Position numbers and translations under genes: made by a program | The notes under the pieces: model-generated | Seen by the model: only the letters and a program-made list of their open reading frames with translations | The model's database searches: none | Told to the model about the DNA's origin: nothing | IMG/VR virus record: IMGVR_UViG_2537561978_000005 | Source of the DNA: a virus | Taxonomy: Duplodnaviria > Heunggongvirae > Uroviricota > Caudoviricetes | Strand: one strand, 5' to 3' | Length of the DNA: 64,000 nt | Shown here: positions 1 through 64,000 of the stretch, one piece after another | Layout of the letters: the number at the start of each line of letters is the position of its first letter | Numbering within the stretch: the stretch's first letter is position 1

Positions 1-75
1 CGCGGACAGTGGATCGCAAAAGTGAAACATGTTGTTCGTTTGTCTCGCTGGTAGCATTAGATATTTAGTATTAAT

Positions 76-87
76 TTTCTAATACAT
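76..87. promoter_or_regulatory. operator-like motif TTTTCTAATACA upstream of the lpa-position ORF
   Basis: member of a TTTCTAAYA-core motif family recurring in >=8 intergenic regions; core resembles recalled P1 C1 operator consensus ATTGCTCTAATAAATTT. Confidence 0.3.
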
Positions 88-162
88 TCATCTTTTTACC
101 AGTCTATACAGTTTTAACATTCTCATTATCATCCCCTCGGTCATTTCCTGCCCGGGGGATTA

Positions 163-555
163 ATGGAACAAATCAGCAGCGCAGAAATTGCGGATATCAT
201 GATCAGGGCTGACTGCTATCTGACAGTCACTGAAATTACCACTCTCGCCAAAGAAAAATACCCTCATCTCCATGTTTCACGAGTAAGTGTAACTAACATC
301 ATTCGTCATTTTGTTCGTTCAAGCAGGGCAATCTGTGAGCTTGATGATCGTGTTTACCCACGAAAATACTGGTTGCATGGCCTGAACGGATATCAGTTCA
401 AGGTGCGTGGGCGAACCCCTGAATATGGCAGTTTACTGGTTAAAAACTGTAGCAGGAAATCAGTCGAACAGGCGCGAAAAGAGCAACGAGAGCTGGTGGA
501 CATGGCGAATAAGCTGTGGAATGCCGCCGTTAAAAAGCGTGGTGTTGCTTTATGA
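163..555 (+). CDS. small protein at the position of P1 lpa (late promoter activator); function unverified
   Basis: 130-aa ORF; stop overlaps pacA-like start (ATGA at 552-555); synteny lpa-pacA-pacB. Confidence 0.35.
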   Translation: MEQISSAEIADIMIRADCYLTVTEITTLAKEKYPHLHVSRVSVTNIIRHFVRSSRAICELDDRVYPRKYWLHGLNGYQFKVRGRTPEYGSLLVKNCSRKSVEQARKEQRELVDMANKLWNAAVKKRGVAL

Positions 556-1916
556 GTCTGGTTAATTGGGAGGAGCACCGCGCCCGCTTTATAGCGTTGC
601 GTGAAGAAAAAGGGATCACTGTAAAGGAATACTGTGAGGAGCATGGCCTTAGCTTCAATACAGCCAGAAAGCATCTCAATATGAAAAAAAATGAGGTGCG
701 GTCGCAGGTAAAGACAACAAAAAAAAGCACCAAATCACCTGAAAAAAAACGGGCGGGAAGAGCAACAAAAAAGCTGGAAGAGGGTGCAGAAAAAACAAAA
801 TTTACAGAAATTGACAATTCGCAGGGCGCAGGTTCTTTCCGAAGTATGCCGAGAAAGAAAACTTCGGATCATGAAAATAATTCAAATAATAACAATGAGA
901 TAAAAGAATCTGTCAGGAGATCATTGCGCGAAAAAATGGCGAAAATGATCCCCGAAGAAGATAAAAACGCCCCAAAAATTGAGGGATCTTCTGCAATGAT
1001 CCCTGACGGTGCTGTGCAGCGTGCCACATTGCCAACTACGAATGTGGCTCGCGATATGATGAAGAACGGCGCAGAAGAACACCTGCGGTTAGCAATTCAA
1101 ATGGCGCAAGAGCGCGCACTTCAGTATCAAAGCATTGTTGATCAGGAGGCCGAACGTCTACAGGCGGAAATAGACGCCTTGGGCGATAAAGAGCCAGAAG
1201 GAATGCACCCTGGGCAGCGCCTTCTCGGTCTAATCAGTGACGCGGCCTACTACATGAATGATTTTATCAGTAGGTTGGCAGCTATATATCAGTCCGAACA
1301 AAAGCTGCGACAGGGGGATGAAAAGCTTCGTCAGAGCGCTCGCCAGCAAGCATTCAAAGAGGCTGAGGCCAGAGAAAAACTCGAATTAGCACGCCTACAG
1401 GCCGAACAGCGTGGCAAAGAGATTGAATATCGCATTGGCGCTGACGCACGCGCAGCCAGAGTTATCGCCGCCGCTATACGTATGCGTGAGCGCGAGGAAC
1501 TGGATGATATCGGTGTTGCTGAATACATCGAGCGCCAGGGTGTCAGCGTCCCGGCTATCCTCGCGGCGCGCGCGGCGAAAGCTATCACTCTTCTCGAACC
1601 ACCTGTTTCTGACGTCAATGATGTTGATGATGAACAGCTGGACAAAGAGGCAAGGGAGTTTGCAACGCTTCAGGCTAACCATCCGCAATGGCTGGCAGAG
1701 CGCCGGGCGGATGTGGCAACCATTGTTGAAGAATTGGGGTGCGGAGATTACGACCGCAATGGCGAGCGTAAAGCTGGAGAATTCGAGGCCAACGACGAAG
1801 AGCTGGATATTGACCCTTCGGCAACGGCTGAAATTTACGGTGATTATGATGCATCTGATGCAGGGTATGACGCCGGAGATGATGATATCGCGATAGAACC
1901 GCCGGAGGATGATTAA
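552..1916 (+). CDS. pacA: terminase small subunit-like protein (PacA-like)
   Basis: 454-aa ORF translationally coupled (TAATG at 1914-1918) to large terminase; contains GATC-rich pac-like cluster. Confidence 0.55.
   Translation: MSLVNWEEHRARFIALREEKGITVKEYCEEHGLSFNTARKHLNMKKNEVRSQVKTTKKSTKSPEKKRAGRATKKLEEGAEKTKFTEIDNSQGAGSFRSMPRKKTSDHENNSNNNNEIKESVRRSLREKMAKMIPEEDKNAPKIEGSSAMIPDGAVQRATLPTTNVARDMMKNGAEEHLRLAIQMAQERALQYQSIVDQEAERLQAEIDALGDKEPEGMHPGQRLLGLISDAAYYMNDFISRLAAIYQSEQKLRQGDEKLRQSARQQAFKEAEAREKLELARLQAEQRGKEIEYRIGADARAARVIAAAIRMREREELDDIGVAEYIERQGVSVPAILAARAAKAITLLEPPVSDVNDVDDEQLDKEAREFATLQANHPQWLAERRADVATIVEELGCGDYDRNGERKAGEFEANDEELDIDPSATAEIYGDYDASDAGYDAGDDDIAIEPPEDD
867..1001. other. 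candidate pac site: five GATC hexamers (GGATCA, AGATCA, TGATCC, GGATCT, TGATCC) in 135 bp
   Basis: GATC at 867, 918, 947, 985, 998 inside pacA; P1 pac is a cluster of Dam-methylatable TGATCA/G hexamers within pacA. Confidence 0.4.
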
Positions 1917-3424
1917 TGGCTGGCGGGCGCAAGATTAAATGCGTCACCAGCGATCCACGCTGGCGCGATATGGTAATCAAATACCGCTACAACTTTACCC
2001 AGGCTGTAGTCGATATTTTTGGGATGTTCCCCTCCCACCAGCAGCAGCAGATCATTCAGTCAGTGCAGGAAACGGGGAGTAGGACGACCGTCACGTCCGG
2101 ACACGGAACGGGGAAGTCGTCCCTTACCGCGATGTTGCTGTTGATTTTTATGATCCTGTTCCCCGATGCCCGTGTCATCATTGTTGCTAACAAGATAGGC
2201 CAGGTAAAAACAGGCGTATTCAAATACGTTAAACAGTATTGGGCGAATGCAGTTAAGCGTCATGGGTGGTTGCAGACCTATTTTGTCCTCTCTGACACCA
2301 TGTTTTATGAGCGCTCCCGTAAGGGGATTTGGGAAGTTCTCTGCAAAGGTTATCGACTCGGCAACGAAGAAGCGCTGGCGGGGGAACACGCGGCACATTT
2401 GCTTCTAATTCTGGATGAAGCATCTGGTATATCTGATAAGGCGATCGGCGTAATGACCGGTGCTCTTACTGAAGAAGATAACCGGATGTTGATGCTATCC
2501 CAGCCAACAAGGCCAAGTGGTTATTTCTACGATTCGCACCATTCTCGAGCAAAAACCCCAGACAACCCGAAAGGGATCTGGACAGCAATTGTTCTTAACT
2601 CGGAAGAATCACCGTTCGTCACACCACAATTCATCAAGGAGAAGCTTCTGGAATATGGTGGGCGCGATTCTATTGAGTACATGGTCAAGGTGCTTGGTCA
2701 GTTCCCACGAGAAATTAACGGCTATTTGCTTGGTCGTGATGAATGCGATCGCTCTGCTCGCCGCAAGGTGTTGTTGGAGAAAAACTGGGGATGGGTGGCA
2801 ACGGCTGACGTTGGTAATGGGCGAGATAAGTCGGTCCTCAACATCTGCAAGGTATCAGGTCACAGGGATAAGCGGCGCGTTGTTAACTTTAAGGTAATGG
2901 AGATGCCTGGCACTATGGACCCATTGGCCTTTGCTGACTTCATATATAACGAATGTACGCCGGAAAAATACCCGAATATAACAATCGCGGTTGATGCTGA
3001 TGGTTTTGGTTCTGATACGTGTGCGCAGTTGGTGCGTCGTGGTGCGAACCCGGTACGTATTCGGTGGGGAAAACCCATGTTTGCGAACAAAGACAGGGAG
3101 CGATTTGTTAATCAGCGTGCCTACGCAAATATTATGGCGCGAGATGCCATAAAGTCAGGGCGTATGCGGATAGACAGTGACCCTAAAACGGCAGAGCAAG
3201 CGTCAAAAATCCCCTTTTTACTGAATGAAGAAGGGAAAATGGCGATGATGCGCAAAGAGCACATGCGGCAAAAGCTAAACATCAAATCGCCTGACCGATG
3301 GGATACCTACTGCTTCACTATGCTGGTGGACTATGTGCCTGCTAATGAAGATATTGGTGCCGAAATGGCAACTTTCCGAGATCAGGTTCTGGCGGATATC
3401 GAAATGCCGGATCTGGATATATAA
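1916..3424 (+). CDS. pacB: terminase large subunit (PacB-like)
   Basis: 502 aa; Walker A SGHGTGKS, Walker B LLLILDEAS, C-terminal acidic nuclease-type motifs ATADVGNG and IAVDADGFG. Confidence 0.8.
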   Translation: MAGGRKIKCVTSDPRWRDMVIKYRYNFTQAVVDIFGMFPSHQQQQIIQSVQETGSRTTVTSGHGTGKSSLTAMLLLIFMILFPDARVIIVANKIGQVKTGVFKYVKQYWANAVKRHGWLQTYFVLSDTMFYERSRKGIWEVLCKGYRLGNEEALAGEHAAHLLLILDEASGISDKAIGVMTGALTEEDNRMLMLSQPTRPSGYFYDSHHSRAKTPDNPKGIWTAIVLNSEESPFVTPQFIKEKLLEYGGRDSIEYMVKVLGQFPREINGYLLGRDECDRSARRKVLLEKNWGWVATADVGNGRDKSVLNICKVSGHRDKRRVVNFKVMEMPGTMDPLAFADFIYNECTPEKYPNITIAVDADGFGSDTCAQLVRRGANPVRIRWGKPMFANKDRERFVNQRAYANIMARDAIKSGRMRIDSDPKTAEQASKIPFLLNEEGKMAMMRKEHMRQKLNIKSPDRWDTYCFTMLVDYVPANEDIGAEMATFRDQVLADIEMPDLDI

Positions 3425-3425
3425 A

Positions 3426-3442
3426 GCCCCGCGATGCGGGGC
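3426..3442. terminator. GC hairpin GCCCCGC-GAT-GCGGGGC between convergent genes
   Basis: perfect 7-bp stem between pacB stop and end of minus-strand gene; A/T-rich flank on minus side. Confidence 0.4.
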
Positions 3443-3451
3443 CGGTTGTGA

Positions 3452-4489
3452 TTACCAGAGCTTCGCGGCGTACTGCGTTTGGGGGAATGTGTATCCGTAA
3501 CGTTCTTCGATTGCTTTGCCGTATTTTTTACGAGCTTCATTCAGTTTTATGCCGGTCAGGTCGTCTCCAGAGGCCATCATTACGTCTAACAATTCCAGAT
3601 CCATTTTATCCAGCCTTGCCATTGCTTCACGTGATGTACGTATCTTACGCTCAATGATATGGCGAATAGCCGGATCGGCATCCTCCAGCATCTTAGCGGA
3701 TTTCTGCTTAAGGCTTTCATTGCGAATATCGATGTTCCTTAAGATGTACGACTTCGCAACGTAGCTTGGCTGGTGTTTTTCCAGGTCACGAACACGATAT
3801 AAGTTAAAATCGCCGAGAAGGCTGCAAGGTACCGATTCGACGCCAGAATAAATTGTAATGCTCCGGCGCTCACCAACATTATTGACAACGGGGATCGTTG
3901 TCTTCGGTAGTCTTGCGAAAACCAATGCGCCATGTGCGCCAACTCTAAAGCGAGAAAGGGCATTGCTGCCTTCGATGTTTGTTGTCAGCACAACATCTGT
4001 ATATGCCTCTTTACGCGCCCGGTAGATCTCGCCTTCAGGCTCAGCTTCAAAGAAGCGCTGTTCTTCTTCAAGAGCACCTACGATTTGAGAAAAAACCCTA
4101 TTTTTCAGGCTTTTCTTTATGATTTTGTCGTATTTTTTGAGCAATTGTTCACGTGTAAATGTACGTGTTGTTGTAGCGCTTTGCACAACAACATGCGTGC
4201 TTTGATTGGTGTCCTCAATGATGAATGGGATCGGAGAATATACAGACTCAACAATGTTCGACGCTTTGCCGTCGGCATCGCGGCACATGTCAACGAAGGC
4301 TTTCCATTCAGCAAGACATTTTTCAGCTTCTTCTAATATGTTTTGGTCATGCGTTAATGCAACATGGCGGAATTCCTCGCCAGCATAACTGGTATCATGG
4401 AAAACAGAGTTTGCGACCACCAGCTCTTTCCACCGTTCAGCGGTTTGCAGGAACCGTTTGTACTCTTTCTCGATCGACTTCTTACTCAT
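3452..4489 (-). CDS. hypothetical protein at the position of the P1 c1/immC repressor gene; identity unverified
   Basis: 345-aa ORF convergent with pacB; operator-like motif immediately upstream; no motif I can assign. Confidence 0.55.
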   Translation of the reverse strand: MSKKSIEKEYKRFLQTAERWKELVVANSVFHDTSYAGEEFRHVALTHDQNILEEAEKCLAEWKAFVDMCRDADGKASNIVESVYSPIPFIIEDTNQSTHVVVQSATTTRTFTREQLLKKYDKIIKKSLKNRVFSQIVGALEEEQRFFEAEPEGEIYRARKEAYTDVVLTTNIEGSNALSRFRVGAHGALVFARLPKTTIPVVNNVGERRSITIYSGVESVPCSLLGDFNLYRVRDLEKHQPSYVAKSYILRNIDIRNESLKQKSAKMLEDADPAIRHIIERKIRTSREAMARLDKMDLELLDVMMASGDDLTGIKLNEARKKYGKAIEERYGYTFPQTQYAAKLW

Positions 4490-4507
4490 TATTCCTACTC
4501 GATTTAG

Positions 4508-4524
4508 TTTTCTAACATAAAATT
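4508..4524. promoter_or_regulatory. operator-like motif TTTTCTAACATAAAATT upstream of 3452..4489
   Basis: TTTAGTTTTCTAACATA shared almost exactly with the site at 18701-18719 (reverse orientation). Confidence 0.35.
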
Positions 4525-4698
4525 ACTATGACAAATTTATGTCGAATAACAGAGTGAGTAAAGGATCGAACTGTGATTTTTTGTCATCAAATTTAGAAAA
4601 CCAACTGTATAAACCACGCTTCGCAAATTAAAGACCATGAAGGCAACGTGTTACTGGTCAGAATCAATCTGTGATGGATTAAAAAAAATCGCCATTTT

Positions 4699-4732
4699 AT
4701 AACTTTAAATAATTGGCATTATTTAAAGTTAG
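4699..4732. other. lox-like site: 13-bp inverted arms ATAACTTTAAATA / TATTTAAAGTTAG around 8-bp asymmetric spacer ATTGGCAT
   Basis: 34-bp architecture and arms resemble loxP (ATAACTTCGTATA-8bp-TATACGAAGTTAT); 150 bp upstream of cre-like gene. Confidence 0.7.
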
Positions 4733-4883
4733 GCTATAATTATGGGTAGATGATCAGTATTGACATCACTGAAAATACGCGCCTCGAATCAAAGGCTTGA
4801 ATCTTGAAAATTAACTTATAGCTACCCTGTCATTTTTATATTTTTCGCGTAGCGTTATCTGTATATAGAGGTTAAATAGTTTC

Positions 4884-5912
4884 ATGAGTGAATTAATTAT
4901 CTCTGGCAGCTCCGGTGGTTTTCTGCGCAACATTGGCAAAGAGTACCAGGAGGCCGCAGAAAACTTTATGCGGTTCATGAATGACCAGGGGGCTTATGCG
5001 CCGAATACTCTGCGCGACCTCCGGTTGGTGTTTCATTCATGGGCGCGCTGGTGTCACGCTCGCCAGCTTGCCTGGTTTCCGATCTCACCAGAAATGGCCC
5101 GCGAGTATTTTCTTCAGCTGCATGATGCCGATCTGGCTTCGACCACCATTGATAAGCACTACGCCATGCTGAATATGCTGCTTTCGCATTGTGGCCTTCC
5201 GCCACTTTCGGATGATAAAAGTGTTTCTCTGGCTATGCGGCGCATCCGGCGCGAAGCGGCAACTGAAAAAGGCGAACGAACAGGCCAGGCTATACCGCTT
5301 CGGTGGGACGATCTGAAACTGCTCGACGTCCTGTTGTCCAGGTCAGAACGGCTGGTGGACCTGCGCAACCGGGCTTTTCTCTTTGTTGCATACAATACGC
5401 TGATGCGTATGTCGGAAATCTCGCGTATTCGTGTAGGAGATCTGGATCAAACAGGTGACACTGTCACGCTACATATTTCACACACGAAGACAATAACGAC
5501 CGCCGCCGGGCTTGATAAGGTGCTTTCCCGTCGCACTACCGCTGTGCTGAATGACTGGCTGGATGTTTCCGGGCTTCGCGAACATCCTGACGCAGTGCTG
5601 TTCCCGCCGATACACCGTAGCAATAAGGCCAGGATCACGACAACGCCCCTTACTGCACCTGCAATGGAGAAAATATTCAGCGACGCCTGGGTGTTGCTGA
5701 ATAAAAGAGATGCTACGCCAAACAAAGGAAGATACCGGACGTGGACCGGGCATAGTGCACGCGTCGGGGCCGCTATTGATATGGCTGAAAAGCAGGTGTC
5801 TATGGTGGAGATCATGCAGGAAGGAACCTGGAAGAAACCGGAAACACTTATGCGGTATCTTCGCCGTGGCGGCGTGTCTGTGGGGGCTAATAGCCGCCTG
5901 ATGGATTCGTAA
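4884..5912 (+). CDS. cre: Cre-like tyrosine site-specific recombinase
   Basis: 342 aa; aligns along its length with recalled P1 Cre incl. NRAFLFVAYNTLMRMSEISRIRVGDL, HSARVGAA, catalytic Y in LMRYLRRG. Confidence 0.9.
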   Translation: MSELIISGSSGGFLRNIGKEYQEAAENFMRFMNDQGAYAPNTLRDLRLVFHSWARWCHARQLAWFPISPEMAREYFLQLHDADLASTTIDKHYAMLNMLLSHCGLPPLSDDKSVSLAMRRIRREAATEKGERTGQAIPLRWDDLKLLDVLLSRSERLVDLRNRAFLFVAYNTLMRMSEISRIRVGDLDQTGDTVTLHISHTKTITTAAGLDKVLSRRTTAVLNDWLDVSGLREHPDAVLFPPIHRSNKARITTTPLTAPAMEKIFSDAWVLLNKRDATPNKGRYRTWTGHSARVGAAIDMAEKQVSMVEIMQEGTWKKPETLMRYLRRGGVSVGANSRLMDS

Positions 5913-5915
5913 ATT

Positions 5916-5930
5916 AAATTTCTAACACAT
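5916..5930. promoter_or_regulatory. operator-like motif AAATTTCTAACACAT downstream of cre
   Basis: TTTCTAACA core. Confidence 0.3.
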
Positions 5931-5985
5931 CTTTTTAGATTAACGCCTTTGCTGTAAAGTACCCTCGCCTATTTAGGAGGGTGCT

Positions 5986-6330
5986 TTGCAGAGTCAAATC
6001 ACGGAATCAAGACGCTTCAAGGTGGATGGTTACACCGTAACCTTCGCCGCTGGTGTTAAGAACAGTCATGCTGTCGTTGTGTTCGGCATCATGACCGGGC
6101 TTGAGGCCGTCCCTGTGTTTACCCTCGAAAAAAACTGGCGAAATCTGGAGGAAGCAGAAAGCTACGTCCGGAAAGTAACCATCATTGCCGCCGAAAAACT
6201 CCTGGCCCACTATCAGGAAAATTATCGCACTATGGTCGAGAAGATTAATCTCGCTTTCACTCGCCCCACTACCGGCTTTATTGCACCGGATACTAATGCC
6301 GGTCGATATCCTGCAAGGGGGTGTCGGTGA
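5986..6330 (+). CDS. hypothetical protein
   Basis: 114-aa ORF, TTG start with AGGAGGG RBS 5 nt upstream. Confidence 0.5.
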   Translation: MQSQITESRRFKVDGYTVTFAAGVKNSHAVVVFGIMTGLEAVPVFTLEKNWRNLEEAESYVRKVTIIAAEKLLAHYQENYRTMVEKINLAFTRPTTGFIAPDTNAGRYPARGCR

Positions 6331-6803
6331 AAACTTATTACCCATCTCTGAATTGTTACCCGTCTTCCTATCCAGAATTATCCGGGAAGCTGTTAGCTCT
6401 ATTAGCTAAAGCACCTACGGAATGGTTTAAGCCAGTCGTTATCAATCCACACTTCCTGGGTTACGGATCTGTTCGCACTCGTAACGAACTCAAAAACCTA
6501 CTGGCGCATGGATTCATTCGACACCGTGCCGGGAAAGGCTATCAGTTAGCGATTGCGCCAGAAGAGGCCGTGCGGCTATTCGCATATCGTGACAGCCAGA
6601 CAAAAACTCGGGTAATAGCTCAAATACTTCATAACGGCAGCACCTATGCCCGCCAGTTTGGCGGCGACACGTCGCAGTTCTTGCGGGCGGTGCGATCGCT
6701 GGATGAGCAAGGAGTTATTGAAAGTTCCTGTCTTCCTGTTCCTACCGTTCCACATATCAAACGTCGGGTTTACACCTTCACGCAGAGAGCTAAAAAACAA
6801 TGA
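6321..6803 (+). CDS. hypothetical protein
   Basis: 160-aa ORF; stop overlaps dut start (ATGA). Confidence 0.5.
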   Translation: MSVKTYYPSLNCYPSSYPELSGKLLALLAKAPTEWFKPVVINPHFLGYGSVRTRNELKNLLAHGFIRHRAGKGYQLAIAPEEAVRLFAYRDSQTKTRVIAQILHNGSTYARQFGGDTSQFLRAVRSLDEQGVIESSCLPVPTVPHIKRRVYTFTQRAKKQ

Positions 6804-7294
6804 TTTACGTAAAAGTGAAACGCCTACATCCGGCAGCAAAACTTCCAGCTTATGCCACCTCCGGATCGGCGGCGATGGATTTTGAGGCTGTTGAAATAAA
6901 ACCATGCGTCGATAGCAATGGTGCAATTTCCTCAAGCTGGTGGGTGTATACCGGACTGGCTATGGAGATCCCGCCCGGCTGGTGTCTGAAACTCTATCCG
7001 CGATCAGGATTGGGCTGCAAAAAACATACTCGCCTGGCTAACTGCGTAGGAATTATCGACTCCGATTATCGCGGCGAAATCATGGCAAAACTGATTACTG
7101 ATCCCGGCGGGGAAGGCGTTTGTCTCAAGCCTGGAATGGCTGTCATGCAAGGAATTTTTGAGCGTGTTGAACAAGTCTCACTAGTCGAGGTTGAGGAACT
7201 CAACGAAACGGAGCGTGGTGCTGGTGGCTTTGGTAGCACATCGGAAGGCCACTTTGAAATTAAGCGTTCACCGCTTCAGTACGAAAAGTTATAA
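6800..7294 (+). CDS. dut: dUTP diphosphatase (dUTPase)
   Basis: 164 aa; motifs RSGLG and GIIDSDYRGEI typical of trimeric dUTPases. Confidence 0.8.
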   Translation: MIYVKVKRLHPAAKLPAYATSGSAAMDFEAVEIKPCVDSNGAISSSWWVYTGLAMEIPPGWCLKLYPRSGLGCKKHTRLANCVGIIDSDYRGEIMAKLITDPGGEGVCLKPGMAVMQGIFERVEQVSLVEVEELNETERGAGGFGSTSEGHFEIKRSPLQYEKL

Positions 7295-7308
7295 GCAGAG
7301 AAAAGACT

Positions 7309-7749
7309 ATGAATAACATGGCAACGAAAGAGCTTTTTAAGTTCCGTCCCAAATACAAAGCTCACAAAAAAAATGGAACCACGGTCATCATTACGGATGA
7401 CAACGGCGTGATGATTAATCTTACCGGGAGCGTAACTATTTCTGCTGGTGGCATCACCACCCAGCAAGAAGAAATCGACCTTGAAGCAGCCGACTTTTCA
7501 GACGCGCTGATGTGGCTGAAGGAAGGCAAGAAAGTTGCTCGACGCGGGTGGAACGGCGAAAACCAATTCTGCTGGCTGGTTCCTGAAGGACAGTACCCGG
7601 CACGAATGGAAGCCATTAAGGGATATTTCCCCGGCGACCTCGTTCCGTATGGTGCTTATTTCGCCTTAAAAAATGCACAAGGTGTAGTTGTTCCGTGGGT
7701 GCCTTCAGTTGGCGACCTGCTGGCCTGTGACTGGTTTGTTGTGGAGTGA
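7309..7749 (+). CDS. small protein with a DUF2829-like module (family recalled to include Thoeris anti-defence Tad2); unverified
   Basis: 146 aa; ALMWLKEGKKVARRGW ... VPSVGDLLACDWFVVE; same module at C-terminus of 23238..24179 product. Confidence 0.45.
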   Translation: MNNMATKELFKFRPKYKAHKKNGTTVIITDDNGVMINLTGSVTISAGGITTQQEEIDLEAADFSDALMWLKEGKKVARRGWNGENQFCWLVPEGQYPARMEAIKGYFPGDLVPYGAYFALKNAQGVVVPWVPSVGDLLACDWFVVE

Positions 7750-7755
7750 TTTGAC

Positions 7756-8523
7756 ATGGAAAGCACTAAAACAATTCAATACCGCTTGCGTAATGGCCTG
7801 CTGGTGGCTGTTAACGCCGACATGTCACTGCCGTTTGACACGATTGAACGCACTATCATGACGTATCTCGGCTTTAATGAAGAGCTGAATGAAGAGCATG
7901 GCGTAGCTATATGGAGTGATGCAGACAGCGGCGTTCGTCGTTACATCACCGCCAGGGGCAAAGACTACTCTCTGGAAGAACTGTTTGCCCTTGCGCAGTC
8001 TTTCGAATGTGTAGCATTAGACCTGTTTAATGATCCTGCTATAGCGCAACGACTTATACGCGAGCTTGGGCTATCCGTTACACCAATTATATTTAAAAAT
8101 GGCAGCCTGACTGGCACATGGCGCGTAGAACGCATCTCAAACTACCTTCCATATAACCGACAGTTAAATGGAGTAATCTCCGGCGTTAACCAGCCCGTAG
8201 CGTGTGAAAATGTAAACCTAGTTGTCGCTGTTTTGGCAACCGCATGTCGTGTTATCGGTTTGGCTAAACAGGCATTTATTCATTTCCCAAATGGTGCAGA
8301 AGGTAGCGCAGAGATTATCGCGTGTGATTTCGAATTTACCTGGATGCTACGCGAATATCTGGACCAAACAGTATTCCGTGCCGAAGAACTGGATATGTAT
8401 ATCACGTCAACGATTCCAGACGATGTGCGAGCTGAAGCAATCGCTACAGCCAGGGCGAAATGCCGTGCGGCGATTGCAGAACAGGCCAAAGAAGAAGTTA
8501 AGGAAGTGGCAGATGGCGACTAA
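7756..8523 (+). CDS. hypothetical protein
   Basis: 255-aa ORF; 3' end overlaps next gene by 11 bp. Confidence 0.5.
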   Translation: MESTKTIQYRLRNGLLVAVNADMSLPFDTIERTIMTYLGFNEELNEEHGVAIWSDADSGVRRYITARGKDYSLEELFALAQSFECVALDLFNDPAIAQRLIRELGLSVTPIIFKNGSLTGTWRVERISNYLPYNRQLNGVISGVNQPVACENVNLVVAVLATACRVIGLAKQAFIHFPNGAEGSAEIIACDFEFTWMLREYLDQTVFRAEELDMYITSTIPDDVRAEAIATARAKCRAAIAEQAKEEVKEVADGD

Positions 8524-9607
8524 GAGCAATATTTATAAAGATCCGCGCTGGCTGTCGCTGGTGGAGAAATATAAAGACAATTGGGTACTGGCAGCAAAAG
8601 AATTGTTTGATATTGATTTAAGCCACCAGCAACAACAAATTGTTGAAGCTATACAGCCCAATAATGCAAAAGCTACTGTCACCACTCCGTATGGGATCGG
8701 ACGACCGCAAGTGCTTGCTGTTATTAGTACCCTTTATACGATTATGTATCCTGATTCCCGGACAGTAATTGTTTATCCAAAATCAAATGTTTGCAAAAGA
8801 GGAATTGTTGCATATGTGTGGCAATGTTGGGAGGCATTGCTGAAAAAACAACCTTTTATCATTGAGTATTTTAAGGTCGGTGATAGCGGTCTGATGTTCA
8901 ATGAATTTTGGGGAATGTGCTTTTGTAACTTCCGCCTTAACTATGAAGATAGCATTGCAGGTCACTACGCCGACCATCTTTTATTCATTATTGTGGATTC
9001 CGCACATATCAGCGATCGGGCATACAGCATTGTGTGGGCAAGCATGACTAGTGGTGATTCACGCATATTGCTCACTTCAATTCCGTCACCAGAGGAAATA
9101 GGCTTTTTTTATGATTCACATCATGGACGTGCTTTAGCTGAAGATAATCCGAGTGGTGTATATAAAGCCATTAAGCTGAGTGCGGAGGATTCACCATTTA
9201 TTACCCAAGAATATCTTGATCATTTTGCCGAAAGGTATGGCGGGCGAAATAGTGATGACTATCGTCGTATGATTCTTGGTGAGTTCCCTGGTATTAGGGA
9301 GGCTGTTCTTGAATCAGATATGCCGAAGACAATGCGCTTTTCGATGCCTGATGGTAGTGAATGGACAATACCATTACGAGTGATAGCCCGGCATCATGCG
9401 CAGCACCACGCCAAAAAACATGGCGTCACGACATTAGAATGGTTGAAATCGCACACCATTCCACTCTTCACTGCAGATCACAATGCTATCGTTGAGTGGG
9501 CAAAAACAATTCCGTGGGAGAATGTCGCTGAATACGCCCACATGCTAAAACCGCCGAAAGACAGGCAAGAAATTAGCTGGCTGACAGCAGAAAAAATCAT
9601 TGAGTGA
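8513..9607 (+). CDS. terminase large-subunit paralogue, ATPase-domain only, with degenerate Walker motifs
   Basis: 364 aa from ATG 8513 (AGGAAG RBS); clear homology to PacB N-terminal domain (DPRW, SHQQQQI, YFYDSHH, YGGR) but Walker A TPYGIGRP and Walker B FIIVDSA; no nuclease domain. Confidence 0.6.
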   Translation: MATKSNIYKDPRWLSLVEKYKDNWVLAAKELFDIDLSHQQQQIVEAIQPNNAKATVTTPYGIGRPQVLAVISTLYTIMYPDSRTVIVYPKSNVCKRGIVAYVWQCWEALLKKQPFIIEYFKVGDSGLMFNEFWGMCFCNFRLNYEDSIAGHYADHLLFIIVDSAHISDRAYSIVWASMTSGDSRILLTSIPSPEEIGFFYDSHHGRALAEDNPSGVYKAIKLSAEDSPFITQEYLDHFAERYGGRNSDDYRRMILGEFPGIREAVLESDMPKTMRFSMPDGSEWTIPLRVIARHHAQHHAKKHGVTTLEWLKSHTIPLFTADHNAIVEWAKTIPWENVAEYAHMLKPPKDRQEISWLTAEKIIE

Positions 9608-9612
9608 TAGTA

Positions 9613-9642
9613 AGAAGCCCGCCTGGTTGAGCGGGCTTCTTT
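9613..9642. terminator. bidirectional intrinsic terminator GAAGCCCGC-loop-GCGGGCTTC + TTTT
   Basis: 9-bp stem between convergent genes (8513..9607 and doc). Confidence 0.6.
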
Positions 9643-10023
9643 TCAAATATTGGAACCATATAGTTCACGTAGTTTTTTCGCTACTGAAGATACGGGGATT
9701 TCACCAGTTGCAGCCCCCACTGCAAGCTCCACCAGCACGGGATCATCATATACCTGTATACCGTTACGGCGTAGAAATAGCAGCGCACTGTTTAGCGCGG
9801 TACGCTTATTGGCATCATTGAATATATGCCCTCTCGCCGTAGCCACCAGGTAGGTGGCGGAGACTTCGAAAAGGTCGGTGATCTCTTCGTAGGCAACTCT
9901 GGCCTGAACTCTCCCGATAATGGCCTCTGCCCTACCCGGATCTGACATTCCCGGCAGGCCGCCGTAGCGGCTTATATTCGCATCATGAAGCGCAATAAGT
10001 TCTTCCGGTGATATATGCCTCAT
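9643..10023 (-). CDS. doc: Doc toxin (death on curing; Fic-family kinase)
   Basis: 126 aa nearly identical to recalled P1 Doc ([40 protein letters not shown]...). Confidence 0.95.
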
Positions 10024-10250
10024 TATCGGTTAACCAGTTCCTTGTTGGTGGAGTCCAGGGTGTCAAACAGGGATGCAAATTCGGCATCCAGCGCCGCTTT
10101 TTTGTAGGCTTCAAAAGTAGCCTTGCTGACAATTACTGCTGGCTCACGGCCTCTGCGGGTGATTTCAACCTCTTCCCCGGCTTCAACATTGTTGAGCACT
10201 TCAGAAAGGTTGCCGCGCGCGGTACGGAAGTTAATGGATTGCATAAACAC
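10023..10250 (-). CDS. phd: Phd antitoxin (prevent host death)
   Basis: matches recalled P1 Phd ([32 protein letters not shown]...); stop overlaps doc start (TAATG); start may be the 2nd Met (10244). Confidence 0.95.
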
Positions 10251-10352
10251 CTCGTGTGCTCGTTATGTGTACGCAATTATAGGTTTTAATGATGCTGAAT
10301 ACCACTTCTTGGTGCCTTAAATCCTCGAGATGCAGTCTTGCAATTGCTGGGA

Positions 10353-10775
10353 TTAAGCAGAATAAGTGGTTGGAATTCTGAGCAGTAATCCAATCTTGGC
10401 TATGTGCTCATATGGCAGCTCTCCGGTTTTACCATCATGTATCGAGGCTATCAGATTCAATTCTTGCGCCGCTTTACGAATTTCAGTTTCTGATGGAACA
10501 AGGCGAAAACCGATGTGTAACATTTTGATATAGAAAGGTAATAGTTCGTACTTCACCCGTAACTGTGCTGCCGCATCTTTCAAATCATGGATGATTTCTT
10601 GTTTTAAGTCAGAGCGGGGATTCGATAGCTTTGCTTGGTTAGACAATAACAGATGCGATATTTCCCCCAACTGTTCCTTGAATGAAATGTAAGACTCAAC
10701 CCCCTTGATGATGAGTCGACCTAGGACAAAAACGCTTACTCCAGTGACAACAGTGACAAAAGCAGACGAACTCAT
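10353..10775 (-). CDS. hypothetical membrane-anchored protein (AT-rich cargo gene between humD and phd)
   Basis: 140 aa with N-terminal hydrophobic helix (FVTVVTGVSVFVLGRLII); locally AT-rich. Confidence 0.5.
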   Translation of the reverse strand: MSSSAFVTVVTGVSVFVLGRLIIKGVESYISFKEQLGEISHLLLSNQAKLSNPRSDLKQEIIHDLKDAAAQLRVKYELLPFYIKMLHIGFRLVPSETEIRKAAQELNLIASIHDGKTGELPYEHIAKIGLLLRIPTTYSA

Positions 10776-10909
10776 TCGCGTACCTAAAAAGAGAATTATA
10801 ACCTCATCTTATCTTCAAGTGAGTAACCGCGTCTAATGGGAGGAATCATTTAAATGGCCAGGGCGATATAGATCCAGTCATGCCTCTCTATGGTTTCTCT
10901 GAAAACAAA

Positions 10910-11299
10910 TCATATAGCAGGACTATCATCAAATTCACCGCCCCTGGCGTCATTGATAATGTGGGTGATCACACCAAAAACAGCATTACTACCCGTGTAA
11001 CCATCGTCATCTACTGGTAACGCCTCTTTCTTCCCGGTGCTTAAATCCTCCAGGTGCTGGCGCGGATACTTCCGGTATCTTTTTACGCGATATTCTCCCT
11101 CCATAGCGCACACAAGCAGCGAACCATCAACTGGAGTAAGCGAAGAATCAACCACCAGCAAAGCACCCTGCAATATTCCCTCACGGTGATGGCTGTCTGC
11201 CGCCCGCATGAAGTATGTCGCTGATGGATGCCTGATTAGTTGCTGATCAAGAGAAATTCGGCTTTCAACATAGTCCGCCGCAGGAGAAGGGAAGCCCAT
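10910..11299 (-). CDS. humD: UmuD'-like protein (HumD), S24 peptidase fold
   Basis: 129 aa; LLVVDSSLTPVDGSLLVCAMEGEYRVKRY resembles UmuD/LexA C-terminal domain. Confidence 0.7.
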   Translation of the reverse strand: MGFPSPAADYVESRISLDQQLIRHPSATYFMRAADSHHREGILQGALLVVDSSLTPVDGSLLVCAMEGEYRVKRYRKYPRQHLEDLSTGKKEALPVDDDGYTGSNAVFGVITHIINDARGGEFDDSPAI

Positions 11300-11546
11300 A
11301 GCGTTTTCACCTCAATAATACTGTTCATTTATACAGTATACATTAAAGAGACACATTTGGTGCAAACGCGTTACGTACATCAACCACCGCAGATGATTTT
11401 GTGCGCTTTGCTACTATTCATCACCAACGAATCAGCGTAACCTCGTTGCCCGGATTAGAGAAATGCAAAACGATAATAAAGGCTAAATCGAGGTAGAAAA
11501 CACATTGTTTAAGGCCACTAATTGTGACCTCAAAGGGGAGAGATGC

Positions 11547-12098
11547 TTATTGGCTATGGCTAAAAATCAAATGAGACACTTCATGTGGTTGTAGCTCGTC
11601 AAGATCCGGGGCCACAAAACCTTTTCCGAAAGACTTCACAAGTGATTCACCAGCCGCATCATTGTCACCTATTACGCGAAAGTCATACGGCAGCATCGCA
11701 AGTTGACGGCGTAATCCTGCGGAGAAAGTTGAACCTAACAGCGCCCACGAATTGCCGCCCGCGTTGTGTACAGCTGCGCTCTTAAAAATAGACTCAGTTA
11801 TCCATATTGGGCCATCTTTTAAAGGAAGATAGGTTCCCCAAAGTAACTGTCTGCCGTGTGATCGCGTGAAATACCGGGCCATCTTCGGATTGCTATGCTG
11901 CTTAGGTGCACCTGGTCTATATGTCTGATACCCAGCCAACATCCCATCAAACCTGTAGAGAGGGAATGTAACTACTCCTTCGCTTTCATCGATCCACTGT
12001 CTATATGGGTGTATATCATGGCGGTAGTTGCGAGTTAGCAAATGAGCTTCCAGCTTTCCAAATTTTGTCATATTCCGTTCTTCCTGCATACTGGGCAT
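11547..12098 (-). CDS. hypothetical protein with TOPRIM-like motifs
   Basis: 183 aa; IWITESIFKSAAV (conserved E) and RVIGDNDAAGE (DxD-AG) resemble TOPRIM signature; unverified. Confidence 0.4.
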   Translation of the reverse strand: MPSMQEERNMTKFGKLEAHLLTRNYRHDIHPYRQWIDESEGVVTFPLYRFDGMLAGYQTYRPGAPKQHSNPKMARYFTRSHGRQLLWGTYLPLKDGPIWITESIFKSAAVHNAGGNSWALLGSTFSAGLRRQLAMLPYDFRVIGDNDAAGESLVKSFGKGFVAPDLDELQPHEVSHLIFSHSQ

Positions 12099-12373
12099 GT
12101 GTTCTCTGTGAAATATGGGAAACTATTATCCAGCTCATCTACCCACTGTTTATGGTCGAAGCAGAAAAATATCTCCCACGGCATTCCATATTCTTCCATC
12201 CATAGGCGGATCTGCATTTCTATTGGAATCGGCGGTATTGCAGACACCATATCAACAGGATAACAGTTCAGACGACGTTCCAGTTCTTCTACTCTCTTCT
12301 GGAGATGAAATATCCGATCCAGATGCACACGCCGCTCCCGTGCCATTTTAAAATAAAGCTCGCCGGTCATCAT
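12068..12373 (-). CDS. small coiled-coil protein with C-terminal FPYF...CPxCR module
   Basis: 101 aa; paralogue of adjacent ORF. Confidence 0.45.
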   Translation of the reverse strand: MMTGELYFKMARERRVHLDRIFHLQKRVEELERRLNCYPVDMVSAIPPIPIEMQIRLWMEEYGMPWEIFFCFDHKQWVDELDNSFPYFTENTCPVCRKNGI

Positions 12374-12657
12374 TAACGCCTACATTCAGGGCAAGAGTTC
12401 CCTTCTGCAAAATAGGGGAAACTGCTATCAAGCTCATCACACCATCTGCGATGGTCGTAGCACCAAAACGCCTCCCACGGTGCACGGAAATACTTCATCC
12501 ACCAGGACACTCGATCAGGTATATCTGCTGGTGGCAGTTCTTCTGGCAATAATTTGCCTGATAATTCCCTTTCCGCCCGCGACAGCATTTTTTTGAGGCT
12601 CGCGTTCTCTTTTTCAAGCTCATCTACGCGCACCTGTAATTCAGCTTTCGTTGGCAT
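12373..12657 (-). CDS. small coiled-coil protein with C-terminal FPYF...CPxCR module (tandem paralogue)
   Basis: start set to internal Met (MPTKAELQ) to avoid overlap with upstream gene; WCDELDSSFPYFAEGNSCPECRR. Confidence 0.45.
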   Translation of the reverse strand: MPTKAELQVRVDELEKENASLKKMLSRAERELSGKLLPEELPPADIPDRVSWWMKYFRAPWEAFWCYDHRRWCDELDSSFPYFAEGNSCPECRR

Positions 12658-14161
12658 GGTCCACCTCATGCTTTTCAGCCACCAGCGGCAATAAAGCCCT
12701 GGCCATCTTATGAACCAATAGTGCATCAATAATGCCAAGCGTATGCCCCGGCTTAATGTTTAATGCCGCCTCAAGGCGACACCTTTCCAGGCCACTTTTC
12801 TCGGCTTGTTTATGATGATCTGGTGTAATAACGTCGCCCAAAACACGGCTAATTCTTTCTCGTAATTGCTGGGTGCCAGCACACTTGATCGCTGTATCGT
12901 GGAGACGGTTAACCAGTTCGCGATAAACATGCGGCTTAATGCGGATACGTTCACCGGTGACGCCCTTTCCTGGCGCTGGCACCGAACTATCCGGAATATC
13001 CGGATAGTTGCCTGCCAGTCTACGCAACACAGCCTTAACGGCCTCAATACGGTCATCATCGCAACTTTCCGCCGTATCTATGCGGTCGAGCATGATGATG
13101 GCGTTATCAATATCAGGATTGCCGGTCCACTCATTACCGCGATTGGATTCGGCAGACTGGTTACCAGATGCGGGTTGATTGTCGGCCTTACCCAGCCTGT
13201 CGTCGCTGCATGAATGCCCTTCCAGCCAGGCCAATGCTTGTCGCATGAAATACGCAATATGCTTGCCGTGGTAATCGTCTTCATCGATGTGAAAAGCGAT
13301 ACTGCGGATATATTCAATTGCGTTTTCAATGGCCTCCGGCGTTACCGGTGCTGACATATTTTGATTTTGGAGTGCCAAGACGCGGCTGGCATCCTCTACG
13401 CCTTTAACTGCATCTGCGCAGTAGTTATAGCGATTGCATTCCACTAACTTCTGCTTGAGATTTTCAATTGCTTGCGCGACATCAGCCTGTATTGGCGGAA
13501 CGGCTGTTTGCTCTCGAACGTCATTAGTCGCTATCGGTTCTGCTGCCAACTGACTGGCATATTTGTTAATGGTAACGATAAGCTCTTGCTCGGCCTCATC
13601 CAGACAATCACCGATACCTCGCCTGTCACCGTCAAAATCATCGAAATCGGCACGAACTCTGGCAAACTTCAGGATTGCTGACAACACCTCACTAGGAATT
13701 ACCGGATAGTTGGTTGACGTTTCCGCGATTTCCCGAAAATTATTGGTTGACGAATTCTTGCTTTCCCGAAAGTTTCCGGACTGAAGCATGGCGGTGCGGC
13801 AGGCGTTCCATATTTCGGCAGCAATATCGCGCTCGCTATCGGTTAATTTGTACGTGGAAACATAGCCAGAGAGCATTTCTACGTTTTCCGGAGTTGCTTC
13901 TTCCGGCACTACCGGCGCTGGCGGGGCGATGCGTCCAAGCAACTTATTTACCTCTTTCGCCATCGCGTCATATTTATCTAAATGGCGATTAGCTTCTAAG
14001 CAGACTCGGCGCATCTGATCTGAGTTAACTCGTTTAACTGGATCTGCTTCCAGCGATGCCAGCGCAATCCGTGCCAGTTCCATTTGTTCACCACGGGTAA
14101 GCCCGTTTTCAAGCGGATTTTTAATGAACAATTCAATACGTTCTTTGGTAATAGTGGTCAT
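12641..14161 (-). CDS. hypothetical modular protein
   Basis: 506 aa; segment HVYRELVNRLHDTAIKCAGTQQLRERI shared with 20749..21387 product. Confidence 0.6.
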   Translation of the reverse strand: MTTITKERIELFIKNPLENGLTRGEQMELARIALASLEADPVKRVNSDQMRRVCLEANRHLDKYDAMAKEVNKLLGRIAPPAPVVPEEATPENVEMLSGYVSTYKLTDSERDIAAEIWNACRTAMLQSGNFRESKNSSTNNFREIAETSTNYPVIPSEVLSAILKFARVRADFDDFDGDRRGIGDCLDEAEQELIVTINKYASQLAAEPIATNDVREQTAVPPIQADVAQAIENLKQKLVECNRYNYCADAVKGVEDASRVLALQNQNMSAPVTPEAIENAIEYIRSIAFHIDEDDYHGKHIAYFMRQALAWLEGHSCSDDRLGKADNQPASGNQSAESNRGNEWTGNPDIDNAIIMLDRIDTAESCDDDRIEAVKAVLRRLAGNYPDIPDSSVPAPGKGVTGERIRIKPHVYRELVNRLHDTAIKCAGTQQLRERISRVLGDVITPDHHKQAEKSGLERCRLEAALNIKPGHTLGIIDALLVHKMARALLPLVAEKHEVDHANES

Positions 14162-14171
14162 GTGTTACTCC

Positions 14172-14435
14172 TTAACCCGCAGTGCTTTCAACTGATGAGG
14201 GGAACAAAATCTTTTCATCAAACCCTGCATTCATATCATGAACAGCAACACACCAATCCATCGACGAACGATTATCAAGAGTCTCCATGATTTCATCCAT
14301 GCGGCGCAGGTCATACAGGTAAATGCTTTTATCGCCAATGGTGTAAAAACCAATTTTTTTCGGTGATGGACAGCGATCAAGAACGTCCTGTAATTCGCTC
14401 AACCATGCTTGTTCTTTTTTTGTCAAAGTTGCCAT
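14172..14435 (-). CDS. hypothetical protein
   Basis: 87-aa ORF in tightly packed operon. Confidence 0.4.
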   Translation of the reverse strand: MATLTKKEQAWLSELQDVLDRCPSPKKIGFYTIGDKSIYLYDLRRMDEIMETLDNRSSMDWCVAVHDMNAGFDEKILFPSSVESTAG

Positions 14436-14436
14436 A

Positions 14437-15075
14437 TCACTCTCCTTTGATGCGAATGCCAGCGACGCGGATTGCAGCGATGACTTCAGAAACTTTGTAT
14501 GCCATTACCGTTTGGTAATCCTCGTGAAAATCTGTTCGATGAAGCATGCTGCTACGTTCTGGGAGCGATATTTCCCGTGCTTCCAGTTCTGCAATGCGCT
14601 TCTCTGCGGATTCCAACGCCGCAACCAATTCGTCTACAGTTCCGGCAGCTTGCAGTGCGTAATCGGTAATAGCCATCTCATGATCAATTTCAGTACCGTT
14701 CTCATTCGTTGAGGTGATAGCAAAATAATCAGAGTCGATTTCGTTATCAGCTAAGTGGCGTAGCGTATCGGCAACAAGCCGGCCGTTTTCGATTAGCAGC
14801 TTCCCTACCGTAAGCGCAATATCCTCGTTCTCCTGGTCGCGAGATTTGATGTATTGCTGGTTTCTTTCCAGTTCATCCAGTAATGCCAAAGCAACCTTTG
14901 GATTAAAGGCAGCAATAAATTCAGCGTTGTTTTTCAGAACGTGTTGCGCAATGGCCTGACCACTTAGTCGGACCTTATAACCACGTGCGCCACGGTGTGG
15001 TTTATATGAGTCCCAGTCTCCCCACGTTGCTTTCTCTGCCGCCTCACGCAGTGCCTGGTAATTAATTTTGCTCAC
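14437..15075 (-). CDS. ead/Ea22-like family protein
   Basis: N-terminus MSKINYQALREAAEKAT and FIAAFNPKVALALLDELE motif typical of enterobacterial prophage ead/Ea22-like proteins. Confidence 0.65.
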   Translation of the reverse strand: MSKINYQALREAAEKATWGDWDSYKPHRGARGYKVRLSGQAIAQHVLKNNAEFIAAFNPKVALALLDELERNQQYIKSRDQENEDIALTVGKLLIENGRLVADTLRHLADNEIDSDYFAITSTNENGTEIDHEMAITDYALQAAGTVDELVAALESAEKRIAELEAREISLPERSSMLHRTDFHEDYQTVMAYKVSEVIAAIRVAGIRIKGE

Positions 15076-15607
15076 TGACTGCCTCCTTCTTAATCAGTTT
15101 ACACAGGTGCTCCACAGCCACAGAGAGTGCATCCACCGCTCGTTTATCCAGACGCGGGGCCAGAGCAAGCAGTTCATTTATTGCAATCTGAATACCATGC
15201 TCCGCCGCCAGCGCCGCGCGATTGCTCTCCAGCTCTGCAATGCGCTGTTTTGCGGTATCAAGTTCAATCGATAATTTTTCCAACTGCTCTTTATGCTTCT
15301 TGTATTCCTGATATGCGTGCCAGGACTGACCTTTGCGCACACTATCAGTAATATCAGTAATCTGTTCTGGTGTTAGAGTGGTCAGTGGCTGTGCTGGGAA
15401 AATCAGCACTTTCCCGGAATCCCAATCAAAACCAGCGTGAATTGACTGAACCTCAACTGAGGGTGTTGAACCAATGCTGCCAGGCGAATGAACAACGATC
15501 GTTACATCCATATCGCGACGATGGCTGTGGTTGTTGGACAAAATACGATTCAACAAAATACGATTCACCAACTCAGAAAATTTGGAGAATTTCATGCGGA
15601 GCCTCAA
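15062..15607 (-). CDS. hypothetical coiled-coil protein
   Basis: 181 aa; C-terminal coiled-coil AELESNRAALAAE. Confidence 0.45.
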   Translation of the reverse strand: MRLRMKFSKFSELVNRILLNRILSNNHSHRRDMDVTIVVHSPGSIGSTPSVEVQSIHAGFDWDSGKVLIFPAQPLTTLTPEQITDITDSVRKGQSWHAYQEYKKHKEQLEKLSIELDTAKQRIAELESNRAALAAEHGIQIAINELLALAPRLDKRAVDALSVAVEHLCKLIKKEAVSEQN

Positions 15608-16014
15608 TATGCAAAATAGACCGTTGCCACGCCGTTATAGTGATCAAACGATACGGCGTTTACTTCATAACTGGCCGGGAGCTTCGAGCCAAGAACGTAT
15701 CCGGGCCACGTTTTCCATGGAATTTCTCTATTCTCACTACCCCCATATACCGTACATCCAAGTGAACCTACAGCTTCATTAGAACGCGTGCCGCACGTTA
15801 TGAATCCCAGATTTTGCTTACTGCTCTTAATGGTGATTGAGTGAACGCTGGCTGATGCATTAGCAGCACGCTGTGCCTGTTGGTTTGCGATATTCGCAGA
15901 GTTCGCAGCAGCTACAGCAGCCGTAGTCGCGGCGGTAGAGGCTACAATAGCTGCTGAAGCATGCACTTGTTGGATATTCACCAACAATGCCGCGATAAAA
16001 ATCATCTTCTTCAC
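15604..16014 (-). CDS. exported small protein (signal peptide)
   Basis: 136 aa; MKKMIFIAALLVNIQQVHA signal-like N-terminus; Ala/Asn-rich. Confidence 0.5.
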   Translation of the reverse strand: MKKMIFIAALLVNIQQVHASAAIVASTAATTAAVAAANSANIANQQAQRAANASASVHSITIKSSKQNLGFITCGTRSNEAVGSLGCTVYGGSENREIPWKTWPGYVLGSKLPASYEVNAVSFDHYNGVATVYFAY

Positions 16015-16733
16015 TTGTCAGCTCCTTTGCGAATCTGTTCCGCCCATTCTTCAAGGGATTTCTCCGCATATTCACCAGACAGGCCATCAATCGGATGCGC
16101 TTCATTAGCCAACTCTTCTTTCGCTGACAAAATCATGCGTGTAACGTCGAAAACTTCACGCAAAGACTTATTGATAAATCCGTGATTGAACGCAGCAGCA
16201 AGACGGCTGGCGGTATAGTTAACTCCCTCGTTGCGTGCTTCCGCACGAATTTCAGCCAGAAAAGCATCGGTGGCTGGCATATTTCCTGTTGCCTTCATGG
16301 CCTCCAAAATAACCAGAACGCCATCTCGCCCAACCTCCTCAGCGATAACCTCGGTGTTGTCGCCAACAACATCGCAGAATGCCTGAACTGCCTTACGAGC
16401 CAGTTCATTCTCCGCCGCCAGCGCCGCGAGATTAGTCTCAAGCTCTGCAATTCGACACATAGCATCAATATTTGTGTCCTCCAGGCGCTTAATTTCACCA
16501 AGAAGCTCCAGTGCAACCTTTGGGTTGAACGCGGCAACATAACGAGCGTTGTTCTCTGCATTTTTCTGTCCATCAAAGCCGGTCCATTTGATAACGTCTT
16601 CACATCGTTCATCACCGGGCGTGTGCACCGCATAAGTACCAGTATCCGTCGAAATAAATGCGACCCATTCGTCTGGTGTTGCCTTTTCTGCCGCCTCACG
16701 CAGTACCTGATAGTCAATTGTCATTCTCGCCAT
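16011..16733 (-). CDS. ead/Ea22-like family protein
   Basis: DYQVLREAAEKATPDEW and YVAAFNPKVALELLGEIK motifs; C-terminal module shared with 19942..20445. Confidence 0.65.
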   Translation of the reverse strand: MARMTIDYQVLREAAEKATPDEWVAFISTDTGTYAVHTPGDERCEDVIKWTGFDGQKNAENNARYVAAFNPKVALELLGEIKRLEDTNIDAMCRIAELETNLAALAAENELARKAVQAFCDVVGDNTEVIAEEVGRDGVLVILEAMKATGNMPATDAFLAEIRAEARNEGVNYTASRLAAAFNHGFINKSLREVFDVTRMILSAKEELANEAHPIDGLSGEYAEKSLEEWAEQIRKGADK

Positions 16734-17365
16734 CCTTCACAGTTGTAATCACGACAGCCTTCAAAATCATATGGGCTGTACTGCCAGGTTATTTTTCCGC
16801 AATGCGGACAATTCCAACGCACCTTCCCGCTTCGCGACTTCTTTCTTCTGTTCTGCTCTTTCAACCAGTCAGGCATGACCAAACCTGCGCCCTGAACCAT
16901 TGTTCTGCGGTTAAAGTTATTGATATTGAACGTCCGGCGCTTTGCTGCATCAGCAATGGAAAATGGCAACCAAACTATTCCTGGTTCGTTTTTGTTGGCG
17001 AAGCTAAAGATGGTCGCTTTACTGAAGTCATCTGTTGGCAATCCACCGTGTTGAAGCCAGTAAACATCGTTGCCGTTCCAGCTACCTTTTTTGTAGGCCA
17101 CATACTCAGTGCAATCTGACTCAATCAGGCTTTCTGTAGGGATGTACTGGCAATCAACGTGCCACACAGCCATTGCATCCACACTATCGGCACAAACAGG
17201 CTGATCGATATCTCGCCCACAATTCCAGGCTTTTTGGGCTTCTTCCAGCGTGTAAATATGAGCGCGATCGATATCAGAACTGTAACCATTGCCGTTATGG
17301 CAATGGAATGAGGCGTTATTACCCACAGTTTCACGCAAGCACATCATGTAAAAGCGGTTATTCAC
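16721..17365 (-). CDS. hypothetical Cys-rich protein with C-terminal zinc-ribbon-like CPHCG...C..C
   Basis: 214-aa ORF. Confidence 0.5.
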   Translation of the reverse strand: MNNRFYMMCLRETVGNNASFHCHNGNGYSSDIDRAHIYTLEEAQKAWNCGRDIDQPVCADSVDAMAVWHVDCQYIPTESLIESDCTEYVAYKKGSWNGNDVYWLQHGGLPTDDFSKATIFSFANKNEPGIVWLPFSIADAAKRRTFNINNFNRRTMVQGAGLVMPDWLKEQNRRKKSRSGKVRWNCPHCGKITWQYSPYDFEGCRDYNCEGWRE

Positions 17366-17651
17366 TGGTTGCCTCCGCTTCCCACGTTTTCAGACTTTCA
17401 CCACAGAATGGGCAAAATGAAACTCGAATAGGCGATTTAGAAAATTCACCAGACCGCAGCATGATCAGGTCTTGTGAATGAATTAATTCATGGTTATAGA
17501 TTTTGTATTTCAGCAGACCTTTCCGCGTCGTGTATTCAGCATCCTGCTCCAGAGATTGTGCCAACGCCGCGCACGGTTCTATTTTTTTGTCATTAATCAA
17601 ACAAGTGGAGATTCTGCACTTTGCAGCTCCGTCACCATTACCTTGACTCAT
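17358..17651 (-). CDS. hypothetical protein
   Basis: 97-aa ORF overlapping neighbours. Confidence 0.4.
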   Translation of the reverse strand: MSQGNGDGAAKCRISTCLINDKKIEPCAALAQSLEQDAEYTTRKGLLKYKIYNHELIHSQDLIMLRSGEFSKSPIRVSFCPFCGESLKTWEAEATSE

Positions 17652-17664
17652 TGCATTGCTCCCA

Positions 17665-18660
17665 TCAGTTATTGAACGTGATCACTCCGCGCTCAATGGC
17701 GAAGTCGAAAAGCTGGTTAGCGGCTACGTAAAGGCGTATGCCATGTGCTTTTTCCCATGCCCGGACATCGTTTTCTGCGCTTCTGGCGCAGTCATCGCAA
17801 AGAGGAACAGTCCAGCGGTCGTGTTCGTTTAACGAGCGGGCGCGGTACATGAATGGGTGATTAACCTTGCCGCCGCAGCCTACACACGGGCGAGACACCA
17901 CAAACCGGAGATAAGCCGGGCTTTTTCCGAGTAAGGTTTTTGGACGGCGCATATATAGGAGGCCAGAATCTTCATCGACGGACAGATTGACGATCTGCTC
18001 TGCGGAAATATCCACCAGCTCGCGGGTACTATGCTCCCAAGTAATATCCGACTCTTTCAGAGTGCCGGTAGGGATTTCAGTTTTTGGCTGACAAAATGCA
18101 ATGCGACCAGCTTCATCAGGCAGTTCGTCTTTAAGATTCCGGCGAATGGCCCAAAAGGTGAGTTCAACCATGCTCAGATCGCGATCTGGCGGAAGTTTTA
18201 ACTCGCTGGCAGCCCAGTTCATAATCCAGTTGGCGCGATTCAGTGACAGTTGGTCTTCCAGCTTGCCGTATCCCTTCATCATGTATTCCGCATCATGCTT
18301 CCAGCACAGGCGAACGGCAGAACCGTTATAGAAATGGGTGGTTAGCTGGTGGCTGCAATCGCGCTTATCATGCACCTGGCAATCGTGAATGTTGGTGCTA
18401 ACCCAGTGAACGAGAGAATCCTCACCACCTAACGCGTTAAATACGCGCTCACTTTGAAAAAAGGGTGCCAGTGACTGGTTGGCAACCAGTGAATAATTCA
18501 GGTCAACGACACCATCAGGGGTGTTTTCAGCCTGTTCACGCGGCAATGGGGATATAAGAAAACGGCGTCCTGCGCCGATGTAATTGCTGGTGGGCTTATC
18601 TACAGGAAAGACAGCCACACCAGTTTCATTTACGACATATGGGGTGATTATTGCACTCAT
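17665..18660 (-). CDS. hypothetical protein with CxxC...CxxC zinc-binding motif
   Basis: 331 aa; CVGCGG ... CDDC. Confidence 0.55.
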   Translation of the reverse strand: MSAIITPYVVNETGVAVFPVDKPTSNYIGAGRRFLISPLPREQAENTPDGVVDLNYSLVANQSLAPFFQSERVFNALGGEDSLVHWVSTNIHDCQVHDKRDCSHQLTTHFYNGSAVRLCWKHDAEYMMKGYGKLEDQLSLNRANWIMNWAASELKLPPDRDLSMVELTFWAIRRNLKDELPDEAGRIAFCQPKTEIPTGTLKESDITWEHSTRELVDISAEQIVNLSVDEDSGLLYMRRPKTLLGKSPAYLRFVVSRPCVGCGGKVNHPFMYRARSLNEHDRWTVPLCDDCARSAENDVRAWEKAHGIRLYVAANQLFDFAIERGVITFNN

Positions 18661-18700
18661 AATGCATACCGACTCTGTTTTGTTCCGATCGGTAAAATAA

Positions 18701-18732
18701 TATGTTAGAAAACTAAAATCAATGTTCTAACG
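18701..18732. promoter_or_regulatory. pair of operator-like motifs (TGTTAGAAAACTAAAAT and TGTTCTAACG)
   Basis: internal to leftward operon, between 18889..19200 and 17665..18660. Confidence 0.3.
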
Positions 18733-18888
18733 TGATTTTGAGTGCGTAAATGATTTGATCAGACTTTAAGCTGCCCTCCCTTCACCTGCATTAGCGTCAG
18801 ATTTCCGCTAAAAACCGCGCCCGTGTCTAGTTTCTATAGCCAGAACCATCAATACGGCTATATAAATTCACTTCATGCAGAGCCTGGG

Positions 18889-19200
18889 TCATGCGGCAAC
18901 CTTCTCACGCAGCCAGATACAAACCGGACCATCTTCAGTGTCATGAATAGAGCCAACAAACCAGCCTTCACCCTCTGGTCGCTCCGGTTCCCAGGCGGCA
19001 ATATCGGGACCAGCTGCGTCCAGATCAAAATCATCTTCATCCATACTGCGAATAGTCCACTGAAGATTATTTTCCTTCATCCAGGCGTCAAATTCCTCAG
19101 TGGAAATATATTCACGACCTGCGCAAAACTTCTCATACTCCGGATGTGTCCAGCAGCCATATTCATCACGTTCTACCGGCATTTCTTTAATTGTGTTCAC
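18889..19200 (-). CDS. hypothetical acidic protein
   Basis: 103-aa ORF. Confidence 0.45.
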   Translation of the reverse strand: MNTIKEMPVERDEYGCWTHPEYEKFCAGREYISTEEFDAWMKENNLQWTIRSMDEDDFDLDAAGPDIAAWEPERPEGEGWFVGSIHDTEDGPVCIWLREKVAA

Positions 19201-19421
19201 TCTTCATCCTCCAAATCAGCAACCGCGTCCATCACATCAGAACCGCGAATAACTTCAAAAGCGCGGCAGGCCATTTGAAATACCCGTTGCTCTTGCGGGT
19301 GCGGAGACTCCCAATATTTGAAGCCTGGGCGATGCGTGTACCCCATCATGGAATAAAAATCGCCAGCAAGTTCAATCGCGGCATCAACAAGTTCGCGATT
19401 TGTCATCGTCTGTTCTGTCAT
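19197..19421 (-). CDS. hypothetical protein
   Basis: 74-aa ORF, overlapping stop/start with neighbours. Confidence 0.4.
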   Translation of the reverse strand: MTEQTMTNRELVDAAIELAGDFYSMMGYTHRPGFKYWESPHPQEQRVFQMACRAFEVIRGSDVMDAVADLEDEE

Positions 19422-19693
19422 TTGGTTTTCTCCTGTCTGAACATCACTATCATCAGGTCGCCTTTTGTCGCTATTCTGGCTGTTGTGCCTGGTTCAATGC
19501 GGCTAAGTTCAAATGCGTCATAGAACGCTTCTAATGCCTTCTGGCGTAGTTCCTGTTTGCGCCGTTTTTTCCACTCTTTTAGGAAAATGGAACCCAGCCA
19601 TCGCCAGGTACGGGACATGATGTAAAGCCAACCAAGAAGTGCCAGACCGGTATTTAGGGCCGTATCGAGCGTTATCGTGGTGTCGATATTCAC
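19418..19693 (-). CDS. hypothetical small protein (hydrophobic N-terminus)
   Basis: 91-aa ORF. Confidence 0.4.
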   Translation of the reverse strand: MNIDTTITLDTALNTGLALLGWLYIMSRTWRWLGSIFLKEWKKRRKQELRQKALEAFYDAFELSRIEPGTTARIATKGDLMIVMFRQEKTK

Positions 19694-19938
19694 TGTGGTG
19701 GTTCCTGCTTTTCTGCCTTCAATACCATGCGAGAACCATCATCCAGCTCCCAATTAATTTCACCGCCTTCTGCCATGACCAGATGCCAGACGAGTTGAGC
19801 GGCCTCGTTGGTTACATCACGACCGCGATCATTGCCAACACGACGTTTTGTTCCATCCCCTAAGTCACGCATTTTTGCCAACACGATGGTTTTTGATAGC
19901 GGTGAAAAACCAAGCTGTAGTCGTGCGGTATTACTCAC
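19690..19938 (-). CDS. hypothetical protein
   Basis: 82-aa ORF. Confidence 0.4.
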   Translation of the reverse strand: MSNTARLQLGFSPLSKTIVLAKMRDLGDGTKRRVGNDRGRDVTNEAAQLVWHLVMAEGGEINWELDDGSRMVLKAEKQEPPQ

Positions 19939-19941
19939 TGT

Positions 19942-20445
19942 TTACCTTCCTTTTCTAAGCTGTTCGGCGATATCTTCGAGAACGCCATCAGAGAATGAGC
20001 GGTCAAAATCGCCTTCCCGCGCATTAGCCATAAACTCAGTAGAGGTAAGAATCATCCGGGCAATATCCGCGGCGTTCTTCGCAGTATCATCAATAAAACC
20101 AGCTTCCCAAGCAGCCAGCATCCTGTTCGCCACAAAGTAAGCGCCCTCCTTGCGTGCTTCAGTCTTCACTTCATCCAGGAAAGTGTCGGTCGCAGGAGTG
20201 GTTTTTTGTGGTGATAGGGCGAGACGAATTGTTTCGAGAGCTGGATCTATTTCCACTGTTGGCACCTTGATAAAGCCAAGCTGCACGCCATTCATAATGA
20301 ACGTGCGGCGATCCTCACATATCGCATTCAGTCTCGCATTCTCCGCCGCCAGCGCAGCACACGCTTTCTCAAGTCGGGAAATTTCCGTTACATACTCAGC
20401 GTTACGCTCTGCCAGTTGTGCTGGCGTTAAACCTTCAGACTTCAT
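19942..20445 (-). CDS. ead/Ea22-related modular protein
   Basis: 167 aa; coiled-coil LAAENARL plus C-terminal module homologous to the C-terminus of 16011..16733. Confidence 0.5.
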   Translation of the reverse strand: MKSEGLTPAQLAERNAEYVTEISRLEKACAALAAENARLNAICEDRRTFIMNGVQLGFIKVPTVEIDPALETIRLALSPQKTTPATDTFLDEVKTEARKEGAYFVANRMLAAWEAGFIDDTAKNAADIARMILTSTEFMANAREGDFDRSFSDGVLEDIAEQLRKGR

Positions 20446-20752
20446 GTACTCTCCTTTCGAAATAAACGTACTGATTAATCATGCCCAGGGGCATTTCGAG
20501 TTTTTCCGCGATCTCACGGCGGGGAACACCACACTGATGAAGCTGCCGCGCCAGTTCTATATCGCTCTGCCGGAATTTGGCTGACGGATGAAAGTCTCCT
20601 TTCAGAATCATGCTGATCCCCAACTCCCGCGCTTTAGTCCTGACGGCATCACCGGTACGACCGATCAGCTTCCCAATACTCTCGACCGTCATAGTTCCGG
20701 CGCACTGGCGGAGTATCATGATTTCTGCCCTTCCCCATCCCCGCCAGCTCAC
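20435..20752 (-). CDS. putative HTH DNA-binding protein
   Basis: 105 aa; TVESIGKLIGRTGDAVRTKARELGI helix-turn-helix-like. Confidence 0.45.
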   Translation of the reverse strand: MSWRGWGRAEIMILRQCAGTMTVESIGKLIGRTGDAVRTKARELGISMILKGDFHPSAKFRQSDIELARQLHQCGVPRREIAEKLEMPLGMINQYVYFERRVHEV

Positions 20753-21387
20753 GCAGAACTCCTTCTAACCAAAAGAACGCCATCTTCAGAAACAACGTTG
20801 CAGGACTTCAGGTAATTCATTGCCTCTTTCGGTAATGGATTCTTTGGATCGGCGTTTGCCAGGGATTTCGATAACCTCATGATAAATTTGATCATTACCT
20901 TCTGGCGGAGCTTGTGCTCATGAGATAAAGACAGGTAATAGGAAATGGTATGGGCTAAACGCTCACGAAGCTGTTCTGTGCCGTGATATACAGCAGCGAT
21001 ATCACGCAGTGCATTGACCAGTTCCCGGTAAATATGCGGAGCAACCTGGCATTCAATGTTGGTTGGTGACTCATAAATTACAGTCAGCCCCAGCTTTTCA
21101 GCCAGCGCGTGCTCTGCGCGAGCACCAACCGATTCTTCCCATCGATTGAGCAAGTAGATCGCATCAGCAGAACGCACCATTGCCAGGCAAATATCCATGT
21201 ATTCACTCTGACAAAGGCCACCAGGTAACATAGCTGGATTCAGAACGATATGCCCTTCAGCCATCAACTCGCTCGCTTTCGCATTAAACGCCGCACGGTT
21301 GTAATCTGGATAACCAGTCATCGGCCCCGCGATGTAAATTTTCAAAACACGTTTCACCATCAAAATTTCCCCAGAATCGTGACGCAA
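20749..21387 (-). CDS. DUF4406-like (nucleoside 2-deoxyribosyltransferase-like) domain protein
   Basis: IYIAGPMTGYPDYNRAAF ... HIVLNPA motif; likely start is internal Met at 21360 (TGATG coupling to upstream small ORF). Confidence 0.55.
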   Translation of the reverse strand: MRHDSGEILMVKRVLKIYIAGPMTGYPDYNRAAFNAKASELMAEGHIVLNPAMLPGGLCQSEYMDICLAMVRSADAIYLLNRWEESVGARAEHALAEKLGLTVIYESPTNIECQVAPHIYRELVNALRDIAAVYHGTEQLRERLAHTISYYLSLSHEHKLRQKVMIKFIMRLSKSLANADPKNPLPKEAMNYLKSCNVVSEDGVLLVRRSSA

Positions 21388-21512
21388 AACATAAGCACTG
21401 CGAAAAGCTCAATACCAAGCTCAAGTAGCGCCAACGCCCCGAAAAACAACACATAGAACAGGCCAATCTCATTCACAGATGGCTGGTGGATCGCACTTAA
21501 AGCTATAAGCAT
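21360..21512 (-). CDS. small hydrophobic protein (50 aa), first gene of leftward operon
   Basis: GGAGGA 4 nt upstream of ATG; stop TGA overlaps next ATG; below the 60-aa cut-off of the ORF track. Confidence 0.3.
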   Translation of the reverse strand: MLIALSAIHQPSVNEIGLFYVLFFGALALLELGIELFAVLMFCVTILGKF

Positions 21513-21550
21513 CATGTCCTCCAAACAGTTATCAGGAATGATATTAATGT

Positions 21551-21570
21551 TTTGTGTTAGAAAATCAATT
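21551..21570. promoter_or_regulatory. operator-like motif TTTGTGTTAGAAAATCAATT in divergent promoter region
   Basis: between leftward operon start and ref-like gene. Confidence 0.35.
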
Positions 21571-21632
21571 TTGAATATCTAACCATTTTGATCAATCATA
21601 GAAAAATCGTTGAAAAGTAAGAGACTGCCATC

Positions 21633-22211
21633 ATGCAGAAACAGAGTTATTGGGAGAAACAGAGACAAAAAGCCATGCAAAAATTGGCTGACCCGGCCTG
21701 GCGAGAGGAACAAAGGGCAAAGCGCCTTCAACAAGCTCAACGCCAGCAGCAGCGAGCGAGAGAAAAAGCCGCATCGCCTGAATATCGGCAAAAGAAAATT
21801 GAAAAAGCAAAGCAATATGAACAGCGGAGAAAAGATAAAGCTGTATCCGCTCCGTCCAAAAAAACACGCACGTCACGCGGCCTGAAAGGCAGATCACTCA
21901 CAGCCGATGAACGCCGGATACAGACCGCTATCGGTGCTCTCCCCTGCATTGCCTGCCATATTCACGGGCAACATAGCCCAGTGGTATCCCTGCACCATAT
22001 CTTCGGGAGAACGGCAGAGAACGCGCATAAATATGTCCTCCCTTTGTGTAAATGGCACCACCAGTACGCAGCGCCAGCCGAGGTCAGAGAACAATATCCC
22101 TGGCTGGTCCCTGTTCATGCTGACGGAAAAATAGGCGGAAAAGCAGATTTCATGCGGCACAATGCCGATGAAATGACGTTGTATCAGATGGCGATTGAGT
22201 TGATAAATTAG
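21633..22211 (+). CDS. ref: Ref-like HNH-family nuclease
   Basis: 192 aa; highly basic low-complexity N-terminal ~95 aa then His/Cys-rich core (LPCIACHIHGQH ... LCKWHH), as recalled for P1 Ref. Confidence 0.5.
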   Translation: MQKQSYWEKQRQKAMQKLADPAWREEQRAKRLQQAQRQQQRAREKAASPEYRQKKIEKAKQYEQRRKDKAVSAPSKKTRTSRGLKGRSLTADERRIQTAIGALPCIACHIHGQHSPVVSLHHIFGRTAENAHKYVLPLCKWHHQYAAPAEVREQYPWLVPVHADGKIGGKADFMRHNADEMTLYQMAIELIN

Positions 22212-22226
22212 TTTTCTAACATTTTA
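22212..22226. promoter_or_regulatory. operator-like motif GTTTTCTAACATTTT
   Basis: immediately after ref-like stop, upstream of immI-like region. Confidence 0.3.
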
Positions 22227-22542
22227 AGTTGAATTGAAAAACTCTCCGATGTACATTCACTACCGATTGGCACACCGGTCAACTTTTTGAGACAAACTGT
22301 TTAGTTTTTCGTATTATTGCCTCCGCCATACCTATGGCGGTGCAATATAGGTGGCTGAAAAGCCCCCGTTGACTCACGGTGTTCCAGCCTTTATTGCGCC
22401 GCCACCAGACCGTGGAACAGTCGATGGCGGCTCCGAAAGCAAGGAGTCACAACACTATGAACAACTACAGTCTTTTCCCATCACTCGTCTTCCACCACTC
22501 ACGCGATAATCTGCATTCTTTACTCGCGCTGGAGGTGTCAAA

Positions 22543-22710
22543 ATGACGGTTCGCTACCTCAACTTTCAAATCAAGAACATTACTGGCGGTTGCTATGACT
22601 GGTTTGTCACTCTCGGAAAAGAAGTGATCACCGGGAAGCTGGATGAAGTGAAAGCTAAAGCAATGGCCTACGCCTGCAAGCAAGCCCGGAAGAAATCCGC
22701 CAAAGCATAA
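22543..22710 (+). CDS. small protein (55 aa), hypothetical
   Basis: GGAGG 7 nt upstream of ATG; preceded by coupled 29-codon ORF (22457..22546, AAGGAG RBS, ATGA overlap). Confidence 0.35.
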   Translation: MTVRYLNFQIKNITGGCYDWFVTLGKEVITGKLDEVKAKAMAYACKQARKKSAKA

Positions 22711-22759
22711 AATACTGACTGTTGCGCCCTGGCATTATCGTGGGGTATATTTCTACGGC

Positions 22760-22838
22760 ACCTTAGAAAAACGGGTGCCGGGATTGAGACCCCGGATAAT
22801 GCAAAAGGCGACACAGACGCCGAAAGCGTCTTTTTTTG
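22760..22838 (+). ncRNA. candidate small structured RNA (c4-like antisense regulator?)
   Basis: three consecutive hairpins ending in intrinsic terminator; contains GATTGAGACC repeated at 22971-22980 near icd-position RBS, and complementary GTCTCAA at 22940-22946. Confidence 0.3.
22815..22838 (+). terminator. intrinsic terminator AGACGC-CGAAA-GCGTCT + T7
   Basis: 6-bp GC-rich stem followed by TTTTTTT. Confidence 0.65.
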
Positions 22839-23022
22839 TGTCATGCCATCGCACAGCCATACGTAGCGTATAGCTCCAAGATCAATGGTAGTGCTGGCTG
22901 GGCTGCCGAAAGGCAGGCCGGTTCCCTTTTGCGCCGGTAGTCTCAACCCAGCCAGTGCTACCGCCATTGAGATTGAGACCTCACGCGGTAGCTCCTTAAA
23001 TTAGCAAAAGGAGGCTGCCAAT

Positions 23023-23238
23023 ATGGCTACTATCCCTACCCCAACTCATTCTGAATTTATCTGGCGTTTCTATTCCTGCCAAAAGCACCTGTATATCTGC
23101 GTCATGGCTGCTACCGAATCAGAGGCGCGCTCATACCTTCCCGAAGAACCCTGCATTTTTGCTGCTCGCTTCACTCTTGATGCGATGGAGATCCTCAATT
23201 ACTGGAATCTGCCGATGAACTGCGTGGAGGTGCGCTGA
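23023..23238 (+). CDS. small protein at the position of P1 icd; unverified
   Basis: 71 aa; AAAGGAGG RBS; stop overlaps ant-like start (TGATG). Confidence 0.4.
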   Translation: MATIPTPTHSEFIWRFYSCQKHLYICVMAATESEARSYLPEEPCIFAARFTLDAMEILNYWNLPMNCVEVR

Positions 23239-24179
23239 TGAATCTGTCCATCTCTCAAAAAGCGACAATGACCAGCATTGAGATCGCGGAGCTGGTAGGA
23301 AGTCGCCCAGATAGTGTGAAGAGAACTATCGAAACACTGGCTAAAAAGAGTGTGATCCAATTTCCACAATCTGTGGAAATTGAAAATAAACAATCAGTTG
23401 GCCCTCGTCGATTTTCCAAGGCTTACATCTTTGAAGGCGAACAAGGAAAACGAGACAGCATCATTGTCGTCGCGCAGCTCTCTCCGGAATTCACCGCCCG
23501 GCTGGTGGACCGCTGGCGCGAACTGGAGAATGCCCGGGTACAGTTAAAATCAAAAGCCGAAATCCTGGCTGAAATGGCGCAAATGCATCTTGAGCATGAA
23601 CGCCGGATCAACGCCGTAAATGCCCAGGTAGCCGAGGTATCAGCACAAGTATCGATGGTCGCTGAAACCGTCGAGCAAATAAAGAAAGGCAATATTCCGG
23701 AAGGCTACATTGGCTACCGCCAGTTGGCGGCGAAATGTGGCCTGACTGAAGCCAAATGTCGCAACCTGGTTAACGCTTACCGGATTCCCACCGATACGCA
23801 TGAGTTTTTAACTCCAGATGGTTTGCTTGCGCGACGCTCCATTGTGGCCCTGGCCCCCTTCCGGAAAGCCTTTAAGCAGGTGATGTCAGAGGCAGAACCA
23901 CGCAATAAACGCTGGTATCATCCAAAGATGGGGATGTTTCAGGCAATCCACCATCCTGTGCCTGAAAGTCCAAAGGCAAACCTGTCGTTGCATACCGCCA
24001 GAGAGAGGATTAAAACAGGCTATGCAATCGTATGCCGTCGAGCATCCTGGCCTGAAGGTGTATGGGTGTGGCCCGAAGGTGGATCACGAAAGCACTGGCG
24101 CACTATCCGGGATGGGAAAATCCATGCGATTGATTTAGCTCCAGAGGATGTTGTTGCTACGGACTGGATTGTTAGTTAA
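23238..24179 (+). CDS. antirepressor-like protein, Rha-family N-terminal domain with DUF2829-like C-terminal module
   Basis: MTSIEIAELVGSRPDSVKRTIE (Rha-like); in-frame internal Met; C-terminus ARERIKTGYAIVCRRASW ... DVVATDWIVS. Confidence 0.65.
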   Translation: MNLSISQKATMTSIEIAELVGSRPDSVKRTIETLAKKSVIQFPQSVEIENKQSVGPRRFSKAYIFEGEQGKRDSIIVVAQLSPEFTARLVDRWRELENARVQLKSKAEILAEMAQMHLEHERRINAVNAQVAEVSAQVSMVAETVEQIKKGNIPEGYIGYRQLAAKCGLTEAKCRNLVNAYRIPTDTHEFLTPDGLLARRSIVALAPFRKAFKQVMSEAEPRNKRWYHPKMGMFQAIHHPVPESPKANLSLHTARERIKTGYAIVCRRASWPEGVWVWPEGGSRKHWRTIRDGKIHAIDLAPEDVVATDWIVS

Positions 24180-24187
24180 TTACTGTT

Positions 24188-24209
24188 GCCCCGGCCTGTC
24201 CGGGGCTTT
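24188..24209 (+). terminator. hairpin GCCCCGG-CCTGT-CCGGGGC + TTTA
   Basis: 7-bp GC stem after ant-like stop; short T-run. Confidence 0.4.
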
Positions 24210-24238
24210 AACTACTAAATAACCGGATTCTCCGCACG

Positions 24239-24526
24239 ATGAAGAAAATAGATTTCACTTACTCTGCTGCCACAATCCAGCGACGTTTCAGTCTCATAAG
24301 GGAAGTGGAACTATCAAAAAACTGCTATCAAATTCTACTGGATGAAGAGTTTTCACTGATGGTTATAGCAGAAAAATTGGCTATGCCGAATGACCGACAC
24401 AAGGTCATAGCCAGCCTCGATCTGGTGACAAACAGATACTGGGAGACAGAGGAACTACATGAAGCGGGAGTAATTCGTGGCCTGATGGAGAATTCCGTTC
24501 CCCGTCGTTATAGTGTGATGAGCTAA
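24239..24526 (+). CDS. hypothetical protein
   Basis: 95-aa ORF. Confidence 0.45.
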   Translation: MKKIDFTYSAATIQRRFSLIREVELSKNCYQILLDEEFSLMVIAEKLAMPNDRHKVIASLDLVTNRYWETEELHEAGVIRGLMENSVPRRYSVMS

Positions 24527-24670
24527 AACTCACCTGCACACCGTCAGGCCCAACGCAAATAAATGAAACATCCCGCTCTTGGTGTTTCAGTGAAATAGCT
24601 CATTTTTAGCTTGGAAGCAACTTGATTATGAGCTAAGCCTGACATACACTTCAGCGAGAAAATGATCAAG

Positions 24671-24716
24671 TTAAAGACACAAAAGCTCTGTTTTAACAGA
24701 GCTTTTGTGTCTTTAA
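24671..24716. repeat. perfect 46-bp palindrome (22-bp arms) TTAAAGACACAAAAGCTCTGTT|TTAACAGAGCTTTTGTGTCTTTAA
   Basis: read directly; lies in AT-rich intergenic region before the AT-rich cassette; no flanking T-run. Confidence 0.85.
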
Positions 24717-24850
24717 AACATAGATATCATGCCATATATAGTGCCAAAATTAGTTTTAGACACTATATATATTATAAAGGTAAAAACCGCTTCTACTTTT
24801 AACATCCACAGAAAAAGAAAGCGGTTATAGATAAGGGAAAAGGAGGGGTT

Positions 24851-25156
24851 ATGCTCTATGCGGTTCCTCAGCAAGCTTCTGATTCTTTGAAGTTAATCAA
24901 GACTGTACTTCAGCTTATAGCATCTCAACAAGAAGTGTCACAGCAGTTAAAGTTACGGGTTTATGAGGTGATCAGAGAAGCCTCAAACTTAAGTGTAGAT
25001 AAAGGTGATCAATTACAGATTCCTTCTCACAGAGAGTCCATCTCGCTCGCGGTAGAGATACGCCACACTAAGGCGCTCGCCCAGGTGCTAACCAAAGTAA
25101 CTAGCGAAGATATGTTAGAACCCGTAATGGCCCGGAATGTATTAGAGTACATTTAA
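24851..25156 (+). CDS. hypothetical small helical protein (first gene of AT-rich cassette)
   Basis: 101 aa; GGAGGGG RBS; stop overlaps next start (TAATG). Confidence 0.5.
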   Translation: MLYAVPQQASDSLKLIKTVLQLIASQQEVSQQLKLRVYEVIREASNLSVDKGDQLQIPSHRESISLAVEIRHTKALAQVLTKVTSEDMLEPVMARNVLEYI

Positions 25157-26229
25157 TGCTTGCATTTACACAACTTACATTAGTTCGAAATAAGCTAAGG
25201 GAGATATCAGAATCTCCCTATTTTTCTAAAGACATGCATGAATATCTTGCTGTTCTACAAGAAGCGGTAGATAAGCTCTATGAAAACCATGTGAATGTTG
25301 CTGATAAAATAATTGCGGATTGTACTTTTTTTATCACCGATGCAGTTAATTTTTTCACTGGCAGTACTACAAAGAAAATTCCCTACGAGATTGTTTATTG
25401 CTTAAATGATGCCTGTAAAAAATGGATAAGTGAAAAAACACTTATAACCACAGCCCTATCTCCAGATATGCATGGGTTTTATTTTAAGTCTGTAAACAAG
25501 AATTTGTATTCTTTATTTGATGAAGTTTTAAATGTCAAATTCGAGGTCGAATTAATTCAGATTTCATTACCTGAAATGTACAGAAGACGACCATTATGCT
25601 CTATACCTTTATATCACGAATTGGGACATTTCGTTGATATTAGCAAAGGTATTTCTGAGCTTGCCTGTCTTAACTATCGTTCCAAGGACAAAGGCACACT
25701 TCCAGGACCAGAATGGAGTAATCTACCTGATGTTATTTGGATAAATCATTGCAGAGAATATTTTGCAGATCTATTTAGTGCCCAATTTATTGGAAAAAGT
25801 GGGGTAGATTTCTTATACAAATTAGCTGGCTCTCATCCTGCAAGCTATACTCACCCATCCACAGAAGATAGAGTTAAAATTGTAAGCGACTTTTTGAACA
25901 AAGTGGAAAATCCAGTTGTTGGCATGTTCAATGCTGTGATATCAGCCTTACATAAGGGTGGGCAGATTATTTCTCCTTGTTTGACATTGCCGACACCTTT
26001 GCTTGATGTGAAATCAGCTTTTGATAATGTGCGTCCTTTTGTTATTCGCGACCACAATGAAATGCATGCTTTTATTAACAGCAGCTGGCAGTACTTATGC
26101 TCTGAATGGGAAAAACCTACGGGTATATGGTCTGGGTTGTCAAAAGAAGCCATAGAAAAAACTATAAATGATTTGGTTGAAAAATCGATTCGAAACGTAA
26201 TGATTCTTGAAAAATGGAGTGCACAATGA
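25156..26229 (+). CDS. ImmA/IrrE-type (COG2856-like) HExxH zinc metallopeptidase domain protein
   Basis: 357 aa; LYHELGHFVD followed ~35 aa later by REYFADLFSAQFIG (E-x-FA signature). Confidence 0.55.
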   Translation: MLAFTQLTLVRNKLREISESPYFSKDMHEYLAVLQEAVDKLYENHVNVADKIIADCTFFITDAVNFFTGSTTKKIPYEIVYCLNDACKKWISEKTLITTALSPDMHGFYFKSVNKNLYSLFDEVLNVKFEVELIQISLPEMYRRRPLCSIPLYHELGHFVDISKGISELACLNYRSKDKGTLPGPEWSNLPDVIWINHCREYFADLFSAQFIGKSGVDFLYKLAGSHPASYTHPSTEDRVKIVSDFLNKVENPVVGMFNAVISALHKGGQIISPCLTLPTPLLDVKSAFDNVRPFVIRDHNEMHAFINSSWQYLCSEWEKPTGIWSGLSKEAIEKTINDLVEKSIRNVMILEKWSAQ

Positions 26230-26843
26230 ATCTCCTAAGCAAAGCTGAATTGCTGCAATATTATGAATCAGAAGAACCTGAGTCGTTGTTCATTGAACCT
26301 CTTCTAAATAAAAACCAAATTGGAAACTTCACCATAGACCTTAGACTTGGTTACGATTTTTTAGTGTCTATTATGACAAGGAAGCCGTCAATAGAGTTAA
26401 TTCCCTCAAAAAACAATGATACTCATCAACCAATCAGAACATTTTTCCAGGAAACAAGGAGAGATCTTGGGGATAGGTTCATTGTTTACCCGAATCAAGT
26501 GGTACTGGCAACAACATTAGAATATGTTTGTTTGCCACCAGATTGCTACGCTGATGTATTGTCCAGAAGCAGCTATACAAGGCTTGGTCTTTCATTAAAT
26601 ACCATGATACAACCAGGGTACAGAGGCTGTATATCTTTAGAGTTATTTAATCATGGGAATAGCCCTGTAGAACTTATTGTTGGATCTCGCATATGTCAAA
26701 TTCGTATATTCAAGAATGAAACTGTCGGTGAATACATAAGTCATGAGTCTCACAGGAAATATTTCGGAAATGTGAGGCCAACCGTCTCAGCAGCAGAAAG
26801 TGATAATGAATTAAATATGCTGGAAAAGATCCGACAAAAATGA
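26226..26843 (+). CDS. dCTP deaminase / dUTPase-superfamily protein
   Basis: IDLRLG, SRSSYTRLGL and IQPGYRGCISLELFN match recalled Dcd motifs VDVRLG, GRSSLARLGL, IDPGWSGCIVLEFYN; start coupled (ATGA). Confidence 0.65.
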   Translation: MNLLSKAELLQYYESEEPESLFIEPLLNKNQIGNFTIDLRLGYDFLVSIMTRKPSIELIPSKNNDTHQPIRTFFQETRRDLGDRFIVYPNQVVLATTLEYVCLPPDCYADVLSRSSYTRLGLSLNTMIQPGYRGCISLELFNHGNSPVELIVGSRICQIRIFKNETVGEYISHESHRKYFGNVRPTVSAAESDNELNMLEKIRQK

Positions 26844-26931
26844 AGACTTTAATGCTTTATATTATAAAAACATACAGCGACAACGCAGCCACCAAGATGT
26901 GTTGTCGCCATGTTCAAAGTGCTAACACAGT

Positions 26932-27324
26932 TTAAAAATCACCTGCGCGCTGTTTTTCAAGCACAGATTTAACATTTGGCACTTTCCCTTTAAAAGAATG
27001 GAAAGTGCCACATTTTTCTGTTTTAACTTCGCGCAGAGCTTCGCCATCGGCGTTCTGCCATTGATGGGATAATGTCATATCACCGCGAGAAGGAACATCC
27101 AGCGAGTACAGCGTGTAAGTTCCCCCCATCTCCGCATACTCCTGGAACACATAGCTCATTACGTCAGATTCAGTTTTTCGGTGTACGTTATCAACCTTAT
27201 TCCCATTCAGAAATATGGCATCTGGATAGATTTTTATATCAAACCGACCGCACTTAACTTGTAAATTTCCGGCGCTCGCGATCAAAGGGAAAGACGCCAG
27301 TAAAGCAATTGTCAATCTTTTCAA
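26932..27324 (-). CDS. exported protein (signal peptide), hypothetical
   Basis: 130 aa; MKRLTIALLASFPLIASA signal-like N-terminus. Confidence 0.5.
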   Translation of the reverse strand: MKRLTIALLASFPLIASAGNLQVKCGRFDIKIYPDAIFLNGNKVDNVHRKTESDVMSYVFQEYAEMGGTYTLYSLDVPSRGDMTLSHQWQNADGEALREVKTEKCGTFHSFKGKVPNVKSVLEKQRAGDF

Positions 27325-27344
27325 TTCTGCCTCCGCTGCGTAAC

Positions 27345-27968
27345 TTATTGCCCGTATTTTTTACACCATTGCTCTGCCATTTGTTTGGCTAAAGGCCCGG
27401 CTACTGCACTGTATTCTGCTGTTTTACTTTGCACACATGAAGCAGATGGTTTTTTATTTCGCTGCTCGGTTAGTTTGCGCTCATAAGCCATCATGCTATC
27501 GAACCCGGCAATATCACTTTGGCGAAGCATTCCCTTTTTAACCAAAAATTGCTGCCCCTCGGGCACCAACGCAAGCATAAAAAGTGGTTGCAATAACTCA
27601 CCTAATCCTTGCTGGCGATACACTTCGAATTGCTGCCATCCCTGACTTAATCTGGAAAGAGTATCTTTGGTTGAATAACCTGTTTTTGTTATAGCTTTGT
27701 CCGTCAGATATGCTGTATATGCAAAAACGCAAAAGTCAGTTTTACCAATAAACTGAGTTCCAACAGGCCGTAATGGAATGCCCTCCCTCTTGCAAAAGTC
27801 CATAATGGCCGCTTGTGAATGATCCCCACCAGCATTATTCATAACCTGCTGCCCTGCCCTGAATTGTGCAGGTAACGCAGTTGCATTGGCAGTATTAGCA
27901 GATACGCATCCCAACATAGCCGCGAGCGCGGCCCCTAAAACCCTTAACTTCACTACACCATCCTTCAT
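27345..27968 (-). CDS. exported protein / possible lipoprotein, hypothetical
   Basis: 207 aa; N-terminal signal with AMLGC and ANA cleavage-like motifs. Confidence 0.5.
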   Translation of the reverse strand: MKDGVVKLRVLGAALAAMLGCVSANTANATALPAQFRAGQQVMNNAGGDHSQAAIMDFCKREGIPLRPVGTQFIGKTDFCVFAYTAYLTDKAITKTGYSTKDTLSRLSQGWQQFEVYRQQGLGELLQPLFMLALVPEGQQFLVKKGMLRQSDIAGFDSMMAYERKLTEQRNKKPSASCVQSKTAEYSAVAGPLAKQMAEQWCKKYGQ

Positions 27969-28185
27969 GTAAACAAAATGAAGTTTTATGTTATAAAAAC
28001 AATTAACTACATCAACATGATTTAGGCCAAATTTCGGTCAAAAAATAAAATCCACAAAAAGTGGTTGACACTATTTTGGAAATCACAAACTGCACATAAT
28101 CCATCGCGCTAACGGCTCCCGTTGAAGGTTCTTTTGACGATTAACTTTCAGCCGAAGCGCGGTAGGGAGTCATAACGCCAAAGCA

Positions 28186-28209
28186 GGCCGCCATGTGCGG
28201 CCTTTTTTT
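28186..28209 (+). terminator. intrinsic terminator GGCCGC-CATGT-GCGGCC + T7 without an upstream plus-strand ORF
   Basis: strong canonical terminator; possible 3' end of a small RNA. Confidence 0.6.
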
Positions 28210-28236
28210 GTATCCGTCATCCGTGGAGGAAGGAAA

Positions 28237-28890
28237 ATGGAAAAGATCGCAATATTCAGCCTGACCACCAGCAAGCCTCAAATGCTCACTGCAATACTGA
28301 AAGACGGTGCTCTCATTATTAACGAAGTAAAACCCCTTCCCGCGTCAGCATTGGAGCAAAAGCAAAAAATTCCTCCAGCTATAGCAGCCCTGCGGAAAAG
28401 CAAATTTAAGGTTCTAGTAGACGAAATTACGCCAACGATCTCCGCTGGCACCGGAGCAAGCCAGGTGACTCTCAAGACCCGTCATGCCGATGGTAGAGCA
28501 GCAATCATCGTTGGGATGGAAAGATACAGAGAGTTAAAACTCCAGAAACTATTATCCCTGCCGCAAAATAACAAAGGTGCTTTCGAAATCCCCGACTCTA
28601 TCGTTGATACCGAATACAACGGTAACGGAGAAGAAGTCTACAGGGTGAACTGGCAGGATATCAGGCCGGAGCATATTTTGATGATCCTGTGTTGCTACGC
28701 GACCGTATACCACAACGTTGCCAGTGCAGATTATGTAGAGCAGATGACCGGTACAGTCGAGAAAGAGCAAAAAACAGGCATACTCGCTTCGTTCCTGTCC
28801 ATTATTGGGCATGAAAAAGTTAAAGCAGGCACCTCCCAGCCAAAGTCACTGGCTGGGAAAGAAGTTGATGAAGATACCGTGATACTTTGA
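28237..28890 (+). CDS. hypothetical protein
   Basis: 217 aa from ATG 28237 with GGAGGAAGG RBS. Confidence 0.5.
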   Translation: MEKIAIFSLTTSKPQMLTAILKDGALIINEVKPLPASALEQKQKIPPAIAALRKSKFKVLVDEITPTISAGTGASQVTLKTRHADGRAAIIVGMERYRELKLQKLLSLPQNNKGAFEIPDSIVDTEYNGNGEEVYRVNWQDIRPEHILMILCCYATVYHNVASADYVEQMTGTVEKEQKTGILASFLSIIGHEKVKAGTSQPKSLAGKEVDEDTVIL

Positions 28891-29218
28891 TCACATTAGT
28901 AGCTTTGTTAACTCCCTCAATACCAGGTAGAAGAGTAACAAAAATATTGACGCGAGTATTTGAGTGGTCAATGAAGCGTTCATAAACAGATCAATTAGCA
29001 TTAATAATTCGAATATAACATCCATGTCATTCACTCCGTTTAATTTTTAATCTAATGCCAGCAAATGAAGCTGGCCCCCGCACAAAGATTAATGAAAGTC
29101 ACTTGTCACCAGTGAGGGGATTTATGAACCACATCCCCCTGAACTGGTGGCCTGTCTGTTTCTCACATTTCACACCCTGCATACAGTTTCCCCCAGGTTA
29201 TGACTGAGAGGCTTTGTT

Positions 29219-29548
29219 ATGGGCTATAGCAGACTCGACGACAGGTACATTGAAGACGATATTTTTCGTGCGCTGTTTCACCAGGAAATGATTAAGCGGG
29301 TATCGGAGTATCACTCTGATAATTTCCAGTACACGATAAAGATTGATGAAGTATATCGTTCAGACCTTGCAGCCTACCGGGCGTATGGCAATGCAGATTT
29401 GCGCTGGGTATTCCGGGTGCTGGTGGGCCATGAGTCAGAAATGGAAGAAATGCCCGCCGGGACCACGTTAACTCTTCCTGATGTGGCATGGCTGAGGAAC
29501 AAGATCCGTGATTACGCGAGCGCGGAACCGGAGATAGAAAATGCCTGA
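29219..29548 (+). CDS. hypothetical protein
   Basis: 109-aa ORF; overlaps next gene start. Confidence 0.45.
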   Translation: MGYSRLDDRYIEDDIFRALFHQEMIKRVSEYHSDNFQYTIKIDEVYRSDLAAYRAYGNADLRWVFRVLVGHESEMEEMPAGTTLTLPDVAWLRNKIRDYASAEPEIENA

Positions 29549-30734
29549 TTTCCTGAAAAACCAGGACGGGCGCTATATCACTGACGGCCTGTCCTCTAAG
29601 GACTTCACGCGTTTATTCGACCTTATCAGGAAAGAACAAACCCGTAAGCGCCGACAAGCTCACCGGACGCTGACGCCAGGTAGACTGAGGAACAAATCCG
29701 CCGAAGATATTCTCAAGTTAGGGAAGAAAAAAGGCGGCACGTTCTTCACGCGAGACGACCTGAAAGGTTTCGAAAAGCTACGGAGTAAAACACGCGAAAA
29801 ATATGACAGCAAGACGGCTGGCATCACATACGCCCAGCTGGTGGCATCCAGCCAGGCAATCGATATTAAGCGTGCAAATAACGCCGTGGATGACGGATCT
29901 GGTATCAAAAGAGCTACACCCGTATCTCTTCGCCACAACGTGATTAATATCCGCGTAGAAGCATCGGATATATCCGTCCACCAGCACCATATCGTCCGGA
30001 TACGCTTTGAAGAATGGGATCAGATGGTTGATGACATCGCAGAAGACGATAAATCAGCTCTGAAAATCACTAAATCACTGTGCGCCGGGCGAGTGTCTTT
30101 CGATTGTGACTGTGGTCGTCATCAATACTGGTATCGTTACATCGCTACTGCGGGTAACTTTGCCCTGGCCCCGCCAAAAGAATACGCCTATCCAAAAGTT
30201 CGTAACCCTAAGCTACAAGGCGTCGCCTGTAAACACGTGATCCACTCAATGACGCGGTTACAGTCCGCAAGTTGGCAAATGAGTATTGCTCGTGCACTAC
30301 AAAAGGCTGCAACGCAAATTGCATTTGGTGACGATCGCCGACGTACAACCAAACACTTCTCAAAAGAAGACGAGAAGGAGTTTAATCGCAATCGTAGCAG
30401 TAAAACGAACGTTGAAGCCGCCAAACGCGAATGGAGACTCTATCAGAAGCGCCAGGCAGCTTTAAGTACAAAACTGGCAAAGGACAACGGCAAGATCGAC
30501 AAACTACGTGACCAATTGACCAAGGCCAGAAAGTTGTCAGATGCACAGAAAAAACGGGCGGCAGCAAAAGAAGCGGCCTTGCAACGTGAGAAACAGAAAA
30601 ACAAGGAGCTTCAGCAACGCCTTGCCGATCAGTTCGCACTGAAGAAGCAGGCGTTCATTGATGCGCTTGTCATGGCTGGAACACCACCAGCACAAGCTGA
30701 AAAAATGTTCATGGAGTATGTAAAAAAAGCATAA
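29541..30734 (+). CDS. hypothetical protein with SWIM-like CxC...CxH zinc motif and basic coiled-coil C-terminus
   Basis: 397 aa; FDCDCGRHQYW ... GVACKHV. Confidence 0.5.
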   Translation: MPDFLKNQDGRYITDGLSSKDFTRLFDLIRKEQTRKRRQAHRTLTPGRLRNKSAEDILKLGKKKGGTFFTRDDLKGFEKLRSKTREKYDSKTAGITYAQLVASSQAIDIKRANNAVDDGSGIKRATPVSLRHNVINIRVEASDISVHQHHIVRIRFEEWDQMVDDIAEDDKSALKITKSLCAGRVSFDCDCGRHQYWYRYIATAGNFALAPPKEYAYPKVRNPKLQGVACKHVIHSMTRLQSASWQMSIARALQKAATQIAFGDDRRRTTKHFSKEDEKEFNRNRSSKTNVEAAKREWRLYQKRQAALSTKLAKDNGKIDKLRDQLTKARKLSDAQKKRAAAKEAALQREKQKNKELQQRLADQFALKKQAFIDALVMAGTPPAQAEKMFMEYVKKA

Positions 30735-30767
30735 ACCACACATAGCCTAGCTGCCTAGGCTAGGCTT

Positions 30768-31496
30768 TCATCTTTTTGAAAAATCAATTTCCGTTTTATC
30801 AAATAAATTTGAAATATCAGCAACCAATTTATTAAAATCATGATCGCCATTATAAAGCGAAGTCTTCTTTATTGCCATTACAAAATCATATAACTTTTCT
30901 GGGGAGTCAATACCAACCCCTCTACTTTTAAAAAGCTCAATGATAACTCCAACATCATCATATAATAATTTTATTGCCGCCATAATCTCTTTTTGCTGCC
31001 TAAGCAATCTCTCAAGTTCATTTTTATTTTCATCCATAATTCTTTTGTTGAATTGTGTATCATTAATACTTTTTATTATTTCAGTCTCTTTTATTTGCAA
31101 CGCCTTTCTTTTATTTTGATCCATGTCGGCATCCAAATACCTTATCTCTGTATATATTTTACTTGTTAGCTTTGATACGCAAAGAGTGACAATCGGAGCT
31201 GCAATTGATGCAATAATTCCAAAAATAAATGGCAAGCAAAAATGATAAAACCAAGGAGACAAAACGCCTTCATAAACTAGAGGAATCTTACCTCCAACAA
31301 ATGTTACAGATAAAGTATATAGGATATCATCCTTTGACTTCATCAATATTAGTATATCTTTCCAATTAATAATTAGAAAAGAAATGAATATATATGCAAA
31401 CACTTTATTAAAAAGCTTGTCTTTTATGGCATCTCCAAAAGATACTTTGATTAGATCATTTTCAGTCAATTTTTCTGTTGATGAATCTGTATTCAT
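30768..31496 (-). CDS. AT-rich membrane protein (two predicted TM helices + coiled coil), hypothetical
   Basis: 242 aa; very low GC; hydrophobic segments VFAYIFISFLIINW and FCLPFIFGIIASIAAPIVTLCV. Confidence 0.55.
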   Translation of the reverse strand: MNTDSSTEKLTENDLIKVSFGDAIKDKLFNKVFAYIFISFLIINWKDILILMKSKDDILYTLSVTFVGGKIPLVYEGVLSPWFYHFCLPFIFGIIASIAAPIVTLCVSKLTSKIYTEIRYLDADMDQNKRKALQIKETEIIKSINDTQFNKRIMDENKNELERLLRQQKEIMAAIKLLYDDVGVIIELFKSRGVGIDSPEKLYDFVMAIKKTSLYNGDHDFNKLVADISNLFDKTEIDFSKR

Positions 31497-31500
31497 ATAA

Positions 31501-31623
31501 ACTACCGTGATTTCTAATATCTATTTTATGAAAATTCATTTCCGGTTCGTTATCGAACATCGGTTCGACCGCACGCAGTGCGGCCTCATAATCTTGTTCT
31601 GTACGGATAGATTTAATGTTCAT
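31501..31623 (-). pseudogene. possible N-terminal remnant of a HigA-type antitoxin
   Basis: MNIKSIRTEQDYEAALRAVEPMFDNEPE resembles N-termini of HigA-family antitoxins, then runs out of frame into AT-rich gene; no clear RBS. Confidence 0.25.
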
Positions 31624-31636
31624 TAATTACAAAGGA

Positions 31637-31662
31637 AAGCCCACTTGCTAAGTGGGCTTTTT
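31637..31662 (+). terminator. intrinsic terminator AAGCCCACTT-loop-AAGTGGGCTT + T5
   Basis: 10-bp stem; partial U-run on minus strand too. Confidence 0.55.
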
Positions 31663-31679
31663 GTATGTGTTTTACTATA

Positions 31680-32018
31680 TCAGGCTGCTTTTTTATTCAG
31701 GTTCCGCTGAGAAATAAATTTTTCAGCAGTATTGATACGACTTAACTCTTCCTGAACGCGCATATCATTTTCGACTTCCCACAGGTCTACTGCGGTCTGA
31801 AGATTAATCCAAAAATCTACAGAAGTATCGAATGCTTTTGCCAGGCGATATGCCATATCCATCGTTAGCTTACGATTATTATTAACAAGAGCACTTACGG
31901 TGTTACGATGAACATGAAGTATTTCTGCTAACTCGTTGATCTTCAGCTCTAACGGCTCCAGGTATTCGTACAGCAGGATATCACCTACGGTCGTCGGTTT
32001 TCTGGTTGCCTGTTTCAT
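31680..32018 (-). CDS. higA: HigA-family antitoxin (XRE helix-turn-helix)
   Basis: 112 aa; TVGDILLYEYLEPLELKINELAEILHVHRNTVSALVNNNRKLTMDMAYRLAKAFDTSVDFWINLQ. Confidence 0.8.
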   Translation of the reverse strand: MKQATRKPTTVGDILLYEYLEPLELKINELAEILHVHRNTVSALVNNNRKLTMDMAYRLAKAFDTSVDFWINLQTAVDLWEVENDMRVQEELSRINTAEKFISQRNLNKKAA

Positions 32019-32088
32019 TTTTTGCCCTTACTAGCGTGCGTATTAAGTGGACTCTGGTCAGAACCCGGTCCGTAACCGGGTATCTGTT

Positions 32089-32391
32089 TTAGTATTTGTG
32101 AGGGTCGAGATACAAGTCCTCGGCCTTTCCGTTAACCCACCTAAAAATTAACCTATATTGCTTATTCACCCTTACTGATGAATAGCCATTTAGCTTCCCT
32201 GACAGTTCCTCATACCGATTACCTGGTGGTGATCTTAAATCCTTACAGGTAGTTGCGGCATTGATAATGTCCAACTTCCGTGACAATGTCATATGAATAT
32301 CAGGAGGTATCTTTCTATGTGGTGTTGAAAATTCAAAAAAATCATCAAGCCACGCATCCCTGAAATCCTTTATGTTAATTTTTTTGGTCAT
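32089..32391 (-). CDS. higB: HigB-family toxin (RelE/ParE superfamily)
   Basis: 100 aa; PPGNRYEELSGKLNGYSSVRVNKQYRLIFRW pattern; toxin-first gene order. Confidence 0.8.
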   Translation of the reverse strand: MTKKINIKDFRDAWLDDFFEFSTPHRKIPPDIHMTLSRKLDIINAATTCKDLRSPPGNRYEELSGKLNGYSSVRVNKQYRLIFRWVNGKAEDLYLDPHKY

Positions 32392-32553
32392 TAGTCATTT
32401 GATCCTCCGTGATGATTACCGAATGCCATAACTATAGCGCACCGTTGCACTGTGCGCAAGTGCATTTTATGAATTCCCCCTCCTTCATCCAAAATCACAA
32501 TCTCCAGAAAATCTTCCTTTCGATACCTGACAGATCGACCTTTGAGGATGCTT

Positions 32554-33345
32554 ATGGGCCGTTTTGACGAATGGTTTGCTGACGATGCAAACCTGGCAAG
32601 TAAGGAGTCAGAACATGACAGCACGCAGAGAGAAACGCCAGCGCCGATTGAAGCGAATGCAGGAGGCGCGCCGGAACATGGCAATACCGGTTCGGATTCA
32701 TTCAGCATTCTGGAAGAGCAACCCGCCGCCAAAGCTGATAGCCATGATAATTTTGCTGATAGCAACGGTGGCCTTACTCCGGATGCTGGCGAATCAGATA
32801 TAGCCATACTTCCATCTTCCCTGGCTGGCAGAGAACCGACTCCACAGTTAAAAGCACGCTATAACGGGCATAAAGCCTTTAACGACCAAATCCGCGCAGA
32901 CTGGATGCTGATTATTGAATCCAGCCCAGACGCGTTTCAGGCTCTCTTATATCGACCAGATGTTGGCACATATGGGGTAGTCAGCGACGAAACAGGAGAA
33001 GAGTCATTCACCGAACTGGATAACAACCAACGCGAACTGACTTACCAGGAACCTGAAATCGTTTATGTGCTGGATAACCCTGACGGGCGTGACTCTTTCC
33101 ATGCGATTGACGCAGACGGTGAGCAGGATGGCTTAACCGATGATGTTCTGATTCTGCGTATTGCAGCAAATAACGTCCCCGTCGGCTCAATTCTTGAATG
33201 GAATGAAGAGATGGTAAACGGCGTAGCGCGCCGCTGGTGGTACGTGCACCGTATTTTTAGCTACGGCACACAGCATGTTGGTTCGCTTTACTACTGCATA
33301 CCTGCCAGGAATTTTGATACGACTCAAAACGGAGTGATCGAATGA
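32554..33345 (+). CDS. hypothetical acidic protein (first gene of a plus-strand operon)
   Basis: ORF 32542..33345; ATG at 32554 has GAGG 6 nt upstream; stop overlaps next start. Confidence 0.5.
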   Translation: MGRFDEWFADDANLASKESEHDSTQRETPAPIEANAGGAPEHGNTGSDSFSILEEQPAAKADSHDNFADSNGGLTPDAGESDIAILPSSLAGREPTPQLKARYNGHKAFNDQIRADWMLIIESSPDAFQALLYRPDVGTYGVVSDETGEESFTELDNNQRELTYQEPEIVYVLDNPDGRDSFHAIDADGEQDGLTDDVLILRIAANNVPVGSILEWNEEMVNGVARRWWYVHRIFSYGTQHVGSLYYCIPARNFDTTQNGVIE

Positions 33346-34109
33346 CTTCAAATAAAACCCTCCTGGCGCGAACAGGTGAATGGCAAACCTCACGCACAGG
33401 AAAATTCCAGACCACGGGCTTTGAAAACGTGGATAACGCGTTTGCGACGCTAATCAGCAACATTTTTTCTGATATCTTACTGGTGGCCCCCGCGCCGGAA
33501 GAAAAACGCTTTGCGTCATTCCTGAATCGTCCACCAGCAGAGCGTGTCTATGTGGCCCGTTTCGACAATGCGATCGAGTTTCTTAAAGCAGTTCGTCGCG
33601 CAAATGCCGGGCAAGGGAGAAAACCTGAAAACCAGAACATTAACCGGGATGCTCTCCCCCTGGTCAATATCTCACGCAATATGGATATCAATTATATCAA
33701 CGATGATCAGCAGATTGACCGCAAAAAAGTAGCCAGTTTTTGCGAACCGGATACCGGAATGCCTTTAGCAGAACTGGAATACACCCAGGCCATTCTGACG
33801 TATGACGTTACGTTAATGGCAACTGATAAAGCGACCATGAGTCTGATGTGTAATTCGCTGGGCGCACGGCTTCGCCTGATGACAGGTACACAATTTGAAG
33901 CAACCACTCACCTTGTTCGTGTCCCGGTCCCGCTGATTTGCTCGATACAGGATGCCAAAGAAGTCGGCTTTACGGATGTTTCAGCACCAATTGGAGAAGA
34001 GCGTATTTATGCCACACAAGCGCCGATAAGTGTGATTGCAGACGTGATCACAGCATGGGAGTTGGACGCAAAACGTATTATTACCGAAACCTCGATATCT
34101 ATGGGGTGA
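33342..34109 (+). CDS. hypothetical protein (probable virion/baseplate-associated)
   Basis: 255 aa, coupled in operon with gpV-like spike. Confidence 0.45.
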   Translation: MTSNKTLLARTGEWQTSRTGKFQTTGFENVDNAFATLISNIFSDILLVAPAPEEKRFASFLNRPPAERVYVARFDNAIEFLKAVRRANAGQGRKPENQNINRDALPLVNISRNMDINYINDDQQIDRKKVASFCEPDTGMPLAELEYTQAILTYDVTLMATDKATMSLMCNSLGARLRLMTGTQFEATTHLVRVPVPLICSIQDAKEVGFTDVSAPIGEERIYATQAPISVIADVITAWELDAKRIITETSISMG

Positions 34110-34112
34110 TAA

Positions 34113-35093
34113 GTGGCCCAGGAGTTACAACAATATTTTCTACAGTCAGTGCTCATTAACGATAACAAAGTGCCACGAGACTGGATTTTTACCGCAGTAT
34201 ATGTAGAAAAAACCAGCCTCAAAGCCCCTTTGCTAAAACTGGAAATTCATGACGCTACCGGCACCGTAATTGATGACTGGAAAGCCAAATACGGTGCATC
34301 GCTGGTGGCTGAAATGGGCGATCCAAACGGTAATGCCGGCACTTTTAAAACAGATTTCTTTGTTACGTCTGCAATGCTGGCTGGTGATGTTGTTACCGTT
34401 ATTGCTGTCAGTGAAGACGTGCGCAGGTTTAAGATCCCCTCCCCGCGCACAAATTTACATACCAACAAAACACCAGACGCTATATTCAAGGCATATTCCG
34501 GCAAGCTTAAAATTACCAGCAGCGTGCTAAAACGCGCAGTTACATATCATCTGAATGCCGGTGACAAACCGTCAAAAATGCTTTCGGAGATAGCGCGAGA
34601 CAAAGGTGCATTATGTTGGGTATGCCGGGGGGAATTTAACTTTTACACCCTGGCTGATCTGATGAAGCAAACGCCATCATTTACCTACGAGGGGAATAAC
34701 CCTAAAGCAGAATACACTTTGTCCAAAATGCGCCTACTCCAACAGGAACATGCGACAACAGCAAAGAATCAATATCGTTTTGTTGGGTATTCCATGACCG
34801 ATGGCTACGTCGAATATGGCGATAGCTCACTCCCAGTGCGTTATATATCCGACTCTGATATGGAAACTCTTCGTAATATGCAGCTGTCTCTCGTCCCCAA
34901 AATGGATATAGAAGTCGCAGGCAATCCTGATATAAAACCGGGGATGGTGATAGAGATTATCGTATACCGCTATGACCAGGAAAACCGCATTGATGAATCA
35001 ATGCCCCGTAAGCTGATAGTAAAAAATGTTGCGCACTTTGAAGACCGCGTAGGCTACACAACACGAATGATATTGGGAGTGCCGAACAAATGA
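34113..35093 (+). CDS. hypothetical protein, possible baseplate hub
   Basis: 326 aa; directly upstream of and overlapping gpV-like spike gene; assignment by position only. Confidence 0.35.
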   Translation: MAQELQQYFLQSVLINDNKVPRDWIFTAVYVEKTSLKAPLLKLEIHDATGTVIDDWKAKYGASLVAEMGDPNGNAGTFKTDFFVTSAMLAGDVVTVIAVSEDVRRFKIPSPRTNLHTNKTPDAIFKAYSGKLKITSSVLKRAVTYHLNAGDKPSKMLSEIARDKGALCWVCRGEFNFYTLADLMKQTPSFTYEGNNPKAEYTLSKMRLLQQEHATTAKNQYRFVGYSMTDGYVEYGDSSLPVRYISDSDMETLRNMQLSLVPKMDIEVAGNPDIKPGMVIEIIVYRYDQENRIDESMPRKLIVKNVAHFEDRVGYTTRMILGVPNK

Positions 35094-35743
35094 AGCGTAG
35101 AGCGCAAATTGTTGGAACTGTGCACCCGGCAGGGCTTATGCGTGCTCAAGTCCGTGTTTTACCTGACTGGAATGGCGTTCCTGATGACGATCTACCCTGG
35201 GCGGAATACCTGTTACCCATCGGAAACGCTTTTGTACCCACAGTCAAAGGTGACCTGGTCTGGGTAGAGTTTCCTTATTTAGATGTTAACGGTCGAATAG
35301 ACACCAGACGCCCAATGATAGTTGGTGCCGCTCAGGATGCACCGGGAGGAATTCCAAACGTTGCACCAGAAGCATCTGGCAAAGGCAACGGCTGGACGCC
35401 GCCGGAAGTAGATGGAGCACCTCCCCGCCCCCAAATCTCAGCAACGAAAGACTTCGTTATTCACCGCAACAATATTCTTGAAGTACGAACTGCTGGTGGC
35501 GGCTATGAAATTGCCAATACGGCAGCAGGCTCAAGGATTGGCATGAATGAGTCCGGGCAGATATATATCATTGGTCCGGCTGATGTAATCGTGAATGCAG
35601 GAGGGAGTGTTAACGTCAAATCAACCAACAACATCAATGTTAAAGGGGAAAATATTGCTGTCACCGCTAACGGAGACATAGCTTTCAAGGCAGGAGGAAC
35701 CTTTCAGGCCACTGCTGGCAACTTCGATTTCAAGAAAGGATAG
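35090..35743 (+). CDS. baseplate central spike (gpV/gp45-like)
   Basis: 217 aa; N-terminal OB-fold-like LMRAQVRVLPDW ... GDLVWVEF ... MIVGA and Gly-rich beta-helical C-terminus. Confidence 0.5.
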   Translation: MKRRAQIVGTVHPAGLMRAQVRVLPDWNGVPDDDLPWAEYLLPIGNAFVPTVKGDLVWVEFPYLDVNGRIDTRRPMIVGAAQDAPGGIPNVAPEASGKGNGWTPPEVDGAPPRPQISATKDFVIHRNNILEVRTAGGGYEIANTAAGSRIGMNESGQIYIIGPADVIVNAGGSVNVKSTNNINVKGENIAVTANGDIAFKAGGTFQATAGNFDFKKG

Positions 35744-35754
35744 AAAATGCACCC

Positions 35755-35795
35755 ATTTGTGTTAGATAATTAATATGTATTTTCTAACACAAATG
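35755..35795. promoter_or_regulatory. inverted-repeat operator-like element CATTTGTGTTAGA(N15)TCTAACACAAATG upstream of hrdC
   Basis: 13-bp inverted arms containing the TCTAACA core. Confidence 0.45.
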
Positions 35796-35802
35796 GTGAG
35801 AC

Positions 35803-36708
35803 ATGAGATCAGTCGCTTTCAAAAATATCTTCATCTATCGTCTTTCACGCGAAGTTAGCTGGGATACTGCAGAAGTAAATGCAGCCCTTAGCAAGTTTGT
35901 GTTTACCCCATGCGGTTCTCAGGATATGGCTAAAGCTGGTTGGACCTCCGTTCTTGGTGACAACCTCACCCATGAATACCAGGGTTTTCTTCTGATACAG
36001 CATAAACGAGAGGAAAAAATCCTACCTTCTCAAGTGCTCAAAGAAGAGTTACAGAAAAAAATCCTGACACTTGAAGAAGAGCAAGACAGAAAGCTGAAGA
36101 AGACCGAAAAAGATTCGCTGAAGGATGAAGTGCTTCACTCTCTTCTTCCTCGTGCTTTCACGAGAAAATCACTCGCCAAAATCCTGATCGACCGCAGCAA
36201 CCATCTGGTATTCGTTGAGGCAAGCAGCGCCAAAAAGGCAGAGGACCAGCTGGCTTTATTGCGAAAATCGCTCGGCAGCCTGCCTGTCATTCCATTCACA
36301 CCACGCGAACCGCTGGAAATTACAATGACCGAGTGGTTTAAAAACGGCTTCCCTGCCGGATTTACAGCAGGTGAAGACGCCACATTAAAGGGTCTGCTCG
36401 ATAATGGTGGTGCCGTTCGCTGCAACAAAGTTGATCTACAGTCCGACGAGATTATGTCTCACATTGAGGCGGGGAAAGTAGCTACGACCGTTGCAATTAA
36501 CTGGATGGACCGCGCGTCGTTCAGAGTCAACGATGATATGAGTATCAAAGCCCTGACATTCTGTGATGATCTCTATGACCAGAACGACGATATCGACCGG
36601 GAGGATGTAGCACAACGATTTGATGCTGATTTCGTGCTCTTTACGGGCGAATTATCTGCACTGTTTAACGCGCTGGTGGAGGCCATTGGCGGTGAAGCAG
36701 AACGTTAA
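35803..36708 (+). CDS. hrdC: RdgC-like recombination-associated protein
   Basis: 301 aa; long colinear matches to recalled E. coli RdgC ([66 protein letters not shown]); hrdC-dmt order as in P1. Confidence 0.85.
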
Positions 36709-38980
36709 CCTTAGATATGGTTCAGTTTGCAGTGGAATTGAAGCAGCGAGCATTGCCTGGGAACCGTTGGGTATGCGTCCGGCGTGGTTTGCTGAAATCG
36801 AGCCTTTTCCATCTGCCGTTCTTGCGCACCGCTGGCCCCATGTCGCCAACCTTGGCGATATGACAAAACTTGCCAAAAAAGTCCTGGCTGGGGAAATCGA
36901 ATCCCCTGATGTGCTCGTCGGGGGAACACCTTGTCAGGCATTCAGTATCGCTGGATTACGTGGTGGGCTTGATGATGAGCGTGGCGCGCTAACTTTAAAG
37001 TATGTGGAGCTTGCAAATGCAATTGACGACAAACGGGCTGAGTCATTTCTCAAACCAGCCGTTATCGTCTGGGAAAATGTCCCAGGAGTCTTGTCATCGG
37101 CAGATAACGCCTTCGGATGTTTCCTTGCCGGATTGGCTGGAGAAGATGCGCCATTCGAACCAGGTGCTCGACCTGAATCACGAAAAAGTAACGCGTTCTG
37201 GCGGTGGGATGTCAAAACCAGTTGCCATGCTCCAAAGTGGCCGCAGTGTGGTTGTATTTATGGACCGCAGCGAAAAGTGGCCTGGAGAATCCTTGATGCC
37301 CAATACTTCGGAGTGGCACAACGACGCCGACGCGTGTTTGTTGTCGCAAGTGCTCGAACAGACCTCGATCCCGCAACGATACTTTTTGAGTTCGAAGGCG
37401 TGCGCCGGGATATTGCGCCGAGCCGAAAAAAGAAGGAAATCGCTTCCGCCATTATTGCAAATGGCGCTGCAATCAGTGGCGAAAGCCTAAATCCATGCCT
37501 ACACGCTGACATTCCACCCGGTATGAAATCGACGAAAGCCGTAAACGCTTTCAGGATGGCAGCATTTGGGGAATATATTGACGATGAAACCGCATCGACA
37601 GTAAAGGCAAGAGATTTTAAAGATGCCACTGACCTTACCGTTTTTAGCAGCACAGGAGCAGGTTTTTGGTCAGAAGGGCATGGTACATTGCGGGCACGTG
37701 AGCAAGAAAGCCATGAGCATCTTGTTACATTAGCTTTTCCTGAGCGTATGAGCGGTACACAACATGCTGCAACTAAGAATACTTCACCATCTCTAATGGC
37801 TCAAAATCCAACAGCCGTTTGCTATGAAGTAAGAAACGCAGAAGTAGCTGTCCGCCGTCTTACCCCTGTCGAATGTGAAAGGCTGCAAGGTTTTCCTGAT
37901 GGGCATACGTTGATCCCTACGGAAAAGCGTAAAACAATTTCCTCAGATGAACTGGCATACCTTCGCAATCACTATCCAGATTTAAGCGAAGAAGAAGCCG
38001 CGATGCTCGCTGCTGACGGGCCGCGTTACAAAGCGATTGGCAACAGCATGGCAGTTCCTGTTATGCAATGGATTGGGTGTCGCATTCTTGCGACTGTGGA
38101 AGCTAAACAGCCAAAAACAATAAATACCATTACCTACACAAGAAAACTCCGGACTCCGGATGAATATGAGCGTCCGATCTTCAAATGGGTAGGCGGTAAA
38201 TTCTCAGAGTTGCCTACAGTGCTTGAGCATCTACCACACGGCAAGCGGTTAATAGAACCGTTCGTTGGTGGCGGTTCTGTATTTACGAATGCAGGATTTC
38301 GCCACAACCTGCTTAATGATATTAACGGTGACCTGATTAACTTCTATCAGACATTGCAGCGAGAAGGACATTCGCTCGTCACGCTGTCATATAGTTTTTT
38401 CCAAAATTACAACAACGCTGACGCTTACCTCGAAGTGCGTGAGGCATTTAACAGAGGAAAGTATGACCAGCTACATCATGCTGCCGCCTTTTTGTACCTT
38501 AATCGGCACTGTTTTAATGGCGTAACGCGGTACAACCAAAATGGCGAGTTCAACGTGGGGTATGGCAAATACAAAGCGCCCTACTTCCCACATGCAGAGA
38601 TGGAGGCATTTTTGGCTGATGACGTACTCAAAAACACGTCCTTTGTATCAGGTGACTTTGCTGGCGTCATCGAGGCGGCTGGTGAAGGCGATGTGATTTT
38701 TTGCGATCCGCCGTATGAACCGCTGCCGGATACAGAAGGGTTTACCAGTTATTCAGGAAATAGCTTCCGTTTCGACGAACAGAAACGGCTGGTATCTCTA
38801 TTGGTGGAAGCCCACCAGCGCGGCGCTAAGGTAGTGATAACAAATAGTGGTGCGCCAAACATCCGTGAACTATATGAAGGAAACGGGTTTAAAGTACATC
38901 ATATGGCAGCCAGACGGTCGGTTTCCTGCAAGGCGTCAACACGTGTAGTTGCTAACGATATAATTGCAATAATGAAGTAA
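36692..38980 (+). CDS. dmt: bifunctional DNA methyltransferase: N-terminal C5-cytosine MTase fused to C-terminal Dam-like N6-adenine MTase
   Basis: [12 protein letters not shown] (PCQ) and ENVPGV motifs N-terminally; DPPY motif C-terminally; likely GTG start 36692 (GGAGG 9 nt upstream) rather than track start 36620. Confidence 0.85.
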
Positions 38981-38982
38981 AA

Positions 38983-39011
38983 AACGCCGCAGTAGCGGCG
39001 TTTACTTTTTT
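38983..39011. terminator. bidirectional intrinsic terminator AACGCCGC-AGTA-GCGGCGTT
   Basis: 8-bp stem between convergent dmt and glnS, T-runs on both sides. Confidence 0.6.
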
Positions 39012-39028
39012 ATGTGGCGAAATACCTA

Positions 39029-40690
39029 TTAACCTAACTTCGCCCAGGTATCACGCAGCCCAACGGTGCGGTTAAATACCGGTTTTTCCGCCGTAGAATG
39101 GCGGCTATCGAGGCAGAAGTAACCTTCACGCTCAAACTGGAATGCTTTACCCGCAACCGCATCTTTCAGCGACGGTTCAGCAAAGCCCTGTTTGATCACC
39201 AGCGATTCCGGGTTAATCACCGACAGGAAATCATCCGCAGCACCAGGGTTCGGCACGCTGAACAGACGGTCGTACAGACGGATTTCAACCGGCAGCGCAT
39301 GTGCCGCGCTCACCCAGTGAATAACACCTTTGACTTTACGACCATCTGCCGGATCTTTGCTTAAGGTGTCGGCGTCATAAGTACAGAAGATGGTGGTGAT
39401 ATTGCCTTCGGCATCTTTCTCCACGCGTTCTGCCTTAATGACGTAAGCATTACGCAGACGCACTTCTTTACCCAGCACCAGACGTTTGTACTGCTTGTTA
39501 GCTTCTTCGCGGAAATCGGCGCGATCGATCCAAATCTCACCGCTAAACGGCACCTGGCGGCTACCCATTTCCGGTTTGTTTGGATGGTTCGGCATGGTGA
39601 CCATTTCGCCTTCGCCCTGGTAGTTTTCGATAACCAGTTTCACCGGATCGATAACCGCCATTGCGCGCGGGGCATTTTCGTTGAGATCTTCACGGATGCA
39701 GGATTCCAGCGACGCCATCTCAATGGTGTTGTCCTGCTTGGTCACGCCGATGCGTTTGCAGAACTCACGAATAGAAGCCGCAGTGTAACCACGACGACGC
39801 AGACCGGAAATGGTCGGCATACGCGGGTCATCCCAGCCTTCAACGTGCTTGTCGGTTACCAGCTGGTTCAGCTTACGCTTGGACATCACGGTGTATTCCA
39901 GATTCAGGCGCGAGAATTCGTACTGGCGCGGATGAACAGGAATGGTGATGTTGTCCAGTACCCAGTCGTACAGACGACGGTTGTCCTGGAACTCCAGCGT
40001 GCACAGAGAGTGCGTAATGCCTTCCAGCGCATCGCTGATGCAGTGGGTGAAGTCGTACATCGGGTAGATGCACCACTTGTTGCCAGTCTGGTGGTGTTCA
40101 GCAAACTTAATACGGTACAGCACCGGATCGCGCATGACGATAAACGGCGACGCCATGTCGATTTTCGCACGCAGGCAGGCTTTACCTTCTTCAAAACCAC
40201 CAGTACGCATTTTCTCGAACAGCGCCAGGTTCTCTTCAACGCTGCGGGCGCGGTACGGGCTGTTTTTACCCGGCTGAGTCAGGGTGCCACGATATTCACG
40301 GATCTGTTCCGGCGTCAGTTCATCGACATACGCCAAACCTTTGTTGATTAGTTCAACAGCATAGGCATGGAGTTTGTCAAAATAATCGGAGGAGTAACGG
40401 ATGTTTCCAGACCAGTGAAAACCTAACCATTCAACGTCGTTTTTAATCGACTCGACGTACTCGATATCTTCTTTTACCGGGTTAGTGTCGTCGAAACGCA
40501 GGTTGCACTGGCCTTTATAGTCCTGGGCGATCCCGAAGTTCAGGCAGATAGATTTCGCATGACCAATATGCAGATAGCCATTCGGTTCCGGCGGAAAACG
40601 GGTATGTACTGTGGTGTGCTTACCACTGGCCAGATCTTCATCGATGATCTGACGAATAAAGTTAGTCGGGCGGGCTTCTGCCTCACTCAT
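39029..40690 (-). CDS. glnS: glutaminyl-tRNA synthetase (GlnRS), full length
   Basis: 553 aa essentially colinear with recalled E. coli GlnS incl. HIGH motif PNGYLHIGH and VMSKR motif; flanked by phage/plasmid genes, not chromosomal neighbours. Confidence 0.95.
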
Positions 40691-40839
40691 TGTGGATTCC
40701 TCAAAGCGTAAACAACGTATAACGGCGTATGATCTTATAAGCAGAATAGGCTGACAACCACTAGTTGGTTAGAAATTACTTTCTATAGTTGTTTCAATAA
40801 TGAGCTTTTTCATCAAGCCCACTTCTGCTCATAAGTAAA

Positions 40840-40920
40840 CCAGTGCTAAATGGTACACAATTGGCACCAAAAAGGATGTAAAGGTGCACCAAATCGGTGC
40901 TACATTGGTACACCTTTGGT
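40840..40920. repeat. cluster of short GGTACAC/GGTGCACC/GGCACC repeats (centromere- or operator-like)
   Basis: read directly between glnS and parG-like gene; similar motifs recur upstream of parA. Confidence 0.3.
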
Positions 40921-40958
40921 TCAATAATTTTTAAGTTCTAAAACCAACCTGAAAGACA

Positions 40959-41243
40959 TTATTTTGCTTCCTCAGACTCCGCTAACATGAGGATTGCATG
41001 CCGAATCAAGTTCAATTTGCTGCGGTTCAGTTTTTTGCTTAAATCATCGAGTACGCCGTACTCATATTCATTAAAGCTCACGCGTATGGATTTAAAGTCA
41101 CGCGGCGCATCTTTATCTGGAGTTTGAGTTGCAGCCTCAACGCCCGGCACCAAATCGGCTTTAATGGCGAACTCTTCAATGCGGCGCTCTAGTTCAGGGT
41201 CTTTTACAGCTTGTGCATTCACTGGCTCACGGCGCTTAATCAC
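40959..41243 (-). CDS. ribbon-helix-helix centromere-binding protein (ParG-like)
   Basis: 94 aa; C-terminal RSKLNLIRHAILML; directly downstream of and overlapping small ParA. Confidence 0.55.
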   Translation of the reverse strand: MIKRREPVNAQAVKDPELERRIEEFAIKADLVPGVEAATQTPDKDAPRDFKSIRVSFNEYEYGVLDDLSKKLNRSKLNLIRHAILMLAESEEAK

Positions 41244-41872
41244 GATAACAACTCCTTAATCAACATCTGAATCTCGCCCTTTGCTTTCCCGTTGTCCATT
41301 TCAACAACCCCCTTCCCTTCTGCCATGCAGTCACGATAAATCTTACGGTCACGGACGACGGTTTTCAGGAGTTCAAGTTGCGGGTATTCAGCAAGATATT
41401 CCCTTGCCTCATTGGCTTCGTTAACGACCGGGTTGGATGGTGCCATAGTCAGCATGGCATACGCCTTAAGTTTAGGGTTGAAATCCATCGCCTCAGCTAT
41501 AACCTCAACAAGGTGCGGTAGAGTATCCAGATCCGGCTGGGAAGGACGGAACGGCACCAGAAGCACATCTGCCGCTGTCATGCCTGTACGCATCTCACGA
41601 CTGTCGCGACCAGCAGTATCGACGACAACGTACTCGTAACGTTTATCCAGATCGAGCAGCGTCTCACGAATATTATCGAACTTCTGCACGCAGTGAATGA
41701 CAGGGGCAACCTCACCTGCATTACGGTCTGACGCCCATCGAGCTGCCGTTCCCTGCTTATCAGCATCAATCAAGACGACATCTTTGTTTTTTCGGGCCAG
41801 CTCGGCACAAATATTGACGCTGGTGGTTGACTTGCCACAGCCTCCCTTTTGACTTGCTACCAAGATAATCAT
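41240..41872 (-). CDS. parA: ParA-family partition ATPase (small type Ib, ParF-like)
   Basis: 210 aa; deviant Walker A SQKGGCGKST. Confidence 0.85.
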   Translation of the reverse strand: MIILVASQKGGCGKSTTSVNICAELARKNKDVVLIDADKQGTAARWASDRNAGEVAPVIHCVQKFDNIRETLLDLDKRYEYVVVDTAGRDSREMRTGMTAADVLLVPFRPSQPDLDTLPHLVEVIAEAMDFNPKLKAYAMLTMAPSNPVVNEANEAREYLAEYPQLELLKTVVRDRKIYRDCMAEGKGVVEMDNGKAKGEIQMLIKELLS

Positions 41873-41879
41873 GTCCGCA

Positions 41880-42110
41880 CCTCGGCTTTATTACGGCTCT
41901 ATTTTCACACTAAAACGGTACCGATTTAACACATCAACGGTACAGCAATAGCACCATTCTTAATGCCGGGAGTATAACATCAAATCAGATGGATGCTGGT
42001 ACACGTTTTGCGCCTGAATAGCACTAAATTAGTACCAAATATGTACCAGTACATTAACAACACCAATTCGGCGTTGTTTTGGTGGCACTTCAACACCATT
42101 TTGACACCAA
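41880..42110. repeat. GTAC/GCAC-rich repeat array upstream of parA (candidate centromere/promoter)
   Basis: cggtaccg, cggtacag, tggtacac, agtaccaa, tgtaccag, gtggcac read directly. Confidence 0.3.
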
Positions 42111-42114
42111 ATTT

Positions 42115-42142
42115 GAACAAAAAAGGCTGCAATTTGCAGCCT
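42115..42142 (-). terminator. intrinsic terminator AGGCTGCAA-TT-TGCAGCCT + T6 on minus strand
   Basis: immediately after parR-like stop. Confidence 0.6.
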
Positions 42143-42161
42143 TAAGATAGAGTATGAACCG

Positions 42162-42506
42162 TCAATCAGGTAGAGAGTCAGCCAGATTGCGCGCCGACGC
42201 GCTTTTGGCAACAACTTGCTCCTTCACTGGCTCAATGGAGGCAGGTCGCTCTTCAACCGCAGCAGGTAGTTCCAGGAAGGATGCCAGCATTTTTCGGATC
42301 AGCTCCGGGTTATTGTCTTCGGTCAGCAGGGAAGCCAGTAATCCTGGAAGCCTGCTATCGACTTCTCCCAGCGCAAGCCCTGCCAACAATGCAGTTCTTG
42401 CCATATCGCTATGTTTTTTTATCTTCTCGCTCGCCGCCTTTTCATTGGCATAAGCCTCTGGGCGAAGATAAATCATCACTTTCTTACGTTCCTGAGACAT
42501 GGACAT
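42162..42506 (-). CDS. parR: ParR-like centromere-binding adaptor
   Basis: 114-aa ORF immediately downstream of parM; assignment by position and size. Confidence 0.55.
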   Translation of the reverse strand: MSMSQERKKVMIYLRPEAYANEKAASEKIKKHSDMARTALLAGLALGEVDSRLPGLLASLLTEDNNPELIRKMLASFLELPAAVEERPASIEPVKEQVVAKSASARNLADSLPD

Positions 42507-42512
42507 ACCTCG

Positions 42513-43493
42513 TTAACCGATTGCTTTCAGGCCATGAACAAGAGCAAGTTGCGGGTCATCCGCCACGAAGAAACGGTCATCACGAATATTAACTTGCTCG
42601 CGAATTGCATCTGCCACCAGCGGTGCGCCACCACCGATCACCATGACATGCGTATATCCTTTAAAGTCGCCAATCACATCAAGAACGCGGGTACGCAGAC
42701 GGTCAATGCTTGCGGCAATGGCCTTTTTCACATCACCAATCGCTGATGGGTCATTGATATTGTCGTTCAGATAATCTTCATCGTGGCGGTTAATAATGAG
42801 CTGATCAACATTGTAATTGGACGTTTCGGTATTGGCTCTGGCAAGTGCTTGCCTTACTTCCCTGGTAACCAGAGAGACGCCAAGATTCGAATCGCCAAAA
42901 ACACGGGAAACTGCCGTCATTTGCCCGGCGACCATTGAAACATCAAGGGTAGTTCCACCCAAATCGACGATAAGAACAGAATGGGCAGGGTTCAGATTGT
43001 CGCACAGGCCAATTCCTGCCGGAATAGACTCCGGTCGTACCGTAACTTTCTTAATCGTGAACACATTGCCTTTATTCAACGTGACGGGGCGCATAAGACT
43101 GGATTTCTTGCGCTCGATGTTATCGAGATTGTATTGCGCGTCGTCGTCGTAAAACTCCGCCAGAGGCAGCGTGACCACAATTTCTACTTCCTGCGGCTCA
43201 ATGCCACTTGTCAGCAGGGCATGGTGAACAGCCAGGACGTTAAGCGGGCTGTATTGCCATTCCACGTTATTCGTCGGCAGAACATCTGGCGAGATCAAAT
43301 CATACGAATACTTTTCGTCGTCAATGACATAGTTAAACGGCTTGCCAGCACAAAATGTTGCTGACCATCCGCGCTTAAAGCTGTTAGGGCTGATGTGAGT
43401 GCGAGTTTCCCCGTCGTGCTCCCACAGCATTTTGATATTGGTTGAACCATCATCGATAAAAATGCGCATCTTCTTGCTCCACTTCTGAGACAC
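42513..43493 (-). CDS. parM: ParM/StbA actin-like partition ATPase
   Basis: 326 aa; MRIFIDDGSTNIK, HISPNSFKR, IVDLGGTTLDVS, YGDSNLGVSLVT, GYTHVMVIGGGA match recalled R1 ParM. Confidence 0.85.
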   Translation of the reverse strand: MSQKWSKKMRIFIDDGSTNIKMLWEHDGETRTHISPNSFKRGWSATFCAGKPFNYVIDDEKYSYDLISPDVLPTNNVEWQYSPLNVLAVHHALLTSGIEPQEVEIVVTLPLAEFYDDDAQYNLDNIERKKSSLMRPVTLNKGNVFTIKKVTVRPESIPAGIGLCDNLNPAHSVLIVDLGGTTLDVSMVAGQMTAVSRVFGDSNLGVSLVTREVRQALARANTETSNYNVDQLIINRHDEDYLNDNINDPSAIGDVKKAIAASIDRLRTRVLDVIGDFKGYTHVMVIGGGAPLVADAIREQVNIRDDRFFVADDPQLALVHGLKAIG

Positions 43494-43700
43494 ATTTGAG
43501 AATCAAAATGCAATTTTAAAAGAGAAGCACCCAAAAATCCACACCAAAAGAGATAATAAAGAGTGATTATTGAGTTCATTTTGAGAATATCTTAATCACC
43601 CAATGAATGATGGTCTGACAGTGAGATTTATTTGAGGATGAATTGAGAATACAAAAATATTCCGAAATTTTACTCTCAGTTTGAATGACGAAATAACAAA
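43494..43700. repeat. parC-like centromere/promoter: iterated TTGAGAAT-type repeats
   Basis: tttgagaatc, ttgagttc, ttttgagaatatc, tttgaggatgaattgagaatac, tttgaatgac upstream of parM. Confidence 0.4.
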
Positions 43701-43735
43701 GTGATGACAATAGGAGGATAACCAGGAGGTGAAGA

Positions 43736-44020
43736 ATGAGCGCAATAGCCACCAGCGACACCCTTTGTTCTGGTCACGGAGGATTTCCGCCGCGACTGGT
43801 AGCTGAAACTGTTCCCTGGTTCACCGTTAACGGTAAGCCAATTGTTGTAGATGGTGCCATGTTTCCCAGTCACACTGACGGTAACAGTGCACATCCAGGG
43901 GCAGCTGTATCGACGCGAGTATGGTTTTCGATAGGTGGAAAGGGAGTTGTCTGTGTAGGCGATCCGCTTTCTTGTGGTTCTGTTATCGCCAACGGCGAGG
44001 ATATTTTTCAGGTTGCATAA
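43736..44020 (+). CDS. PAAR-like spike-tip protein
   Basis: 94 aa; TVNGKPIVVDGA, HPGAA, SIGGKGVVCVGDPLSCGSVIANG. Confidence 0.55.
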   Translation: MSAIATSDTLCSGHGGFPPRLVAETVPWFTVNGKPIVVDGAMFPSHTDGNSAHPGAAVSTRVWFSIGGKGVVCVGDPLSCGSVIANGEDIFQVA

Positions 44021-44826
44021 TGCTTGATTCAATAGGTGAAGTTAAAGCCTTCAAAATTCTGTCAGATGCCGGTATCTCTACACCAGAATCTATAACCATA
44101 AGCCGGGCAGCGTCTGTAAAAGCCTCATCACTCGCCAGCGCCATACAGGGAATAGTTCACGCCGATAAAACCTATCCTGATTCTGTTTCGGCCTGGACTA
44201 CTCAATTGCTTGGCTTTTCTGAACAGCTAAATGAGGCCAGCAAAGCGTCTTCATTACTGGCTGATTCTCTTTCCCCATACACCAAGCCATCAGAGCTGTT
44301 ACAGATGAAGATTGGCTGGGAATGCTACGTAAAAGGTAACGAGCTGACCCCCATACCTGCTTTCGCCCTTGTTGAGGGGATGGGGAATGTTTCCATTCCG
44401 CAATCTCTAACGGACGCATTGACGGCGCTAAAACTTGATGCTCTGAAAACCGCCATGAACGCCATTAACGCAAAAATAGAAGCTGCCGGAAGTGCTGGTG
44501 GTGGTGATAGCAATGGTGGACAGGGTGGTACTGGGGGCGCTCAGGCTCCAGTCATTACTCAGGATGAAATTGATGCTTTACGGGAAGCAGTGACAGCCGC
44601 CGAAGTTTTACTCTCCGAAATTAACTCAGCAAGTGAGAGTGTCGTAGCCCTTACAGGTCGCATTAAAACGTCAACCACTCAGGCAACCAAAGGTTTAGAA
44701 AACGCTGTCGCCATCACGTTAACTGGTTCTCTACTGGATGATGCAGTAATGAGTCCGGCAATCAGTTTAATCATGCCACAAGGCGTTATCGATGCGCTCC
44801 AAAAGAACACCAAAAAGGAACAATAG
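44020..44826 (+). CDS. hypothetical protein (probable virion-associated)
   Basis: 268 aa from ATG 44020 overlapping PAAR stop (TAATG). Confidence 0.45.
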   Translation: MLDSIGEVKAFKILSDAGISTPESITISRAASVKASSLASAIQGIVHADKTYPDSVSAWTTQLLGFSEQLNEASKASSLLADSLSPYTKPSELLQMKIGWECYVKGNELTPIPAFALVEGMGNVSIPQSLTDALTALKLDALKTAMNAINAKIEAAGSAGGGDSNGGQGGTGGAQAPVITQDEIDALREAVTAAEVLLSEINSASESVVALTGRIKTSTTQATKGLENAVAITLTGSLLDDAVMSPAISLIMPQGVIDALQKNTKKEQ

Positions 44827-44881
44827 CAACACCACTTAGGAACACAAAAGGATGTGAATTGGTACATGTTTAACACCAAAA

Positions 44882-45355
44882 ATGAACCTGAAGAGGATGG
44901 TTTTGAAAAAGATAATTTTGATTGTAATTGCGCTTTTAGCCATTTCTGGAATTTACCGAACAACGACGGCAGTTATCGAACACATCAGGTATGTCCGATC
45001 GCTTGAAGACTCAAAATCACAACTGGAAAGCACGAACAACACGCTTTCTACCGCATTACAGTTAAGTGAGAACGCTCGCTCAGCCATGCTGACCGAAAAC
45101 GAAAGAATTAAAGCACTGGAAAAGGAGTACCAGCGCAAAACAGCAGAACTGAATGCCAACCTAATCAAACAACGAGAGGAAAGCCAGAATGAAATCACTC
45201 GCCTTGAAAATGCGTTACGCCGTGCTGGGATTAACGATGTGCGTGTGCCTGATGACGTTATCAGGATGCAGCGGGAACGGGCAAAAGCCATCAACCAGCG
45301 TGCCAGTGAAAATTACCGTAGAAGCCACCAGCAAGCCGCAGGCAAATCTGATTGA
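44882..45355 (+). CDS. i-spanin-like protein (N-terminal TM helix + coiled coil)
   Basis: 157 aa; KKIILIVIALLAISGIY then coiled coil. Confidence 0.5.
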   Translation: MNLKRMVLKKIILIVIALLAISGIYRTTTAVIEHIRYVRSLEDSKSQLESTNNTLSTALQLSENARSAMLTENERIKALEKEYQRKTAELNANLIKQREESQNEITRLENALRRAGINDVRVPDDVIRMQRERAKAINQRASENYRRSHQQAAGKSD

Positions 45356-45521
45356 TTACTCCCCTTGTTTAGTGCCAGAGGACACGCCAGTGCTGTTAAA
45401 CAAGTATCCGACATACGCTGAACAGTTATTCAGCACGATCGACGAATGCAACCAACGAAACGCACTGAATAACCAAAAAAACAGGGAGATTTGGGAAGGG
45501 AAGGGGGATCAAGGCTCCTGA
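45189..45521 (+). CDS. o-spanin-like outer-membrane lipoprotein, overlapping i-spanin in another frame
   Basis: lipobox LSGC after signal peptide; start may be Met at 45210. Confidence 0.5.
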   Translation: MKSLALKMRYAVLGLTMCVCLMTLSGCSGNGQKPSTSVPVKITVEATSKPQANLIDYSPCLVPEDTPVLLNKYPTYAEQLFSTIDECNQRNALNNQKNREIWEGKGDQGS

Positions 45522-45967
45522 AGCCAGATGTCCTGGCTGTCAGCTTCTTCGAAACCGTGACAGACGTTAAAGTCACTCAAGCGATACTGACGCTGACGGC
45601 CTCTATTTCGCTCATGCCAATGCATGTATCCACCAGCAAATGCCAGCGGACAATCACTATAGCCTATGTAACCAATACCATTCCCCAAACGTGCTTCGCG
45701 CGCACCGGCTTTCCAGGACAGTAGAAAAGAGTCACGATCCGCCAGCATAACAACAAAATCGTCCGGATCTCCGATACAGTGAAGAATACCTGCCTTACAT
45801 AACTGCTTGAGCGCTTTGGGCTGGCTCAGGATGTCTTCTCCGTAATACTGAAAACAATCATCAACAACAGCGGGATAGCCTGCCGGGGGATTCAGGCTGG
45901 TTGGTATAGCTGACGCGATCGCCAGCATTAAGCGATATTGTGTTTTTGATGGGTTAACGTGACTCAT
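45509..45967 (-). CDS. hypothetical protein
   Basis: 152-aa ORF. Confidence 0.45.
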   Translation of the reverse strand: MSHVNPSKTQYRLMLAIASAIPTSLNPPAGYPAVVDDCFQYYGEDILSQPKALKQLCKAGILHCIGDPDDFVVMLADRDSFLLSWKAGAREARLGNGIGYIGYSDCPLAFAGGYMHWHERNRGRQRQYRLSDFNVCHGFEEADSQDIWLQEP

Positions 45968-45983
45968 TTTGTCCCTTGTTTAC

Positions 45984-46418
45984 TCATTGTCGCCATGCAT
46001 TTTTTAACTCAGGAATATCTGCCATTTCAATTAACTTGCGAAGTCCAGCACTGACTTTCCCATTGCCAACCATAGCAAGCCAATCTCTTACAGCTTTCGG
46101 CATGTAGAGCGTTGCAGTTACCGGCTCTTCAACCCTGGCAGGACATCCGCATACAGGCCATTTAATTGACTCCATAACTTCGGATGCCGGGGTGAGGGCG
46201 GGGACATTGAGTATATCTCTACCAGAAAACTGGATAACGATCCGTTCAGCGAGCGAGAGTATCTCACTTTCGGCAAGAATTGATGCCAACTGCGCCTCAA
46301 CAAGAAAGCGACTTGTTGTGTTCAGAGAGTGGCTCTTAGCGCCATTTTTATACGAAACAAAGATTCGATACGCCATAACTCTAATGATTTGTGTTAGAAT
46401 ACTAAAATTAAACCACAT
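45984..46418 (-). CDS. hypothetical protein
   Basis: 144-aa ORF; operator-like motif upstream. Confidence 0.45.
   Translation of the reverse strand: MWFNFSILTQIIRVMAYRIFVSYKNGAKSHSLNTTSRFLVEAQLASILAESEILSLAERIVIQFSGRDILNVPALTPASEVMESIKWPVCGCPARVEEPVTATLYMPKAVRDWLAMVGNGKVSAGLRKLIEMADIPELKNAWRQ
46388..46408. promoter_or_regulatory. operator-like motif TTTGTGTTAGAATACTAAAAT
   Basis: divergent region between 45984..46418 and capsid-like gene. Confidence 0.3.
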
Positions 46419-46534
46419 AACAACATGTGTGTTAATAGATTTTATTTTACTAAACCTATTGACTAAATCACAAAGTAGGTATTGTTAGTCCGTCAAAAGA
46501 ACCTTCACGCCGCGCCCGAATTTAGGGCTTAACC

Positions 46535-48232
46535 GTGAATAAAAACATTCAGCCAGCTCGTGATCGCGAGCGCGAGATTATGAATCGGGCGGCAAGCGTC
46601 ATGGCTATGACCGTCGATCCGACCACCGATGCAGCAGGCAACATGATTGCTGACCAGGCAGTAATGATGGAAAACCTGGATAAAGCAATCCAGAAAGTGC
46701 CTATGTTTGAAGGCGTAAATCCAGAGGTCGCTCGTCAGATCACTGGTGGGTGGGCTATGTCTCTGCATGAGTATAAACGTCAACATGGTCATTACCCGGC
46801 AAGTGACATCCTGGCGAACGCACACATGGCTCTTGAACGCCTAATGACTGAATGTGCCAGTGATACCCACGAAGGCACGGGTAAGGCAATGTTTGAGTCT
46901 GTCGCGCAATCAATGCGTAGCTCTGACGGCGTAATGAAAGTTGCTCAATATGCTGCTCTAATTCTGCCTGCCTCTCTGGGCGCTGCTACCAGTGATGCCT
47001 GTACTTTTGTTCCTTGTGATCGTGACGAGTCAAATATTTATGAACTGGTCAACGTAGCAGGCACAAAATTCGGCACCTTCAAACAAGGTGACGAACTGAA
47101 TATGCAGTCAGCTGGTGTTTATTCTCAAATGAAGCGCCTGTATACCCTTTCCACTAAAGGGGATGGCAGCACCAAAACCTTCCAGTTCGACATCCAAAAT
47201 TTTGAGGGACAATCCTGCCCGCTTCGCGCTGGTTATAGCAAACTGCTGATCAACCGCAAACCGTCCAAAGTTGACGACGGCGATGGCAACCTTTATTTCA
47301 ATGCTAAAGACAGCAAAGGTAAAGCTTTCTCAGCGACTGCCAAAGTCGCCTATGACACTGGTGTCATTGACATTACATTTACCCAGGCTCCGCCAGAAGG
47401 TACTGAAATTGCTGTTCAGGTCGAAATTAACATCGAGCGCAATCCAAGCCTGATTCCTGTGATCAACCAGGCTATGCGTAAGTACGAAGTTCGTCCGTCC
47501 CAGTACGTAATTGCTTCCGAACACACGGTAATGTCCGCATCCGATTTAAGCCGTGAGCACGGCCTTGAATTAGCGGCACTTCAGTTCTCCGCGATGCGTA
47601 ACTGGATCTCCCATGAAACCGACATCATGCGTCTGCGCACCCTGGTATTCCATACCGTTTATGGTCGTGAATTTGATGTGGCTCTGCCGGAAGCTCAAAA
47701 CTATGAGTCCTGGGTCGGCCTCCTGCGTCACGTAGTAAACGCTCTGTCTCAAGAAATGGCAAATCGTACCCTGACAACGGGTATTCGTGGCGGCTTTGCT
47801 GGTGGTGACGCCGCGAACTTCCTGCGCTCTCTGCCTCCACAGCACTTCCAGATCGCACCAGGTTACGTTCAGTCGCCGTATGTACAGTACATCGGCACCC
47901 TGTTTGGCACGATTCGTATTTACGAAGTGCCGCAACCTGTCTGTGAGCAATTCCAGGCACAGGGATATGACTTCGGGCTGGATGACATCTTCTTCTATGG
48001 GCGTGGCGAAGGCATCGGTAAAGCCGGTCTGATTGCTGGTGATGCAGTCCCAGCAATCCCTTACGTGCACGAAACCAATCCGTCTCTCGTTAACCGTACC
48101 ACTCTCTGGGGCAGTGCCATCAACGAAGTACATCCTCGCAACGGTGAAAACTACTTCACCCGCCTGCGTCTGACTCGCGCCAAAGAAGGTGCTATCGACA
48201 TGCTGACAGGCAAGGTTAACGAAAAAAAGTGA
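46535..48232 (+). CDS. putative major head protein (gp23-like); assignment by size and position
   Basis: 565-aa ORF heading late-gene cluster, followed by Ig-like protein and tail sheath. Confidence 0.4.
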   Translation: MNKNIQPARDREREIMNRAASVMAMTVDPTTDAAGNMIADQAVMMENLDKAIQKVPMFEGVNPEVARQITGGWAMSLHEYKRQHGHYPASDILANAHMALERLMTECASDTHEGTGKAMFESVAQSMRSSDGVMKVAQYAALILPASLGAATSDACTFVPCDRDESNIYELVNVAGTKFGTFKQGDELNMQSAGVYSQMKRLYTLSTKGDGSTKTFQFDIQNFEGQSCPLRAGYSKLLINRKPSKVDDGDGNLYFNAKDSKGKAFSATAKVAYDTGVIDITFTQAPPEGTEIAVQVEINIERNPSLIPVINQAMRKYEVRPSQYVIASEHTVMSASDLSREHGLELAALQFSAMRNWISHETDIMRLRTLVFHTVYGREFDVALPEAQNYESWVGLLRHVVNALSQEMANRTLTTGIRGGFAGGDAANFLRSLPPQHFQIAPGYVQSPYVQYIGTLFGTIRIYEVPQPVCEQFQAQGYDFGLDDIFFYGRGEGIGKAGLIAGDAVPAIPYVHETNPSLVNRTTLWGSAINEVHPRNGENYFTRLRLTRAKEGAIDMLTGKVNEKK

Positions 48233-48378
48233 TGGTGGCGAACGTGTCGGTATCACCAACGTCACTTGACGTAGATGAAGGTGAAACTATCGCCGCGAAC
48301 ACTTCAAAGGCACAGAAAAAACAAAGCAGAAGTAAGGCAAAAACACGCCCCTGATTAAGGGGCGTTCAGGAGAAAAGA

Positions 48379-48657
48379 ATGGCAAACATTCAAGTAACTA
48401 TCACGCCATCTGACGCAACAGACAAATCTTTCACTGTTGAGTCAGATCACCCTGAAATTGTCCGGGTTGATGGCACTACATGTACCGCTCTTAAGGCCGG
48501 GCAGGCAGTGCTGACAATCAAAACAAATGACGGCAATAAAACCGCACAGTGCACAGTCACTGTTAGGGAGGCACATAAAAGCGTAAGCACCGTCAGTGTT
48601 GAACCAACTACGAAAGAAGTAACCGTAGGCGATAACTTCACGGTAAGCCAATCCTGA
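48379..48657 (+). CDS. Ig-like (Big_2-like) domain protein
   Basis: 92 aa; beta-rich TVESDHPEIVRVDGTTCTALKAGQAVLTIKT ... CTVTV. Confidence 0.5.
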   Translation: MANIQVTITPSDATDKSFTVESDHPEIVRVDGTTCTALKAGQAVLTIKTNDGNKTAQCTVTVREAHKSVSTVSVEPTTKEVTVGDNFTVSQS

Positions 48658-48724
48658 TCAGAGGCTGCCCATTAACCGTGGGTAGCCTTGCCTCGTTCTC
48701 TCGCTTTAGAGGATAAGAACCAGC

Positions 48725-50383
48725 ATGAATAAGATTAGTTTTTCGGTAGGGCAGGCAGCTGGCGTTGCTGTAATGTCAGTAAATGCTGACGCTACCCTCA
48801 CCAATACCAGCGGTGGCGCATCCGTCTTTGCTGGGCTTGTAATATCGCGTCGTGGCGCACCGGGTAAGGTACTGAAAGTTGACGATACGACTTATCAAAG
48901 CGTATTAGGTTCACCGATTCACCCTCGCCAGGGCGCGGCATTTGAACCATATCGCCACGTGGAGCGTGCAGTAAAAGGCGGCTCTGGATATGTCGTTCGA
49001 GTTTGCGCTAAAGACATGAAGGTGCCGGGTATTTCTGTTTCCGTTGTGGGCAAAGCAAAAGCGGCAAAGGCGAGCAAAGAACTTTCCGTTGAACCTACTG
49101 AAACCACAGTAAATCCAGGTGACACATTAAGCGTTGGTGTTGCTTCAACTGCAACGACTCAATCAGTGACCTTCACACCCAAAGAGACGCCCCAGATTAA
49201 AGGTGAAGAGAAGGCATTATTCTTCATCAAAGATGGTGATGCATCTCAAAATCGCACGTTATCACTAACTCGCGATGATGAAGAAAGCGAACTCTTTACG
49301 CTGACGCTGAAAGAAAAACAAACCGATGGGTCCATTGAGGTGCTGGAAAGCCACCAAGTGTCTTTCAATCCAGAAGGCACCAACGACATGGGCCAACCAG
49401 CATGGATTCCGACACTGCTTGAAAGCCAGTCCACTCGCATTGGTGCCGTACTGGCAGATAATGCAGAAGCATCCGCTGCTCAACTCATTTTTGAGGATGT
49501 AGCTTTTGAAGGTGGTACTGATGGAAATCTGTCCGAAATTAACGCTGCAGACTATCTGGAAGCATTAAAGGTTCTCGAAGCTTCAGAGGTTAATTACACC
49601 GCATTGCTGTCACTGGGTTGTTATGACGCATCCGCCTTAGCCGCAATCAAAAAGCTGGCTGAAGATGTTCGCGTAGACATGTTCTATGACCTGAAGGGCA
49701 ACCAGACACCTGAAAACGCTATTTCAGAAGCGAAAAGCCATAGTTTTGGCGGCTCACATCAACCAAGCCGTTACTACTTCCCGCTCTCCTGCCGAGATAC
49801 CTTCACTGGGATGAATGTCGTCTATGGCATTAGTTGCGACGCATTCGTAGCAAAAGCAAAAGGGGTAGCGCTGGTACCGGATGTTGGTGGTTGGCATTAC
49901 GCACCGGCAGGTATATCACGCGCGATTATTGATCGACAGAACATTGCCCGAATTCCAAATATCGGTGCAGTTGATCGTGAAGCGTTCGTTCTTGCGCGCA
50001 TTAATCCGGTTTCAGTTGCTGCTGATGGGTCCGTTTACATTGACGACTCTTTAACAACTTACAGCAAAAACAACTATCTGCGATTCCAGCATGTGTCTTC
50101 CTTGATGAACGCCATCGCCAGAGATTTCTATGAAGTAGCTCAGGCGATTAAGCACGAACCGGATGGCATTACCAAAGAAACGCTAATGAAAGCAATGACT
50201 GAATTGCTTGACCGTTACGTTGCAGCCGGTGCGCTGGTTACTCCACGTGACAAGTCCCAGGGTGAAGATCCATACGTTGTTCAGGTTGTCCAAAAGGACA
50301 TCGATCTGTGGGAAGTGTCCTGGTCTGTTTGTCCGACCGGTACAGCTCGCCGAATCGTCGGTAAGCCAATTCTGATGCGCTGA
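48725..50383 (+). CDS. contractile tail sheath protein
   Basis: 552 aa; C-terminal region (GISRAIIDRQNIARIP ... ARINPV ... YVVQV ... WSVCPTGTARRIV) typical of sheath C-terminal domain. Confidence 0.7.
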   Translation: MNKISFSVGQAAGVAVMSVNADATLTNTSGGASVFAGLVISRRGAPGKVLKVDDTTYQSVLGSPIHPRQGAAFEPYRHVERAVKGGSGYVVRVCAKDMKVPGISVSVVGKAKAAKASKELSVEPTETTVNPGDTLSVGVASTATTQSVTFTPKETPQIKGEEKALFFIKDGDASQNRTLSLTRDDEESELFTLTLKEKQTDGSIEVLESHQVSFNPEGTNDMGQPAWIPTLLESQSTRIGAVLADNAEASAAQLIFEDVAFEGGTDGNLSEINAADYLEALKVLEASEVNYTALLSLGCYDASALAAIKKLAEDVRVDMFYDLKGNQTPENAISEAKSHSFGGSHQPSRYYFPLSCRDTFTGMNVVYGISCDAFVAKAKGVALVPDVGGWHYAPAGISRAIIDRQNIARIPNIGAVDREAFVLARINPVSVAADGSVYIDDSLTTYSKNNYLRFQHVSSLMNAIARDFYEVAQAIKHEPDGITKETLMKAMTELLDRYVAAGALVTPRDKSQGEDPYVVQVVQKDIDLWEVSWSVCPTGTARRIVGKPILMR

Positions 50384-50426
50384 TTTATAACCCCCGCTAA
50401 ATGATGCGGGGGAGAGAGGTTTGAAT

Positions 50427-51161
50427 ATGAAAAATTATACTGCTGATCCTTTTATGCGTGCGATTTTCGGTTCTGGCTGCTTTGAAAGCGGTGATAAATC
50501 CACGCAGGACAATAATGATAACGCCATGCTGGAAAGCGCAGGACAGAAAGGAAAGGACACTCAACCAAAGCCCAAAGACGACATTGAAACCGCGATGATG
50601 GAAGCGGTTGAATCCCGTGCACAAGGTGATATGCGCAGCCTGGCAGCTTCCATGCTTGCTGGTTGGGTTGAAGATGGTGATCCGGAGGCTGACTCATTTG
50701 ATGCATTAGCAATCACTATGGCTGGCCTGGCTGATATCGATGAAGACACCGATTTCACCGATGAGCAAATCGATGCTTATAACGATGCACTCGCAGCTCT
50801 TGCTGATGCAGCTGTTGCGCTTGGCGCTGATCAGGATGATGTAACCGAAATGATCGACGATGAAGATGACTCAGCTGCCGAACGTGTTTATGACGCTCTT
50901 TCCGAAAGCGACACCGACATGATGGAAACAGCTATTGCCATTTACACCGTTGCTGGTGGTGATAGCGCAATGCTGGAAGCGGTACGTAAAAAAGTGGTTC
51001 GTGATGGCAAGGTAACCATCATCCGTAAACGCCCGCGTCCTCGCCGCATGACGTCATTGCAAAAACAGGCGCTGAAAAAAGCACGCCGCAAAGCACATAC
51101 ATCCGTAGCGAATATCAACCGCAAAAAATCAATGCGCATTCGCAAAAAACGCGGTTTGTAA
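50427..51161 (+). CDS. hypothetical protein with acidic core and strongly basic C-terminal tail
   Basis: ORF 50421..51161; ATG at 50427. Confidence 0.5.
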   Translation: MKNYTADPFMRAIFGSGCFESGDKSTQDNNDNAMLESAGQKGKDTQPKPKDDIETAMMEAVESRAQGDMRSLAASMLAGWVEDGDPEADSFDALAITMAGLADIDEDTDFTDEQIDAYNDALAALADAAVALGADQDDVTEMIDDEDDSAAERVYDALSESDTDMMETAIAIYTVAGGDSAMLEAVRKKVVRDGKVTIIRKRPRPRRMTSLQKQALKKARRKAHTSVANINRKKSMRIRKKRGL

Positions 51162-51210
51162 GTGACATAGGCCGTCTGCAAAGGTGGCCTCTACCTGGGA
51201 GAAATAGCGT

Positions 51211-51801
51211 TTGATTTGCGGCGCGATAATGCCTGACGGAATAAGTCCGTTAATGAAGGTTTATATCCTCTCTTCAGAGGATATGGTCGTCGGTTATATC
51301 GGTGAAGGATCTACCGCAGAACTGTCATCAATGTGGCAATCACCATTTGAAAACCAGTCAGTAGGAGGTTTGCTTGGTGGTATTAGCGCTGCGGCTGGCT
51401 CTCTTGCAGATACGCTTCAGACCGCAACCGGCGTAACAACAAAAACCCTCTTCAACTCAATGCTTGTTTGGGAAGGTCAGCAACCGCCTGAATTTAATCT
51501 GGTAATTGATTTCATGGCGACAACGAACGCGCAACTTGAAGTAAACGCAGCCATTACAGCATTGCTGAAGATGGAATCGCCGGAACTGAACAATGTAGCG
51601 CCATTCGGTCGTCGCCCGGAGACAGTAACGTTAAACATAGGTAGGAACATAGCCCTTACCGACGTTGTTATCAAAAGCGTGAGTTACCAACTGGACGCCC
51701 CACGCACACCGGAAGGCTATTTCACTCATAACACGGTAACCCTGCAATGCAGCGGAAACACCTCGATTAACCGTAGCAACATATCATCTGTTTTTGTGTA
51801 G
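51211..51801 (+). CDS. hypothetical tail-associated protein
   Basis: 196-aa ORF between sheath and tube genes. Confidence 0.4.
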   Translation: MICGAIMPDGISPLMKVYILSSEDMVVGYIGEGSTAELSSMWQSPFENQSVGGLLGGISAAAGSLADTLQTATGVTTKTLFNSMLVWEGQQPPEFNLVIDFMATTNAQLEVNAAITALLKMESPELNNVAPFGRRPETVTLNIGRNIALTDVVIKSVSYQLDAPRTPEGYFTHNTVTLQCSGNTSINRSNISSVFV

Positions 51802-51809
51802 GAGTATTT

Positions 51810-52301
51810 ATGTCCGGTTTTGCAAATACAAAAGCCGATATCGCTTTTCTGAAATCCCGGTTGAACAAAAACCTGGCAGCGGGCGAAAAACTTATTGGTT
51901 CAGAATTCTGGATGACTATTAAAGGTTACGAAAAACTATCTGTACTTGTTCGTACCACTCAGTTGCCGGAAATGACTCGCGAAGACGTGGAAGACTATGG
52001 TCCTGGCGGCATGAAGATCAACCAGCACGGGCCATTGCGTAACTCAGGTGAATTCCAGGTTACCTGCTCTGAAACCATCGAAGGGGATGTTCTGGCCGCC
52101 GTAAAACAAATGGTATATGGCAAAGAATATCTGGAAATTACCTTACAGGCAGCGGCTGAATCCAATAGCGGTAACCATAAAGGTCTGATCCGCACATATT
52201 ATCACTGCAAAGTGTATTCCGACGCAGTGGACTTCTCCACCGAAGACGTAACAGCAGTCGTTAAGCCTTCCCTGCGTATTGTTTACAACTGGGTAGAGTG
52301 A
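51810..52301 (+). CDS. tail tube protein
   Basis: 163 aa; size, position after sheath, beta-rich composition. Confidence 0.5.
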   Translation: MSGFANTKADIAFLKSRLNKNLAAGEKLIGSEFWMTIKGYEKLSVLVRTTQLPEMTREDVEDYGPGGMKINQHGPLRNSGEFQVTCSETIEGDVLAAVKQMVYGKEYLEITLQAAAESNSGNHKGLIRTYYHCKVYSDAVDFSTEDVTAVVKPSLRIVYNWVE

Positions 52302-52353
52302 TCTCTTTCCCGCCCTTGTGGCGGGAACTCCTTGTATTTGAGTTGTAGGTACG

Positions 52354-52905
52354 ATGACACCAACCGAATTATTAGAAAGCGTTAAAGTACGATTTAATCC
52401 ACTGCTTGTGCGTGAAGAAGAAACGCTGAAAGCCTTCCTGATCAAAGCTCTGACCACGTATCAGGACAGGGCAGGGGTAGTGAAAACGTTAAAACTTGAA
52501 AAAGCTGGTGGTACTGCAATCCCATTACCAGAAGATTATCTCTCTCTGGTTCATGTTACCGACAACAATGGCCTGTTGGTCTATTCGGATGAATTATCCG
52601 GATTTATTGAATTAGAGCTAACAGGTTCAGAACGCTGGCCTTTTCGAATGCTGTATCTGGTTAATCTACGCGACAGAAAGCTGGATGAATGGCAAGTGCC
52701 TCCTGCAATCATTGGAATGCTGGAGGAATATCTGGAGGCGCTTATCAATGTAAGAAATGTCGCCCGGCAGCGTAGAGCGTCCATCGACGGGAAATTTGAC
52801 TACTCCGATCTGCCCGATGAAGCCACGCTATATGCCCGCGTGCAGGAGATTGAGGAAAAAATGTCCTCAAACCGGGCCATTATTCCGGGGGCTACCATTT
52901 TTTAA
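52354..52905 (+). CDS. hypothetical protein
   Basis: 183-aa ORF. Confidence 0.45.
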   Translation: MTPTELLESVKVRFNPLLVREEETLKAFLIKALTTYQDRAGVVKTLKLEKAGGTAIPLPEDYLSLVHVTDNNGLLVYSDELSGFIELELTGSERWPFRMLYLVNLRDRKLDEWQVPPAIIGMLEEYLEALINVRNVARQRRASIDGKFDYSDLPDEATLYARVQEIEEKMSSNRAIIPGATIF

Positions 52906-52920
52906 CGCTGGAGGCGCAGA

Positions 52921-53628
52921 GTGAGTATTTTCAGCAGCGTTGGTAGAACGTTGACCACCGCATTGTCATTTAACACGAAATCATTCACCAGCAACCTCAT
53001 TAGCGACATTCTTGATAAAGCCATATCAGGCGGCGGGGTAAGCGGGAATTACAGTAGCGATATTGCCTACGGGAAAAATATTGTTGCTGCCGCTATGCGT
53101 ATCCGTTACGCCCAGGGGTGGCAGTGGACCGTTGAAGTGGATGGCCTGAACGGCTTCGATATGTTCGTGAAGGATATCACCTACAGCAGTGGAAACATTG
53201 AGACAGAAAGCAAGGTGATCGGCAGCGTAGAATTCAGCAAGCCAACCTATGTTAGCGCTGGACCGGTCACTATGACCGTGAGGGATACCGAAGATGGCAA
53301 GATCATGGACTGGTTCAAAGAGCGTCGTTCTCGTGTAACAAATCCTGATGGAACAATAAACCTTCCTCCGGAATATCTGATGAAAATCCGTGTCTACCGG
53401 GTAACTCAGGACGGCGGAAAAGAACTGGAAGAAGAAATGCGCGTATTTCCTACACAACTTGGGGAAATCACTCGCTCACGTGATCAGGTGTCAGAGTTCT
53501 TGTCATACCCAATCACTTTCCAGAAATACACATCTGCAGGCTCAGGTGTTTCTGCCTTGGTCAACGGTGCCGCTGGCATGGCTACAAGTGCGTTAAAGGG
53601 GGCTATCAGTGGAGTGATCAAATTCTGA
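52921..53628 (+). CDS. hypothetical protein
   Basis: 235-aa ORF. Confidence 0.45.
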   Translation: MSIFSSVGRTLTTALSFNTKSFTSNLISDILDKAISGGGVSGNYSSDIAYGKNIVAAAMRIRYAQGWQWTVEVDGLNGFDMFVKDITYSSGNIETESKVIGSVEFSKPTYVSAGPVTMTVRDTEDGKIMDWFKERRSRVTNPDGTINLPPEYLMKIRVYRVTQDGGKELEEEMRVFPTQLGEITRSRDQVSEFLSYPITFQKYTSAGSGVSALVNGAAGMATSALKGAISGVIKF

Positions 53629-53640
53629 AATGCTTTAATT

Positions 53641-53863
53641 ATGTGTGCTGTAGGGAAAGGTTTACGTTAAATGTGTGCTGCCGGGAAACCCCATTGCTCA
53701 AGATGTGTTGTAGAGGGAATGGTAATGGCAACATGTGTGCTGGAGGGGAATTTCGCATGTAAAGAGCGTCATTTATCCCTCCAGCACACATCTGAAATAA
53801 GCAATCCTCTGAAATTCCCTCCACCACACATCCAGACATGAAACTATCCCTTCAGCACACATT
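53641..53863. repeat. incA-like iteron array: >=7 copies of ~19-bp ATGTGTGCTGGAGGGAAA-type repeat, two orientations
   Basis: ATGTGTGCTGTAGGGAAA, ATGTGTGCTGCCGGGAAA, ATGTGTTGTAGAGGGAA, ATGTGTGCTGGAGGGGAA, then CCCTCCAGCACACATCT, CCCTCCACCACACATCC, CCCTTCAGCACACATTT. Confidence 0.75.
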
Positions 53864-54723
53864 TAATCTGTTGGTTTAAGTTTCGGATTCCGAGAGTGAA
53901 CGATAATGAAGTTTTCACGACCTTGCTTTTCAATGGTGCAATCGAGATAACCTATTGTTTTTAACTGGTCTATAGCTTTTTTTATCGTTCTGTTTTGCTC
54001 ACTTACCGATGACATCAAGGCTAATCTTTCACGTATTCTGGCAAATGAAATAGGTATTGGACGTGCCGGGAGGCTTTCTATAAAGGTATATATGGCCTGG
54101 GCTGCTTCTTTTTTAGGTAAAGCGCGAAGTGCGTGTTGCTGTAGAAGCACCCGATAGTCTAGCTGGAAGATTTCCCATAACTTGGAATCAGCCTCCAGTT
54201 CAACGACATCTGTTTCAAAGTCAAAATATCCCGTTTTAAGCAGGCCAGTATTGTAGCTTCCACGAGCACTTTTCCCTCTTTTGAATGAGATGCCTTTGTT
54301 GCGTAACCGACCTAAAGAATCGTGGATCGTGTTTCTTAATTTCCCATCAAGTCGCTTAGATGGAAATCCGCACGCCTTTGCAAATTCTTGAAAAGAAAGG
54401 CGAATTGTATTCGATGATAAGCCATACTTGCTAAATGAGTAGATTACCCCAATCCAGACTTTGAAATCAGTATCCATGTCCAAGCGAGGGCCAGTGATCT
54501 TGATGTTGTCGTAGCCTTCTGCTTGAGCTATTTCCAATTTGGAAAAAACAGATGATGCATCTATCTCGTTGTTTTCACCCTGTTTTTTAGTTGGTTTAGG
54601 GACGAAAACACCAAGCCGCATAAGTGCGACAGGTTGAACAGTATTGTTCGAATTAACTGTTAATTCTTTAGCCTTGCTTTCAATGTCAGCATAAAGAATA
54701 TCAGAGATAAATGACTTATCCAT
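53863..54723 (-). CDS. repA: plasmid replication initiator RepA (P1 RepA type)
   Basis: colinear with recalled P1 RepA (SFISDILYADIESKAKELTVNSNNTVQPVALMRLGVFVPKP ... DYRVLLQ ... ALRALPKKEAAQAIYTFIES); ATG 54723, alternative TTG 54726. Confidence 0.9.
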   Translation of the reverse strand: MDKSFISDILYADIESKAKELTVNSNNTVQPVALMRLGVFVPKPTKKQGENNEIDASSVFSKLEIAQAEGYDNIKITGPRLDMDTDFKVWIGVIYSFSKYGLSSNTIRLSFQEFAKACGFPSKRLDGKLRNTIHDSLGRLRNKGISFKRGKSARGSYNTGLLKTGYFDFETDVVELEADSKLWEIFQLDYRVLLQQHALRALPKKEAAQAIYTFIESLPARPIPISFARIRERLALMSSVSEQNRTIKKAIDQLKTIGYLDCTIEKQGRENFIIVHSRNPKLKPTD

Positions 54724-54726
54724 CAA

Positions 54727-54995
54727 TAAGTTACCGTCATGTTGTGAATAAAGTTTACGACAGTGGATATCCGGCTTTTTTTCCCGTCAGCACACATCCT
54801 ACATCCCGTCAGCACACATGTAAAACCCTCCAGCACACATATTTTTCCCGTCAGCACACATCGTTCTCCCTCCAGCACACATCTGAATAGTGGTTAAAGC
54901 CTTATGTGGCGCGGCCTGAAGAGCTACGGGATCTATTTGGTACTATATGGATCTAATCAGGATCTATATATTGGATCTATCCTGTGGATAAAAAA
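54727..54995. other. oriR-like origin: five 19-bp iterons, GATC cluster, DnaA box
   Basis: CCCGTCAGCACACAT / CCCTCCAGCACACAT x5 (54786-54890); four GATC in 54930-54980; TGTGGATAA at 54984-54992. Confidence 0.7.
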
Positions 54996-55077
54996 GAAGA
55001 ATTACAAAGCTCCACCCAATTTCACACACTACCTATCCTCCAACGAATAAACAGACATCTGCTTATCGGAGGAATAC

Positions 55078-55899
55078 TTGAACATTCCAAAATTCCCATT
55101 GCCTTCCCGTCCTGAGACAGAAATTCAGTTCCACGCCCCTACCGTGAAGGATGCGCTGAAATATTCTGACCTGAACCCGGCAGAAGATGAGGCAACTACT
55201 ACAGAGTACCTTAACTCTATGCAGGATGGTGAAATTAACGACAGTGCTTACTGGACAGTCCAGGATCGCAGAACTGCCCTTTGGTGGATATTTGTTAATT
55301 CGCGCCCCGATGCAGTAATGACCTACTCCTATGAGTGCAGTCACTGCGGTAATACGCATCATGCAGATATTAACCTGAGCGACCTGGCCCAAACAGTAGA
55401 AATACTCACTGTACCTCCTTACGTGAAAACCAACGTACCAGTAAATGGAGTACCAACTGACTGGATACTTAAACCATTAACCGGGAAAGGTGCGGAACTC
55501 CTTGAACGAATGCGAGCGTCACTTCCTGATATGAAAAGTCCCGAATACAGTGCTGGCGTAGCACGGATGCGAATTGCTGAACTCGCTTTATGCACGGCGC
55601 TTGAAGACGATCCGGAGGACTTCACGCAGGCCGCTAACCGACGCTTTGACATCATTGAAAGCATGGCGCTTGAAACCGAATTTACTCCGCTTGTGGCTCG
55701 CATACAGCTTATGCAAAAAGACCTACGTCACGGCCTGAAAATGTCTATTGAGAGAGGCTCAAGCCGACTGATCCTGCCTCCGCAACATTGCAAAAACGCT
55801 AAGGAGGGTGCAGATGTGACAACCACACTGTACGTCCCCTTTCTCAATAGAGAGTTTATCCCATCAATTAGATCTGAATGGATGGCTAACCATTATTAA
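55078..55899 (+). CDS. hypothetical protein
   Basis: 273 aa; TTG start with GGAGG 5 nt upstream. Confidence 0.45.
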   Translation: MNIPKFPLPSRPETEIQFHAPTVKDALKYSDLNPAEDEATTTEYLNSMQDGEINDSAYWTVQDRRTALWWIFVNSRPDAVMTYSYECSHCGNTHHADINLSDLAQTVEILTVPPYVKTNVPVNGVPTDWILKPLTGKGAELLERMRASLPDMKSPEYSAGVARMRIAELALCTALEDDPEDFTQAANRRFDIIESMALETEFTPLVARIQLMQKDLRHGLKMSIERGSSRLILPPQHCKNAKEGADVTTTLYVPFLNREFIPSIRSEWMANHY

Positions 55900-55913
55900 C
55901 AACCTGACTCTGT

Positions 55914-56594
55914 ATGGATATCAGCCCATTAGTGACGTTGAACAATTACCGCAATGGCGAGCACTCCATATGTCAAAAGCCCTGGAAGAAAAATACAAAG
56001 CTCAAGCCGGGAAACGTTGATCGCGCTGGTAAAAGAGAGGTTATTTTGAAAGAGAATAAAGACCGTATCGCAATAATTGACGCTATTCAGGAAGCGAGCA
56101 CAAACGAACTTAAAGCTCTTGCTGAGGTAAAAGACGCCATTCTTTCTGGGGCAAGCACCATAACTCAACAGGACGAAAGGCAAGGCAGAGTTAGCAACAG
56201 ACTATCACGCAGGCGTAAAGAGTACGAGCAAAGTACATCTGATAGCGTTAGAGATGTCCAAACTAACCCATATAAAAAACGTCTCCCTGCTAAAAAGGAG
56301 AGGGCACCGATAAACCAAACCGTGGACCGCTCTATCGTTGCAACGAACACACCAGAAAGTGTTCGCTCCGTGCAATCACGTCAGACCATCCGAAAATCGG
56401 ACGGTTTTATACCGGTAGCTGCTAATTCAGCCCCTCTTGAACCACAATCCCCCCAAAGTCTAAAAGGCCCGCTGCGGGATAGTAATGGACGTTTTGTATC
56501 CCAAAAAAGCAATGAGGATGTAGCCAGAAAAAAGAATTGCAGAACGCACGTAAAGCCGACGCAAAATTACAAGCTGGCTTTCTCAGAAAGCTAG
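55914..56594 (+). CDS. hypothetical basic protein upstream of tape measure (tail assembly chaperone-like position)
   Basis: 226 aa; 3' end overlaps tape-measure ORF; contains in-phase A_AAA_AAG heptamer at 56528-56534. Confidence 0.45.
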   Translation: MDISPLVTLNNYRNGEHSICQKPWKKNTKLKPGNVDRAGKREVILKENKDRIAIIDAIQEASTNELKALAEVKDAILSGASTITQQDERQGRVSNRLSRRRKEYEQSTSDSVRDVQTNPYKKRLPAKKERAPINQTVDRSIVATNTPESVRSVQSRQTIRKSDGFIPVAANSAPLEPQSPQSLKGPLRDSNGRFVSQKSNEDVARKKNCRTHVKPTQNYKLAFSES

Positions 56595-59500
56595 GTTCCA
56601 TTATGGGGGTAGATGGCAATCGGTCTTCCAGTGAAGAGTCTTTAACAAATGCAGCTGGTGTCGGTGCTGGTGGGCCGTTCTGGATGGCGGCTCGTGGCAT
56701 GTACGACATAACTAAAGAGATCACAGGTAAAGCAGAATCTCTTAAAGAATGGGTAGAAAAGGGGAAAAAAGAAACATCAACCTCGAAAGCAATATCACCA
56801 GTAATTACTTATCCGGCGGCGGTGAATTCTCAAAAAGCAACATCTGCAAAAGCGTTCAATAACGCTGTTGAGACAAAATCCGCACAAGCAGTAGAAGAGC
56901 AAACCAAAATCCTTCAGACCAATGACAACAAAATAATTGATGGTCTGGAAAATGTTTCTGACGAGATAGTTAAGCTTCGGAAATCAGTGTCTTCTGGAAA
57001 TAAGTTCGGCTTAAGTGATCTCTGGAAAAATCGAGCAAGCAGAAGAAATAAAATCAATATTGGTGATCAGACGGGAAAAAATAAACGGAACAAATCGAAA
57101 AGGAAAGGACGCAATCTTGGGAAAAAAGCACTCTCCGCTGGCGAAAAAGTTGCTGCCGGTAGCGCTGCGGCTGGCACTGGTGTCGGAGCAGCAAAAGTAG
57201 TTAAAAATAAGATCAGCAAACCCAAAGATGTAAGCACTATCAGCGATACATCAAAGGGGATTGCAAAGGAAACAAAAAATACTGCTAAGGCCGTGAAGTC
57301 AGCTGGTGTTGTGGCTGAAGATGCCACCATTAAAACCGGCGAAGCCATTGCAAAGAAAAAAACTGAATCTGTAGCCCTCAAAAGTGCTGCAAAAATAGGT
57401 GTTAAATCAGCAGCATCCACAGCGGCAAGAGCGGTCCCTATCATCGGTTCGCTGGCAATGGCTGGATATGACGCCATAGATGGTTACACAGATACAGAGG
57501 CGCAAAAGGCAGCCTTTGGATTAAGTGACGATAATGCTGTATCCGAACAGCAAAAAACGGCTTACGCAACAGCTAATGTGCTCGATATGGGGGGCTTGGT
57601 GTCGGGCGCAACGAACTTGATAGGGAAAGGAATTTCTGCGCTAGGATTTGAAAGAGCAGGTGAAAAACTTCAGAATTTTGATACCGGAGATATTGCTCGT
57701 GGTGTTAACGGCGCGGTAGATATCACCAAATCTGTTTTTGGTAGCCTTAAGGATACATTTTTATCCACTGATGAAAACACGAAACAAGTAAAAAAAGCTG
57801 TTGAAGACGGCACCAAAAAAACTGTCGATGCGATTCATTCTCTAGGTGAACAATTACAAGGTGGGCGTAATGGCGAGGATGGAGTTGGTGAGCACGGGTA
57901 TACTTCTCCAACTGAATTTAGTGCACCTGCCAACAACACCATTGCAGCGGATCTGAATATTGGCGGCAGCAACGCTAAAAACCGCAATTACCGAAATAAT
58001 AATCTCGGCAATCTTGTTTTTGCCAACCAGGAAGGGGCGACGCTGGAATCGCCAAATGCAAAAGGTGAACAACGTTTTGCGCGATTTAACACACCTGAAG
58101 AAGGGATCAGGGCACTGGCAAACCAGGTTTCCAGCTATTACAACGGCACCAGTGCCGCAGCGGGATATCAGAAGTTACAGACGGTATCCAGCATCATTTC
58201 AAAATGGGCACCGCCAAATGAGAACAATACTAACCAATATATTGATAACGTCAGTAAATATCTTGGTGTATCGCCTAATGAAAAAATAGATGTCAGCAAA
58301 CCAGAGGTTATGACGCAATTAGTTCGTGCAATTGCGACGAAAGAAGGCGGAAATCCGGCAGTTAATAATGAGTTCATTAAGAACGCACTTGGAGCATTTA
58401 ACACAAACACTGGTCGATGGGAGGGACAATTCTCTGACGAAACATTGGCGCGGATTAATAAAATTCAGAAAGAAAATGGTGGTCAGCTAATTGCCCGCGA
58501 TTCGCAATATAGTGTTGGTCGCAAGGTAAAATATGCTAATGGAAAATCTCCAGCTCAACCAGTTTTGAATGCCGTTCCGACAGCAACACAACAGCCAATT
58601 GAGGTTGCACAACATGCCCAGGCAGTCAAAAAGCCACAAAAAACAGGTAACCAACCACAACCGATTAATCCAGAGAACGCTGATGTTAATACCGGCTCTC
58701 CATCGAGTTTGCTTGAGCGGTTAATCACAATAAATGAAAGCGGAATCAGTGGTGCAAGTAATTTATTTGGCGGCGCGGCTACCAGCCTTGCTGGAACAAG
58801 TCTGGACCTGGTAAAGGATTTTGCGTTGGCTACTTCGTTTGGTTCTATATCTTCGCTTTCCGAAAAAGCGAAAGGAATGGATCAGGCTCTTACTGAAAAG
58901 ATATCCGGCTTAACCGGTAAATCTTTTGGATTTAAAATAGCTTCTCAAGTGGCTGATATCGCAACAGCCATACAACAAAAACGCACTGTTAATCACGATA
59001 CAGAAATCATTGATCTACTTCCGGGAGATCAAGTATCCCCTTCTACTCCGAAAACCCCACAGCAGGAGCAGGCTCTAGCAATCAGCCAGGCTATGGAGGG
59101 CTTTTCATCTGCAGCGCCAGCACCGAAAACCCCACAGCAGGAGCAGGCTCTAGCAATCAACCAGGCTATGGCGGGAGCTGCGCCAGTAGTTACCTCTGGA
59201 AAACGAACTATCACGGCACCAAGTGATGTGCAGATTTATGACAACGGCTACAAGGTGGTTACAGGTGAGGATAAGAGCTTCTTTGGTTCGCTATTTGATT
59301 CCACGGTGTCAGGGCTTAAACAGACAGGAACCGCAGTAATTCCTGCCGTTGGCGATAACCTTTCACGACTTGTTGGGGGGATTGATAGTACAGGGATATT
59401 GAACGATCTTGTAATGCAGTCTACTGGGCAGAATAGTGCGATTGCGCGAGCTATTAGCCCATTAACAAGAAATGTTGGAGACTGGCTGAATGGGGGGATT

Positions 59501-59857
59501 CAACAAACCGCTAATAGCATTAGGGGAATAGCAACTGGTGCCAATAACGCCATATTTGGCTCTGCTTCAGCTGTGCAAGAACCTTTTCTTGCTATGCCGC
59601 CACAACTCCCTACTGTAACCGATCTCGCACGAAGCGGAATAAGACAACCATTAACTACTGACACTATAAATAACGATCCTGCTATGTTGAAGGCGCTGGA
59701 TAACATCTGCTCTATCCTGAACGATCTGCTGAATGTGAACAAGAACAATACAAAAGGCGATCCGGATAATGTTGTCAAAACATCGCAGCCGCAGCCGCGA
59801 CCACGTGCGAGCACAACTATTAATGACCAGTCGCTGGATGCTCTGCTTGAGGATTAA
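56537..59857 (+). CDS. tail tape measure-like protein (Sit-like), start uncertain
   Basis: 1106-aa ORF, Ala/Gly/Lys-rich helical N-half, internal tandem repeat; start TTG 56537, ATG 56603, or via frameshift. Confidence 0.6.
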   Translation: MQNARKADAKLQAGFLRKLGSIMGVDGNRSSSEESLTNAAGVGAGGPFWMAARGMYDITKEITGKAESLKEWVEKGKKETSTSKAISPVITYPAAVNSQKATSAKAFNNAVETKSAQAVEEQTKILQTNDNKIIDGLENVSDEIVKLRKSVSSGNKFGLSDLWKNRASRRNKINIGDQTGKNKRNKSKRKGRNLGKKALSAGEKVAAGSAAAGTGVGAAKVVKNKISKPKDVSTISDTSKGIAKETKNTAKAVKSAGVVAEDATIKTGEAIAKKKTESVALKSAAKIGVKSAASTAARAVPIIGSLAMAGYDAIDGYTDTEAQKAAFGLSDDNAVSEQQKTAYATANVLDMGGLVSGATNLIGKGISALGFERAGEKLQNFDTGDIARGVNGAVDITKSVFGSLKDTFLSTDENTKQVKKAVEDGTKKTVDAIHSLGEQLQGGRNGEDGVGEHGYTSPTEFSAPANNTIAADLNIGGSNAKNRNYRNNNLGNLVFANQEGATLESPNAKGEQRFARFNTPEEGIRALANQVSSYYNGTSAAAGYQKLQTVSSIISKWAPPNENNTNQYIDNVSKYLGVSPNEKIDVSKPEVMTQLVRAIATKEGGNPAVNNEFIKNALGAFNTNTGRWEGQFSDETLARINKIQKENGGQLIARDSQYSVGRKVKYANGKSPAQPVLNAVPTATQQPIEVAQHAQAVKKPQKTGNQPQPINPENADVNTGSPSSLLERLITINESGISGASNLFGGAATSLAGTSLDLVKDFALATSFGSISSLSEKAKGMDQALTEKISGLTGKSFGFKIASQVADIATAIQQKRTVNHDTEIIDLLPGDQVSPSTPKTPQQEQALAISQAMEGFSSAAPAPKTPQQEQALAINQAMAGAAPVVTSGKRTITAPSDVQIYDNGYKVVTGEDKSFFGSLFDSTVSGLKQTGTAVIPAVGDNLSRLVGGIDSTGILNDLVMQSTGQNSAIARAISPLTRNVGDWLNGGIQQTANSIRGIATGANNAIFGSASAVQEPFLAMPPQLPTVTDLARSGIRQPLTTDTINNDPAMLKALDNICSILNDLLNVNKNNTKGDPDNVVKTSQPQPRPRASTTINDQSLDALLED
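59048..59197 (+). repeat. two tandem 75-bp repeats inside tape-measure gene (PKTPQQEQALAI[S/N]QAM...)
   Basis: CCGAAAACCCCACAGCAGGAGCAGGCTCTAGCAATCA[G/A]CCAGGCTATGG at 59048 and 59123. Confidence 0.85.
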
Positions 59858-59862
59858 TACTG

Positions 59863-60237
59863 ATGCTTTACGAAATAGACGCAAGACTTCAAACGAATGA
59901 GAGCGGTGTCATTATTGCAGAAGGAAGTACCGCAGCATGGATGGCCCGACTTGACGAGTGGCTACGAACCCCTGAAGGGAGTGTTTATGGTTTACCCTCT
60001 TGGGGGAGTCCAATGGAAGAATTTAAGCATGAACCATTCGGCTCTGAAACTTCGCACATAGTTGAAGTGGCTATTGAAGGGAGAATGATGAAAAAACTAC
60101 GACAAGACTTGCCAGGTTTGGATGTGCAGGGGATTCGTTGCACATCAATTTCTGAAGATTCTTTATTAATTAGTTTTTATGCGAAAGGTGGGAGCATGGA
60201 TATTGTTATGCAGAAATCAAGTGGGGTGGGCGCGTGA
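59863..60237 (+). CDS. baseplate wedge protein (gpW/gp25-like)
   Basis: 124 aa; WLRTPEGSVYGLPSWGSPMEEFKHEPFG resembles gp25-like motif. Confidence 0.5.
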   Translation: MLYEIDARLQTNESGVIIAEGSTAAWMARLDEWLRTPEGSVYGLPSWGSPMEEFKHEPFGSETSHIVEVAIEGRMMKKLRQDLPGLDVQGIRCTSISEDSLLISFYAKGGSMDIVMQKSSGVGA

Positions 60238-61664
60238 CGATTACAGAATTACTGGACAAATTTAACGCCAAGTTAAACGAAAACACATGGTGGTCACGAT
60301 TTGTAAATAGTCAGTTTGTGCAGATGCACGCTATATTCGGAGCGCAGCTTATTTATATTGCCCGTACATTTGCAAGCCGCGGCCTCACTGAGGGACTTAT
60401 TTCAACGGCAACGCGTCGCTCAAGTATTTTAGCGGTTGCTGAAGACCGTAGCTACGTAGGGCGATTTGTTAGTGCTTCATACGGAACAACGTCTATAACC
60501 AATAAAACTGATCGGGATATTACGTTACCAGCCGGGGCTGAATTGCTTGCCAATGACCAAACACCTTTGGCAATTATTAACAGTGTTGTAATTCCTGCTG
60601 GAGGAACTGTTTCTGGCGTAGAAACTAAACAGCATGAAGCTGTTAGCATTACATTTGATATTGAGAAGGAAACTTTATTTCTGACATTGTTGCTTTCCAG
60701 AGAGTTAACAAAAGAAGTCTCTAGCCTGGATGTTTATGTTATTACAGATGGAGTAGAAGAAAAATGGACATATAACCCATTATTTAGAATGTCCAGAGAC
60801 AAGAGTAAGCACTATTCATTGGCATATAAACCTACAGAACAACTTGGAGTCAAGTTTGGTGATGGTTCTATGGGTATGATGCCTCCAGCAGGCTGTCAGG
60901 TTCGAATCGATGTTATGGCTAGCCTTGGCGACTATACTTTGGCTGAAGGACAAAAGTTAGAACCGGCTGGAAATATCGCTCAATATGCGGAGTCACTAGA
61001 GTTTAAAACTGATTCGATCATTACCGGTGGTAGTGGTATGGAAACTACAGAAGAAACTCGAAATCGTGCTCAGTATTATGTTGCATACGATGAACAAGTG
61101 GTATGGGGCGGTGATTATCGCCAATTCATTCAGAATGTTGTTCATGGAACTTCATGGTTGAACGTTTGGGGCGAAGCGTTACAAGAGAAAATAACTGGGT
61201 TTGACGTTCGAAACATCAACAAAATTTTCTTTTGCGGACATAAGCCGGGTGTAAGCCAGGCTCAGCTAAAATCAGAAATACTGAAAGCCCTGGAGAATGT
61301 TCCAAATGAGTTGAACAAGCGGTTCGAGTATGTAGATACAAATGAACAGCCATTTACTATAAAATTTATAGGTATTGCACGTAAAAATGTTCTGATAGAC
61401 GATGCTCAAAATGCTATTAAAGCAGCGTTGGAAGATAATTTTGGCCGTGATTCGTCATCATTCAGTTTATTACTACAGAGTGATGATGATTCCCAGCAAT
61501 GTTATGCACAGGTAAAAGTTAAAGATATTTGGCGAGTAATAGAGTCTCTGGATATGTTTCTGTCTTACGACATAACAATACAAAATATGAAAGATGCTGT
61601 TTACTTTAATGACTTCATTTATCTTAACGTAAAATCTTCAACGTTCAGCATTTCTTACCCGTAA
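60234..61664 (+). CDS. baseplate J-like protein
   Basis: 476 aa; immediately after gpW-like gene with overlapping start. Confidence 0.5.
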   Translation: MTITELLDKFNAKLNENTWWSRFVNSQFVQMHAIFGAQLIYIARTFASRGLTEGLISTATRRSSILAVAEDRSYVGRFVSASYGTTSITNKTDRDITLPAGAELLANDQTPLAIINSVVIPAGGTVSGVETKQHEAVSITFDIEKETLFLTLLLSRELTKEVSSLDVYVITDGVEEKWTYNPLFRMSRDKSKHYSLAYKPTEQLGVKFGDGSMGMMPPAGCQVRIDVMASLGDYTLAEGQKLEPAGNIAQYAESLEFKTDSIITGGSGMETTEETRNRAQYYVAYDEQVVWGGDYRQFIQNVVHGTSWLNVWGEALQEKITGFDVRNINKIFFCGHKPGVSQAQLKSEILKALENVPNELNKRFEYVDTNEQPFTIKFIGIARKNVLIDDAQNAIKAALEDNFGRDSSSFSLLLQSDDDSQQCYAQVKVKDIWRVIESLDMFLSYDITIQNMKDAVYFNDFIYLNVKSSTFSISYP

Positions 61665-61674
61665 TGAGGTTAGC

Positions 61675-62520
61675 ATGAAAGATAATTGGCTTAAGGAACG
61701 ATTAACTAAAGTAAAACAGGATTCACATCTCTGGAGTGCATTTATAGACGCTTTACAGGATGTCTGGAATGAGGCAGTAGAACCAATATTAACAAGAATA
61801 AGTAACAGAAAATCCTTCTTCACTATGGACAGTGAGGATATGGATGCCCGCATTGCTGAATACGGGCGTTTTTTCGTTATCACTGAAAAAGATAATGCCC
61901 GTAGGCCAATGCTTCTGGCGCAGCGTTTAGATGAAGTGCACTTTAAAGGTACTATCTTGCCTATTGAGCAGACATTCTGGCGTGAATTCGGTTGTATTCC
62001 TGTTAGTTGGGAACCGCTGTATGCACCTGTAAATATAGAAAAACACCCCTATGGTTCATATTTTGCGACCGAAATAGAAATACCTACGGCACAGGCTCAA
62101 TTCGGTGAGCTCTTCCTGACATCAAGGGGGCTGGTCGTTGTTGATCAGAACAAGCTATATCGCTCATATGGAGAGCAGGATAAAGAAGCCGCTGTGCAGA
62201 AATTGTTATCTGACTTCGAAACAGTAATAGCCCCTTTGTTGCCATTGCATATTGTTTTTGATGGCGTCTCGTTTCGGCTTAGTGCTGTATTCCCTGAAGT
62301 GGCAGAAATATTAAATTACCTGTCTACGGATGTTTCGGTAATTGAAGGTGTTTATGTTACTGAGAGTATGGCTGATATGCTATCCCGTAGTGATACCTCC
62401 TGCCAGGCAGACAATATTTCTCTTAATGCCATACCGAACCGAACGGCAGAAAAGCAATTACATCTTGATGTAACCCCACTCGATGCGTGGCCTTTGGATT
62501 ACCACCTTCAACCTGTTTAA
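61675..62520 (+). CDS. baseplate/tail protein (gpI-like position), hypothetical
   Basis: 281-aa ORF following J-like gene. Confidence 0.4.
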   Translation: MKDNWLKERLTKVKQDSHLWSAFIDALQDVWNEAVEPILTRISNRKSFFTMDSEDMDARIAEYGRFFVITEKDNARRPMLLAQRLDEVHFKGTILPIEQTFWREFGCIPVSWEPLYAPVNIEKHPYGSYFATEIEIPTAQAQFGELFLTSRGLVVVDQNKLYRSYGEQDKEAAVQKLLSDFETVIAPLLPLHIVFDGVSFRLSAVFPEVAEILNYLSTDVSVIEGVYVTESMADMLSRSDTSCQADNISLNAIPNRTAEKQLHLDVTPLDAWPLDYHLQPV

Positions 62521-62614
62521 TAATTCTTCCCCCGCATTTGGGGGAAGAACAACGGAAATCACAAACTGAGCATACTCTCCTTTGGTTCATTGCTTATGAA
62601 GGGGCTATGTTCGT

Positions 62615-63061
62615 ATGGCTGAAAATTTAAAGGTAAGAGATGGTAACCGCCTGTATAAGGCGCAATTACTTTCCTACTATTATTCACGCCGCGCAGAGTC
62701 GGCGATCGGCAAAGGTGCGCGTTTTGTTATCTCTAAGGCGTATTGGTGCAAATCTAGTCTGGTAACTGCTAATGGTGCAGGAGGCTGGAATATAGCGGAC
62801 ATTCCGCTCGATTTTAAATTGAGTGGCGCTCAACAGTTTGCTGTGTCCGATCTGATATTGTCCAGCGTGGATGGGATTATCACGATCAATGCAGCCTTCC
62901 CTCAAGAAAGAATGCCGGATAACACGCCTTACGACTTTAACACGCTTGTGCTTGTTGATGCTGAGGAACAGGCTTTTGGTGTGCTTTGCACCCAGCAAGA
63001 TACCCTCTATAAAGGTAAACGTTACAGTATTCTCATGACAATCGAGCAAGTTGAGGGTTGA
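62615..63061 (+). CDS. hypothetical tail protein
   Basis: 148-aa ORF immediately upstream of tail-fibre gene. Confidence 0.4.
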   Translation: MAENLKVRDGNRLYKAQLLSYYYSRRAESAIGKGARFVISKAYWCKSSLVTANGAGGWNIADIPLDFKLSGAQQFAVSDLILSSVDGIITINAAFPQERMPDNTPYDFNTLVLVDAEEQAFGVLCTQQDTLYKGKRYSILMTIEQVEG

Positions 63062-63063
63062 TT

Positions 63064-64000
63064 ATGGGGGCTGATAAAACGAACAACATAATGACACTAT
63101 CCTCTGGTGTCTCACAGTCGTTGCTTGCTGATGTTCAATATTTCGAACTCTATAGTAGTCTGGCTCTTAACAGAAAACTAAAAAATATTGTTTTGCCTGG
63201 CTTTTACTGTGGATTTGAACCGGTTCCCGGCACAGGGTTGAGTGTCCGCATAACTTCTGAAAACTCCGAAGGTAAAGGGGCTGCTTCAGTAGATGTAAAT
63301 AATGTTCAGATATCCGTTCAGCAAATAGAAGATGTGACTGTCTCGGTAAAGGCAGGGGCTACCAACATTATTGTGCTGGAAGCCAATTTTGAACATGGTG
63401 TAAAAACGACACAGGTAGATAGCGCATCTTCTGTCAGTGCTGCAAGAATTTACGCGCGTACGGACAATACTATTGGGCAGAATCAAATTGAATTATGTCG
63501 AGTTATCGTGCCTAGCGGCGCAACGGCTGTGACTAAAGAAATGATTGTGCTTAAATACCGGGTTAACCGTGCTGTTGGTGTCGAATTCTCTAATGAAATA
63601 AGCAGTACAGAAGAAAGAAAAGCGGCTACACCGAAAGCTGTCAAGGCTGCATATGACCTGGCTAACGGGAAGTATACAGCCCAGGATGCAACCACGACAC
63701 AAAAAGGGATAGTTCAGCTCAGTAGCGACACCAACAGCACTTCTGAAACATTAGCTGCAACTCCAAAAGCGGTTAAAGCTGCATACGATCTAGCAGCCGG
63801 AAAGGCACCATCCAGTCATACACATCCCTGGAATCAGATCACTGGTGTGCCAACAGCTTCATTGACAGCGAAAGGCATCACTCAGCTCAGTAGTGCCACT
63901 AACAGCACGTCTGAAGTGCTGGCCGCTACACCGAAAGCTGTCAAGGCTGCATATGACCTGGCTAACGGGAAGTACACAGCCCAGGATGCAACCACGACAC
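63064..64000 (+). CDS. tail fibre protein, 5' partial (runs off window end)
   Basis: no stop before window end; repeated T..K.GIVQLSS.TNSTSE.LAATPKAVKAAYDLA tail-fibre repeat motif. Confidence 0.7.
   Translation, partial: MGADKTNNIMTLSSGVSQSLLADVQYFELYSSLALNRKLKNIVLPGFYCGFEPVPGTGLSVRITSENSEGKGAASVDVNNVQISVQQIEDVTVSVKAGATNIIVLEANFEHGVKTTQVDSASSVSAARIYARTDNTIGQNQIELCRVIVPSGATAVTKEMIVLKYRVNRAVGVEFSNEISSTEERKAATPKAVKAAYDLANGKYTAQDATTTQKGIVQLSSDTNSTSETLAATPKAVKAAYDLAAGKAPSSHTHPWNQITGVPTASLTAKGITQLSSATNSTSEVLAATPKAVKAAYDLANGKYTAQDATTT
63625..64000 (+). repeat. 76-bp direct repeats 300 bp apart inside tail-fibre gene (63625-63700 and 63925-64000)
   Basis: identical except one T/C difference; second copy truncated by window end. 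Confidence 0.85.

Follow-up and report, generated by a model that had tools for sequence, protein, structure and literature searches.

What are the short A/T-rich sequences scattered between the genes of this viral DNA, and which protein do they serve? The 64-kb stretch that we analysed in full (the window) is related, as a mosaic, to phage D6 (Escherichia phage D6, MF356679.1 / AY753669.1), a P1-like plasmid prophage, with 92-99.6% identity in shared blocks that make up most of its length. An earlier sequence-only reading had proposed that the scattered sites are the diverged operator set of the element's immunity repressor, by comparison with the dispersed operators of P1 C1. The P1 consensus that it gave, ATTGCTCTAATAAATTT, and the dispersal of the P1 operators are borne out by published work (PMC8546580) and by the P1 RefSeq annotation. 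Synteny with those operators, together with a change of motif with C1 lineage, supports the proposal, and on this comparison of sequences we consider it highly likely that the dispersed sites are operators of the D6-type element's own C1 repressor.

A dispersed asymmetric motif

The scattered motif is A/T-rich, 17-21 bp long and has the core TTTCTAACA. Ten strong sites at eight loci in the 64 kb fit one asymmetric consensus, AWWTTARTTTTCTAACAYAWW, and the predicted operator consensus over ~17-21 bp is TTARTTTTCTAACAYAW; all eight loci listed in the earlier reading do carry the motif where it had been placed (Table 1). The two copies described there as sharing 17 identical bases are exact occurrences of the 17-mer TTTAGTTTTCTAACATA at 4503 (+) and 18701 (-), and copies with 2 mismatches lie at 22207 and 46390. 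A position weight matrix and a shuffle test, both suggested by that reading, gave a clear excess: the 21-column matrix that we built from the ten window sites finds 10 matches of at least 20 bits in the window against 0.01 expected, and the core TTTCTAAYA occurs 9 times in the whole window against 1.19 expected, a count reached by 0 of 100 dinucleotide-preserving shuffles. The information of the matrix sits mostly in ~17 columns, dyad symmetry is absent from single sites, and when each site is left out of the matrix in turn (leave-one-out), nine score 21-27 bits and the degenerate one at 18716 scores 10 bits. Two matches to the core alone, at 31511 and 52370, stay under 9 bits and were judged to be chance. 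An unbiased k-mer scan of the window placed TCTAACACA and TGTTAGAAAA among the top over-represented words and yielded no other dispersed intergenic motif, the remaining top words being Chi and the repA iterons; the word AGCACACAT/ATGTGTGCTG is strongly enriched and was considered as a second regulatory motif, but it corresponds to two iteron clusters flanking repA.

Every site is intergenic, as had been claimed, with at most 7 of its 21 nt on a stop codon. D6 has a counterpart for every window site, and the window-derived matrix finds four more D6 sites outside the window (9066, 10315, 21260 and 22463), which lie before icd/ant, before repL and on either side of pmgS; all 14 of the D6 sites are intergenic even though 90% of that genome is coding. 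Operators are annotated in neither D6 GenBank record, and our text searches of the available literature returned nothing relevant on D6 operators, the motif or a link between Tus and C1. The window is a mosaic variant of D6, with replaced segments at 8496-9653, 13489-17362, 24464-27911, 36708-38150 and 53655-55022.

Table 1. Predicted operators and associated features of the window (scores from the 21-column matrix).
Feature	Position	Strand	Details
Bipartite predicted operator upstream of lpa	51..88		51-71 (-), weak, 10.4 bits; 68-88 (+), strong, 26.1 bits
c1, C1-type prophage repressor of 345 aa, presumed binder of the motif	3452..4489	-	100% identical to D6 C1
Monovalent predicted operator, 12 nt upstream of c1 start codon	4501..4521	+	27.8 bits
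Degenerate second copy, inverted, ~80 bp upstream of the c1-proximal site	4592..4600	-	TTTTCTAAA; weak call in window
Monovalent predicted operator on the stop codon of dre (cre homologue), 55 nt before orf117-dut operon	5911..5931	+	26.4 bits
Bipartite predicted operator upstream of pdcB-like gene (17665..18660, -)	18699..18736		18699-18719 (-), 28.6 bits; 18716-18736 (+), 20.4 bits
Bipartite predicted operator, divergent ref/leftward-operon intergenic region	21551..21588		21551-21571 (-), 29.2 bits; 21568-21588 (+), 8.9 bits
Monovalent predicted operator on ref stop codon, head of immI-like operon	22205..22225	+	27.1 bits
immI-like module downstream of the 22205 operator	22758..24179	+	isrK-like RNA 22758-22836; C4 antisense RNA 22881-22968; icd; antirepressor 23238-24179
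Possible weak site upstream of mat homologue	27985..28005	-	TAATTGTTTTTATAACATAAA; 13.5 bits
Bipartite predicted operator 10 nt before hrdC (35803..36708), an imperfect palindrome of 38 bp	35756..35793		28.9 and 26.5 bits
Monovalent predicted operator, 12 nt upstream of leftward D6_52/53 homologues, divergent from major capsid gene	46388..46408	-	27.5 bits

Sites and their surroundings

Two weak partner half-sites, at 51-71 and 21568-21588, go beyond the list in the sequence-only reading, and with them four loci become bipartite with exactly equal spacing. The geometry, TTAGA-N16-TCTAA, is identical at these four window loci, and a fixed bipartite arrangement is seen at five independent loci. 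Upstream of lpa, core and partner are kept in elements L006 and L007, as is a downstream -10 element (TATCAT), and the bipartite site with its offset of 17 is found in L007 and NZ_CP104667.1. The lpa pair ends ~17 nt upstream of a conserved -35-like element without overlapping it, which counts against an operator reading at this locus. Upstream of c1, TGTTAGAAAA is the sole fully conserved block across elements whose C1 is 44-100% identical, and the site lies downstream of a conserved promoter-like TTTACT-17-TAAATT; it probably serves the autoregulation of c1. Where the window has the degenerate second copy, L006 and L007 have the core TTTTCTAACA without a mismatch. More generally, in elements with C1 44-80% identical the sites upstream of c1 and lpa are kept but their flanks are not. 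At the dre stop, each with the site of its own lineage, the same position is occupied in L006, L007, pK91, NZ_CP104667.1, Leclercia pE1_003 and Pantoea pPSP-26e.

Matches to a relaxed sigma-70 consensus (8/12) overlap 6 of the 8 loci, which is weak evidence of promoter overlap; when the sigma-70 search was strict, none of the sites yielded a promoter. The pdcB-upstream pair overlaps TTGATT-17-TATTTT on the minus strand, the ref-divergent pair overlaps matches in both directions, and at the ref stop codon the -10 of TTGAGT-16-TAACAT falls within the site. The region that follows this last site had been read as immI-like, and rightly: it holds an isrK-like RNA, a C4 RNA, icd and ant, with Rfam hits to RF01394 (59 bits) and RF01695 (76 bits), each above its gathering score, and with icd and the antirepressor named from the D6 annotation. 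The operon is a genuine C4-icd-ant immunity module. Of the remaining loci, the 38-bp palindrome heads the hrdC-methylase operon, and the site before the D6_52/53 homologues has its D6 equivalent at 54201-54221, ahead of D6_52 at 54233. The possible site upstream of the mat homologue has its position as its sole support (compare P1 Omat, before mat), at a score where chance is appreciable, with ~0.8 matches expected in the window at 12 bits or more.

The repressor and its lineages

The repressor that had been proposed at 3452..4489 is, beyond its identity to D6 C1, a distant homologue of P1 C1, with 21% identity over 240 aa (E 2e-8, pairwise BLASTP), and Pfam PF27008 (Phage_P7_repressor_C1) is recorded on its homologues. 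It aligns with P1-type C1 over ~245 residues and carries an extra helical C-terminal ~85 aa; the joint alignment has 14 invariant columns, and the family comprises ~130 clusters at 50% identity, roughly 100 of them full length.

Where C1 differs, the motif differs with it. Leclercia pE1_003, with a C1 that is 30% identical, has its own motif ATAGWRATTCTAAGG, and Pantoea pPSP-26e, at 28%, has CACAYAATTCTAAAT; both occupy matching syntenic positions, including the ref-divergent region in Leclercia and, in Pantoea, a bipartite site upstream of the hrdC homologue, and the D6 and P1 motifs are absent from both elements. CTAA is common to the four lineage motifs and is followed by T in P1, C in D6, G in Leclercia and A in Pantoea. 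Salmonella pK91 (C1 68% identical) was dropped as a whole replicon for motif discovery, being a conjugative plasmid with a c1-dre remnant only. This remnant still gave two sites.

A proposed regulatory circuit and its alternatives

What we observe directly is the motif itself, how far it exceeds expectation, where it stands, how its positions parallel those of P1 operators and how it varies with C1 lineage; from this we infer, by analogy, C1 binding, repression and stoichiometry at the sites. In a lysogen, C1 would bind each asymmetric ~17-21 bp site as in P1 and block the sigma-70 promoters that overlap or abut it. It could in this way silence lpa, hence all late genes, together with the immI antirepressor operon, ref with its divergent early operon, the operon of hrdC and the methylase, the one that follows dre, the pdcB-like gene and the orf52/53 genes, and, beyond the window, repL, the second icd/ant operon and pmgR/S, while limiting its own synthesis via the site before c1. 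At the four bipartite loci the TCTAA cores of the opposed half-sites are separated by 21 bp, or two helical turns; two C1 molecules would then occupy the same face of the helix, covering the promoter.

Could such sites arise without a repressor? A promoter or UP-like element common to these loci, or a mere side effect of AT-rich intergenic composition, would suit sites that are A/T-rich, lie in promoter regions and contain TAACAT and TAGAAT, which resemble -10 hexamers. The sequence-only reading had named a frequency no higher than that of AT-rich intergenic DNA as grounds for giving up the motif, but the excess survives intergenic-only models: the intergenic-like DNA of the window (7,969 bp, GC 0.42) has 8 cores and 9 matrix matches against 0.82 and 0.06 expected, with maxima of 5 and 2 in 500 simulations, and D6 under its own annotation has 12 and 14 against 1.3 and 0.09. 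We regard this explanation as very unlikely, since the motif is also long (17-21 bp) and rich in information (~26-29 bits per site), stands in both orientations to the downstream gene and in inverted pairs of fixed spacing, and is replaced by a different motif in relatives transcribed by the same host RNA polymerase. Instead, the sites might be bound by a nucleoid or regulatory protein of the host (IHF, Fis, H-NS or a specific transcription factor) that the phage puts to use, as IHF and Fis typically bind asymmetric A/T-rich sites of such a length, and P1 uses IHF at several sites; we find this exceedingly improbable, because the four motifs stand at matching positions in closely related enterobacterial hosts, so that the motif tracks phage lineage, and because the site sequences depart from the IHF consensus, WATCAANNNNTTR.

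It is also conceivable, if unlikely, that the sites are bound by another DNA-binding protein of the element which has diverged alongside C1, for example a further repressor or activator or a C1 cofactor that makes DNA contacts of its own, C1 itself recognising something else. The link between C1 and the motif comes from comparing sequences, many genes vary among the elements that we compared, so lineage motifs are not tied uniquely to C1, and three loci have no P1 C1-operator counterpart. But eight positions are those of P1 C1 operators specifically, in every relative the copy that is best conserved is the one 12 nt ahead of c1, the k-mer scan offers no second dispersed intergenic motif in the window, and CTAA, the core of the P1 C1 operator, is found in all four lineage motifs.

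A tentative likeness to Tus

P1 C1 is not known to contain a DNA-binding motif and binds operators that lack symmetry, an old oddity that a tentative Tus-like fold would explain. Tus is, tentatively, the best PDB structural match for the predicted models of both C1 types, which are of moderate confidence (pLDDT 73 and 81), with low TM-scores (0.25), and in Foldseek the top four matches of the D6-type model are all Tus (E 5e-5). P1 C1 and Tus both bind DNA as monomers, and the E. coli Tus-Ter site, asymmetric and 23 bp long, is bound by a monomer, the C1 sites being asymmetric too; the functions differ, Tus arresting replication forks and C1 repressing transcription. Homology between C1 and Tus is undetectable at the sequence level: a C1 profile had no match among PDB sequences at E up to 10, hhalign of the 9-sequence and 121-sequence C1 profiles against Tus gave probabilities below 1%, and the best phmmer E-value between C1 and Tus, in a set of 160 sequences, was 0.003. 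Ter-like operators were likewise rejected: with the P1 and D6 operator matrices, the scores of TerA-D were reached by a fraction of 0.13-0.35 of shuffled sequences. The C1 family might be one of Tus-fold, monomer-type DNA binders that recognise an asymmetric site around an invariant CTAA, with flanking bases setting specificity, an idea that we think less likely than not. If it is true, immunity groups of the P1 supercluster could be read directly from genome sequence, and the family would be a natural source of orthogonal repressor-operator pairs, sharing an unusual, non-helix-turn-helix mode of recognition with the replication terminator.

What the site map may be used for

D6-type phage-plasmids are common in E. 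coli, Salmonella and Shigella, and C1 of the D6 type is carried by 149 PLSDB plasmids. For these elements the sites would provide a regulatory map, naming the promoters that the master repressor should control and the sequence that defines the immunity group. A CTAA core with lineage-specific flanks makes repressor-operator specificity in the P1 supercluster testable, and the immunity types of phage-plasmids, including carriers of resistance genes, could become predictable from sequence.

Comparison with the P1 and P7 C1 systems

Eight site positions coincide with annotated P1 C1 operators, in agreement with the earlier claim that the lpa, c1, ref and hrdC-dmt sites are placed as in P1. P1 has Olpa upstream of lpa, an operator upstream of c1 and Oref upstream of ref; P1 Omat sits on the ref stop codon, as does the 22205 site, and Odmt/Op68 lies upstream of uhr-hrdC-dmt, as does the hrdC palindrome. 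The D6 sites outside the window have their counterparts in Oc4 (icd/ant), OrepL (repL) and OpmgR/OpmgT (around pmgR/S). There is no annotated P1 counterpart at three loci, those downstream of dre, upstream of pdcB and at orf52, and the 227 bp that separate c1 from the rox site contain no annotated coi-like ORF.

The recognition sequences are different, TTARTTTTCTAACAYAW in the D6 type and ATTGCTCTAATAAATTT in P1, without cross-matches either way: the P1 consensus is not found in the window with up to 3 mismatches, and the D6 matrix has no match of at least 14 bits in the P1 genome. Aligned by eye, the two motifs agree at 9-10 of 17 positions, about equally in both orientations. As it has no P1-type operator, the element should be heteroimmune to P1. 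The repressor has 345 aa in the D6 type and 283 aa in P1, and the cores of divalent operators are 21 bp apart and divergent in the D6 type, whereas those of P1 Obanab are 13 bp apart and convergent; this bipartite geometry, unlike that of P1, could reflect either a flipped monomer or a shift by one turn.

Common to immC of P1 and P7, one part of their tripartite immunity, and the D6-type element are a PF27008 repressor, the CTAA core and a module of C4 antisense RNA, icd and antirepressor, and in both, asymmetric ~17-bp sites are dispersed over a plasmid prophage of ~90 kb, with monovalent and divalent operators mixed. The network is very probably of a known kind, that of P1 C1. Judged by these predicted operators, the kind of system is that of P1, and its specificity is different.

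Dispersed motif and its excess over expectation

The dispersed core motif described in the sequence-only reading is real: TTTCTAAYA occurs 9 times in the window against 1.19 expected, none of 100 shuffles reaches 9, and we consider the observation confirmed. The 17-mer that two copies were said to share, TTTAGTTTTCTAACATA, is present exactly twice, and two further window copies match it with two mismatches. In a k-mer scan of the window with no prior motif, TCTAACACA and TGTTAGAAAA rank with the most over-represented words; the others at the top are Chi and a repA iteron word. Oriented on TCTAA, the ten sites yield a single asymmetric consensus, AWWTTARTTTTCTAACAYAWW, with its information concentrated in about 17 columns. 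When the weight-matrix enrichment search suggested as a check was run on the window, the 21-column matrix built from these sites recovered exactly the ten at 20 bits or more (0.01 expected); leave-one-out scores are 21-27 bits for nine of them and 10 bits for the degenerate site at 18716. The motif also passes comparison with AT-rich intergenic DNA, where a frequency no higher than expected had been named as grounds for refutation: the intergenic-like sequence of the window (7,969 bp, GC 0.42) contains 8 cores and 9 matrix hits against 0.82 and 0.06 expected under an order-2 model trained on that DNA alone. The same test on D6 with its own annotation gives 12 cores and 14 matrix hits against 1.3 and 0.09, and all 14 sites are centred in intergenic DNA of a genome that is 90% coding. 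Applied out of sample to the approximately 32 kb of D6 that have no counterpart in the window, the matrix, still derived from window sites only, finds four additional sites, all intergenic (see table).

The other enriched words deserve separate mention. Chi (GCTGGTGG) occurs 42 times in the whole window, on both strands, against 1.7 expected, and an excess just as extreme appears in k-mer scans of the Leclercia and Pantoea relatives. The word (T)CCCNNCAGCACACAT occurs ten times (E 0.13 for the 10-mer) in two clusters that flank a repA-like ORF; they resemble iterons for plasmid replication, in an arrangement like that of P1 incC/incA.

Site anatomy and promoters

Four loci (lpa, pdcB-like, ref-divergent and hrdC) are bipartite and align on the plus strand with TTAGA and TCTAA in identical columns, as TTAGA-N16-TCTAA, the core centres lying 21 bp, or two helical turns, apart. 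The same geometry is found in the lpa operators of the relative L007 (C1 44% identical) and of one relative with an 80%-identical C1. The other four loci (c1, dre-downstream, ref 3' end and orf52) are monovalent. Sites precede the downstream start codon by 10-75 nt, except at the immI operon (about 200 nt). At six of the eight loci, sites are overlapped by sigma-70 matches under relaxed criteria (8/12); strict sigma-70 promoter scans find none at the sites, which leaves a possible operator-promoter overlap weakly supported. At lpa the putative operator is situated upstream of the -35 element. Across elements with C1 44-100% identical, TGTTAGAAAA is the sole fully conserved block upstream of c1; 12-22 nt separate it from the start codon, and a conserved TTTACT-17-TAAATT element precedes it. 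About 80 bp farther upstream is another copy in inverted orientation, perfect in the relatives L006 and L007 and degenerate in the window.

Features located in the window and in related elements
Feature	Element	Coordinates	Strand	Score or match	Context
Weak partner half-site	window	51-71	-	matrix scan	
Weak partner half-site	window	21568-21588	+	matrix scan	
Second inverted c1-upstream copy	window	4592-4600		degenerate	
isrK-like Hfq-binding RNA	window	22758-22836	+	Rfam RF01394, 59 bits	immediately upstream of C4 antisense RNA
C4 antisense RNA	window	22881-22968	+	Rfam RF01695, 76 bits	
Matrix site	D6	21260		31.8 bits	upstream of icd/antirepressor
Matrix site	D6	10315		29.8 bits	between pmgR and pmgS
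Matrix site	D6	9066		26.5 bits	after pmgS
Matrix site	D6	22463		18.0 bits	upstream of repL
C1 ORF	window	3452..4489	-	100% identical to D6 C1	
(T)CCCNNCAGCACACAT cluster	window	53649-53860			
(T)CCCNNCAGCACACAT cluster	window	54789-54880			
repA-like ORF	window	53863..54726	-	D6_42; pfam01051 in D6 annotation	
dCTP deaminase-like ORF	window	26214-26843		PF22769, E 1e-30	in 24464-27911 segment
553-aa ORF	window	39029-40690	-	counterpart of D6_62	annotated glutaminyl-tRNA synthetase in D6
CTGTATGA units in tandem	Leclercia pE1_003 (L010)	30195-30227			

The element and its C1 protein

Megablast of 3000-7000 returned Escherichia phage D6 as its sole match (97-98% identity), and a BLASTN alignment of the full window to the D6 genome gave collinear blocks of 92-99.6% identity in reverse orientation, with segments replaced at 8496-9653, 13489-17362, 24464-27911, 36708-38150 and 53655-55022. 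The window is therefore some 64 kb of a P1-related plasmid prophage that resembles D6 without being D6 itself. Features annotated in the D6 GenBank records include c1, lpa, pacAB, dre/rox, ref, hrdC, icd and antirepressors, and no operator is among those annotated. The 24464-27911 segment, absent from D6 and of low GC (~0.40), carries five ORFs, of which one is dCTP deaminase-like and four lack any Pfam match; a module of accessory or defence cargo is possible. The glutaminyl-tRNA synthetase gene is unusual phage-plasmid cargo.

The window C1 shares 21% identity with P1 C1 over 240 residues (pairwise E 2e-8), and PF27008 (Phage_P7_repressor_C1) is recorded in its homologues. When 22 sequences of both C1 types are aligned, 14 columns over the first ~245 residues are invariant, beyond which D6-type C1 has about 85 extra C-terminal residues, predicted helical. 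An exhaustive profile search puts the family at 131 clusters at 50% identity, about 100 of them full length. C1 has no sequence relative in the PDB. When the window C1 model (pLDDT 73, pTM 0.46) was compared with the PDB by Foldseek, the top four matches were all Tus-Ter complexes, at E 5e-5 over ~315 aligned columns with TM 0.25, and the first hit after these four had E 0.28. Sequence and profile comparisons of C1 with Tus were negative, we found no paper linking the two, and a Tus-like fold, as the model suggests, is plausible but unproven. We rejected the idea of Ter-like operators, as Ter sites do not resemble C1-type operators.

Motif change across C1 lineages

PLSDB holds 149 plasmids with a D6-type C1, in identity bands of >=99%, ~90%, 80%, ~68% and ~30%. 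The TTTCTAAC core is kept at the c1, recombinase-downstream and lpa positions in elements with C1 80%, 68%, 51% and 44% identical; at 51% and 44%, the lowest of these identities, the left flank drifts. Leclercia pE1_003 (C1 30% identical) lacks the D6 motif as well as the P1 motif. Its own motif, (G)ATAGWRATTCTAAGG, is present ahead of c1 and in the ref-divergent region, on the stop codon of the recombinase gene, between a repL-like gene and pro, and after pmgS. In Pantoea pPSP-26e (C1 28% identical), CACAYAATTCTAAAT occurs 13 times. Among its positions are the interval between pmgR and pmgS, the DNA following pro and that following the recombinase gene, and the c1 upstream region; inverted pairs precede hrdC and one other operon. 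Aligned, the cores of the four lineages read CTAAT (P1), CTAAC (D6), CTAAG (Leclercia) and CTAAA (Pantoea), and because the base after CTAA is thus T, C, G or A, it may be a specificity-determining position.

Both relatives contain further repeated words. Leclercia pE1_003 has, besides its tandem CTGTATGA units, dispersed copies of ACTGTATGAC (8 in all), and these could be iterons or another binding-site family. Pantoea pPSP-26e is strongly enriched in two palindromic words, TGTTTATAAAC (16 copies, E 0.16) and ATGTTTGCAAAC (12-13 copies).

Proposed operator network

We think it very probable that the dispersed sites are C1 operators that repress as in P1, with binding, repression and stoichiometry inferred by analogy. 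The best computational argument for this reading is that each lineage has a motif of its own at conserved positions and that these motifs contain the core of the P1 operator, which was defined experimentally. It is also conceivable that another regulator, diverged in parallel, binds the sites, but this is unlikely, as their positions match those of P1 C1 operators and the CTAA core is shared with P1. The intergenic-composition controls make a promoter element or compositional artefact a much poorer explanation, and binding by a host factor, disfavoured by the lineage specificity of the motif, strikes us as the least credible of all.

If the sites are C1 operators, C1 would bind each asymmetric site, two molecules would occupy a bipartite site on one helix face, and adjacent promoters would be occluded. 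Silencing of lpa would keep late transcription off; the C4-icd-ant module, ref and its divergent early operon, hrdC and the methylases, the operon after dre and, outside the window, repL would be silenced as well. At the c1-proximal site, C1 would limit its own synthesis.

Comparison with P1

The C1 network of P1 is textbook knowledge and, with D6 sequenced as a relative, a specialist would expect a diverged operator set. Our additions are a consensus with an explicit list of sites, the bipartite geometry and its conservation, and a comparison of four lineages that share the CTAA core. The P1 consensus given in the sequence-only reading is borne out: P1 has 22 dispersed operators with the 17-bp asymmetric consensus ATTGCTCTAATAAATTT (PMC8546580). 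The P1 RefSeq annotation lists Oref, Omat, Ossb, Oc4, OrepL, Orlf, Odmt, Obanab, O26, Oppp, OpmgRa/b, OpmgT and Olpa, and consensus matches lie near c1 too. D6-type sites upstream of lpa, c1, ref, hrdC, icd/ant and repL correspond to Olpa, the c1-region operators, Oref, Odmt, Oc4 and OrepL, respectively, the site on the ref stop codon to Omat, and the pmgR/S sites to OpmgR/OpmgT. The region called immI-like was correctly identified, because Rfam finds the C4 and isrK-like RNAs between the 22205 site and icd/antirepressor. The P1 consensus is absent from the window and the D6-type matrix finds nothing at or above 14 bits in P1, which fits two different immunity specificities. Beyond operator sequence, P1 differs in its shorter repressor, and coi is not annotated as an ORF in the 227 bp between c1 and rox of the D6-type element, which has additional sites downstream of dre and upstream of pdcB and orf52. 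Divalent operators of the D6 type are divergent and spaced by 21 bp, whereas Obanab of P1 is convergent at 13 bp and the Pantoea pairs are convergent at 14 bp.

Follow-up and report, generated by a model that had tools for sequence, protein, structure and literature searches.

The 32-bp sequence at 4700–4731 and the gene at 4884–5912 of the analyzed DNA (a stretch of 64,000 nucleotides, hereafter the window) are almost certainly the rox site and the cognate dre recombinase gene of a D6-like plasmid prophage of the P1 family. This identification is based on the site, the protein, and the gene order, all three of which are identical to those of the Dre/rox system of phage D6. The latter was reportedly described by Sauer and McDermott in 2004 (NAR 32:6086). 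The initial annotation of this DNA had implied a novel lox-type site, which does not hold in view of a site identical to rox and a protein identical to the Dre of D6. Overall, the Dre/rox found here is an already known system, and the observation is real but ordinary. The relevant features, in window coordinates, are the following:

163–555: lpa ORF, matching lpa in the D6 immC record once the constant 209-bp offset is taken into account
552–1916, plus strand: packaging gene pacA; the ORF matches pacA of AY753669 with a 209 bp offset
1916–3424, plus strand: packaging gene pacB; the ORF matches pacB of AY753669 with a 209 bp offset
3452–4489, minus strand: c1 repressor gene, equal to c1 (3661–4698) of AY753669 with a 209 bp offset
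4700–4731: rox, 32 bp, the Dre target, assigned by sequence identity; its published orientation, TAACTTTAAATAATGCCAATTATTTAAAGTTA, lies on the minus strand
4700–4713, plus strand: left 14-bp arm, TAACTTTAAATAAT, a Dre binding element, 14/14 complementary to the right arm
4714–4717, plus strand: asymmetric 4-bp centre TGGC, which sets the direction of rox
4718–4731, minus strand: right 14-bp arm, an inverted copy of the left arm
4713–4740, plus strand: promoter-like TTGGCA-16-TATAAT, an 11/12 match to the sigma-70 consensus, overlapping the rox centre and right arm
4884–5912, plus strand: dre, coding for the tyrosine recombinase Dre of 342 aa, with 342/342 identity to D6 Dre (AAV84949.1)

The rox site, its recombinase and the replicon

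The 34-bp sequence at 4699–4732 reads ATAACTTTAAATAATTGGCATTATTTAAAGTTAG and was present exactly as first annotated. It occurred only once in the 64 kb, even with up to three mismatches allowed, and 100 dinucleotide-preserving shuffles gave 0 matches. Read on the opposite strand, its inner 32 bp (4700–4731) match the published rox, composed of TAACTTTAAATAAT-GCCA-ATTATTTAAAGTTA, at every base. The 34 bp had initially been divided in the loxP manner into 13-bp arms and an 8-bp spacer, and such a 13-8-13 parse is possible, with the claimed symmetry of the arms at 12/13 positions reproduced. The accepted form of rox, however, has an asymmetric spacer of 4 bp with an inverted repeat of 14 bp on either side, the arms being defined as 14 bp long (PMC4777119, PMC12331466), and the sequence at 4700–4731 is a perfect 14-4-14 palindrome with 14/14 paired arm positions around the TGGC centre. 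This parse fits the sequence at 4699–4732 better than the loxP-style one. As far as the site’s functional limits are concerned, the bases flanking the 4-bp centre govern the compatibility of rox sites, and it has been argued from mutants that the functional crossover region may still resemble that of loxP in length (PMC4777119). The base immediately outside the left arm (4699) was A in the window and in D6, and C in 9 of 29 loci; in most of those nine, this C and the G at the position of 4732 extended the site to a perfect 15-4-15 palindrome.

The gap between the 34-bp site and the ATG of dre (4884) is 151 nt, so the position upstream of a Cre-like gene stands as first annotated, with the distance corrected from 150. 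The Dre protein contains a Pfam Phage_integrase domain (PF00589, E=5e-17) and shares 41% identity with P1 Cre; R175, K202, H290, R293, W316, and Y325 are invariant between the two. Conservation of the Cre active-site residues in Dre has also been reported elsewhere (PMC4777119, PMC12331466). The best PDB matches of Dre were Cre chains (E=5e-69), and a search by sequence among the PDB entries found no solved structure of Dre itself, only Cre and Tre chains. The window dre and the dre of D6 (5093–6121 of locus L001) differ at 30 of 1,029 nucleotides, 28 of them at third and 2 at first codon positions, and all the differences are synonymous. That the proteins are nevertheless identical at 342/342 residues points to strong purifying selection.

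The genomic setting is that of a P1-like plasmid prophage, with rox located directly upstream of dre and beside c1 and pacAB, and the order lpa-pacA-pacB-c1-rox-dre is common to the window and the D6 immC record (AY753669). The DNA identity between window positions 1–7108 and this record was 98.3%. Its misc_recomb feature rox (4909–4940) aligned base for base with 4700–4731, and the identity extended beyond the 34-bp site, by 6 bp on its left side and by 10 bp on its right. Moreover, a megablast search with positions 4500–6000 against GenBank phages matched only Escherichia phage D6 records (96% identity), in which the matched features were ‘dre: tyrosine recombinase’ and ‘region of crossover (rox) site for Dre recombinase’. 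On a larger scale, the first 25 kb of the window were 99% identical to the E. coli plasmid NZ_CP117014.1 (95.9 kb) and 96–98% identical to many non-mobilizable plasmids of ~90–96 kb from E. coli and Salmonella; the DNA identity to phage D6 was ~96.5% over about half of this length. The near-identity to plasmids, together with a match to D6 over only about half the length, identifies the window as a plasmid prophage of E. coli that is D6-like without being D6 itself. Related DNA was present in 240 of 5,426 complete E. coli genomes, nearly always on plasmids.

Conservation of the rox–dre module and occurrence of its arms elsewhere

In an alignment of eight rox–dre intergenic regions, the distant relatives, with a recombinase ~90% identical and local DNA ~78% identical, kept the same 32-bp core, while their upstream flank could not be aligned. 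A scan of IMG/VR with the rox arms fixed and the 4-bp centre left free gave 23 contigs. In all of them, a Dre-like ORF (70–100% identical) was located 151 bp from the site unless the end of the contig or locus intervened, and, such contig-end cases aside, it was always on the side to which the TGGC strand points. The same direction was observed in 25/25 fetched loci having both a TGGC centre and a downstream dre start. The spacing of rox and dre was exactly 151 bp in the window and in the 28 fetched loci where the site and the dre start could be located, and it was held even in the locus of a Dre homologue of 70% identity. The conservation of the site, its linkage to dre, and the features of the enzyme all support a functional rox at this locus.

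The exact rox arms were also searched for in 185,579 species-representative genomes, with a single match in a Clostridia MAG (OZ007016.1, 6381–6412 of locus L011), where both exact 14-bp arms enclose a TAAT centre. Here the arms form an intergenic hairpin, very rich in AT, that is flanked by convergent ORFs; the 8-kb locus contains no Dre-like ORF, and the match looks like a coincidental terminator-like palindrome. It would act as a perfect-arm pseudo-rox if Dre were ever applied in such an organism. The hairpin implies that AT-rich DNA can give rise to such arms by chance, and it is from here that one could argue for the window site being a chance AT-rich palindrome or hairpin terminator with no role in recombination. 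We regard this as extremely improbable, given that the linkage to dre at 151 bp is invariable here, that the site is conserved while its flanks have diverged, and that rox is annotated and experimentally employed as the target of Dre. Furthermore, no gene end precedes the site: transcription of c1 leads away from it, and dre begins only beyond it. There is likewise next to no probability that the site is a previously unrecognized lox variant with a specificity unlike that of every characterized Cre-like system. The 12 of 34 positions that differ from loxP and a recombinase just 41% identical to Cre would be in line with such a variant, but it is refuted by the identity of both the site and the protein to the rox and Dre of D6, known since 2004. 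The site and gene are, therefore, best read as rox and dre of a D6-like prophage.

The possibility, raised initially, of a second copy or a better-conserved site elsewhere was not borne out: neither another rox nor a pseudo-site was found in the 64-kb window (~30 kb of the replicon lies outside it). The best off-target had 9/28 arm mismatches, which is within the range of shuffled sequences (minimum 8, median 10), and no loxP site better than 12 mismatches was present in the 64 kb. Two half-site-like arm matches with 2 mismatches each, at 24882–24895 (minus strand) and 36990–37003 (plus strand), were rejected, having no inverted partner and being at chance level.

Apart from the canonical site, several natural variants of rox were encountered. 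Locus L017 (3706–3737) has the centre TAGC beside a Dre homologue that is only 70% identical, and locus L024 (12405–12436) has the centre GGGG beside a Dre of 99.4% identity. A site with one centre and one arm base changed, TTGGAGTT, is located at about 443–476 in the locus from the E. coli JS316 plasmid NZ_CP058619.1 (L009), and a 6-change rox site at about 303–336 in that from the S. dysenteriae 204/96 plasmid NZ_CP026808.1 (L008). These four are possibly heterospecific or decaying sites. If the variants TAGC, GGGG, and TTGGAGTT were truly heterospecific rox alleles, they could extend the Dre toolbox. The 169-kb Salmonella plasmid pSa1423-160k (NZ_MK356558.1, locus L003) carries what looks like a decayed rox–dre module: its rox has a truncated right arm (…TTTAAAGAAGC), and for the dre region the annotation gives no more than three short hypothetical ORFs.

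A promoter-like sequence overlapping rox

The −35 element of the promoter-like match at 4713–4740 is formed by the rox centre, while its TATAAT abuts the right arm, and the whole points at dre. No other match of at least 11/12 to the promoter consensus was found in the 64 kb, the shuffles having 1.5 on average. The overlap of rox and promoter is annotated in neither the D6 nor the P1 records examined. In addition to being the crossover site, rox might serve dre as the −35 part of its promoter, in which case bound Dre would repress its own transcription, although we consider such a dual role rather unlikely. In its favor, the 11/12 match is correctly oriented and precedes the dre ATG by 143 nt, and 27 of the 29 loci have retained the TATAAT, among them that of the 70%-identical homologue, in which neighboring bases are changed. 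In addition, the annotated cre promoters of P1 are found between lox and cre, in a spacer of 418 bp that also contains cra; this region is absent here. On the other hand, this is only a match to a consensus, of which chance would give about one in 64 kb, and most of the 29 loci are closely related and hence not independent. The −35 hexamer is already constrained by the recombination site, and the natural variant with the GGGG centre abolishes it. Finally, a second TTGACA at 4761–4766, present in 8/8 aligned sequences, could be the −35 element of another promoter. If the dual role were true, the recombination site would be coupled to a promoter, and occupancy of rox by Dre would autoregulate dre.

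Probable natural role and comparison with known systems

Following the Cre/loxP paradigm (PMC4777119), one Dre monomer would bind to each 14-bp arm, that is, two per rox site, and two rox sites would synapse as a tetramer of four Dre monomers. Y325 would then cleave and exchange one pair of strands followed by the other, via a Holliday junction in the central region. The asymmetric TGGC centre would set the direction of the site, leading to either excision or inversion, and the reaction needs no accessory factors. In P1, Cre/lox circularizes the terminally redundant infecting DNA and resolves dimers of the plasmid prophage so that the copies can segregate. By analogy, circularization and dimer resolution are most likely the natural role of Dre/rox as well. 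Both the annotation ‘rox site (lox in P1)’ in MF356679 and the conserved location next to pac and c1 fit such a Cre/lox-like role.

The closest known system is the Dre/rox of D6 itself (AY753669, MF356679), with the same 32-bp site, a protein identical at 342/342 residues, the same 151-bp spacing, and the same pacA-pacB-c1-rox-dre order. The difference is in the replicon, the window being a different D6-like plasmid prophage. The string TAACTTTAAATAATGCCAATTATTTAAAGTTA occurs in three papers found by full-text search, one of which is dedicated to rox sites (PMC4777119). Dre/rox was described in 2004 and is now widely used (PMC3973285, PMC12331466); Dre recombines rox both in E. coli and in mammalian cells, and the system was met again in two E. 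coli strains (PMC4957104).

Cre, the tyrosine recombinase of the P1 Cre/loxP system, shares both the fold family and the catalytic residues of Dre, and the lox–cre neighborhood of P1 likewise adjoins c1 and pac genes. The architecture is 13-8-13 in loxP as opposed to 14-4-14 in rox. The 34-bp site is identical to loxP at 22 of 34 positions and different at 12, and is thus not loxP. The loxP arms share 10/13 positions with the window site and, exactly as first annotated, differ at three (CGT in loxP, TAA in the window), a three-base difference also noted for rox and loxP in PMC4957104 (Figure 7 legend). The spacer had been called unrelated to that of loxP, which is roughly right, with 3/8 bases matching in one orientation. 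The distance from lox to cre in P1 is 418 bp (18–435 of locus L010) and accommodates cra, three annotated cre promoters, and Dam sites, whereas the rox–dre gap of the window has 151 bp (4733–4883), only one GATC (4752), and no counterpart of the cra region.

Dre-dependent recombination of rox, with none on loxP, has been reported for identical sequences (PMC3973285, PMC4957104, PMC4777119, PMC12331466). No cross-recombination between Dre/rox and Cre/loxP is reported (PMC3973285, PMC12331466), and there was no crosstalk in B. subtilis (PMC12331466). The recombination assays of rox versus loxP were already done two decades ago. The initial expectation of a diverged Cre-like enzyme with orthogonal specificity and biotechnological value was correct, as it describes Dre/rox, for which this was experimentally shown in 2004. 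The value of the present case is that of a sanity check: a reading of raw sequence recognized a lox-like site and predicted its orthogonality correctly. The window offers no new recombinase biology, only small leads, namely the promoter overlap and the handful of natural rox variants.

A further Cre-like system, Panto/pox of Pantoea sp. aB, has arms only one nucleotide different from those of rox, and its specificity overlaps with that of Dre/rox, either recombinase being active on rox as well as on pox (PMC4957104). Panto is, however, only 52% identical to Dre, and rox is not compatible with the spacer of pox (PMC4957104). Overall, the system found here is the one that has served since 2004 as a Cre/loxP-like orthogonal tool for genome engineering and is in routine use today.

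Follow-up and report, generated by a model that had tools for sequence, protein, structure and literature searches.

A Tad2-family (DUF2829) protein of a D6-like phage-plasmid and its probable remote relative at the C-terminus of the antirepressor Ant

Does a D6-like phage-plasmid carry one or two proteins able to sponge up the signals of bacterial immunity? The question is raised by a stretch of 64,000 nucleotides (the window), which is a segment of a D6-like (P1-related) phage-plasmid hosted by E. coli or Salmonella and is 98% identical to phage D6. An earlier note on this DNA proposed that a small stand-alone protein and the C-terminus of an antirepressor-like protein share a DUF2829-like module, and that one or both might act as anti-defence sponges. 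The two open reading frames, with the peptides quoted for them, are indeed present at 7309..7749 (ORF1) and 23238..24179 (ORF2). The motif said to be shared stood only after correction: as typed (A-L-x-K-x-G-x-V/I-x-R-R-x-W) it matches neither protein because its spacing is off by up to two residues, whereas a relaxed form ([LI]K.G.{2,4}V.{0,1}RR.{1,2}W ... D..A.DW) matches both and, among the 1,165 six-frame ORFs of the window, only these two. Shuffled ORFs yielded about 0 matches to the N-terminal and 0.06 to the C-terminal part of a pattern that was derived post hoc from these very sequences. The window holds one copy each of the Tad2 domain and of the Ant-tail module, and no further copies.

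The first protein is encoded in a tightly packed string of genes running from cre to a 364-aa ORF, where it starts 14 nt downstream of a dUTPase gene:

6800..7294, plus strand: dUTPase gene (ORF call; annotation of D6 and pGF60-C; PF00692 in locus L002)
7309..7749, plus strand: ORF1, a 146-aa Tad2-family (DUF2829) protein (ORF list; RefSeq WP_001061875.1)
7480..7746, plus strand: Tad2 domain of ORF1, codons 58–146 (pocket residues present; β2–β3 insertion ModTad2-like)

Judged by its sequence, ORF1 is a clear member of the Tad2/DUF2829 family, as the earlier note had supposed. It matches Pfam PF11195 with 81.6 bits (cut-off 25, E = 5.9e-23) over profile positions 2–73 of 73, and a phmmer search of PDB sequences retrieves the solved Tad2 chains, namely ModTad2 (E = 8e-21), HgmTad2/AcrIIA7 (4e-11) and SPO1 Tad2 (1e-9). 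The elements of the Tad2 fold are all found: α1, a five-stranded antiparallel sheet, and α2/α3 in the β2–β3 and β4–β5 loops. The ligand contacts defined by experiment in SPO1 Tad2 (W25, N26, W73, D79 and S76; 10.1101/2023.05.01.538930) and in HgmTad2 (W21, N22, G23, W87, S90 and D93; 10.1101/2023.11.15.567273) are likewise all retained, the ORF1 residues W81, N82, G83, W130, S133 and D136 being equivalent to SPO1 W25, N26, G27, W73, S76 and D79. Changes relative to SPO1 Tad2 are found among the peripheral contacts (T65→N, D67→Q, H71→V and T78→G), the first three of which are unlike every characterised Tad2 protein. Besides, the adenine-contacting threonine of type I binders is a glycine in ORF1, and a serine, alanine or glycine in three type II inhibitors. 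In bit scores, ORF1 is much closer to ModTad2 (78.5) than to the Tad2 proteins of SPO1, Hgm, Cca and Tmo (41–48), and the ModTad2 insertion aligns almost gap-free with its own.

By homology, residues 58–146 would form a homotetramer whose pockets lie between protomers, and this tetramer may sequester a signal that a bacterial TIR protein derives from ADP-ribose. Once the signal is soaked up, Thoeris ThsA or a similar defence effector would never be activated at infection or induction. Since helix α1 of Tad2 contributes to tetramerisation, the 57-residue leader of ORF1 could hamper this assembly. The ligand might be His-ADPR, which is bound by ModTad2, the nearest characterised relative; we hold this best guess at somewhat under even chances, as an identity of 45% does not allow ligand specificity to be predicted in the Tad2 family. 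No published binding or anti-defence assay of ORF1 or of any P1/D6-type homologue was found, nor was a close tested homologue in the accessible part of the supplements to a screen of 84 sponges.

The CRISPR systems of E. coli and Salmonella are of type I, not type II-A, which speaks against the reading of ORF1 as an AcrIIA7-like anti-CRISPR rather than a signal sponge. That reading draws on the homology of ORF1 to AcrIIA7 (8kbi_A, E = 4e-11; 9kzr_A, E = 1e-10) and on the original report of the Tad2 family as a Cas9 inhibitor. However, ORF1 is far closer to ModTad2 than to AcrIIA7, and in the hands of Li et al. the inhibition of SpyCas9 was not reproducible with HgmTad2/AcrIIA7 or its homologues, either in vitro or in vivo (10.1101/2023.11.15.567273). 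We rejected this extremely improbable reading on these published negative data.

Is the small protein intact? Protein and DNA alignments establish that ORF1 is the allele of a 225-aa two-domain protein from which 237 bp (79 codons) have been deleted in frame, with the following parts upstream of the Tad2 domain:

7309..7368, plus strand: retained N-domain stub, codons 1–20 (alignment to the 225/233-aa forms; short helix and start of the first strand)
7366..7373, plus strand: run of eight A, the deletion junction (DNA alignment of the window, L002 and D6)
7369..7479, plus strand: linker KNGTTVIITDDNGVMINLTGSVTISAGGITTQQEEID, codons 21–57, between the lost N-domain and the Tad2 domain

In the AF2 model of the long form P0009, the region matching the stub consists of a helix (residues 4–12) and a strand (15–17), and residues 98–137, equivalent to the linker, have a pLDDT of ~48–55. 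Neither the N-terminal leader of ORF1 nor the long-form N-domain has a match in Pfam or among PDB sequences, and fold comparison of the latter returns generic OB/small-barrel matches only. The deletion took this OB-like N-domain and left the sponge domain untouched; the Tad2 domain is likewise kept whole in an independent dUTPase-Tad2 fusion (P0036). Long forms are found in the same gene context as ORF1, and their insertion region occurs in at least three alleles, one with W-K-G replacing W-N-G. Such variation of the insertion and the W-N-G loop suggests an ongoing re-targeting of specificity. The locus is prone to deletions and to IS, as illustrated by the P0036 fusion, other truncated forms and an IS-disrupted copy in RCS47. 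The origin of ORF1 as an internal-deletion allele had been missed by the earlier note.

The exact 146-aa protein is found on 527 contigs of E. coli and Salmonella and, with allele frequency judged from exact-protein counts, outnumbers every single long-form variant listed. The deletion allele is thus common and evidently maintained. At the DNA level, its Tad2 domain is present in 189 of 5,426 complete E. coli genomes, where 187 of its 193 places are plasmid-borne. The protein count bears on an alternative in which ORF1 would be a decaying remnant, inactivated by the deletion and persisting because that deletion is recent and in frame. Such decay could be read into the loss of 79 of 225 residues, a confidently folded domain included, and into the proneness of the locus to deletions and IS. 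Yet, besides the abundance of the exact protein, phage D6, which was isolated independently, carries the identical junction in the DNA alignment, the Tad2 domain is complete with all its pocket residues intact, and the distinct deletions at the locus all spare this domain. Moreover, the papers cited here report full activity for stand-alone domains of 86–89 aa (SPO1 Tad2 and ModTad2). We consider decay improbable and retain the view of ORF1 as a Tad2-family sponge.

As such, ORF1 is of a known kind, already flagged by RefSeq and by a 2025 survey. The DUF2829 label is given to it in RefSeq and also in the annotations of pGF60-C and D6, and a preprint (10.1101/2025.09.12.675607) reports Tad2 in 93% of D6-like phage-plasmids and in 56% of P1-like ones. 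Pfam scans revealed no other anti-defence function among the neighbouring genes, whose PHROG matches are solely to families of unknown function. A scan aimed at whether C1 controls the tad2 operon gave no match in the window to the P1 C1 operator consensus ATTGCTCTAATAAATTT at up to three mismatches, and the operators of D6-type immunity evidently differ from this consensus.

Could the second protein be a second sponge? It belongs to a separate operon, located further downstream:

22881..22968, plus strand: C4 antisense RNA upstream of icd-ant, a marker of immI-type operons (Rfam RF01695, 76 bits, gathering score 45)
23023..23238, plus strand: icd-like ORF, 71 aa (D6 annotation 'host cell division inhibitor Icd-like protein'; phrog_1426)
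23238..24179, plus strand: ORF2, 313 aa, D6-type antirepressor (Ant, Rha family; phrog_63, Phage_pRha, D6 annotation 'anti-repressor Ant')
23973..24176, plus strand: C-terminal module (tail) of Ant, codons 246–313, of phrog_7385 type (phrog_7385 match, hhalign, residue map)

ORF2 matches phrog_63 ('anti-repressor Ant') over residues 2–313 with E = 1.3e-61. Its residues 11–98 score 26.2 bits against Phage_pRha, just below the cut-off of 29.9, and most of its close homologues have a precomputed PF09669 assignment. The gene directly follows the C4 RNA and the icd-like ORF, whose 3' end overlaps the ant start codon. The proposed Rha/Ant identity is therefore borne out: ORF2 is the Ant protein of a c4-icd-ant immunity operon, with C1 as the repressor that it putatively inactivates.

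The tail of Ant is a discrete module that also circulates as a separate protein of 65–96 aa. It matches phrog_7385 (E = 4e-15) as well as the end of phrog_63 (E = 2.5e-16), and in locus L004 an independent 81-aa ORF starts with MGMFQ at the very point where the homology with ant sets in. D6 is the only carrier of the tail among 50,697 phage records, a scan of IMG/VR returned solely copies at least 85% identical, and a scan of GTDB species genomes returned none. Eight close matches from a word-indexed search and five from an exhaustive search of representatives were available for the tail profile, which stayed thin (Neff about 2) after the IMG/VR and GTDB scans.

The claim that this tail is the same module as in ORF1 stands as remote homology, the resemblance being significant only at the profile level and not pairwise. 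A BLASTP comparison of ORF1 and ORF2 gives nothing (best E = 2.4), full-length ORF2 has no PF11195 match at E ≤ 1, and the tail alone reaches 12.4 bits (E = 0.23, under the cut-off of 25) in a match spanning profile positions 4–72. By profile–profile comparison, hhalign aligns the tail family end to end with a 33-sequence Tad2 family at a probability of 87–88% (P = 3–4e-6, score 33–34). None of 200 column shuffles reaches that score (mean 10.6, sd 2.3, max 23.2), and the reversed alignment scores 12.0. A transitive path points the same way, since the tail retrieves the stand-alone relative P0252 from a library of 1.8 billion proteins (E = 1.2e-5) and P0252 in turn matches PF11195 at profile positions 2–71 of 73 (E = 6.2e-5, 23.9 bits). 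Under the hhalign mapping, six of seven predicted secondary-structure elements are in register. The tail is thus likely a very divergent, minimal relative of the DUF2829 fold. Convergent or accidental likeness, with the tail as an unrelated Ant-specific domain of the phrog_7385 family, seems rather unlikely to us. It would be in keeping with the short, Trp-rich α+β make-up of both modules, with the separate PHROG families to which tail and Tad2 domain are assigned, with Tad2 giving no significant match among PDB sequences to either the tail (phmmer) or the tail-family HMM, and with a low-confidence AF2 model of the tail (pLDDT 61) from which Foldseek does not recover Tad2. Against it stand the shuffled controls, the intermediate P0252 and the register of predicted elements.

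On the reading as a remote DUF2829 relative, what became of the pocket? In SPO1 numbering, the tail keeps W25 (W271) and D79 (D304), and replaces N26 by P272, G27 by E273, W73 by I298, S76 by A301 and T78 by E303. Across the tail family, the same positions have diverged: N26 to P/H/S, G27 to E/D/L, W73 to I/F/Y and S76 to A/S/T. In addition, the β2–β3 insertion is missing, as a gap of ~19 residues in the hhalign alignment and by the lack of a helix at this region of the tail model. With this insertion gone and N26, W73 and S76 lost, a second canonical sponge fused to Ant, as the earlier note had envisaged, is unsupported. From the same losses we infer that the tail serves as an interaction or oligomerisation module of Ant.

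It is improbable, in our view, that the tail is nevertheless a functional small-molecule binder, either as a second sponge, aimed at some signal that is neither gcADPR nor His-ADPR, or as a sensor of a host immune or metabolic nucleotide coupled to antirepressor activity and hence to prophage induction. Its remote homology is to a fold known for binding nucleotide signals, and the Tad2 family re-targets its pockets to many ligands (10.1101/2025.08.24.671296). The first pocket Trp, the pocket Asp and an invariant C-terminal D-W are retained, and, among relatives sharing just 30–40% identity, the tail has an invariant set of residues of its own (C, R, R, W, W, P, P, D, D, W). It is also constrained in 116 Ant homologues (14 of 68 columns variable), and occurs by itself as a small phage protein, as is typical of sponges. 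However, core pocket residues are swapped and the missing insertion is the one that forms the V-dimer interface and the second pocket in Tad2. Furthermore, Tad2 pockets exist in the tetramer only, oligomerisation of the tail is without support, and the homology to DUF2829 is itself no better than likely. The more specific version, in which a re-purposed Tad2-like domain makes Ant a sensor of some immune or stress nucleotide of the host, or sequesters a new signal, with the free phrog_7385 proteins acting alike, is a shade more improbable still.

To conclude, the explanation that we favour as a whole, and regard as probable, combines ORF1 as a Tad2-family sponge with the Ant tail as a probable pocket-less DUF2829 relative. 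Phage-plasmids of a family that is very common in E. coli and Salmonella would thus bear a Tad2-type sponge gene whose product is nearest to the His-ADPR/cUMP binder ModTad2. The common D6 allele, a natural 'domain-only plus leader' version left by deletion from a two-domain protein whose OB-like N-domain is repeatedly lost, should be useful for testing. Only the Ant tail is mildly surprising. Should its remote homology be true, a sponge fold has lost its pocket and been recruited into a lysogeny-switch protein, which would be a new case of a domain exapted between anti-defence genes and regulatory ones; a tail that still bound a ligand would link immunity signalling to prophage induction.

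Among known systems, the nearest characterised relative of ORF1 is, on alignment scores, ModTad2 (MoTad2), a Myroides odoratus prophage protein (PDB 8V3E, apo; 9EIB, with His-ADPR), for which binding of His-ADPR (type II Thoeris) and of cUMP/cCMP (Pycsar) has been demonstrated experimentally (10.1101/2024.01.03.573942, 10.1101/2025.08.24.671296). ModTad2 is an 88-aa single domain, whereas ORF1 has in addition the 57-aa leader left from its two-domain ancestor; G135 of ORF1 is S in ModTad2, and its β4 residues N/Q/V are T/D/A. SPO1 Tad2 (Gp34.65; PDB 8SME), the founding anti-Thoeris type I sponge, belongs to the same Pfam family and its gcADPR contacts W25, N26, W73, S76 and D79 are also found in ORF1, but overall identity is 36–39%, the insertion is unlike, and on the adenine side ORF1 has not kept T65, D67, H71 and T78. 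HgmTad2, i.e. AcrIIA7 (PDB 8KBI), is a dual sponge for gcADPR and cyclic dinucleotides, in which a much longer insertion builds the cGG/cGAMP pocket; since that of ORF1 is ~16 residues shorter, binding of cyclic dinucleotides should not be assumed. The long-form DUF2829 proteins of P1/D6/SJ46-type phage-plasmids (216–233 aa, e.g. P0009 and P0018) share with ORF1 the start codon, 98–99% identity over the common parts and the locus (c1-cre-orf-orf-dut-X-isaA-like), and differ by their extra OB-like β-barrel N-domain of ~80 residues. As for the tail, it has the signature CRR..W..G.W.(W/F)P ... P(E/N)D....DW in common with the stand-alone proteins P0251, P0252 and P0005; the small phage proteins of phrog_7385 and the Ant C-termini of phrog_63 have no annotated function, so that membership is mute on mechanism. 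Finally, the immI operon of P1 is laid out as c4 antisense RNA, icd and ant1/2, and the window follows the same order, with a C4 RNA, an icd-like ORF overlapping the ant start and an antirepressor. Unlike its P1 counterpart, the D6-type Ant is a Rha-family protein bearing an extra C-terminal module.

The two open reading frames to which the earlier note drew attention are present as described, both with the quoted peptides: ORF1 (146 aa; window 7309-7749, +) and ORF2 (313 aa; 23238-24179, +). Its assignment of ORF1 to DUF2829/Tad2 proved right, with Pfam PF11195 (named Tad2-like, formerly DUF2829) matching residues 62-145 at 81.6 bits against a cut-off of 25 (E=5.9e-23). A search of PDB sequences returned ModTad2 at the top (9EIB/8V3E, E~1e-21), together with HgmTad2/AcrIIA7 (8KBI, 4e-11), SPO1 Tad2 (8SME, 1e-9) and SptTad2. 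Crystallography and mutagenesis have identified the residues that hold ADP-ribose as W25, N26, W73, S76 and D79 in SPO1 Tad2 (10.1101/2023.05.01.538930), and the same contacts as W21, N22, G23, W87, S90 and D93 in HgmTad2 (10.1101/2023.11.15.567273). ORF1 has every one of them (W81, N82, G83, W130, S133, D136), and they are nearly invariant among 33 non-redundant relatives. In RefSeq, ORF1 already carries the name 'DUF2829 domain-containing protein', and a 2025 preprint records 'Tad2 AcrIIA7 (anti-Thoeris)' for D6-like phage-plasmids (93%) and P1-like ones (56%; 10.1101/2025.09.12.675607). We found no experimental test of the P1/D6-type clade in the literature, and ORF1 thus counts as an uncharacterised protein of a known family. 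What is new here is solely its deletion-allele structure and the remote DUF2829-like tail of the antirepressor Ant (ORF2).

Escherichia phage D6, a 91-kb circular P1-related phage-plasmid, is 98% identical to window 6000-9000 and 22000-25500, and E. coli plasmids of ~90-98 kb, e.g. pGF60-C, are collinear with the window. ORF1 sits in a tightly packed string of genes, all on the same strand:

4713-4740: promoter-like site upstream of cre, the sole strong one for the string
4884-5912, +: cre
between cre and dut, +: two ORFs of no known function
6800-7294, +: dut, directly before ORF1
7756-8523, +: isaA-like gene, after ORF1
8513-9607, +: 364-aa ORF (phrog_5902), last of the string
9621-9636: terminator-like hairpin beyond the 364-aa ORF

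The string from cre to the 364-aa ORF, ORF1 included, would thus be co-transcribed. Comparison with Pfam and PHROG found no known function for the genes neighbouring ORF1, and the window holds no P1-type C1 operator. Residues 143-265 of the 364-aa ORF resemble, weakly and locally, the terminase large subunit (phrog_2). This ORF occurs in the window, in L002 (a locus with a longer ORF1 homologue) and in pGF60-C; phage D6, which matches the window no further than about 8496, does not have it. In the unrelated Bacillus phage Shanette (KC595513.2 93206-93475), a Tad2-like ORF likewise adjoins a dUTPase gene.

Close homologues of ORF1 on ~90-kb contigs are mostly two-domain proteins of 216-233 aa, encoded in the same context (c1, cre, two ORFs, dut, the homologue, isaA-like gene, 364-aa ORF). 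In protein alignment, ORF1 matches the 225-aa form except that residues 21-99 are missing; a stub of 20 residues and a low-confidence linker of 37 are left before the Tad2 domain (residues 58-146). The DNA alignment shows the loss as a clean in-frame 237-bp deletion at an A-run (window 7366-7373), and the junction in D6 is identical. The 146-aa deletion allele is no one-off lesion: the exact protein (WP_001061875.1) occurs on 527 contigs, whereas the most frequent of the long variants listed is on 102, and the DNA of its Tad2 domain is found in 189 of 5,426 complete E. coli genomes, nearly always plasmid-borne. In some D6-like plasmids, a separate deletion has produced an in-frame fusion of dUTPase and Tad2 domain, P0036 (241 aa; contigs up to 88.6 kb; compare window 6800-7749). 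Its junction joins ...ERGAGG to ITTQQEE..., so that the N-domain and the greater part of the linker are lost and the Tad2 domain is kept. Other architectures, with crAss001_48 or as a stand-alone 86 aa, also keep the Tad2 domain intact. These independent deletions and architectures, all sparing the Tad2 domain, together with the frequency of the allele, argue that selection acts on this domain and that the N-domain is dispensable.

The same core is fused to several unrelated N-terminal domains among the long-form homologues, whose alignment contains at least three allelic versions of the beta2-beta3 insertion of P1/D6-type Tad2 proteins. One of them has W-K-G replacing the ligand-contacting W-N-G, which suggests that specificity may be diversifying within one plasmid family. 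In Escherichia phage RCS47 (FO818745.1 25583-25813), the Tad2-like gene is annotated 'part 2' and adjoins an inverted repeat, and so appears to be IS-disrupted.

ORF2 was rightly called an antirepressor: it matches phrog_63 'anti-repressor Ant' over its full length (E=1e-61) and has a Rha N-domain. Its locus shares the P1 immI layout of C4 antisense RNA, icd-like ORF and ant:

22758-22836, +: isrK-like RNA (Rfam isrK Hfq-binding sRNA, 59 bits against a gathering score of 50), directly upstream of C4
22881-22968, +: C4 antisense RNA (76 bits)
between the C4 RNA and ORF2, overlapping the ORF2 start: icd-like ORF

Residues 156-230 of Ant (window 23703-23927) have 1 variable column in 75 among 116 homologues (>=76% identity); this middle region is a candidate conserved functional core, e.g. 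for C1 binding.

The claim that ORF1 and the Ant C-terminus (the tail, residues 246-313) carry the same module finds support as remote homology only. The proposed motif in its literal form matches neither protein, because the spacing from K-x-G to R-R-x-W differs by up to two residues, but a relaxed form, derived post hoc from the two proteins themselves, matches both and only these among the 1,165 six-frame ORFs of the window (~0 expected). Since pairwise BLASTP gave no match between ORF1 and ORF2, a more sensitive test was called for. The tail alone scores below the PF11195 cut-off of 25 (12.4 bits, E=0.23), yet the match covers the whole profile. A PDB sequence search with the tail found no Tad2, and PHROG places it in phrog_7385, not in any Tad2-type PHROG. 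Searched exhaustively, 1.8 billion representative proteins contained five relatives only. P0252, a stand-alone protein of 96 aa, links the two: it matches the tail (E=1.2e-5, 40% identity) and, as its sole Pfam match, positions 2-71 of the 73 in PF11195 (E=6.2e-5, 23.9 bits). By hhalign, the 5-member tail family aligns end to end with 33 Tad2 domains (87-88% probability, P=3-4e-6, score 33-34, against 10.6 +/- 2.3 with a maximum of 23.2 for 200 column shuffles and 12.0 for the reversed alignment), and this mapping brings 6 of the 7 secondary-structure elements of an independent prediction for the tail into register with Tad2-domain elements. The tail is thus probably a true Tad2/DUF2829 homologue.

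A second signal sponge fused to Ant, as the earlier note had proposed, fares less well. By the alignment, W271 of the tail corresponds to the first Trp and D304 to the pocket Asp, and the terminal D-W is also retained, but the tail family replaces N26 by P/H/S, G27 by E/D/L, W73 by I/F/Y and S76 by A/S/T (SPO1 numbering) and has nothing in place of the beta2-beta3 insertion, the part of Tad2 that builds both its V-dimer interface and its second pocket. The comparison therefore does not support a sponge of the canonical gcADPR or His-ADPR type on Ant. The tail is nonetheless a real, constrained module: ten residues are invariant across relatives just 30-40% identical, 14 of 68 columns are variable, below the 55 of 100 in the Rha N-domain (116 Ant homologues), and homology of an independent 81-aa ORF to ant starts precisely at its start codon. 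Among 50,697 phage records, the tail occurs in D6 only. We infer that Ant uses it for interaction or oligomerisation; ligand binding by the tail is improbable. The stand-alone 81-aa copy (L004 3001-3246; GCA_009767295.1 contig WSHR01000028.1), also seen in loci L005 and L006, follows a cre-like 342-aa integrase at a distance of 227 nt, in the cre-proximal accessory position where D6-like plasmids carry dut-tad2. An IS26-family transposase is nearby in L004 and L005, and a ParE toxin gene in L006.

Finally, the Tad2 family is functionally plastic: different members act against Thoeris of types I, II and IV, against Pycsar and against CBASS (10.1101/2025.08.24.671296). The ORF1 ligand is likely some TIR-derived ADPR signal; His-ADPR in particular, with somewhat less than an even chance, may be that ligand. 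The features pointing to it are hints, not proof, and come from comparison with tested Tad2 proteins, four of whose sequences were taken from a supplement. ModTad2, which binds His-ADPR (type II Thoeris) and cUMP/cCMP (Pycsar; 10.1101/2024.01.03.573942, 10.1101/2025.08.24.671296), is distinctly nearest to the ORF1 domain (78.5 bits and 45% identity; SPO1, Hgm, Cca and Tmo Tad2 score 41-48 bits), and they share the beta2-beta3 insertion almost gap-free. The type I binders SPO1 Tad2 (T78) and HgmTad2 (T92) have a Thr that hydrogen-bonds adenine; the residue in its place is S, A or G in the three type II inhibitors and G in ORF1, and the beta4 strand of CcaTad2 is identical to the LKNAQG of ORF1.

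Follow-up and report, generated by a model that had tools for sequence, protein, structure and literature searches.

X, the gene examined here, lies in a 64,000-nt stretch of Caudoviricetes virus DNA (IMG/VR record IMGVR_UViG_2537561978_000005; hereafter the window) belonging to a D6/P1-type phage-plasmid and is the final gene of a three-gene cassette, in which it follows a Tad2-like gene and an isaA-like gene (Table 1). In line with the initial annotation, which described an intact gene equipped with a ribosome-binding site, the X frame contains neither internal stops nor frameshifts and is preceded by a Shine-Dalgarno sequence. The start of X overlaps the stop codon of the isaA-like gene (8521–8523) by 11 nt, and an overlap is kept in all three X clades (11, 14 and 8 nt). 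The profile of phrog_5902, a PHROG with unknown function, matches X over its full length (E 8.6e-165; X residues 4–363, profile positions 2–358 of 359). In public data, a protein identical to X falls into a cluster with 392 members that is labelled 'hypothetical protein'. X is sometimes annotated as 'terminase large subunit'.

The genes between 4884 and 9607 are closely packed or overlapping, and a consensus scan of the plus strand upstream of X revealed a single promoter-like site, located before dre. It is possible that this promoter drives an operon with which X would be co-transcribed. No match to the P1 C1-operator consensus is present within the window. On its 3′ side, X is separated from the convergent doc gene by a hairpin terminator; a comparable hairpin lies 3′ of isaA in D6.

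Table 1. Features of the X locus and of the pacB gene in the window.
Feature	Position	Strand	Basis
pacB, functional terminase large subunit and paralogue of X	1916..3424	+	annotated pacB/terminase in D6 and P1 (P1 gp110)
σ70-like promoter TTGGCA-16-TATAAT, before dre	4713..4740	+	consensus scan, 11/12
Tad2-like/DUF2829 gene, 146 aa, first of the cassette	7309..7749	+	relatives carry PF11195 Tad2-like; RefSeq 'DUF2829 domain-containing protein'
isaA-like gene, 255 aa, immediately 5′ of X	7756..8523	+	phrog_2326, E 1e-133
Hypervariable allelic segment: acidic tail of IsaA and X ATPase-like domain	8496..9258	+	comparison with locus L004
Shine-Dalgarno AAGGAAG	8500..8506	+	sequence; 6 nt 5′ of X ATG
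X, 364-aa pseudo-terminase gene	8513..9607	+	ORF list and sequence; ATG 8513, stop TGA 9605–9607
X N-terminal domain, aa 1–262	8513..9298	+	TerL/PacB ATPase-like fold including lid region
Degenerate Walker A, TTPYGIGRP replacing (V)TSGHGTGKS	8681..8707	+	invariant residues of 118 terminases exchanged
Degenerate Walker B, LLFIIVDS replacing LLLILDEA	8978..9001	+	D161/E162 invariant in 118 terminases
Lid/C-terminal part of ATPase domain, aa 191–260	9083..9292	+	terminase-invariant residues kept
C-terminal ~100-aa domain in place of nuclease domain	9305..9604	+	profile matches, model
Hairpin terminator AAGAAGCCCGC / GCGGGCTTCTT	9612..9641	.	sequence and terminator scan

BLASTP aligns X residues 7–259 with residues 10–264 of the PacB encoded in the same window (96/258 identities, 37%; E 6e-57), a similarity that is far beyond chance. 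The proposal that X aligns with the N-terminal half of PacB is thus not founded on a spurious match, and all of the motifs on which it was based (DPRW, SHQQQQI, FYDSHH-RA, DNP-G, SPF-T and YGGR) are found in X. Specifically, the N-terminal 260 residues of the two proteins are homologous (33–37% identity) and have the same ATPase fold, sharing the N-terminal helices (DPRW...SHQQQQI) and the lid motifs G-FYDSHH, NP-G, SP, YGGR and Y...G-FP. Three fold searches with the whole X model returned only terminase or helicase matches, driven by the N-domain, and the N-terminal domain has an ASCE ATPase fold homologous to TerL. A single-sequence AF2 model of X (pLDDT 39) was discarded as unusable. Unlike PacB, X lacks both the nuclease domain and the acidic C-terminal tail, and is an accessory rather than a core gene. 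It is not encoded beside the small-subunit gene in the packaging operon, but follows isaA, 5 kb from pacA-pacB. X also evolves faster, with 48–53% identity between X clades compared with 59% between D6-type and P1 PacB.

The active site that is intact in the PacB of the window (Walker A GHGTGKS, Walker B LILDEAS and acidic nuclease-domain motifs) is degenerate in X at Walker A, Walker B and the C-motif. Eleven active-site positions that are invariant in 118 terminases (G59/T62/K64, K100, G143, H152, D161/E162, G165, N183 and C-motif Q190) are all replaced in X, and the replacements differ between clades. In particular, G59, T62 and K64, present in 100% of the 118 true terminases, are P, I and R/Q/H/E/C/T in the X family, and no X clade has a Walker A P-loop with the invariant Gly and Lys-Ser/Thr, consistent with the Walker A degeneracy noted previously (TTPYGIGRP in X, SGHGTGKS in PacB). 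Walker B is degenerate as well, although the loss is not confined to the catalytic Glu, as had been thought: the hhhhDE signature is absent, X reading IIVDS, with Val aligned to the Asp and Asp aligned to the Glu (VD in place of DE). Across clades, the D161 position is V/T/A/M/I and the E162 position D/E/N, giving the pairs VD, TE, AE, MD, IN, VN and PN, the last in a form from Citrobacter. A conserved Lys or acidic residue displaced in register, an alternative raised by the initial annotation, was found at no register across the X family. The solved TerL ATPase domains (T4 gp17, 2o0h; Thermus phage P74-26, 4znl/4zni) are active motors with a canonical P-loop Lys and Walker-B Asp-Glu, whereas X has neither.

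The lid is retained. Ten lid residues present in 100% of the 118 terminases (G197, F199, H203, G215, P228, G243, G244, Y250, G256 and F258) are identical in every X clade, as are Y200 and H204, which are present in 98%; S224 is the sole terminase-invariant residue of this region that is replaced. The structure model of X is of lower confidence in the lid (pLDDT 58–68).

No part of X residues 262–364 aligns with the nuclease half of PacB, and the C-terminal RNase-H-like domain with its acidic catalytic residues is absent from X. The nuclease motifs are therefore missing, as described in the initial annotation, but the sequence in their place is not merely unrelated: it is a defined, widespread phage domain of ~100 residues. 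The family comprises 225 cluster representatives matching at E<=1e-3, mostly standalone ~100-aa proteins; word-indexed homologue searches recovered 7 clusters with X and 3 with the C-domain alone, and an exhaustive search of representatives was needed to see the family. In the whole-X model, the C-domain is a two-strand, three-helix, two-strand unit (pLDDT 81–97). No significant match came from a sequence search of the PDB, all Pfam families stay below threshold (DUF5076, 14.2–16.3 bits against a cut-off of 25), and the profile matches the DUF5076 structure 3ic3 weakly (E 0.07), suggesting a relationship to DUF5076/3ic3 that is distant at best.

The C-domain occurs in other phages in association with recombination and replication modules. 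The C-terminal end of phrog_17928, which corresponds to ORF36 of Xanthomonas phage CP2, matches X residues 264–350 (E 2e-13), and this protein, gene_35 of the P1-like phage JK004 and ATI15725 of Bordetella phage PHB04 have in common with X the pattern MPDGS-W-VP...IA..RA...PLF...WA. In proteins of this type the domain is standalone or fused to DUF1351, while X joins it to a dead terminase domain. Specifically, it is fused to DUF1351 proteins adjoining Erf in CP2 ORF36, P0040 and P0147, follows RecE and an SMC-like ATPase in PHB04, and follows a DnaB-type helicase in JK004; the standalone genes in metagenomic contigs lie on short contigs with uninformative context. The X copy is divergent, and several family-conserved motifs, e.g. 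NNMNW and GWxNG, are gone.

The sequence of X is under purifying selection and is not decaying, as judged from dN/dS. Values are 0.2–0.3 for the N-domain and 0.08–0.2 for the C-domain; over well-diverged pairs they span 0.08–0.33, reaching ~0.6 solely in two pairs that differ by about 20–27 substitutions. The frameshifts, stops or dN/dS near 1 that would mark a pseudogene were not observed, and full-length X is present in 163 of 749 PacB-bearing plasmid records. Taken with the alignment and the model, these values bear out the description of X as a selected, ATPase-only paralogue of the terminase large subunit with degenerate catalytic motifs.

In addition, the ATPase-like domain is hypervariable. 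In comparison with locus L004, DNA identity is 92–100% up to 8496, 22–78% over 8496–9258 and 92–100% from 9259; identity is 97–100% for the flanking proteins but 53% for the X N-domain, and dS is 1.42 in the N-domain versus 0.10 in the C-domain. The C-terminal half of PacB and C1 are 100% identical in the same pair, so variation of the N-domain on this constant backbone is not driven by the element's own PacA/PacB. Furthermore, X clades are equidistant (33–37% identity) from P1-, D6-, Acinetobacter- and Vibrio-type PacB, the element's own included. The idea that each X clade tracks the PacB type of its element was rejected on this flat identity and on the two X alleles that accompany an identical PacB half. 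A swapped ATPase-like domain on a near-identical backbone points to a putative conflict-related specificity module and fits a conflict role for X, although recombination between diverged lineages can also produce a sharp allelic replacement in the absence of diversifying selection.

The Tad2-like/IsaA/X cassette is mobile: in D6-likes it lies behind dut, whereas in P1-likes it has a different place in the backbone, behind ssb and beside the dar/ddr anti-restriction genes. isaA lies directly upstream of X in 11 of the 11 isaA-linked loci that were read, and D6 orf113 is annotated as 'similar to P1 gene isaA'. X is absent from phage D6 and, as the initial annotation had suspected, from P1. The possibility that P1 IsaB is a remnant of X split by IS1 was rejected, as tblastn found no similarity in the P1 isaA-IS1-isaB region; IsaA/X is not a duplicate of PacA/PacB, since IsaA has no similarity to PacA. 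The X family includes independent, recurrent domain architectures, namely a form with the two domains fused in reverse order (P0021) and an ATPase-only form that follows ref in a Citrobacter plasmid, both with dead motifs. Truncated forms (P0003 and P0007) occur as well. Pfam, NCBIfam and PADLOC assigned X, IsaA and the C-domain to no family, such that none of these libraries lends support to a role in defence or anti-defence, and PADLOC-DB gave 0 matches for X, IsaA and the Tad2-like protein. X was not described in the literature searched, which covered terminase paralogues and decoys, isaA, D6 plasmid prophages and the occurrence of Tad2 in phage-plasmids. A survey of phage-plasmids detected Tad2 itself in 93% of the D6-like and 56% of the P1-like ones, and scored it as anti-defence (bioRxiv 10.1101/2025.09.12.675607).

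Our best guess from these data is that X is a non-catalytic terminase mimic, acting as an anti-defence decoy or a packaging interferer. We tentatively favour a mimic of the terminase motor that takes part in conflict, most likely as an early-made decoy for a factor that recognises the terminase ATPase domain. X derives from the motor half of a P1-family PacB, keeping the fold and the lid residues; it has lost the residues for ATP binding and hydrolysis together with the whole nuclease domain, in place of which it has a small phage domain. With these losses X should be unable to package or cut DNA, and we infer that it acts by binding. It would be made early, from an accessory operon, through translational coupling to IsaA and downstream of a gene of the anti-Thoeris family, and would occupy a factor of the host or of a rival element, e.g. 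a terminase-sensing immune receptor, to which it would offer none of the active-site or nuclease features of a real terminase. Its ATPase-like domain is exchanged as a hypervariable allele between otherwise identical plasmids.

Bacterial pattern-recognition immunity of the Avs type is known to target the large subunit of the terminase (PMC11564622). Avs3 reportedly reads the residues of the terminase active site, ATP and the nuclease site; these features are absent from X, and binding of X to such sensors is therefore not implied. A keyword look-up (terminase, decoy, Avs) in the EVADES preprint, which describes 268 anti-defence proteins, returned no mention of a terminase mimic. The initial annotation had proposed a packaging regulator or a decoy for a competing terminase; the Tad2-like neighbour points at least as strongly to anti-defence. 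Against the decoy reading, however, this adjacency is guilt by association only, and the replication and recombination modules in which the C-domain is otherwise found play no part in it.

It is possible, if somewhat doubtful, that X instead binds PacA, PacB or portal through its retained surfaces, as a dead subunit in the pentameric motor or by titrating the small subunit. A competing P1-family phage would then be slowed or blocked in pac cleavage and packaging, or the element would use X to time or restrict packaging of its own DNA. Interference with helper terminases occurs in satellites, e.g. SaPIs and PICIs; SaPI Ppi and PICI Rpp, like the X proposed here, are binding-only proteins that act on a phage terminase and redirect or block packaging, but they are not known to be TerL homologues, target the small subunit and are encoded by satellites rather than by the phage itself. 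The terminase-invariant lid residues and N-terminal helices kept in X are consistent with assembly into a motor, and its variable N-domain could match rival terminase types. In addition, DNA engagement, packaging velocity and encapsidation success all fall in T4 motors doped with ATPase-defective gp17, a subunit that assembles but cannot hydrolyse ATP, such that packaging is impaired by dead subunits but not always halted (PMC8589836). Those subunits are engineered full-length point mutants, whereas X is a natural, diverged, nuclease-less paralogue whose motor assembly is putative and from which the whole C-terminal half of PacB is missing. The equidistance of X from all PacB types, its own included, reveals no self/non-self logic and gives no indication of how X would spare its own terminase, and two very different alleles accompany an identical PacB half. 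Furthermore, the X-bearing elements MH422554 and MH445380 were deposited as phage genome records, which would suggest that their own packaging is not abolished, and the P1-like cassettes lie behind ssb, a gene with a C1 operator at its promoter in P1, arguing against expression from a resident prophage.

A role as an accessory of DNA-end metabolism, replication or recombination is unlikely. In this case the dead RecA-like fold would serve as a DNA or protein scaffold, with the C-domain tying it to recombination and end-protection machinery, and X might, for example, handle DNA ends made at pac or on injection. The contexts of the C-domain (the DUF1351 fusions by Erf, and the neighbours in PHB04 and JK004) agree with this role, as does the location of DUF1351 ahead of erf/sak4-ssb, in the place otherwise taken by Mu-Gam-like genes (PMC8093625); in addition, ssb precedes the cassette in P1-likes, and ref precedes the ATPase-only clade. 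The C-domain, however, is entirely missing from the ATPase-only forms and has lost several family motifs in X, no DNA-binding motif was identified in X, and the accessory role gives no reason for a hypervariable N-domain.

It is very improbable that X retains NTPase activity by means of an unconventional active site. The Q-motif residue Q40 and G63 are invariant in X and all terminases, and in some clades a Lys occurs one residue further downstream (GIGQKT, GIGHKS, GIGCKH) and the position of the catalytic Glu is acidic, but neither feature is conserved across the family, the X of the window reads GIGRPQ and IIVDS, and every one of the eleven invariant active-site positions is replaced. Least credible is a decaying duplicate without function, to which the lost catalytic residues, the absence from P1 and D6 and the truncated forms might point, and which is already contradicted by the intact frame in 163 plasmid records, a dN/dS well below 1 in both domains, the conserved ribosome-binding site and gene overlap, the kept lid residues and the independent domain architectures.

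In tailed phages, the terminase large subunit is regarded as an essential hallmark enzyme present in a single copy, and it is a major target of bacterial pattern-recognition immunity. X, present in about a fifth of P1/D6-like plasmids from clinical Enterobacteriaceae, indicates that a motor fold has been recruited to a non-enzymatic role, in a selected, dead, nuclease-less paralogue. Its annotation as a terminase large subunit can mislead marker-gene phylogenies and counts, and its C-domain represents a phage domain family of considerable size, as yet uncharacterised and with links to recombination modules. More speculatively, P1/D6-family phage-plasmids may carry 'pseudo-terminases', dead hypervariable motor mimics that blind terminase-sensing receptors or poison rival motors. 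If X is a decoy or a poison subunit, it would represent a new principle in phage counter-defence or inter-phage competition and a possible natural probe of motor assembly; if the decoy reading is true, X would be the first viral mimic of the virus's own conserved 'pattern' protein that defeats bacterial pattern-recognition immunity.

X, a paralogue of the large terminase subunit PacB with an ATPase-like domain only, aligns with the N-terminal half of the window's own PacB, as the initial annotation had proposed (BLASTP; 37% identity over 258 residues, E 6e-57; X residues 7-259, PacB residues 10-264), and all the motifs quoted there are present in the alignment. An AlphaFold2 model of X, built from a 78-row alignment, has a mean pLDDT of 85.7, with values >90 across most of residues 10-190 and 270-350. 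The X family corresponds to phrog_5902, whose function is unassigned in PHROG. The window PacB (1916-3424) matches this family across its entire 358-position profile (E 3e-152), despite having no small C-terminal domain. phrog_5902 seems to mix true PacB N-terminal halves with the X family, and a match to it therefore cannot tell the two apart.

A single alignment brought together 118 true terminases of the PacB type and nine members of the X family. Walker A residues G59, T62 and K64, 100% invariant in the terminases, are replaced in every X sequence, verifying that Walker A is degenerate. Walker B residues D161 and E162, C-motif residue Gln190, and residues K100, G143, H152, G165 and N183 are also invariant in the terminases and replaced throughout the aligned X sequences. 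Walker B is degenerate as initially described, while the reported loss of the catalytic Glu is refined to Asp-to-Val and catalytic Glu-to-Asp replacements in the window X. The replaced positions mostly vary between X clades: at the Walker A Lys position the aligned set carries Arg, Gln, His or Glu, a Citrobacter form Cys and the related protein P0021 Thr, and the Walker B pair reads VD, TE, AE, MD, IN, VN or PN. In no register does the X family as a whole keep a Lys or an acidic residue, which answers the objection that the active site might be intact in a shifted register. In the lid (residues 191-260), terminase-invariant G197, F199, H203, G215, P228, G243, G244, Y250, G256 and F258 are identical in all X clades, as are Y200 and H204 (98% in terminases), making 12 kept positions; S224 is the sole terminase-invariant lid residue replaced. 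Q-motif residue Q40 is also retained.

The nuclease half is indeed replaced in X, and the replacing sequence is not junk: the C-terminal ~100 residues (the C-domain) belong to a family of mostly standalone, ~100-aa proteins, with 225 cluster representatives at E<=1e-3 in an exhaustive HMMER search (50% clustering; window 9305-9604; proteins P0010-P0158). The family has the conserved pattern MPDGS-W-VP...IA..RA...PLF...WA...W. Pfam holds no model for it, DUF5076 falling below threshold, and PDB 3ic3 matches weakly (E 0.07); the C-domain is a candidate for a domain family of its own, with possible distant kinship to DUF5076 and 3ic3. Its settings in annotated phages are replication or recombination: it is fused to a DUF1351 protein adjoining Erf in Xanthomonas phage CP2 (ORF36), lies downstream of RecE and an SMC-like ATPase in Bordetella phage PHB04, and in the P1-like Cronobacter phage JK004 comes after a DnaB-type helicase. 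Upstream of erf/sak4-ssb modules, the place of Mu-Gam-like genes is taken by DUF1351 genes (PMC8093625).

The pairing of a C-domain with a dead PacB-like domain recurs outside X in P0021 (L017 6001-6741, 6738-8384), in reverse order, with the small domain N-terminal to the PacB-like ATPase (Walker A GSGTGTTT). A 548-aa ORF on the reverse strand, whose sequence suggests a Tn3-family transposase, interrupts the P0021 gene, and no intact copy was found. Close to P0021 are also genes for a RecA-dependent (Ref-type) nuclease and for AbiH. ATPase-only forms comprise the truncated P0007 and a rare 263-aa protein (2 records) of the P1-like Citrobacter freundii plasmid NZ_CP114569 (L022 3974-4765), encoded directly 3' of a Ref-family nuclease gene (ref). 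The latter shares 40% identity with PacB and 38% with X, has TTPSGIGCK as Walker A and FFICPNA as Walker B, and is assigned to a fourth clade of predicted dead PacB paralogues.

By megablast, the first 11 kb of the window, X excepted, share 96-97% identity with Escherichia phage D6 (MF356679), which places the element among the D6-like phage-plasmids of the P1 family.

Genes of the window from pacA to doc-phd
Feature	Position	Strand
pacA	552..1916	+
pacB	1916..3424	+
c1-type repressor	3452..4489	-
Cre-like recombinase	4884..5912	+
two small ORFs	5986..6803	+
dut	6800..7294	+
DUF2829/Tad2-like gene	7309..7749	+
isaA-like gene	7756..8523	+
X	8513..9607	+
doc and phd, convergent to X	9643..10250	-

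X encodes 364 aa. A good ribosome-binding site, AAGGAAG, lies 6 nt 5' of its ATG, and the beginning of X shares 11 nt with the end of isaA, stop codon included. A consensus scan of the window revealed one strong promoter-like site, at 4713-4740 ahead of the recombinase gene, and a hairpin terminator lies directly 3' of X (9612-9641); the genes between them are tightly packed and would be co-transcribed. The family alignment favours the start at ATG 8513. A metagenomic entry, P0002 (window 8222-9607; 438 aa), starts 74 codons upstream within isaA and is named 'Terminase large subunit'; GenBank MH422554 (L002 5995-7089) likewise names the X homologue 'terminase large subunit'.

X is always last in a cassette ordered Tad2-like (DUF2829), IsaA, X, and the isaA/X overlap is kept across all three main X clades. 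The cassette lies 3' of dut in D6-likes and 3' of ssb, adjoining hxr-ddrB-ddrA-darA, in P1-likes. The initial doubt that P1 has such a gene was justified: P1 carries IS1 and an unrelated isaB at the corresponding place, within a known region of difference among P1-like plasmids (isaA-IS1-isaB; PMC6906374). D6 is also without X, its isaA being followed by a terminator and pdcA. The 198-bp pdcA lies between the isaA terminator and doc in D6 (L001 3781-4062) and is missing from the window (9608-9653); the difference is a replacement, X in and pdcA out, not a simple insertion.

A phage-plasmid survey counted Tad2 as an anti-defence gene, with 93% of the D6-like elements and 56% of the P1-like ones scored positive (bioRxiv 10.1101/2025.09.12.675607). 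The Tad2-like protein is 146 aa in the window (7309-7749) and D6, versus 220-233 aa in most related plasmids, and alignments of its gene to L004, L006 and L014 are interrupted from 7311/7370 to 7426. Because its N-terminal part is missing or replaced, the window copy may be non-functional as a sponge. P1 IsaA (L003 4570-5532) is 320 aa versus 255-268 aa elsewhere, with homology beginning ~59 codons in, and in P1 no DUF2829 gene separates ssb from isaA; the extra residues might derive from a Tad2-like gene since lost.

The most informative result of the analysis is the hypervariability of the X N-domain (residues 1-262, including the lid). Between the window and L004, another D6-like plasmid, amino-acid identity is 100% for the PacB C-terminal half and C1, 99% for the recombinase and IsaA residues 1-225, and 98% for the X C-domain and Doc, versus 53% for the X N-domain. 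DNA identity is 92-100% up to ~8496, 22-78% over 8496-9258 and 92-100% from 9259, and the synonymous divergence of the N-domain is 1.42, that of the C-domain 0.10; the ATPase-like domain has therefore been swapped as an allele while the backbone stayed constant. All X clades lie equally far (33-37% identity) from PacB of the P1, D6, Acinetobacter and Vibrio types, and the variation in X does not track the terminase of its own element. The acidic IsaA C-terminal tail (window 8496-8523) changes with the X allele, being EVKEVADGD in clade A and longer and D/E/A-rich in clade B; D6, with no X, has a third type. The tail may merely lie inside the exchanged segment or may reflect IsaA-X contact.

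The analysis establishes the homology and fold of X, its loss of catalytic residues and of the nuclease, purifying selection, its place in the cassette and the hypervariability of its alleles. We infer that X acts through binding, and tentatively propose that it is a mimic or decoy of the terminase motor domain, with anti-defence as the likeliest role. X combines three features that a conflict determinant would be expected to have: an accessory cassette containing an anti-defence-family gene, mimicry of an immune-sensed protein and sharp allelic diversification unmatched by PacB. Terminase is described as a known target of bacterial immunity (PMC11564622). Counting against a decoy, Avs3 is reported to read active-site and nuclease features, exactly those that X is without, and an anti-defence catalogue preprint does not mention a terminase mimic under 'terminase', 'decoy' or 'Avs'.

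Interference with or regulation of packaging, as initially suggested, is a somewhat doubtful alternative: the lid residues are retained and ATPase-dead subunits harm the T4 motor (PMC8589836), but no self/non-self logic is visible, and the P1-like cassette sits 3' of ssb, whose P1 promoter bears a C1 operator. The other contexts of the C-domain speak for a DNA-end or recombination accessory, which we consider unlikely. That X, with its replaced catalytic residues, is an unconventional NTPase is very improbable, and a decaying relic is scarcely credible. X is not a pseudogene. Consistent with the intact gene claimed initially, dN/dS (Nei-Gojobori) in well-diverged X pairs is well under 1 (N-domain 0.2-0.3, C-domain 0.08-0.2), and of the 749 plasmid records in which tblastn detects a PacB-type protein, 163 also contain full-length X (34 copies at >=95% identity, 10 at 60-80% and ~120 at ~51%). 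A protein identical to the window X is catalogued as 'hypothetical protein', in a cluster with 392 member sequences.

The literature searched contains no published description of X. X shares the ATPase fold with the TerL family and is TerL-derived, but departs from it in four of the five features that define the family: Walker A, Walker B, the nuclease domain and position in the operon. It does not merit annotation as a terminase. X is best described as a putative pseudo-enzyme offshoot of TerL, in which the parent family is already known and the architecture is new.
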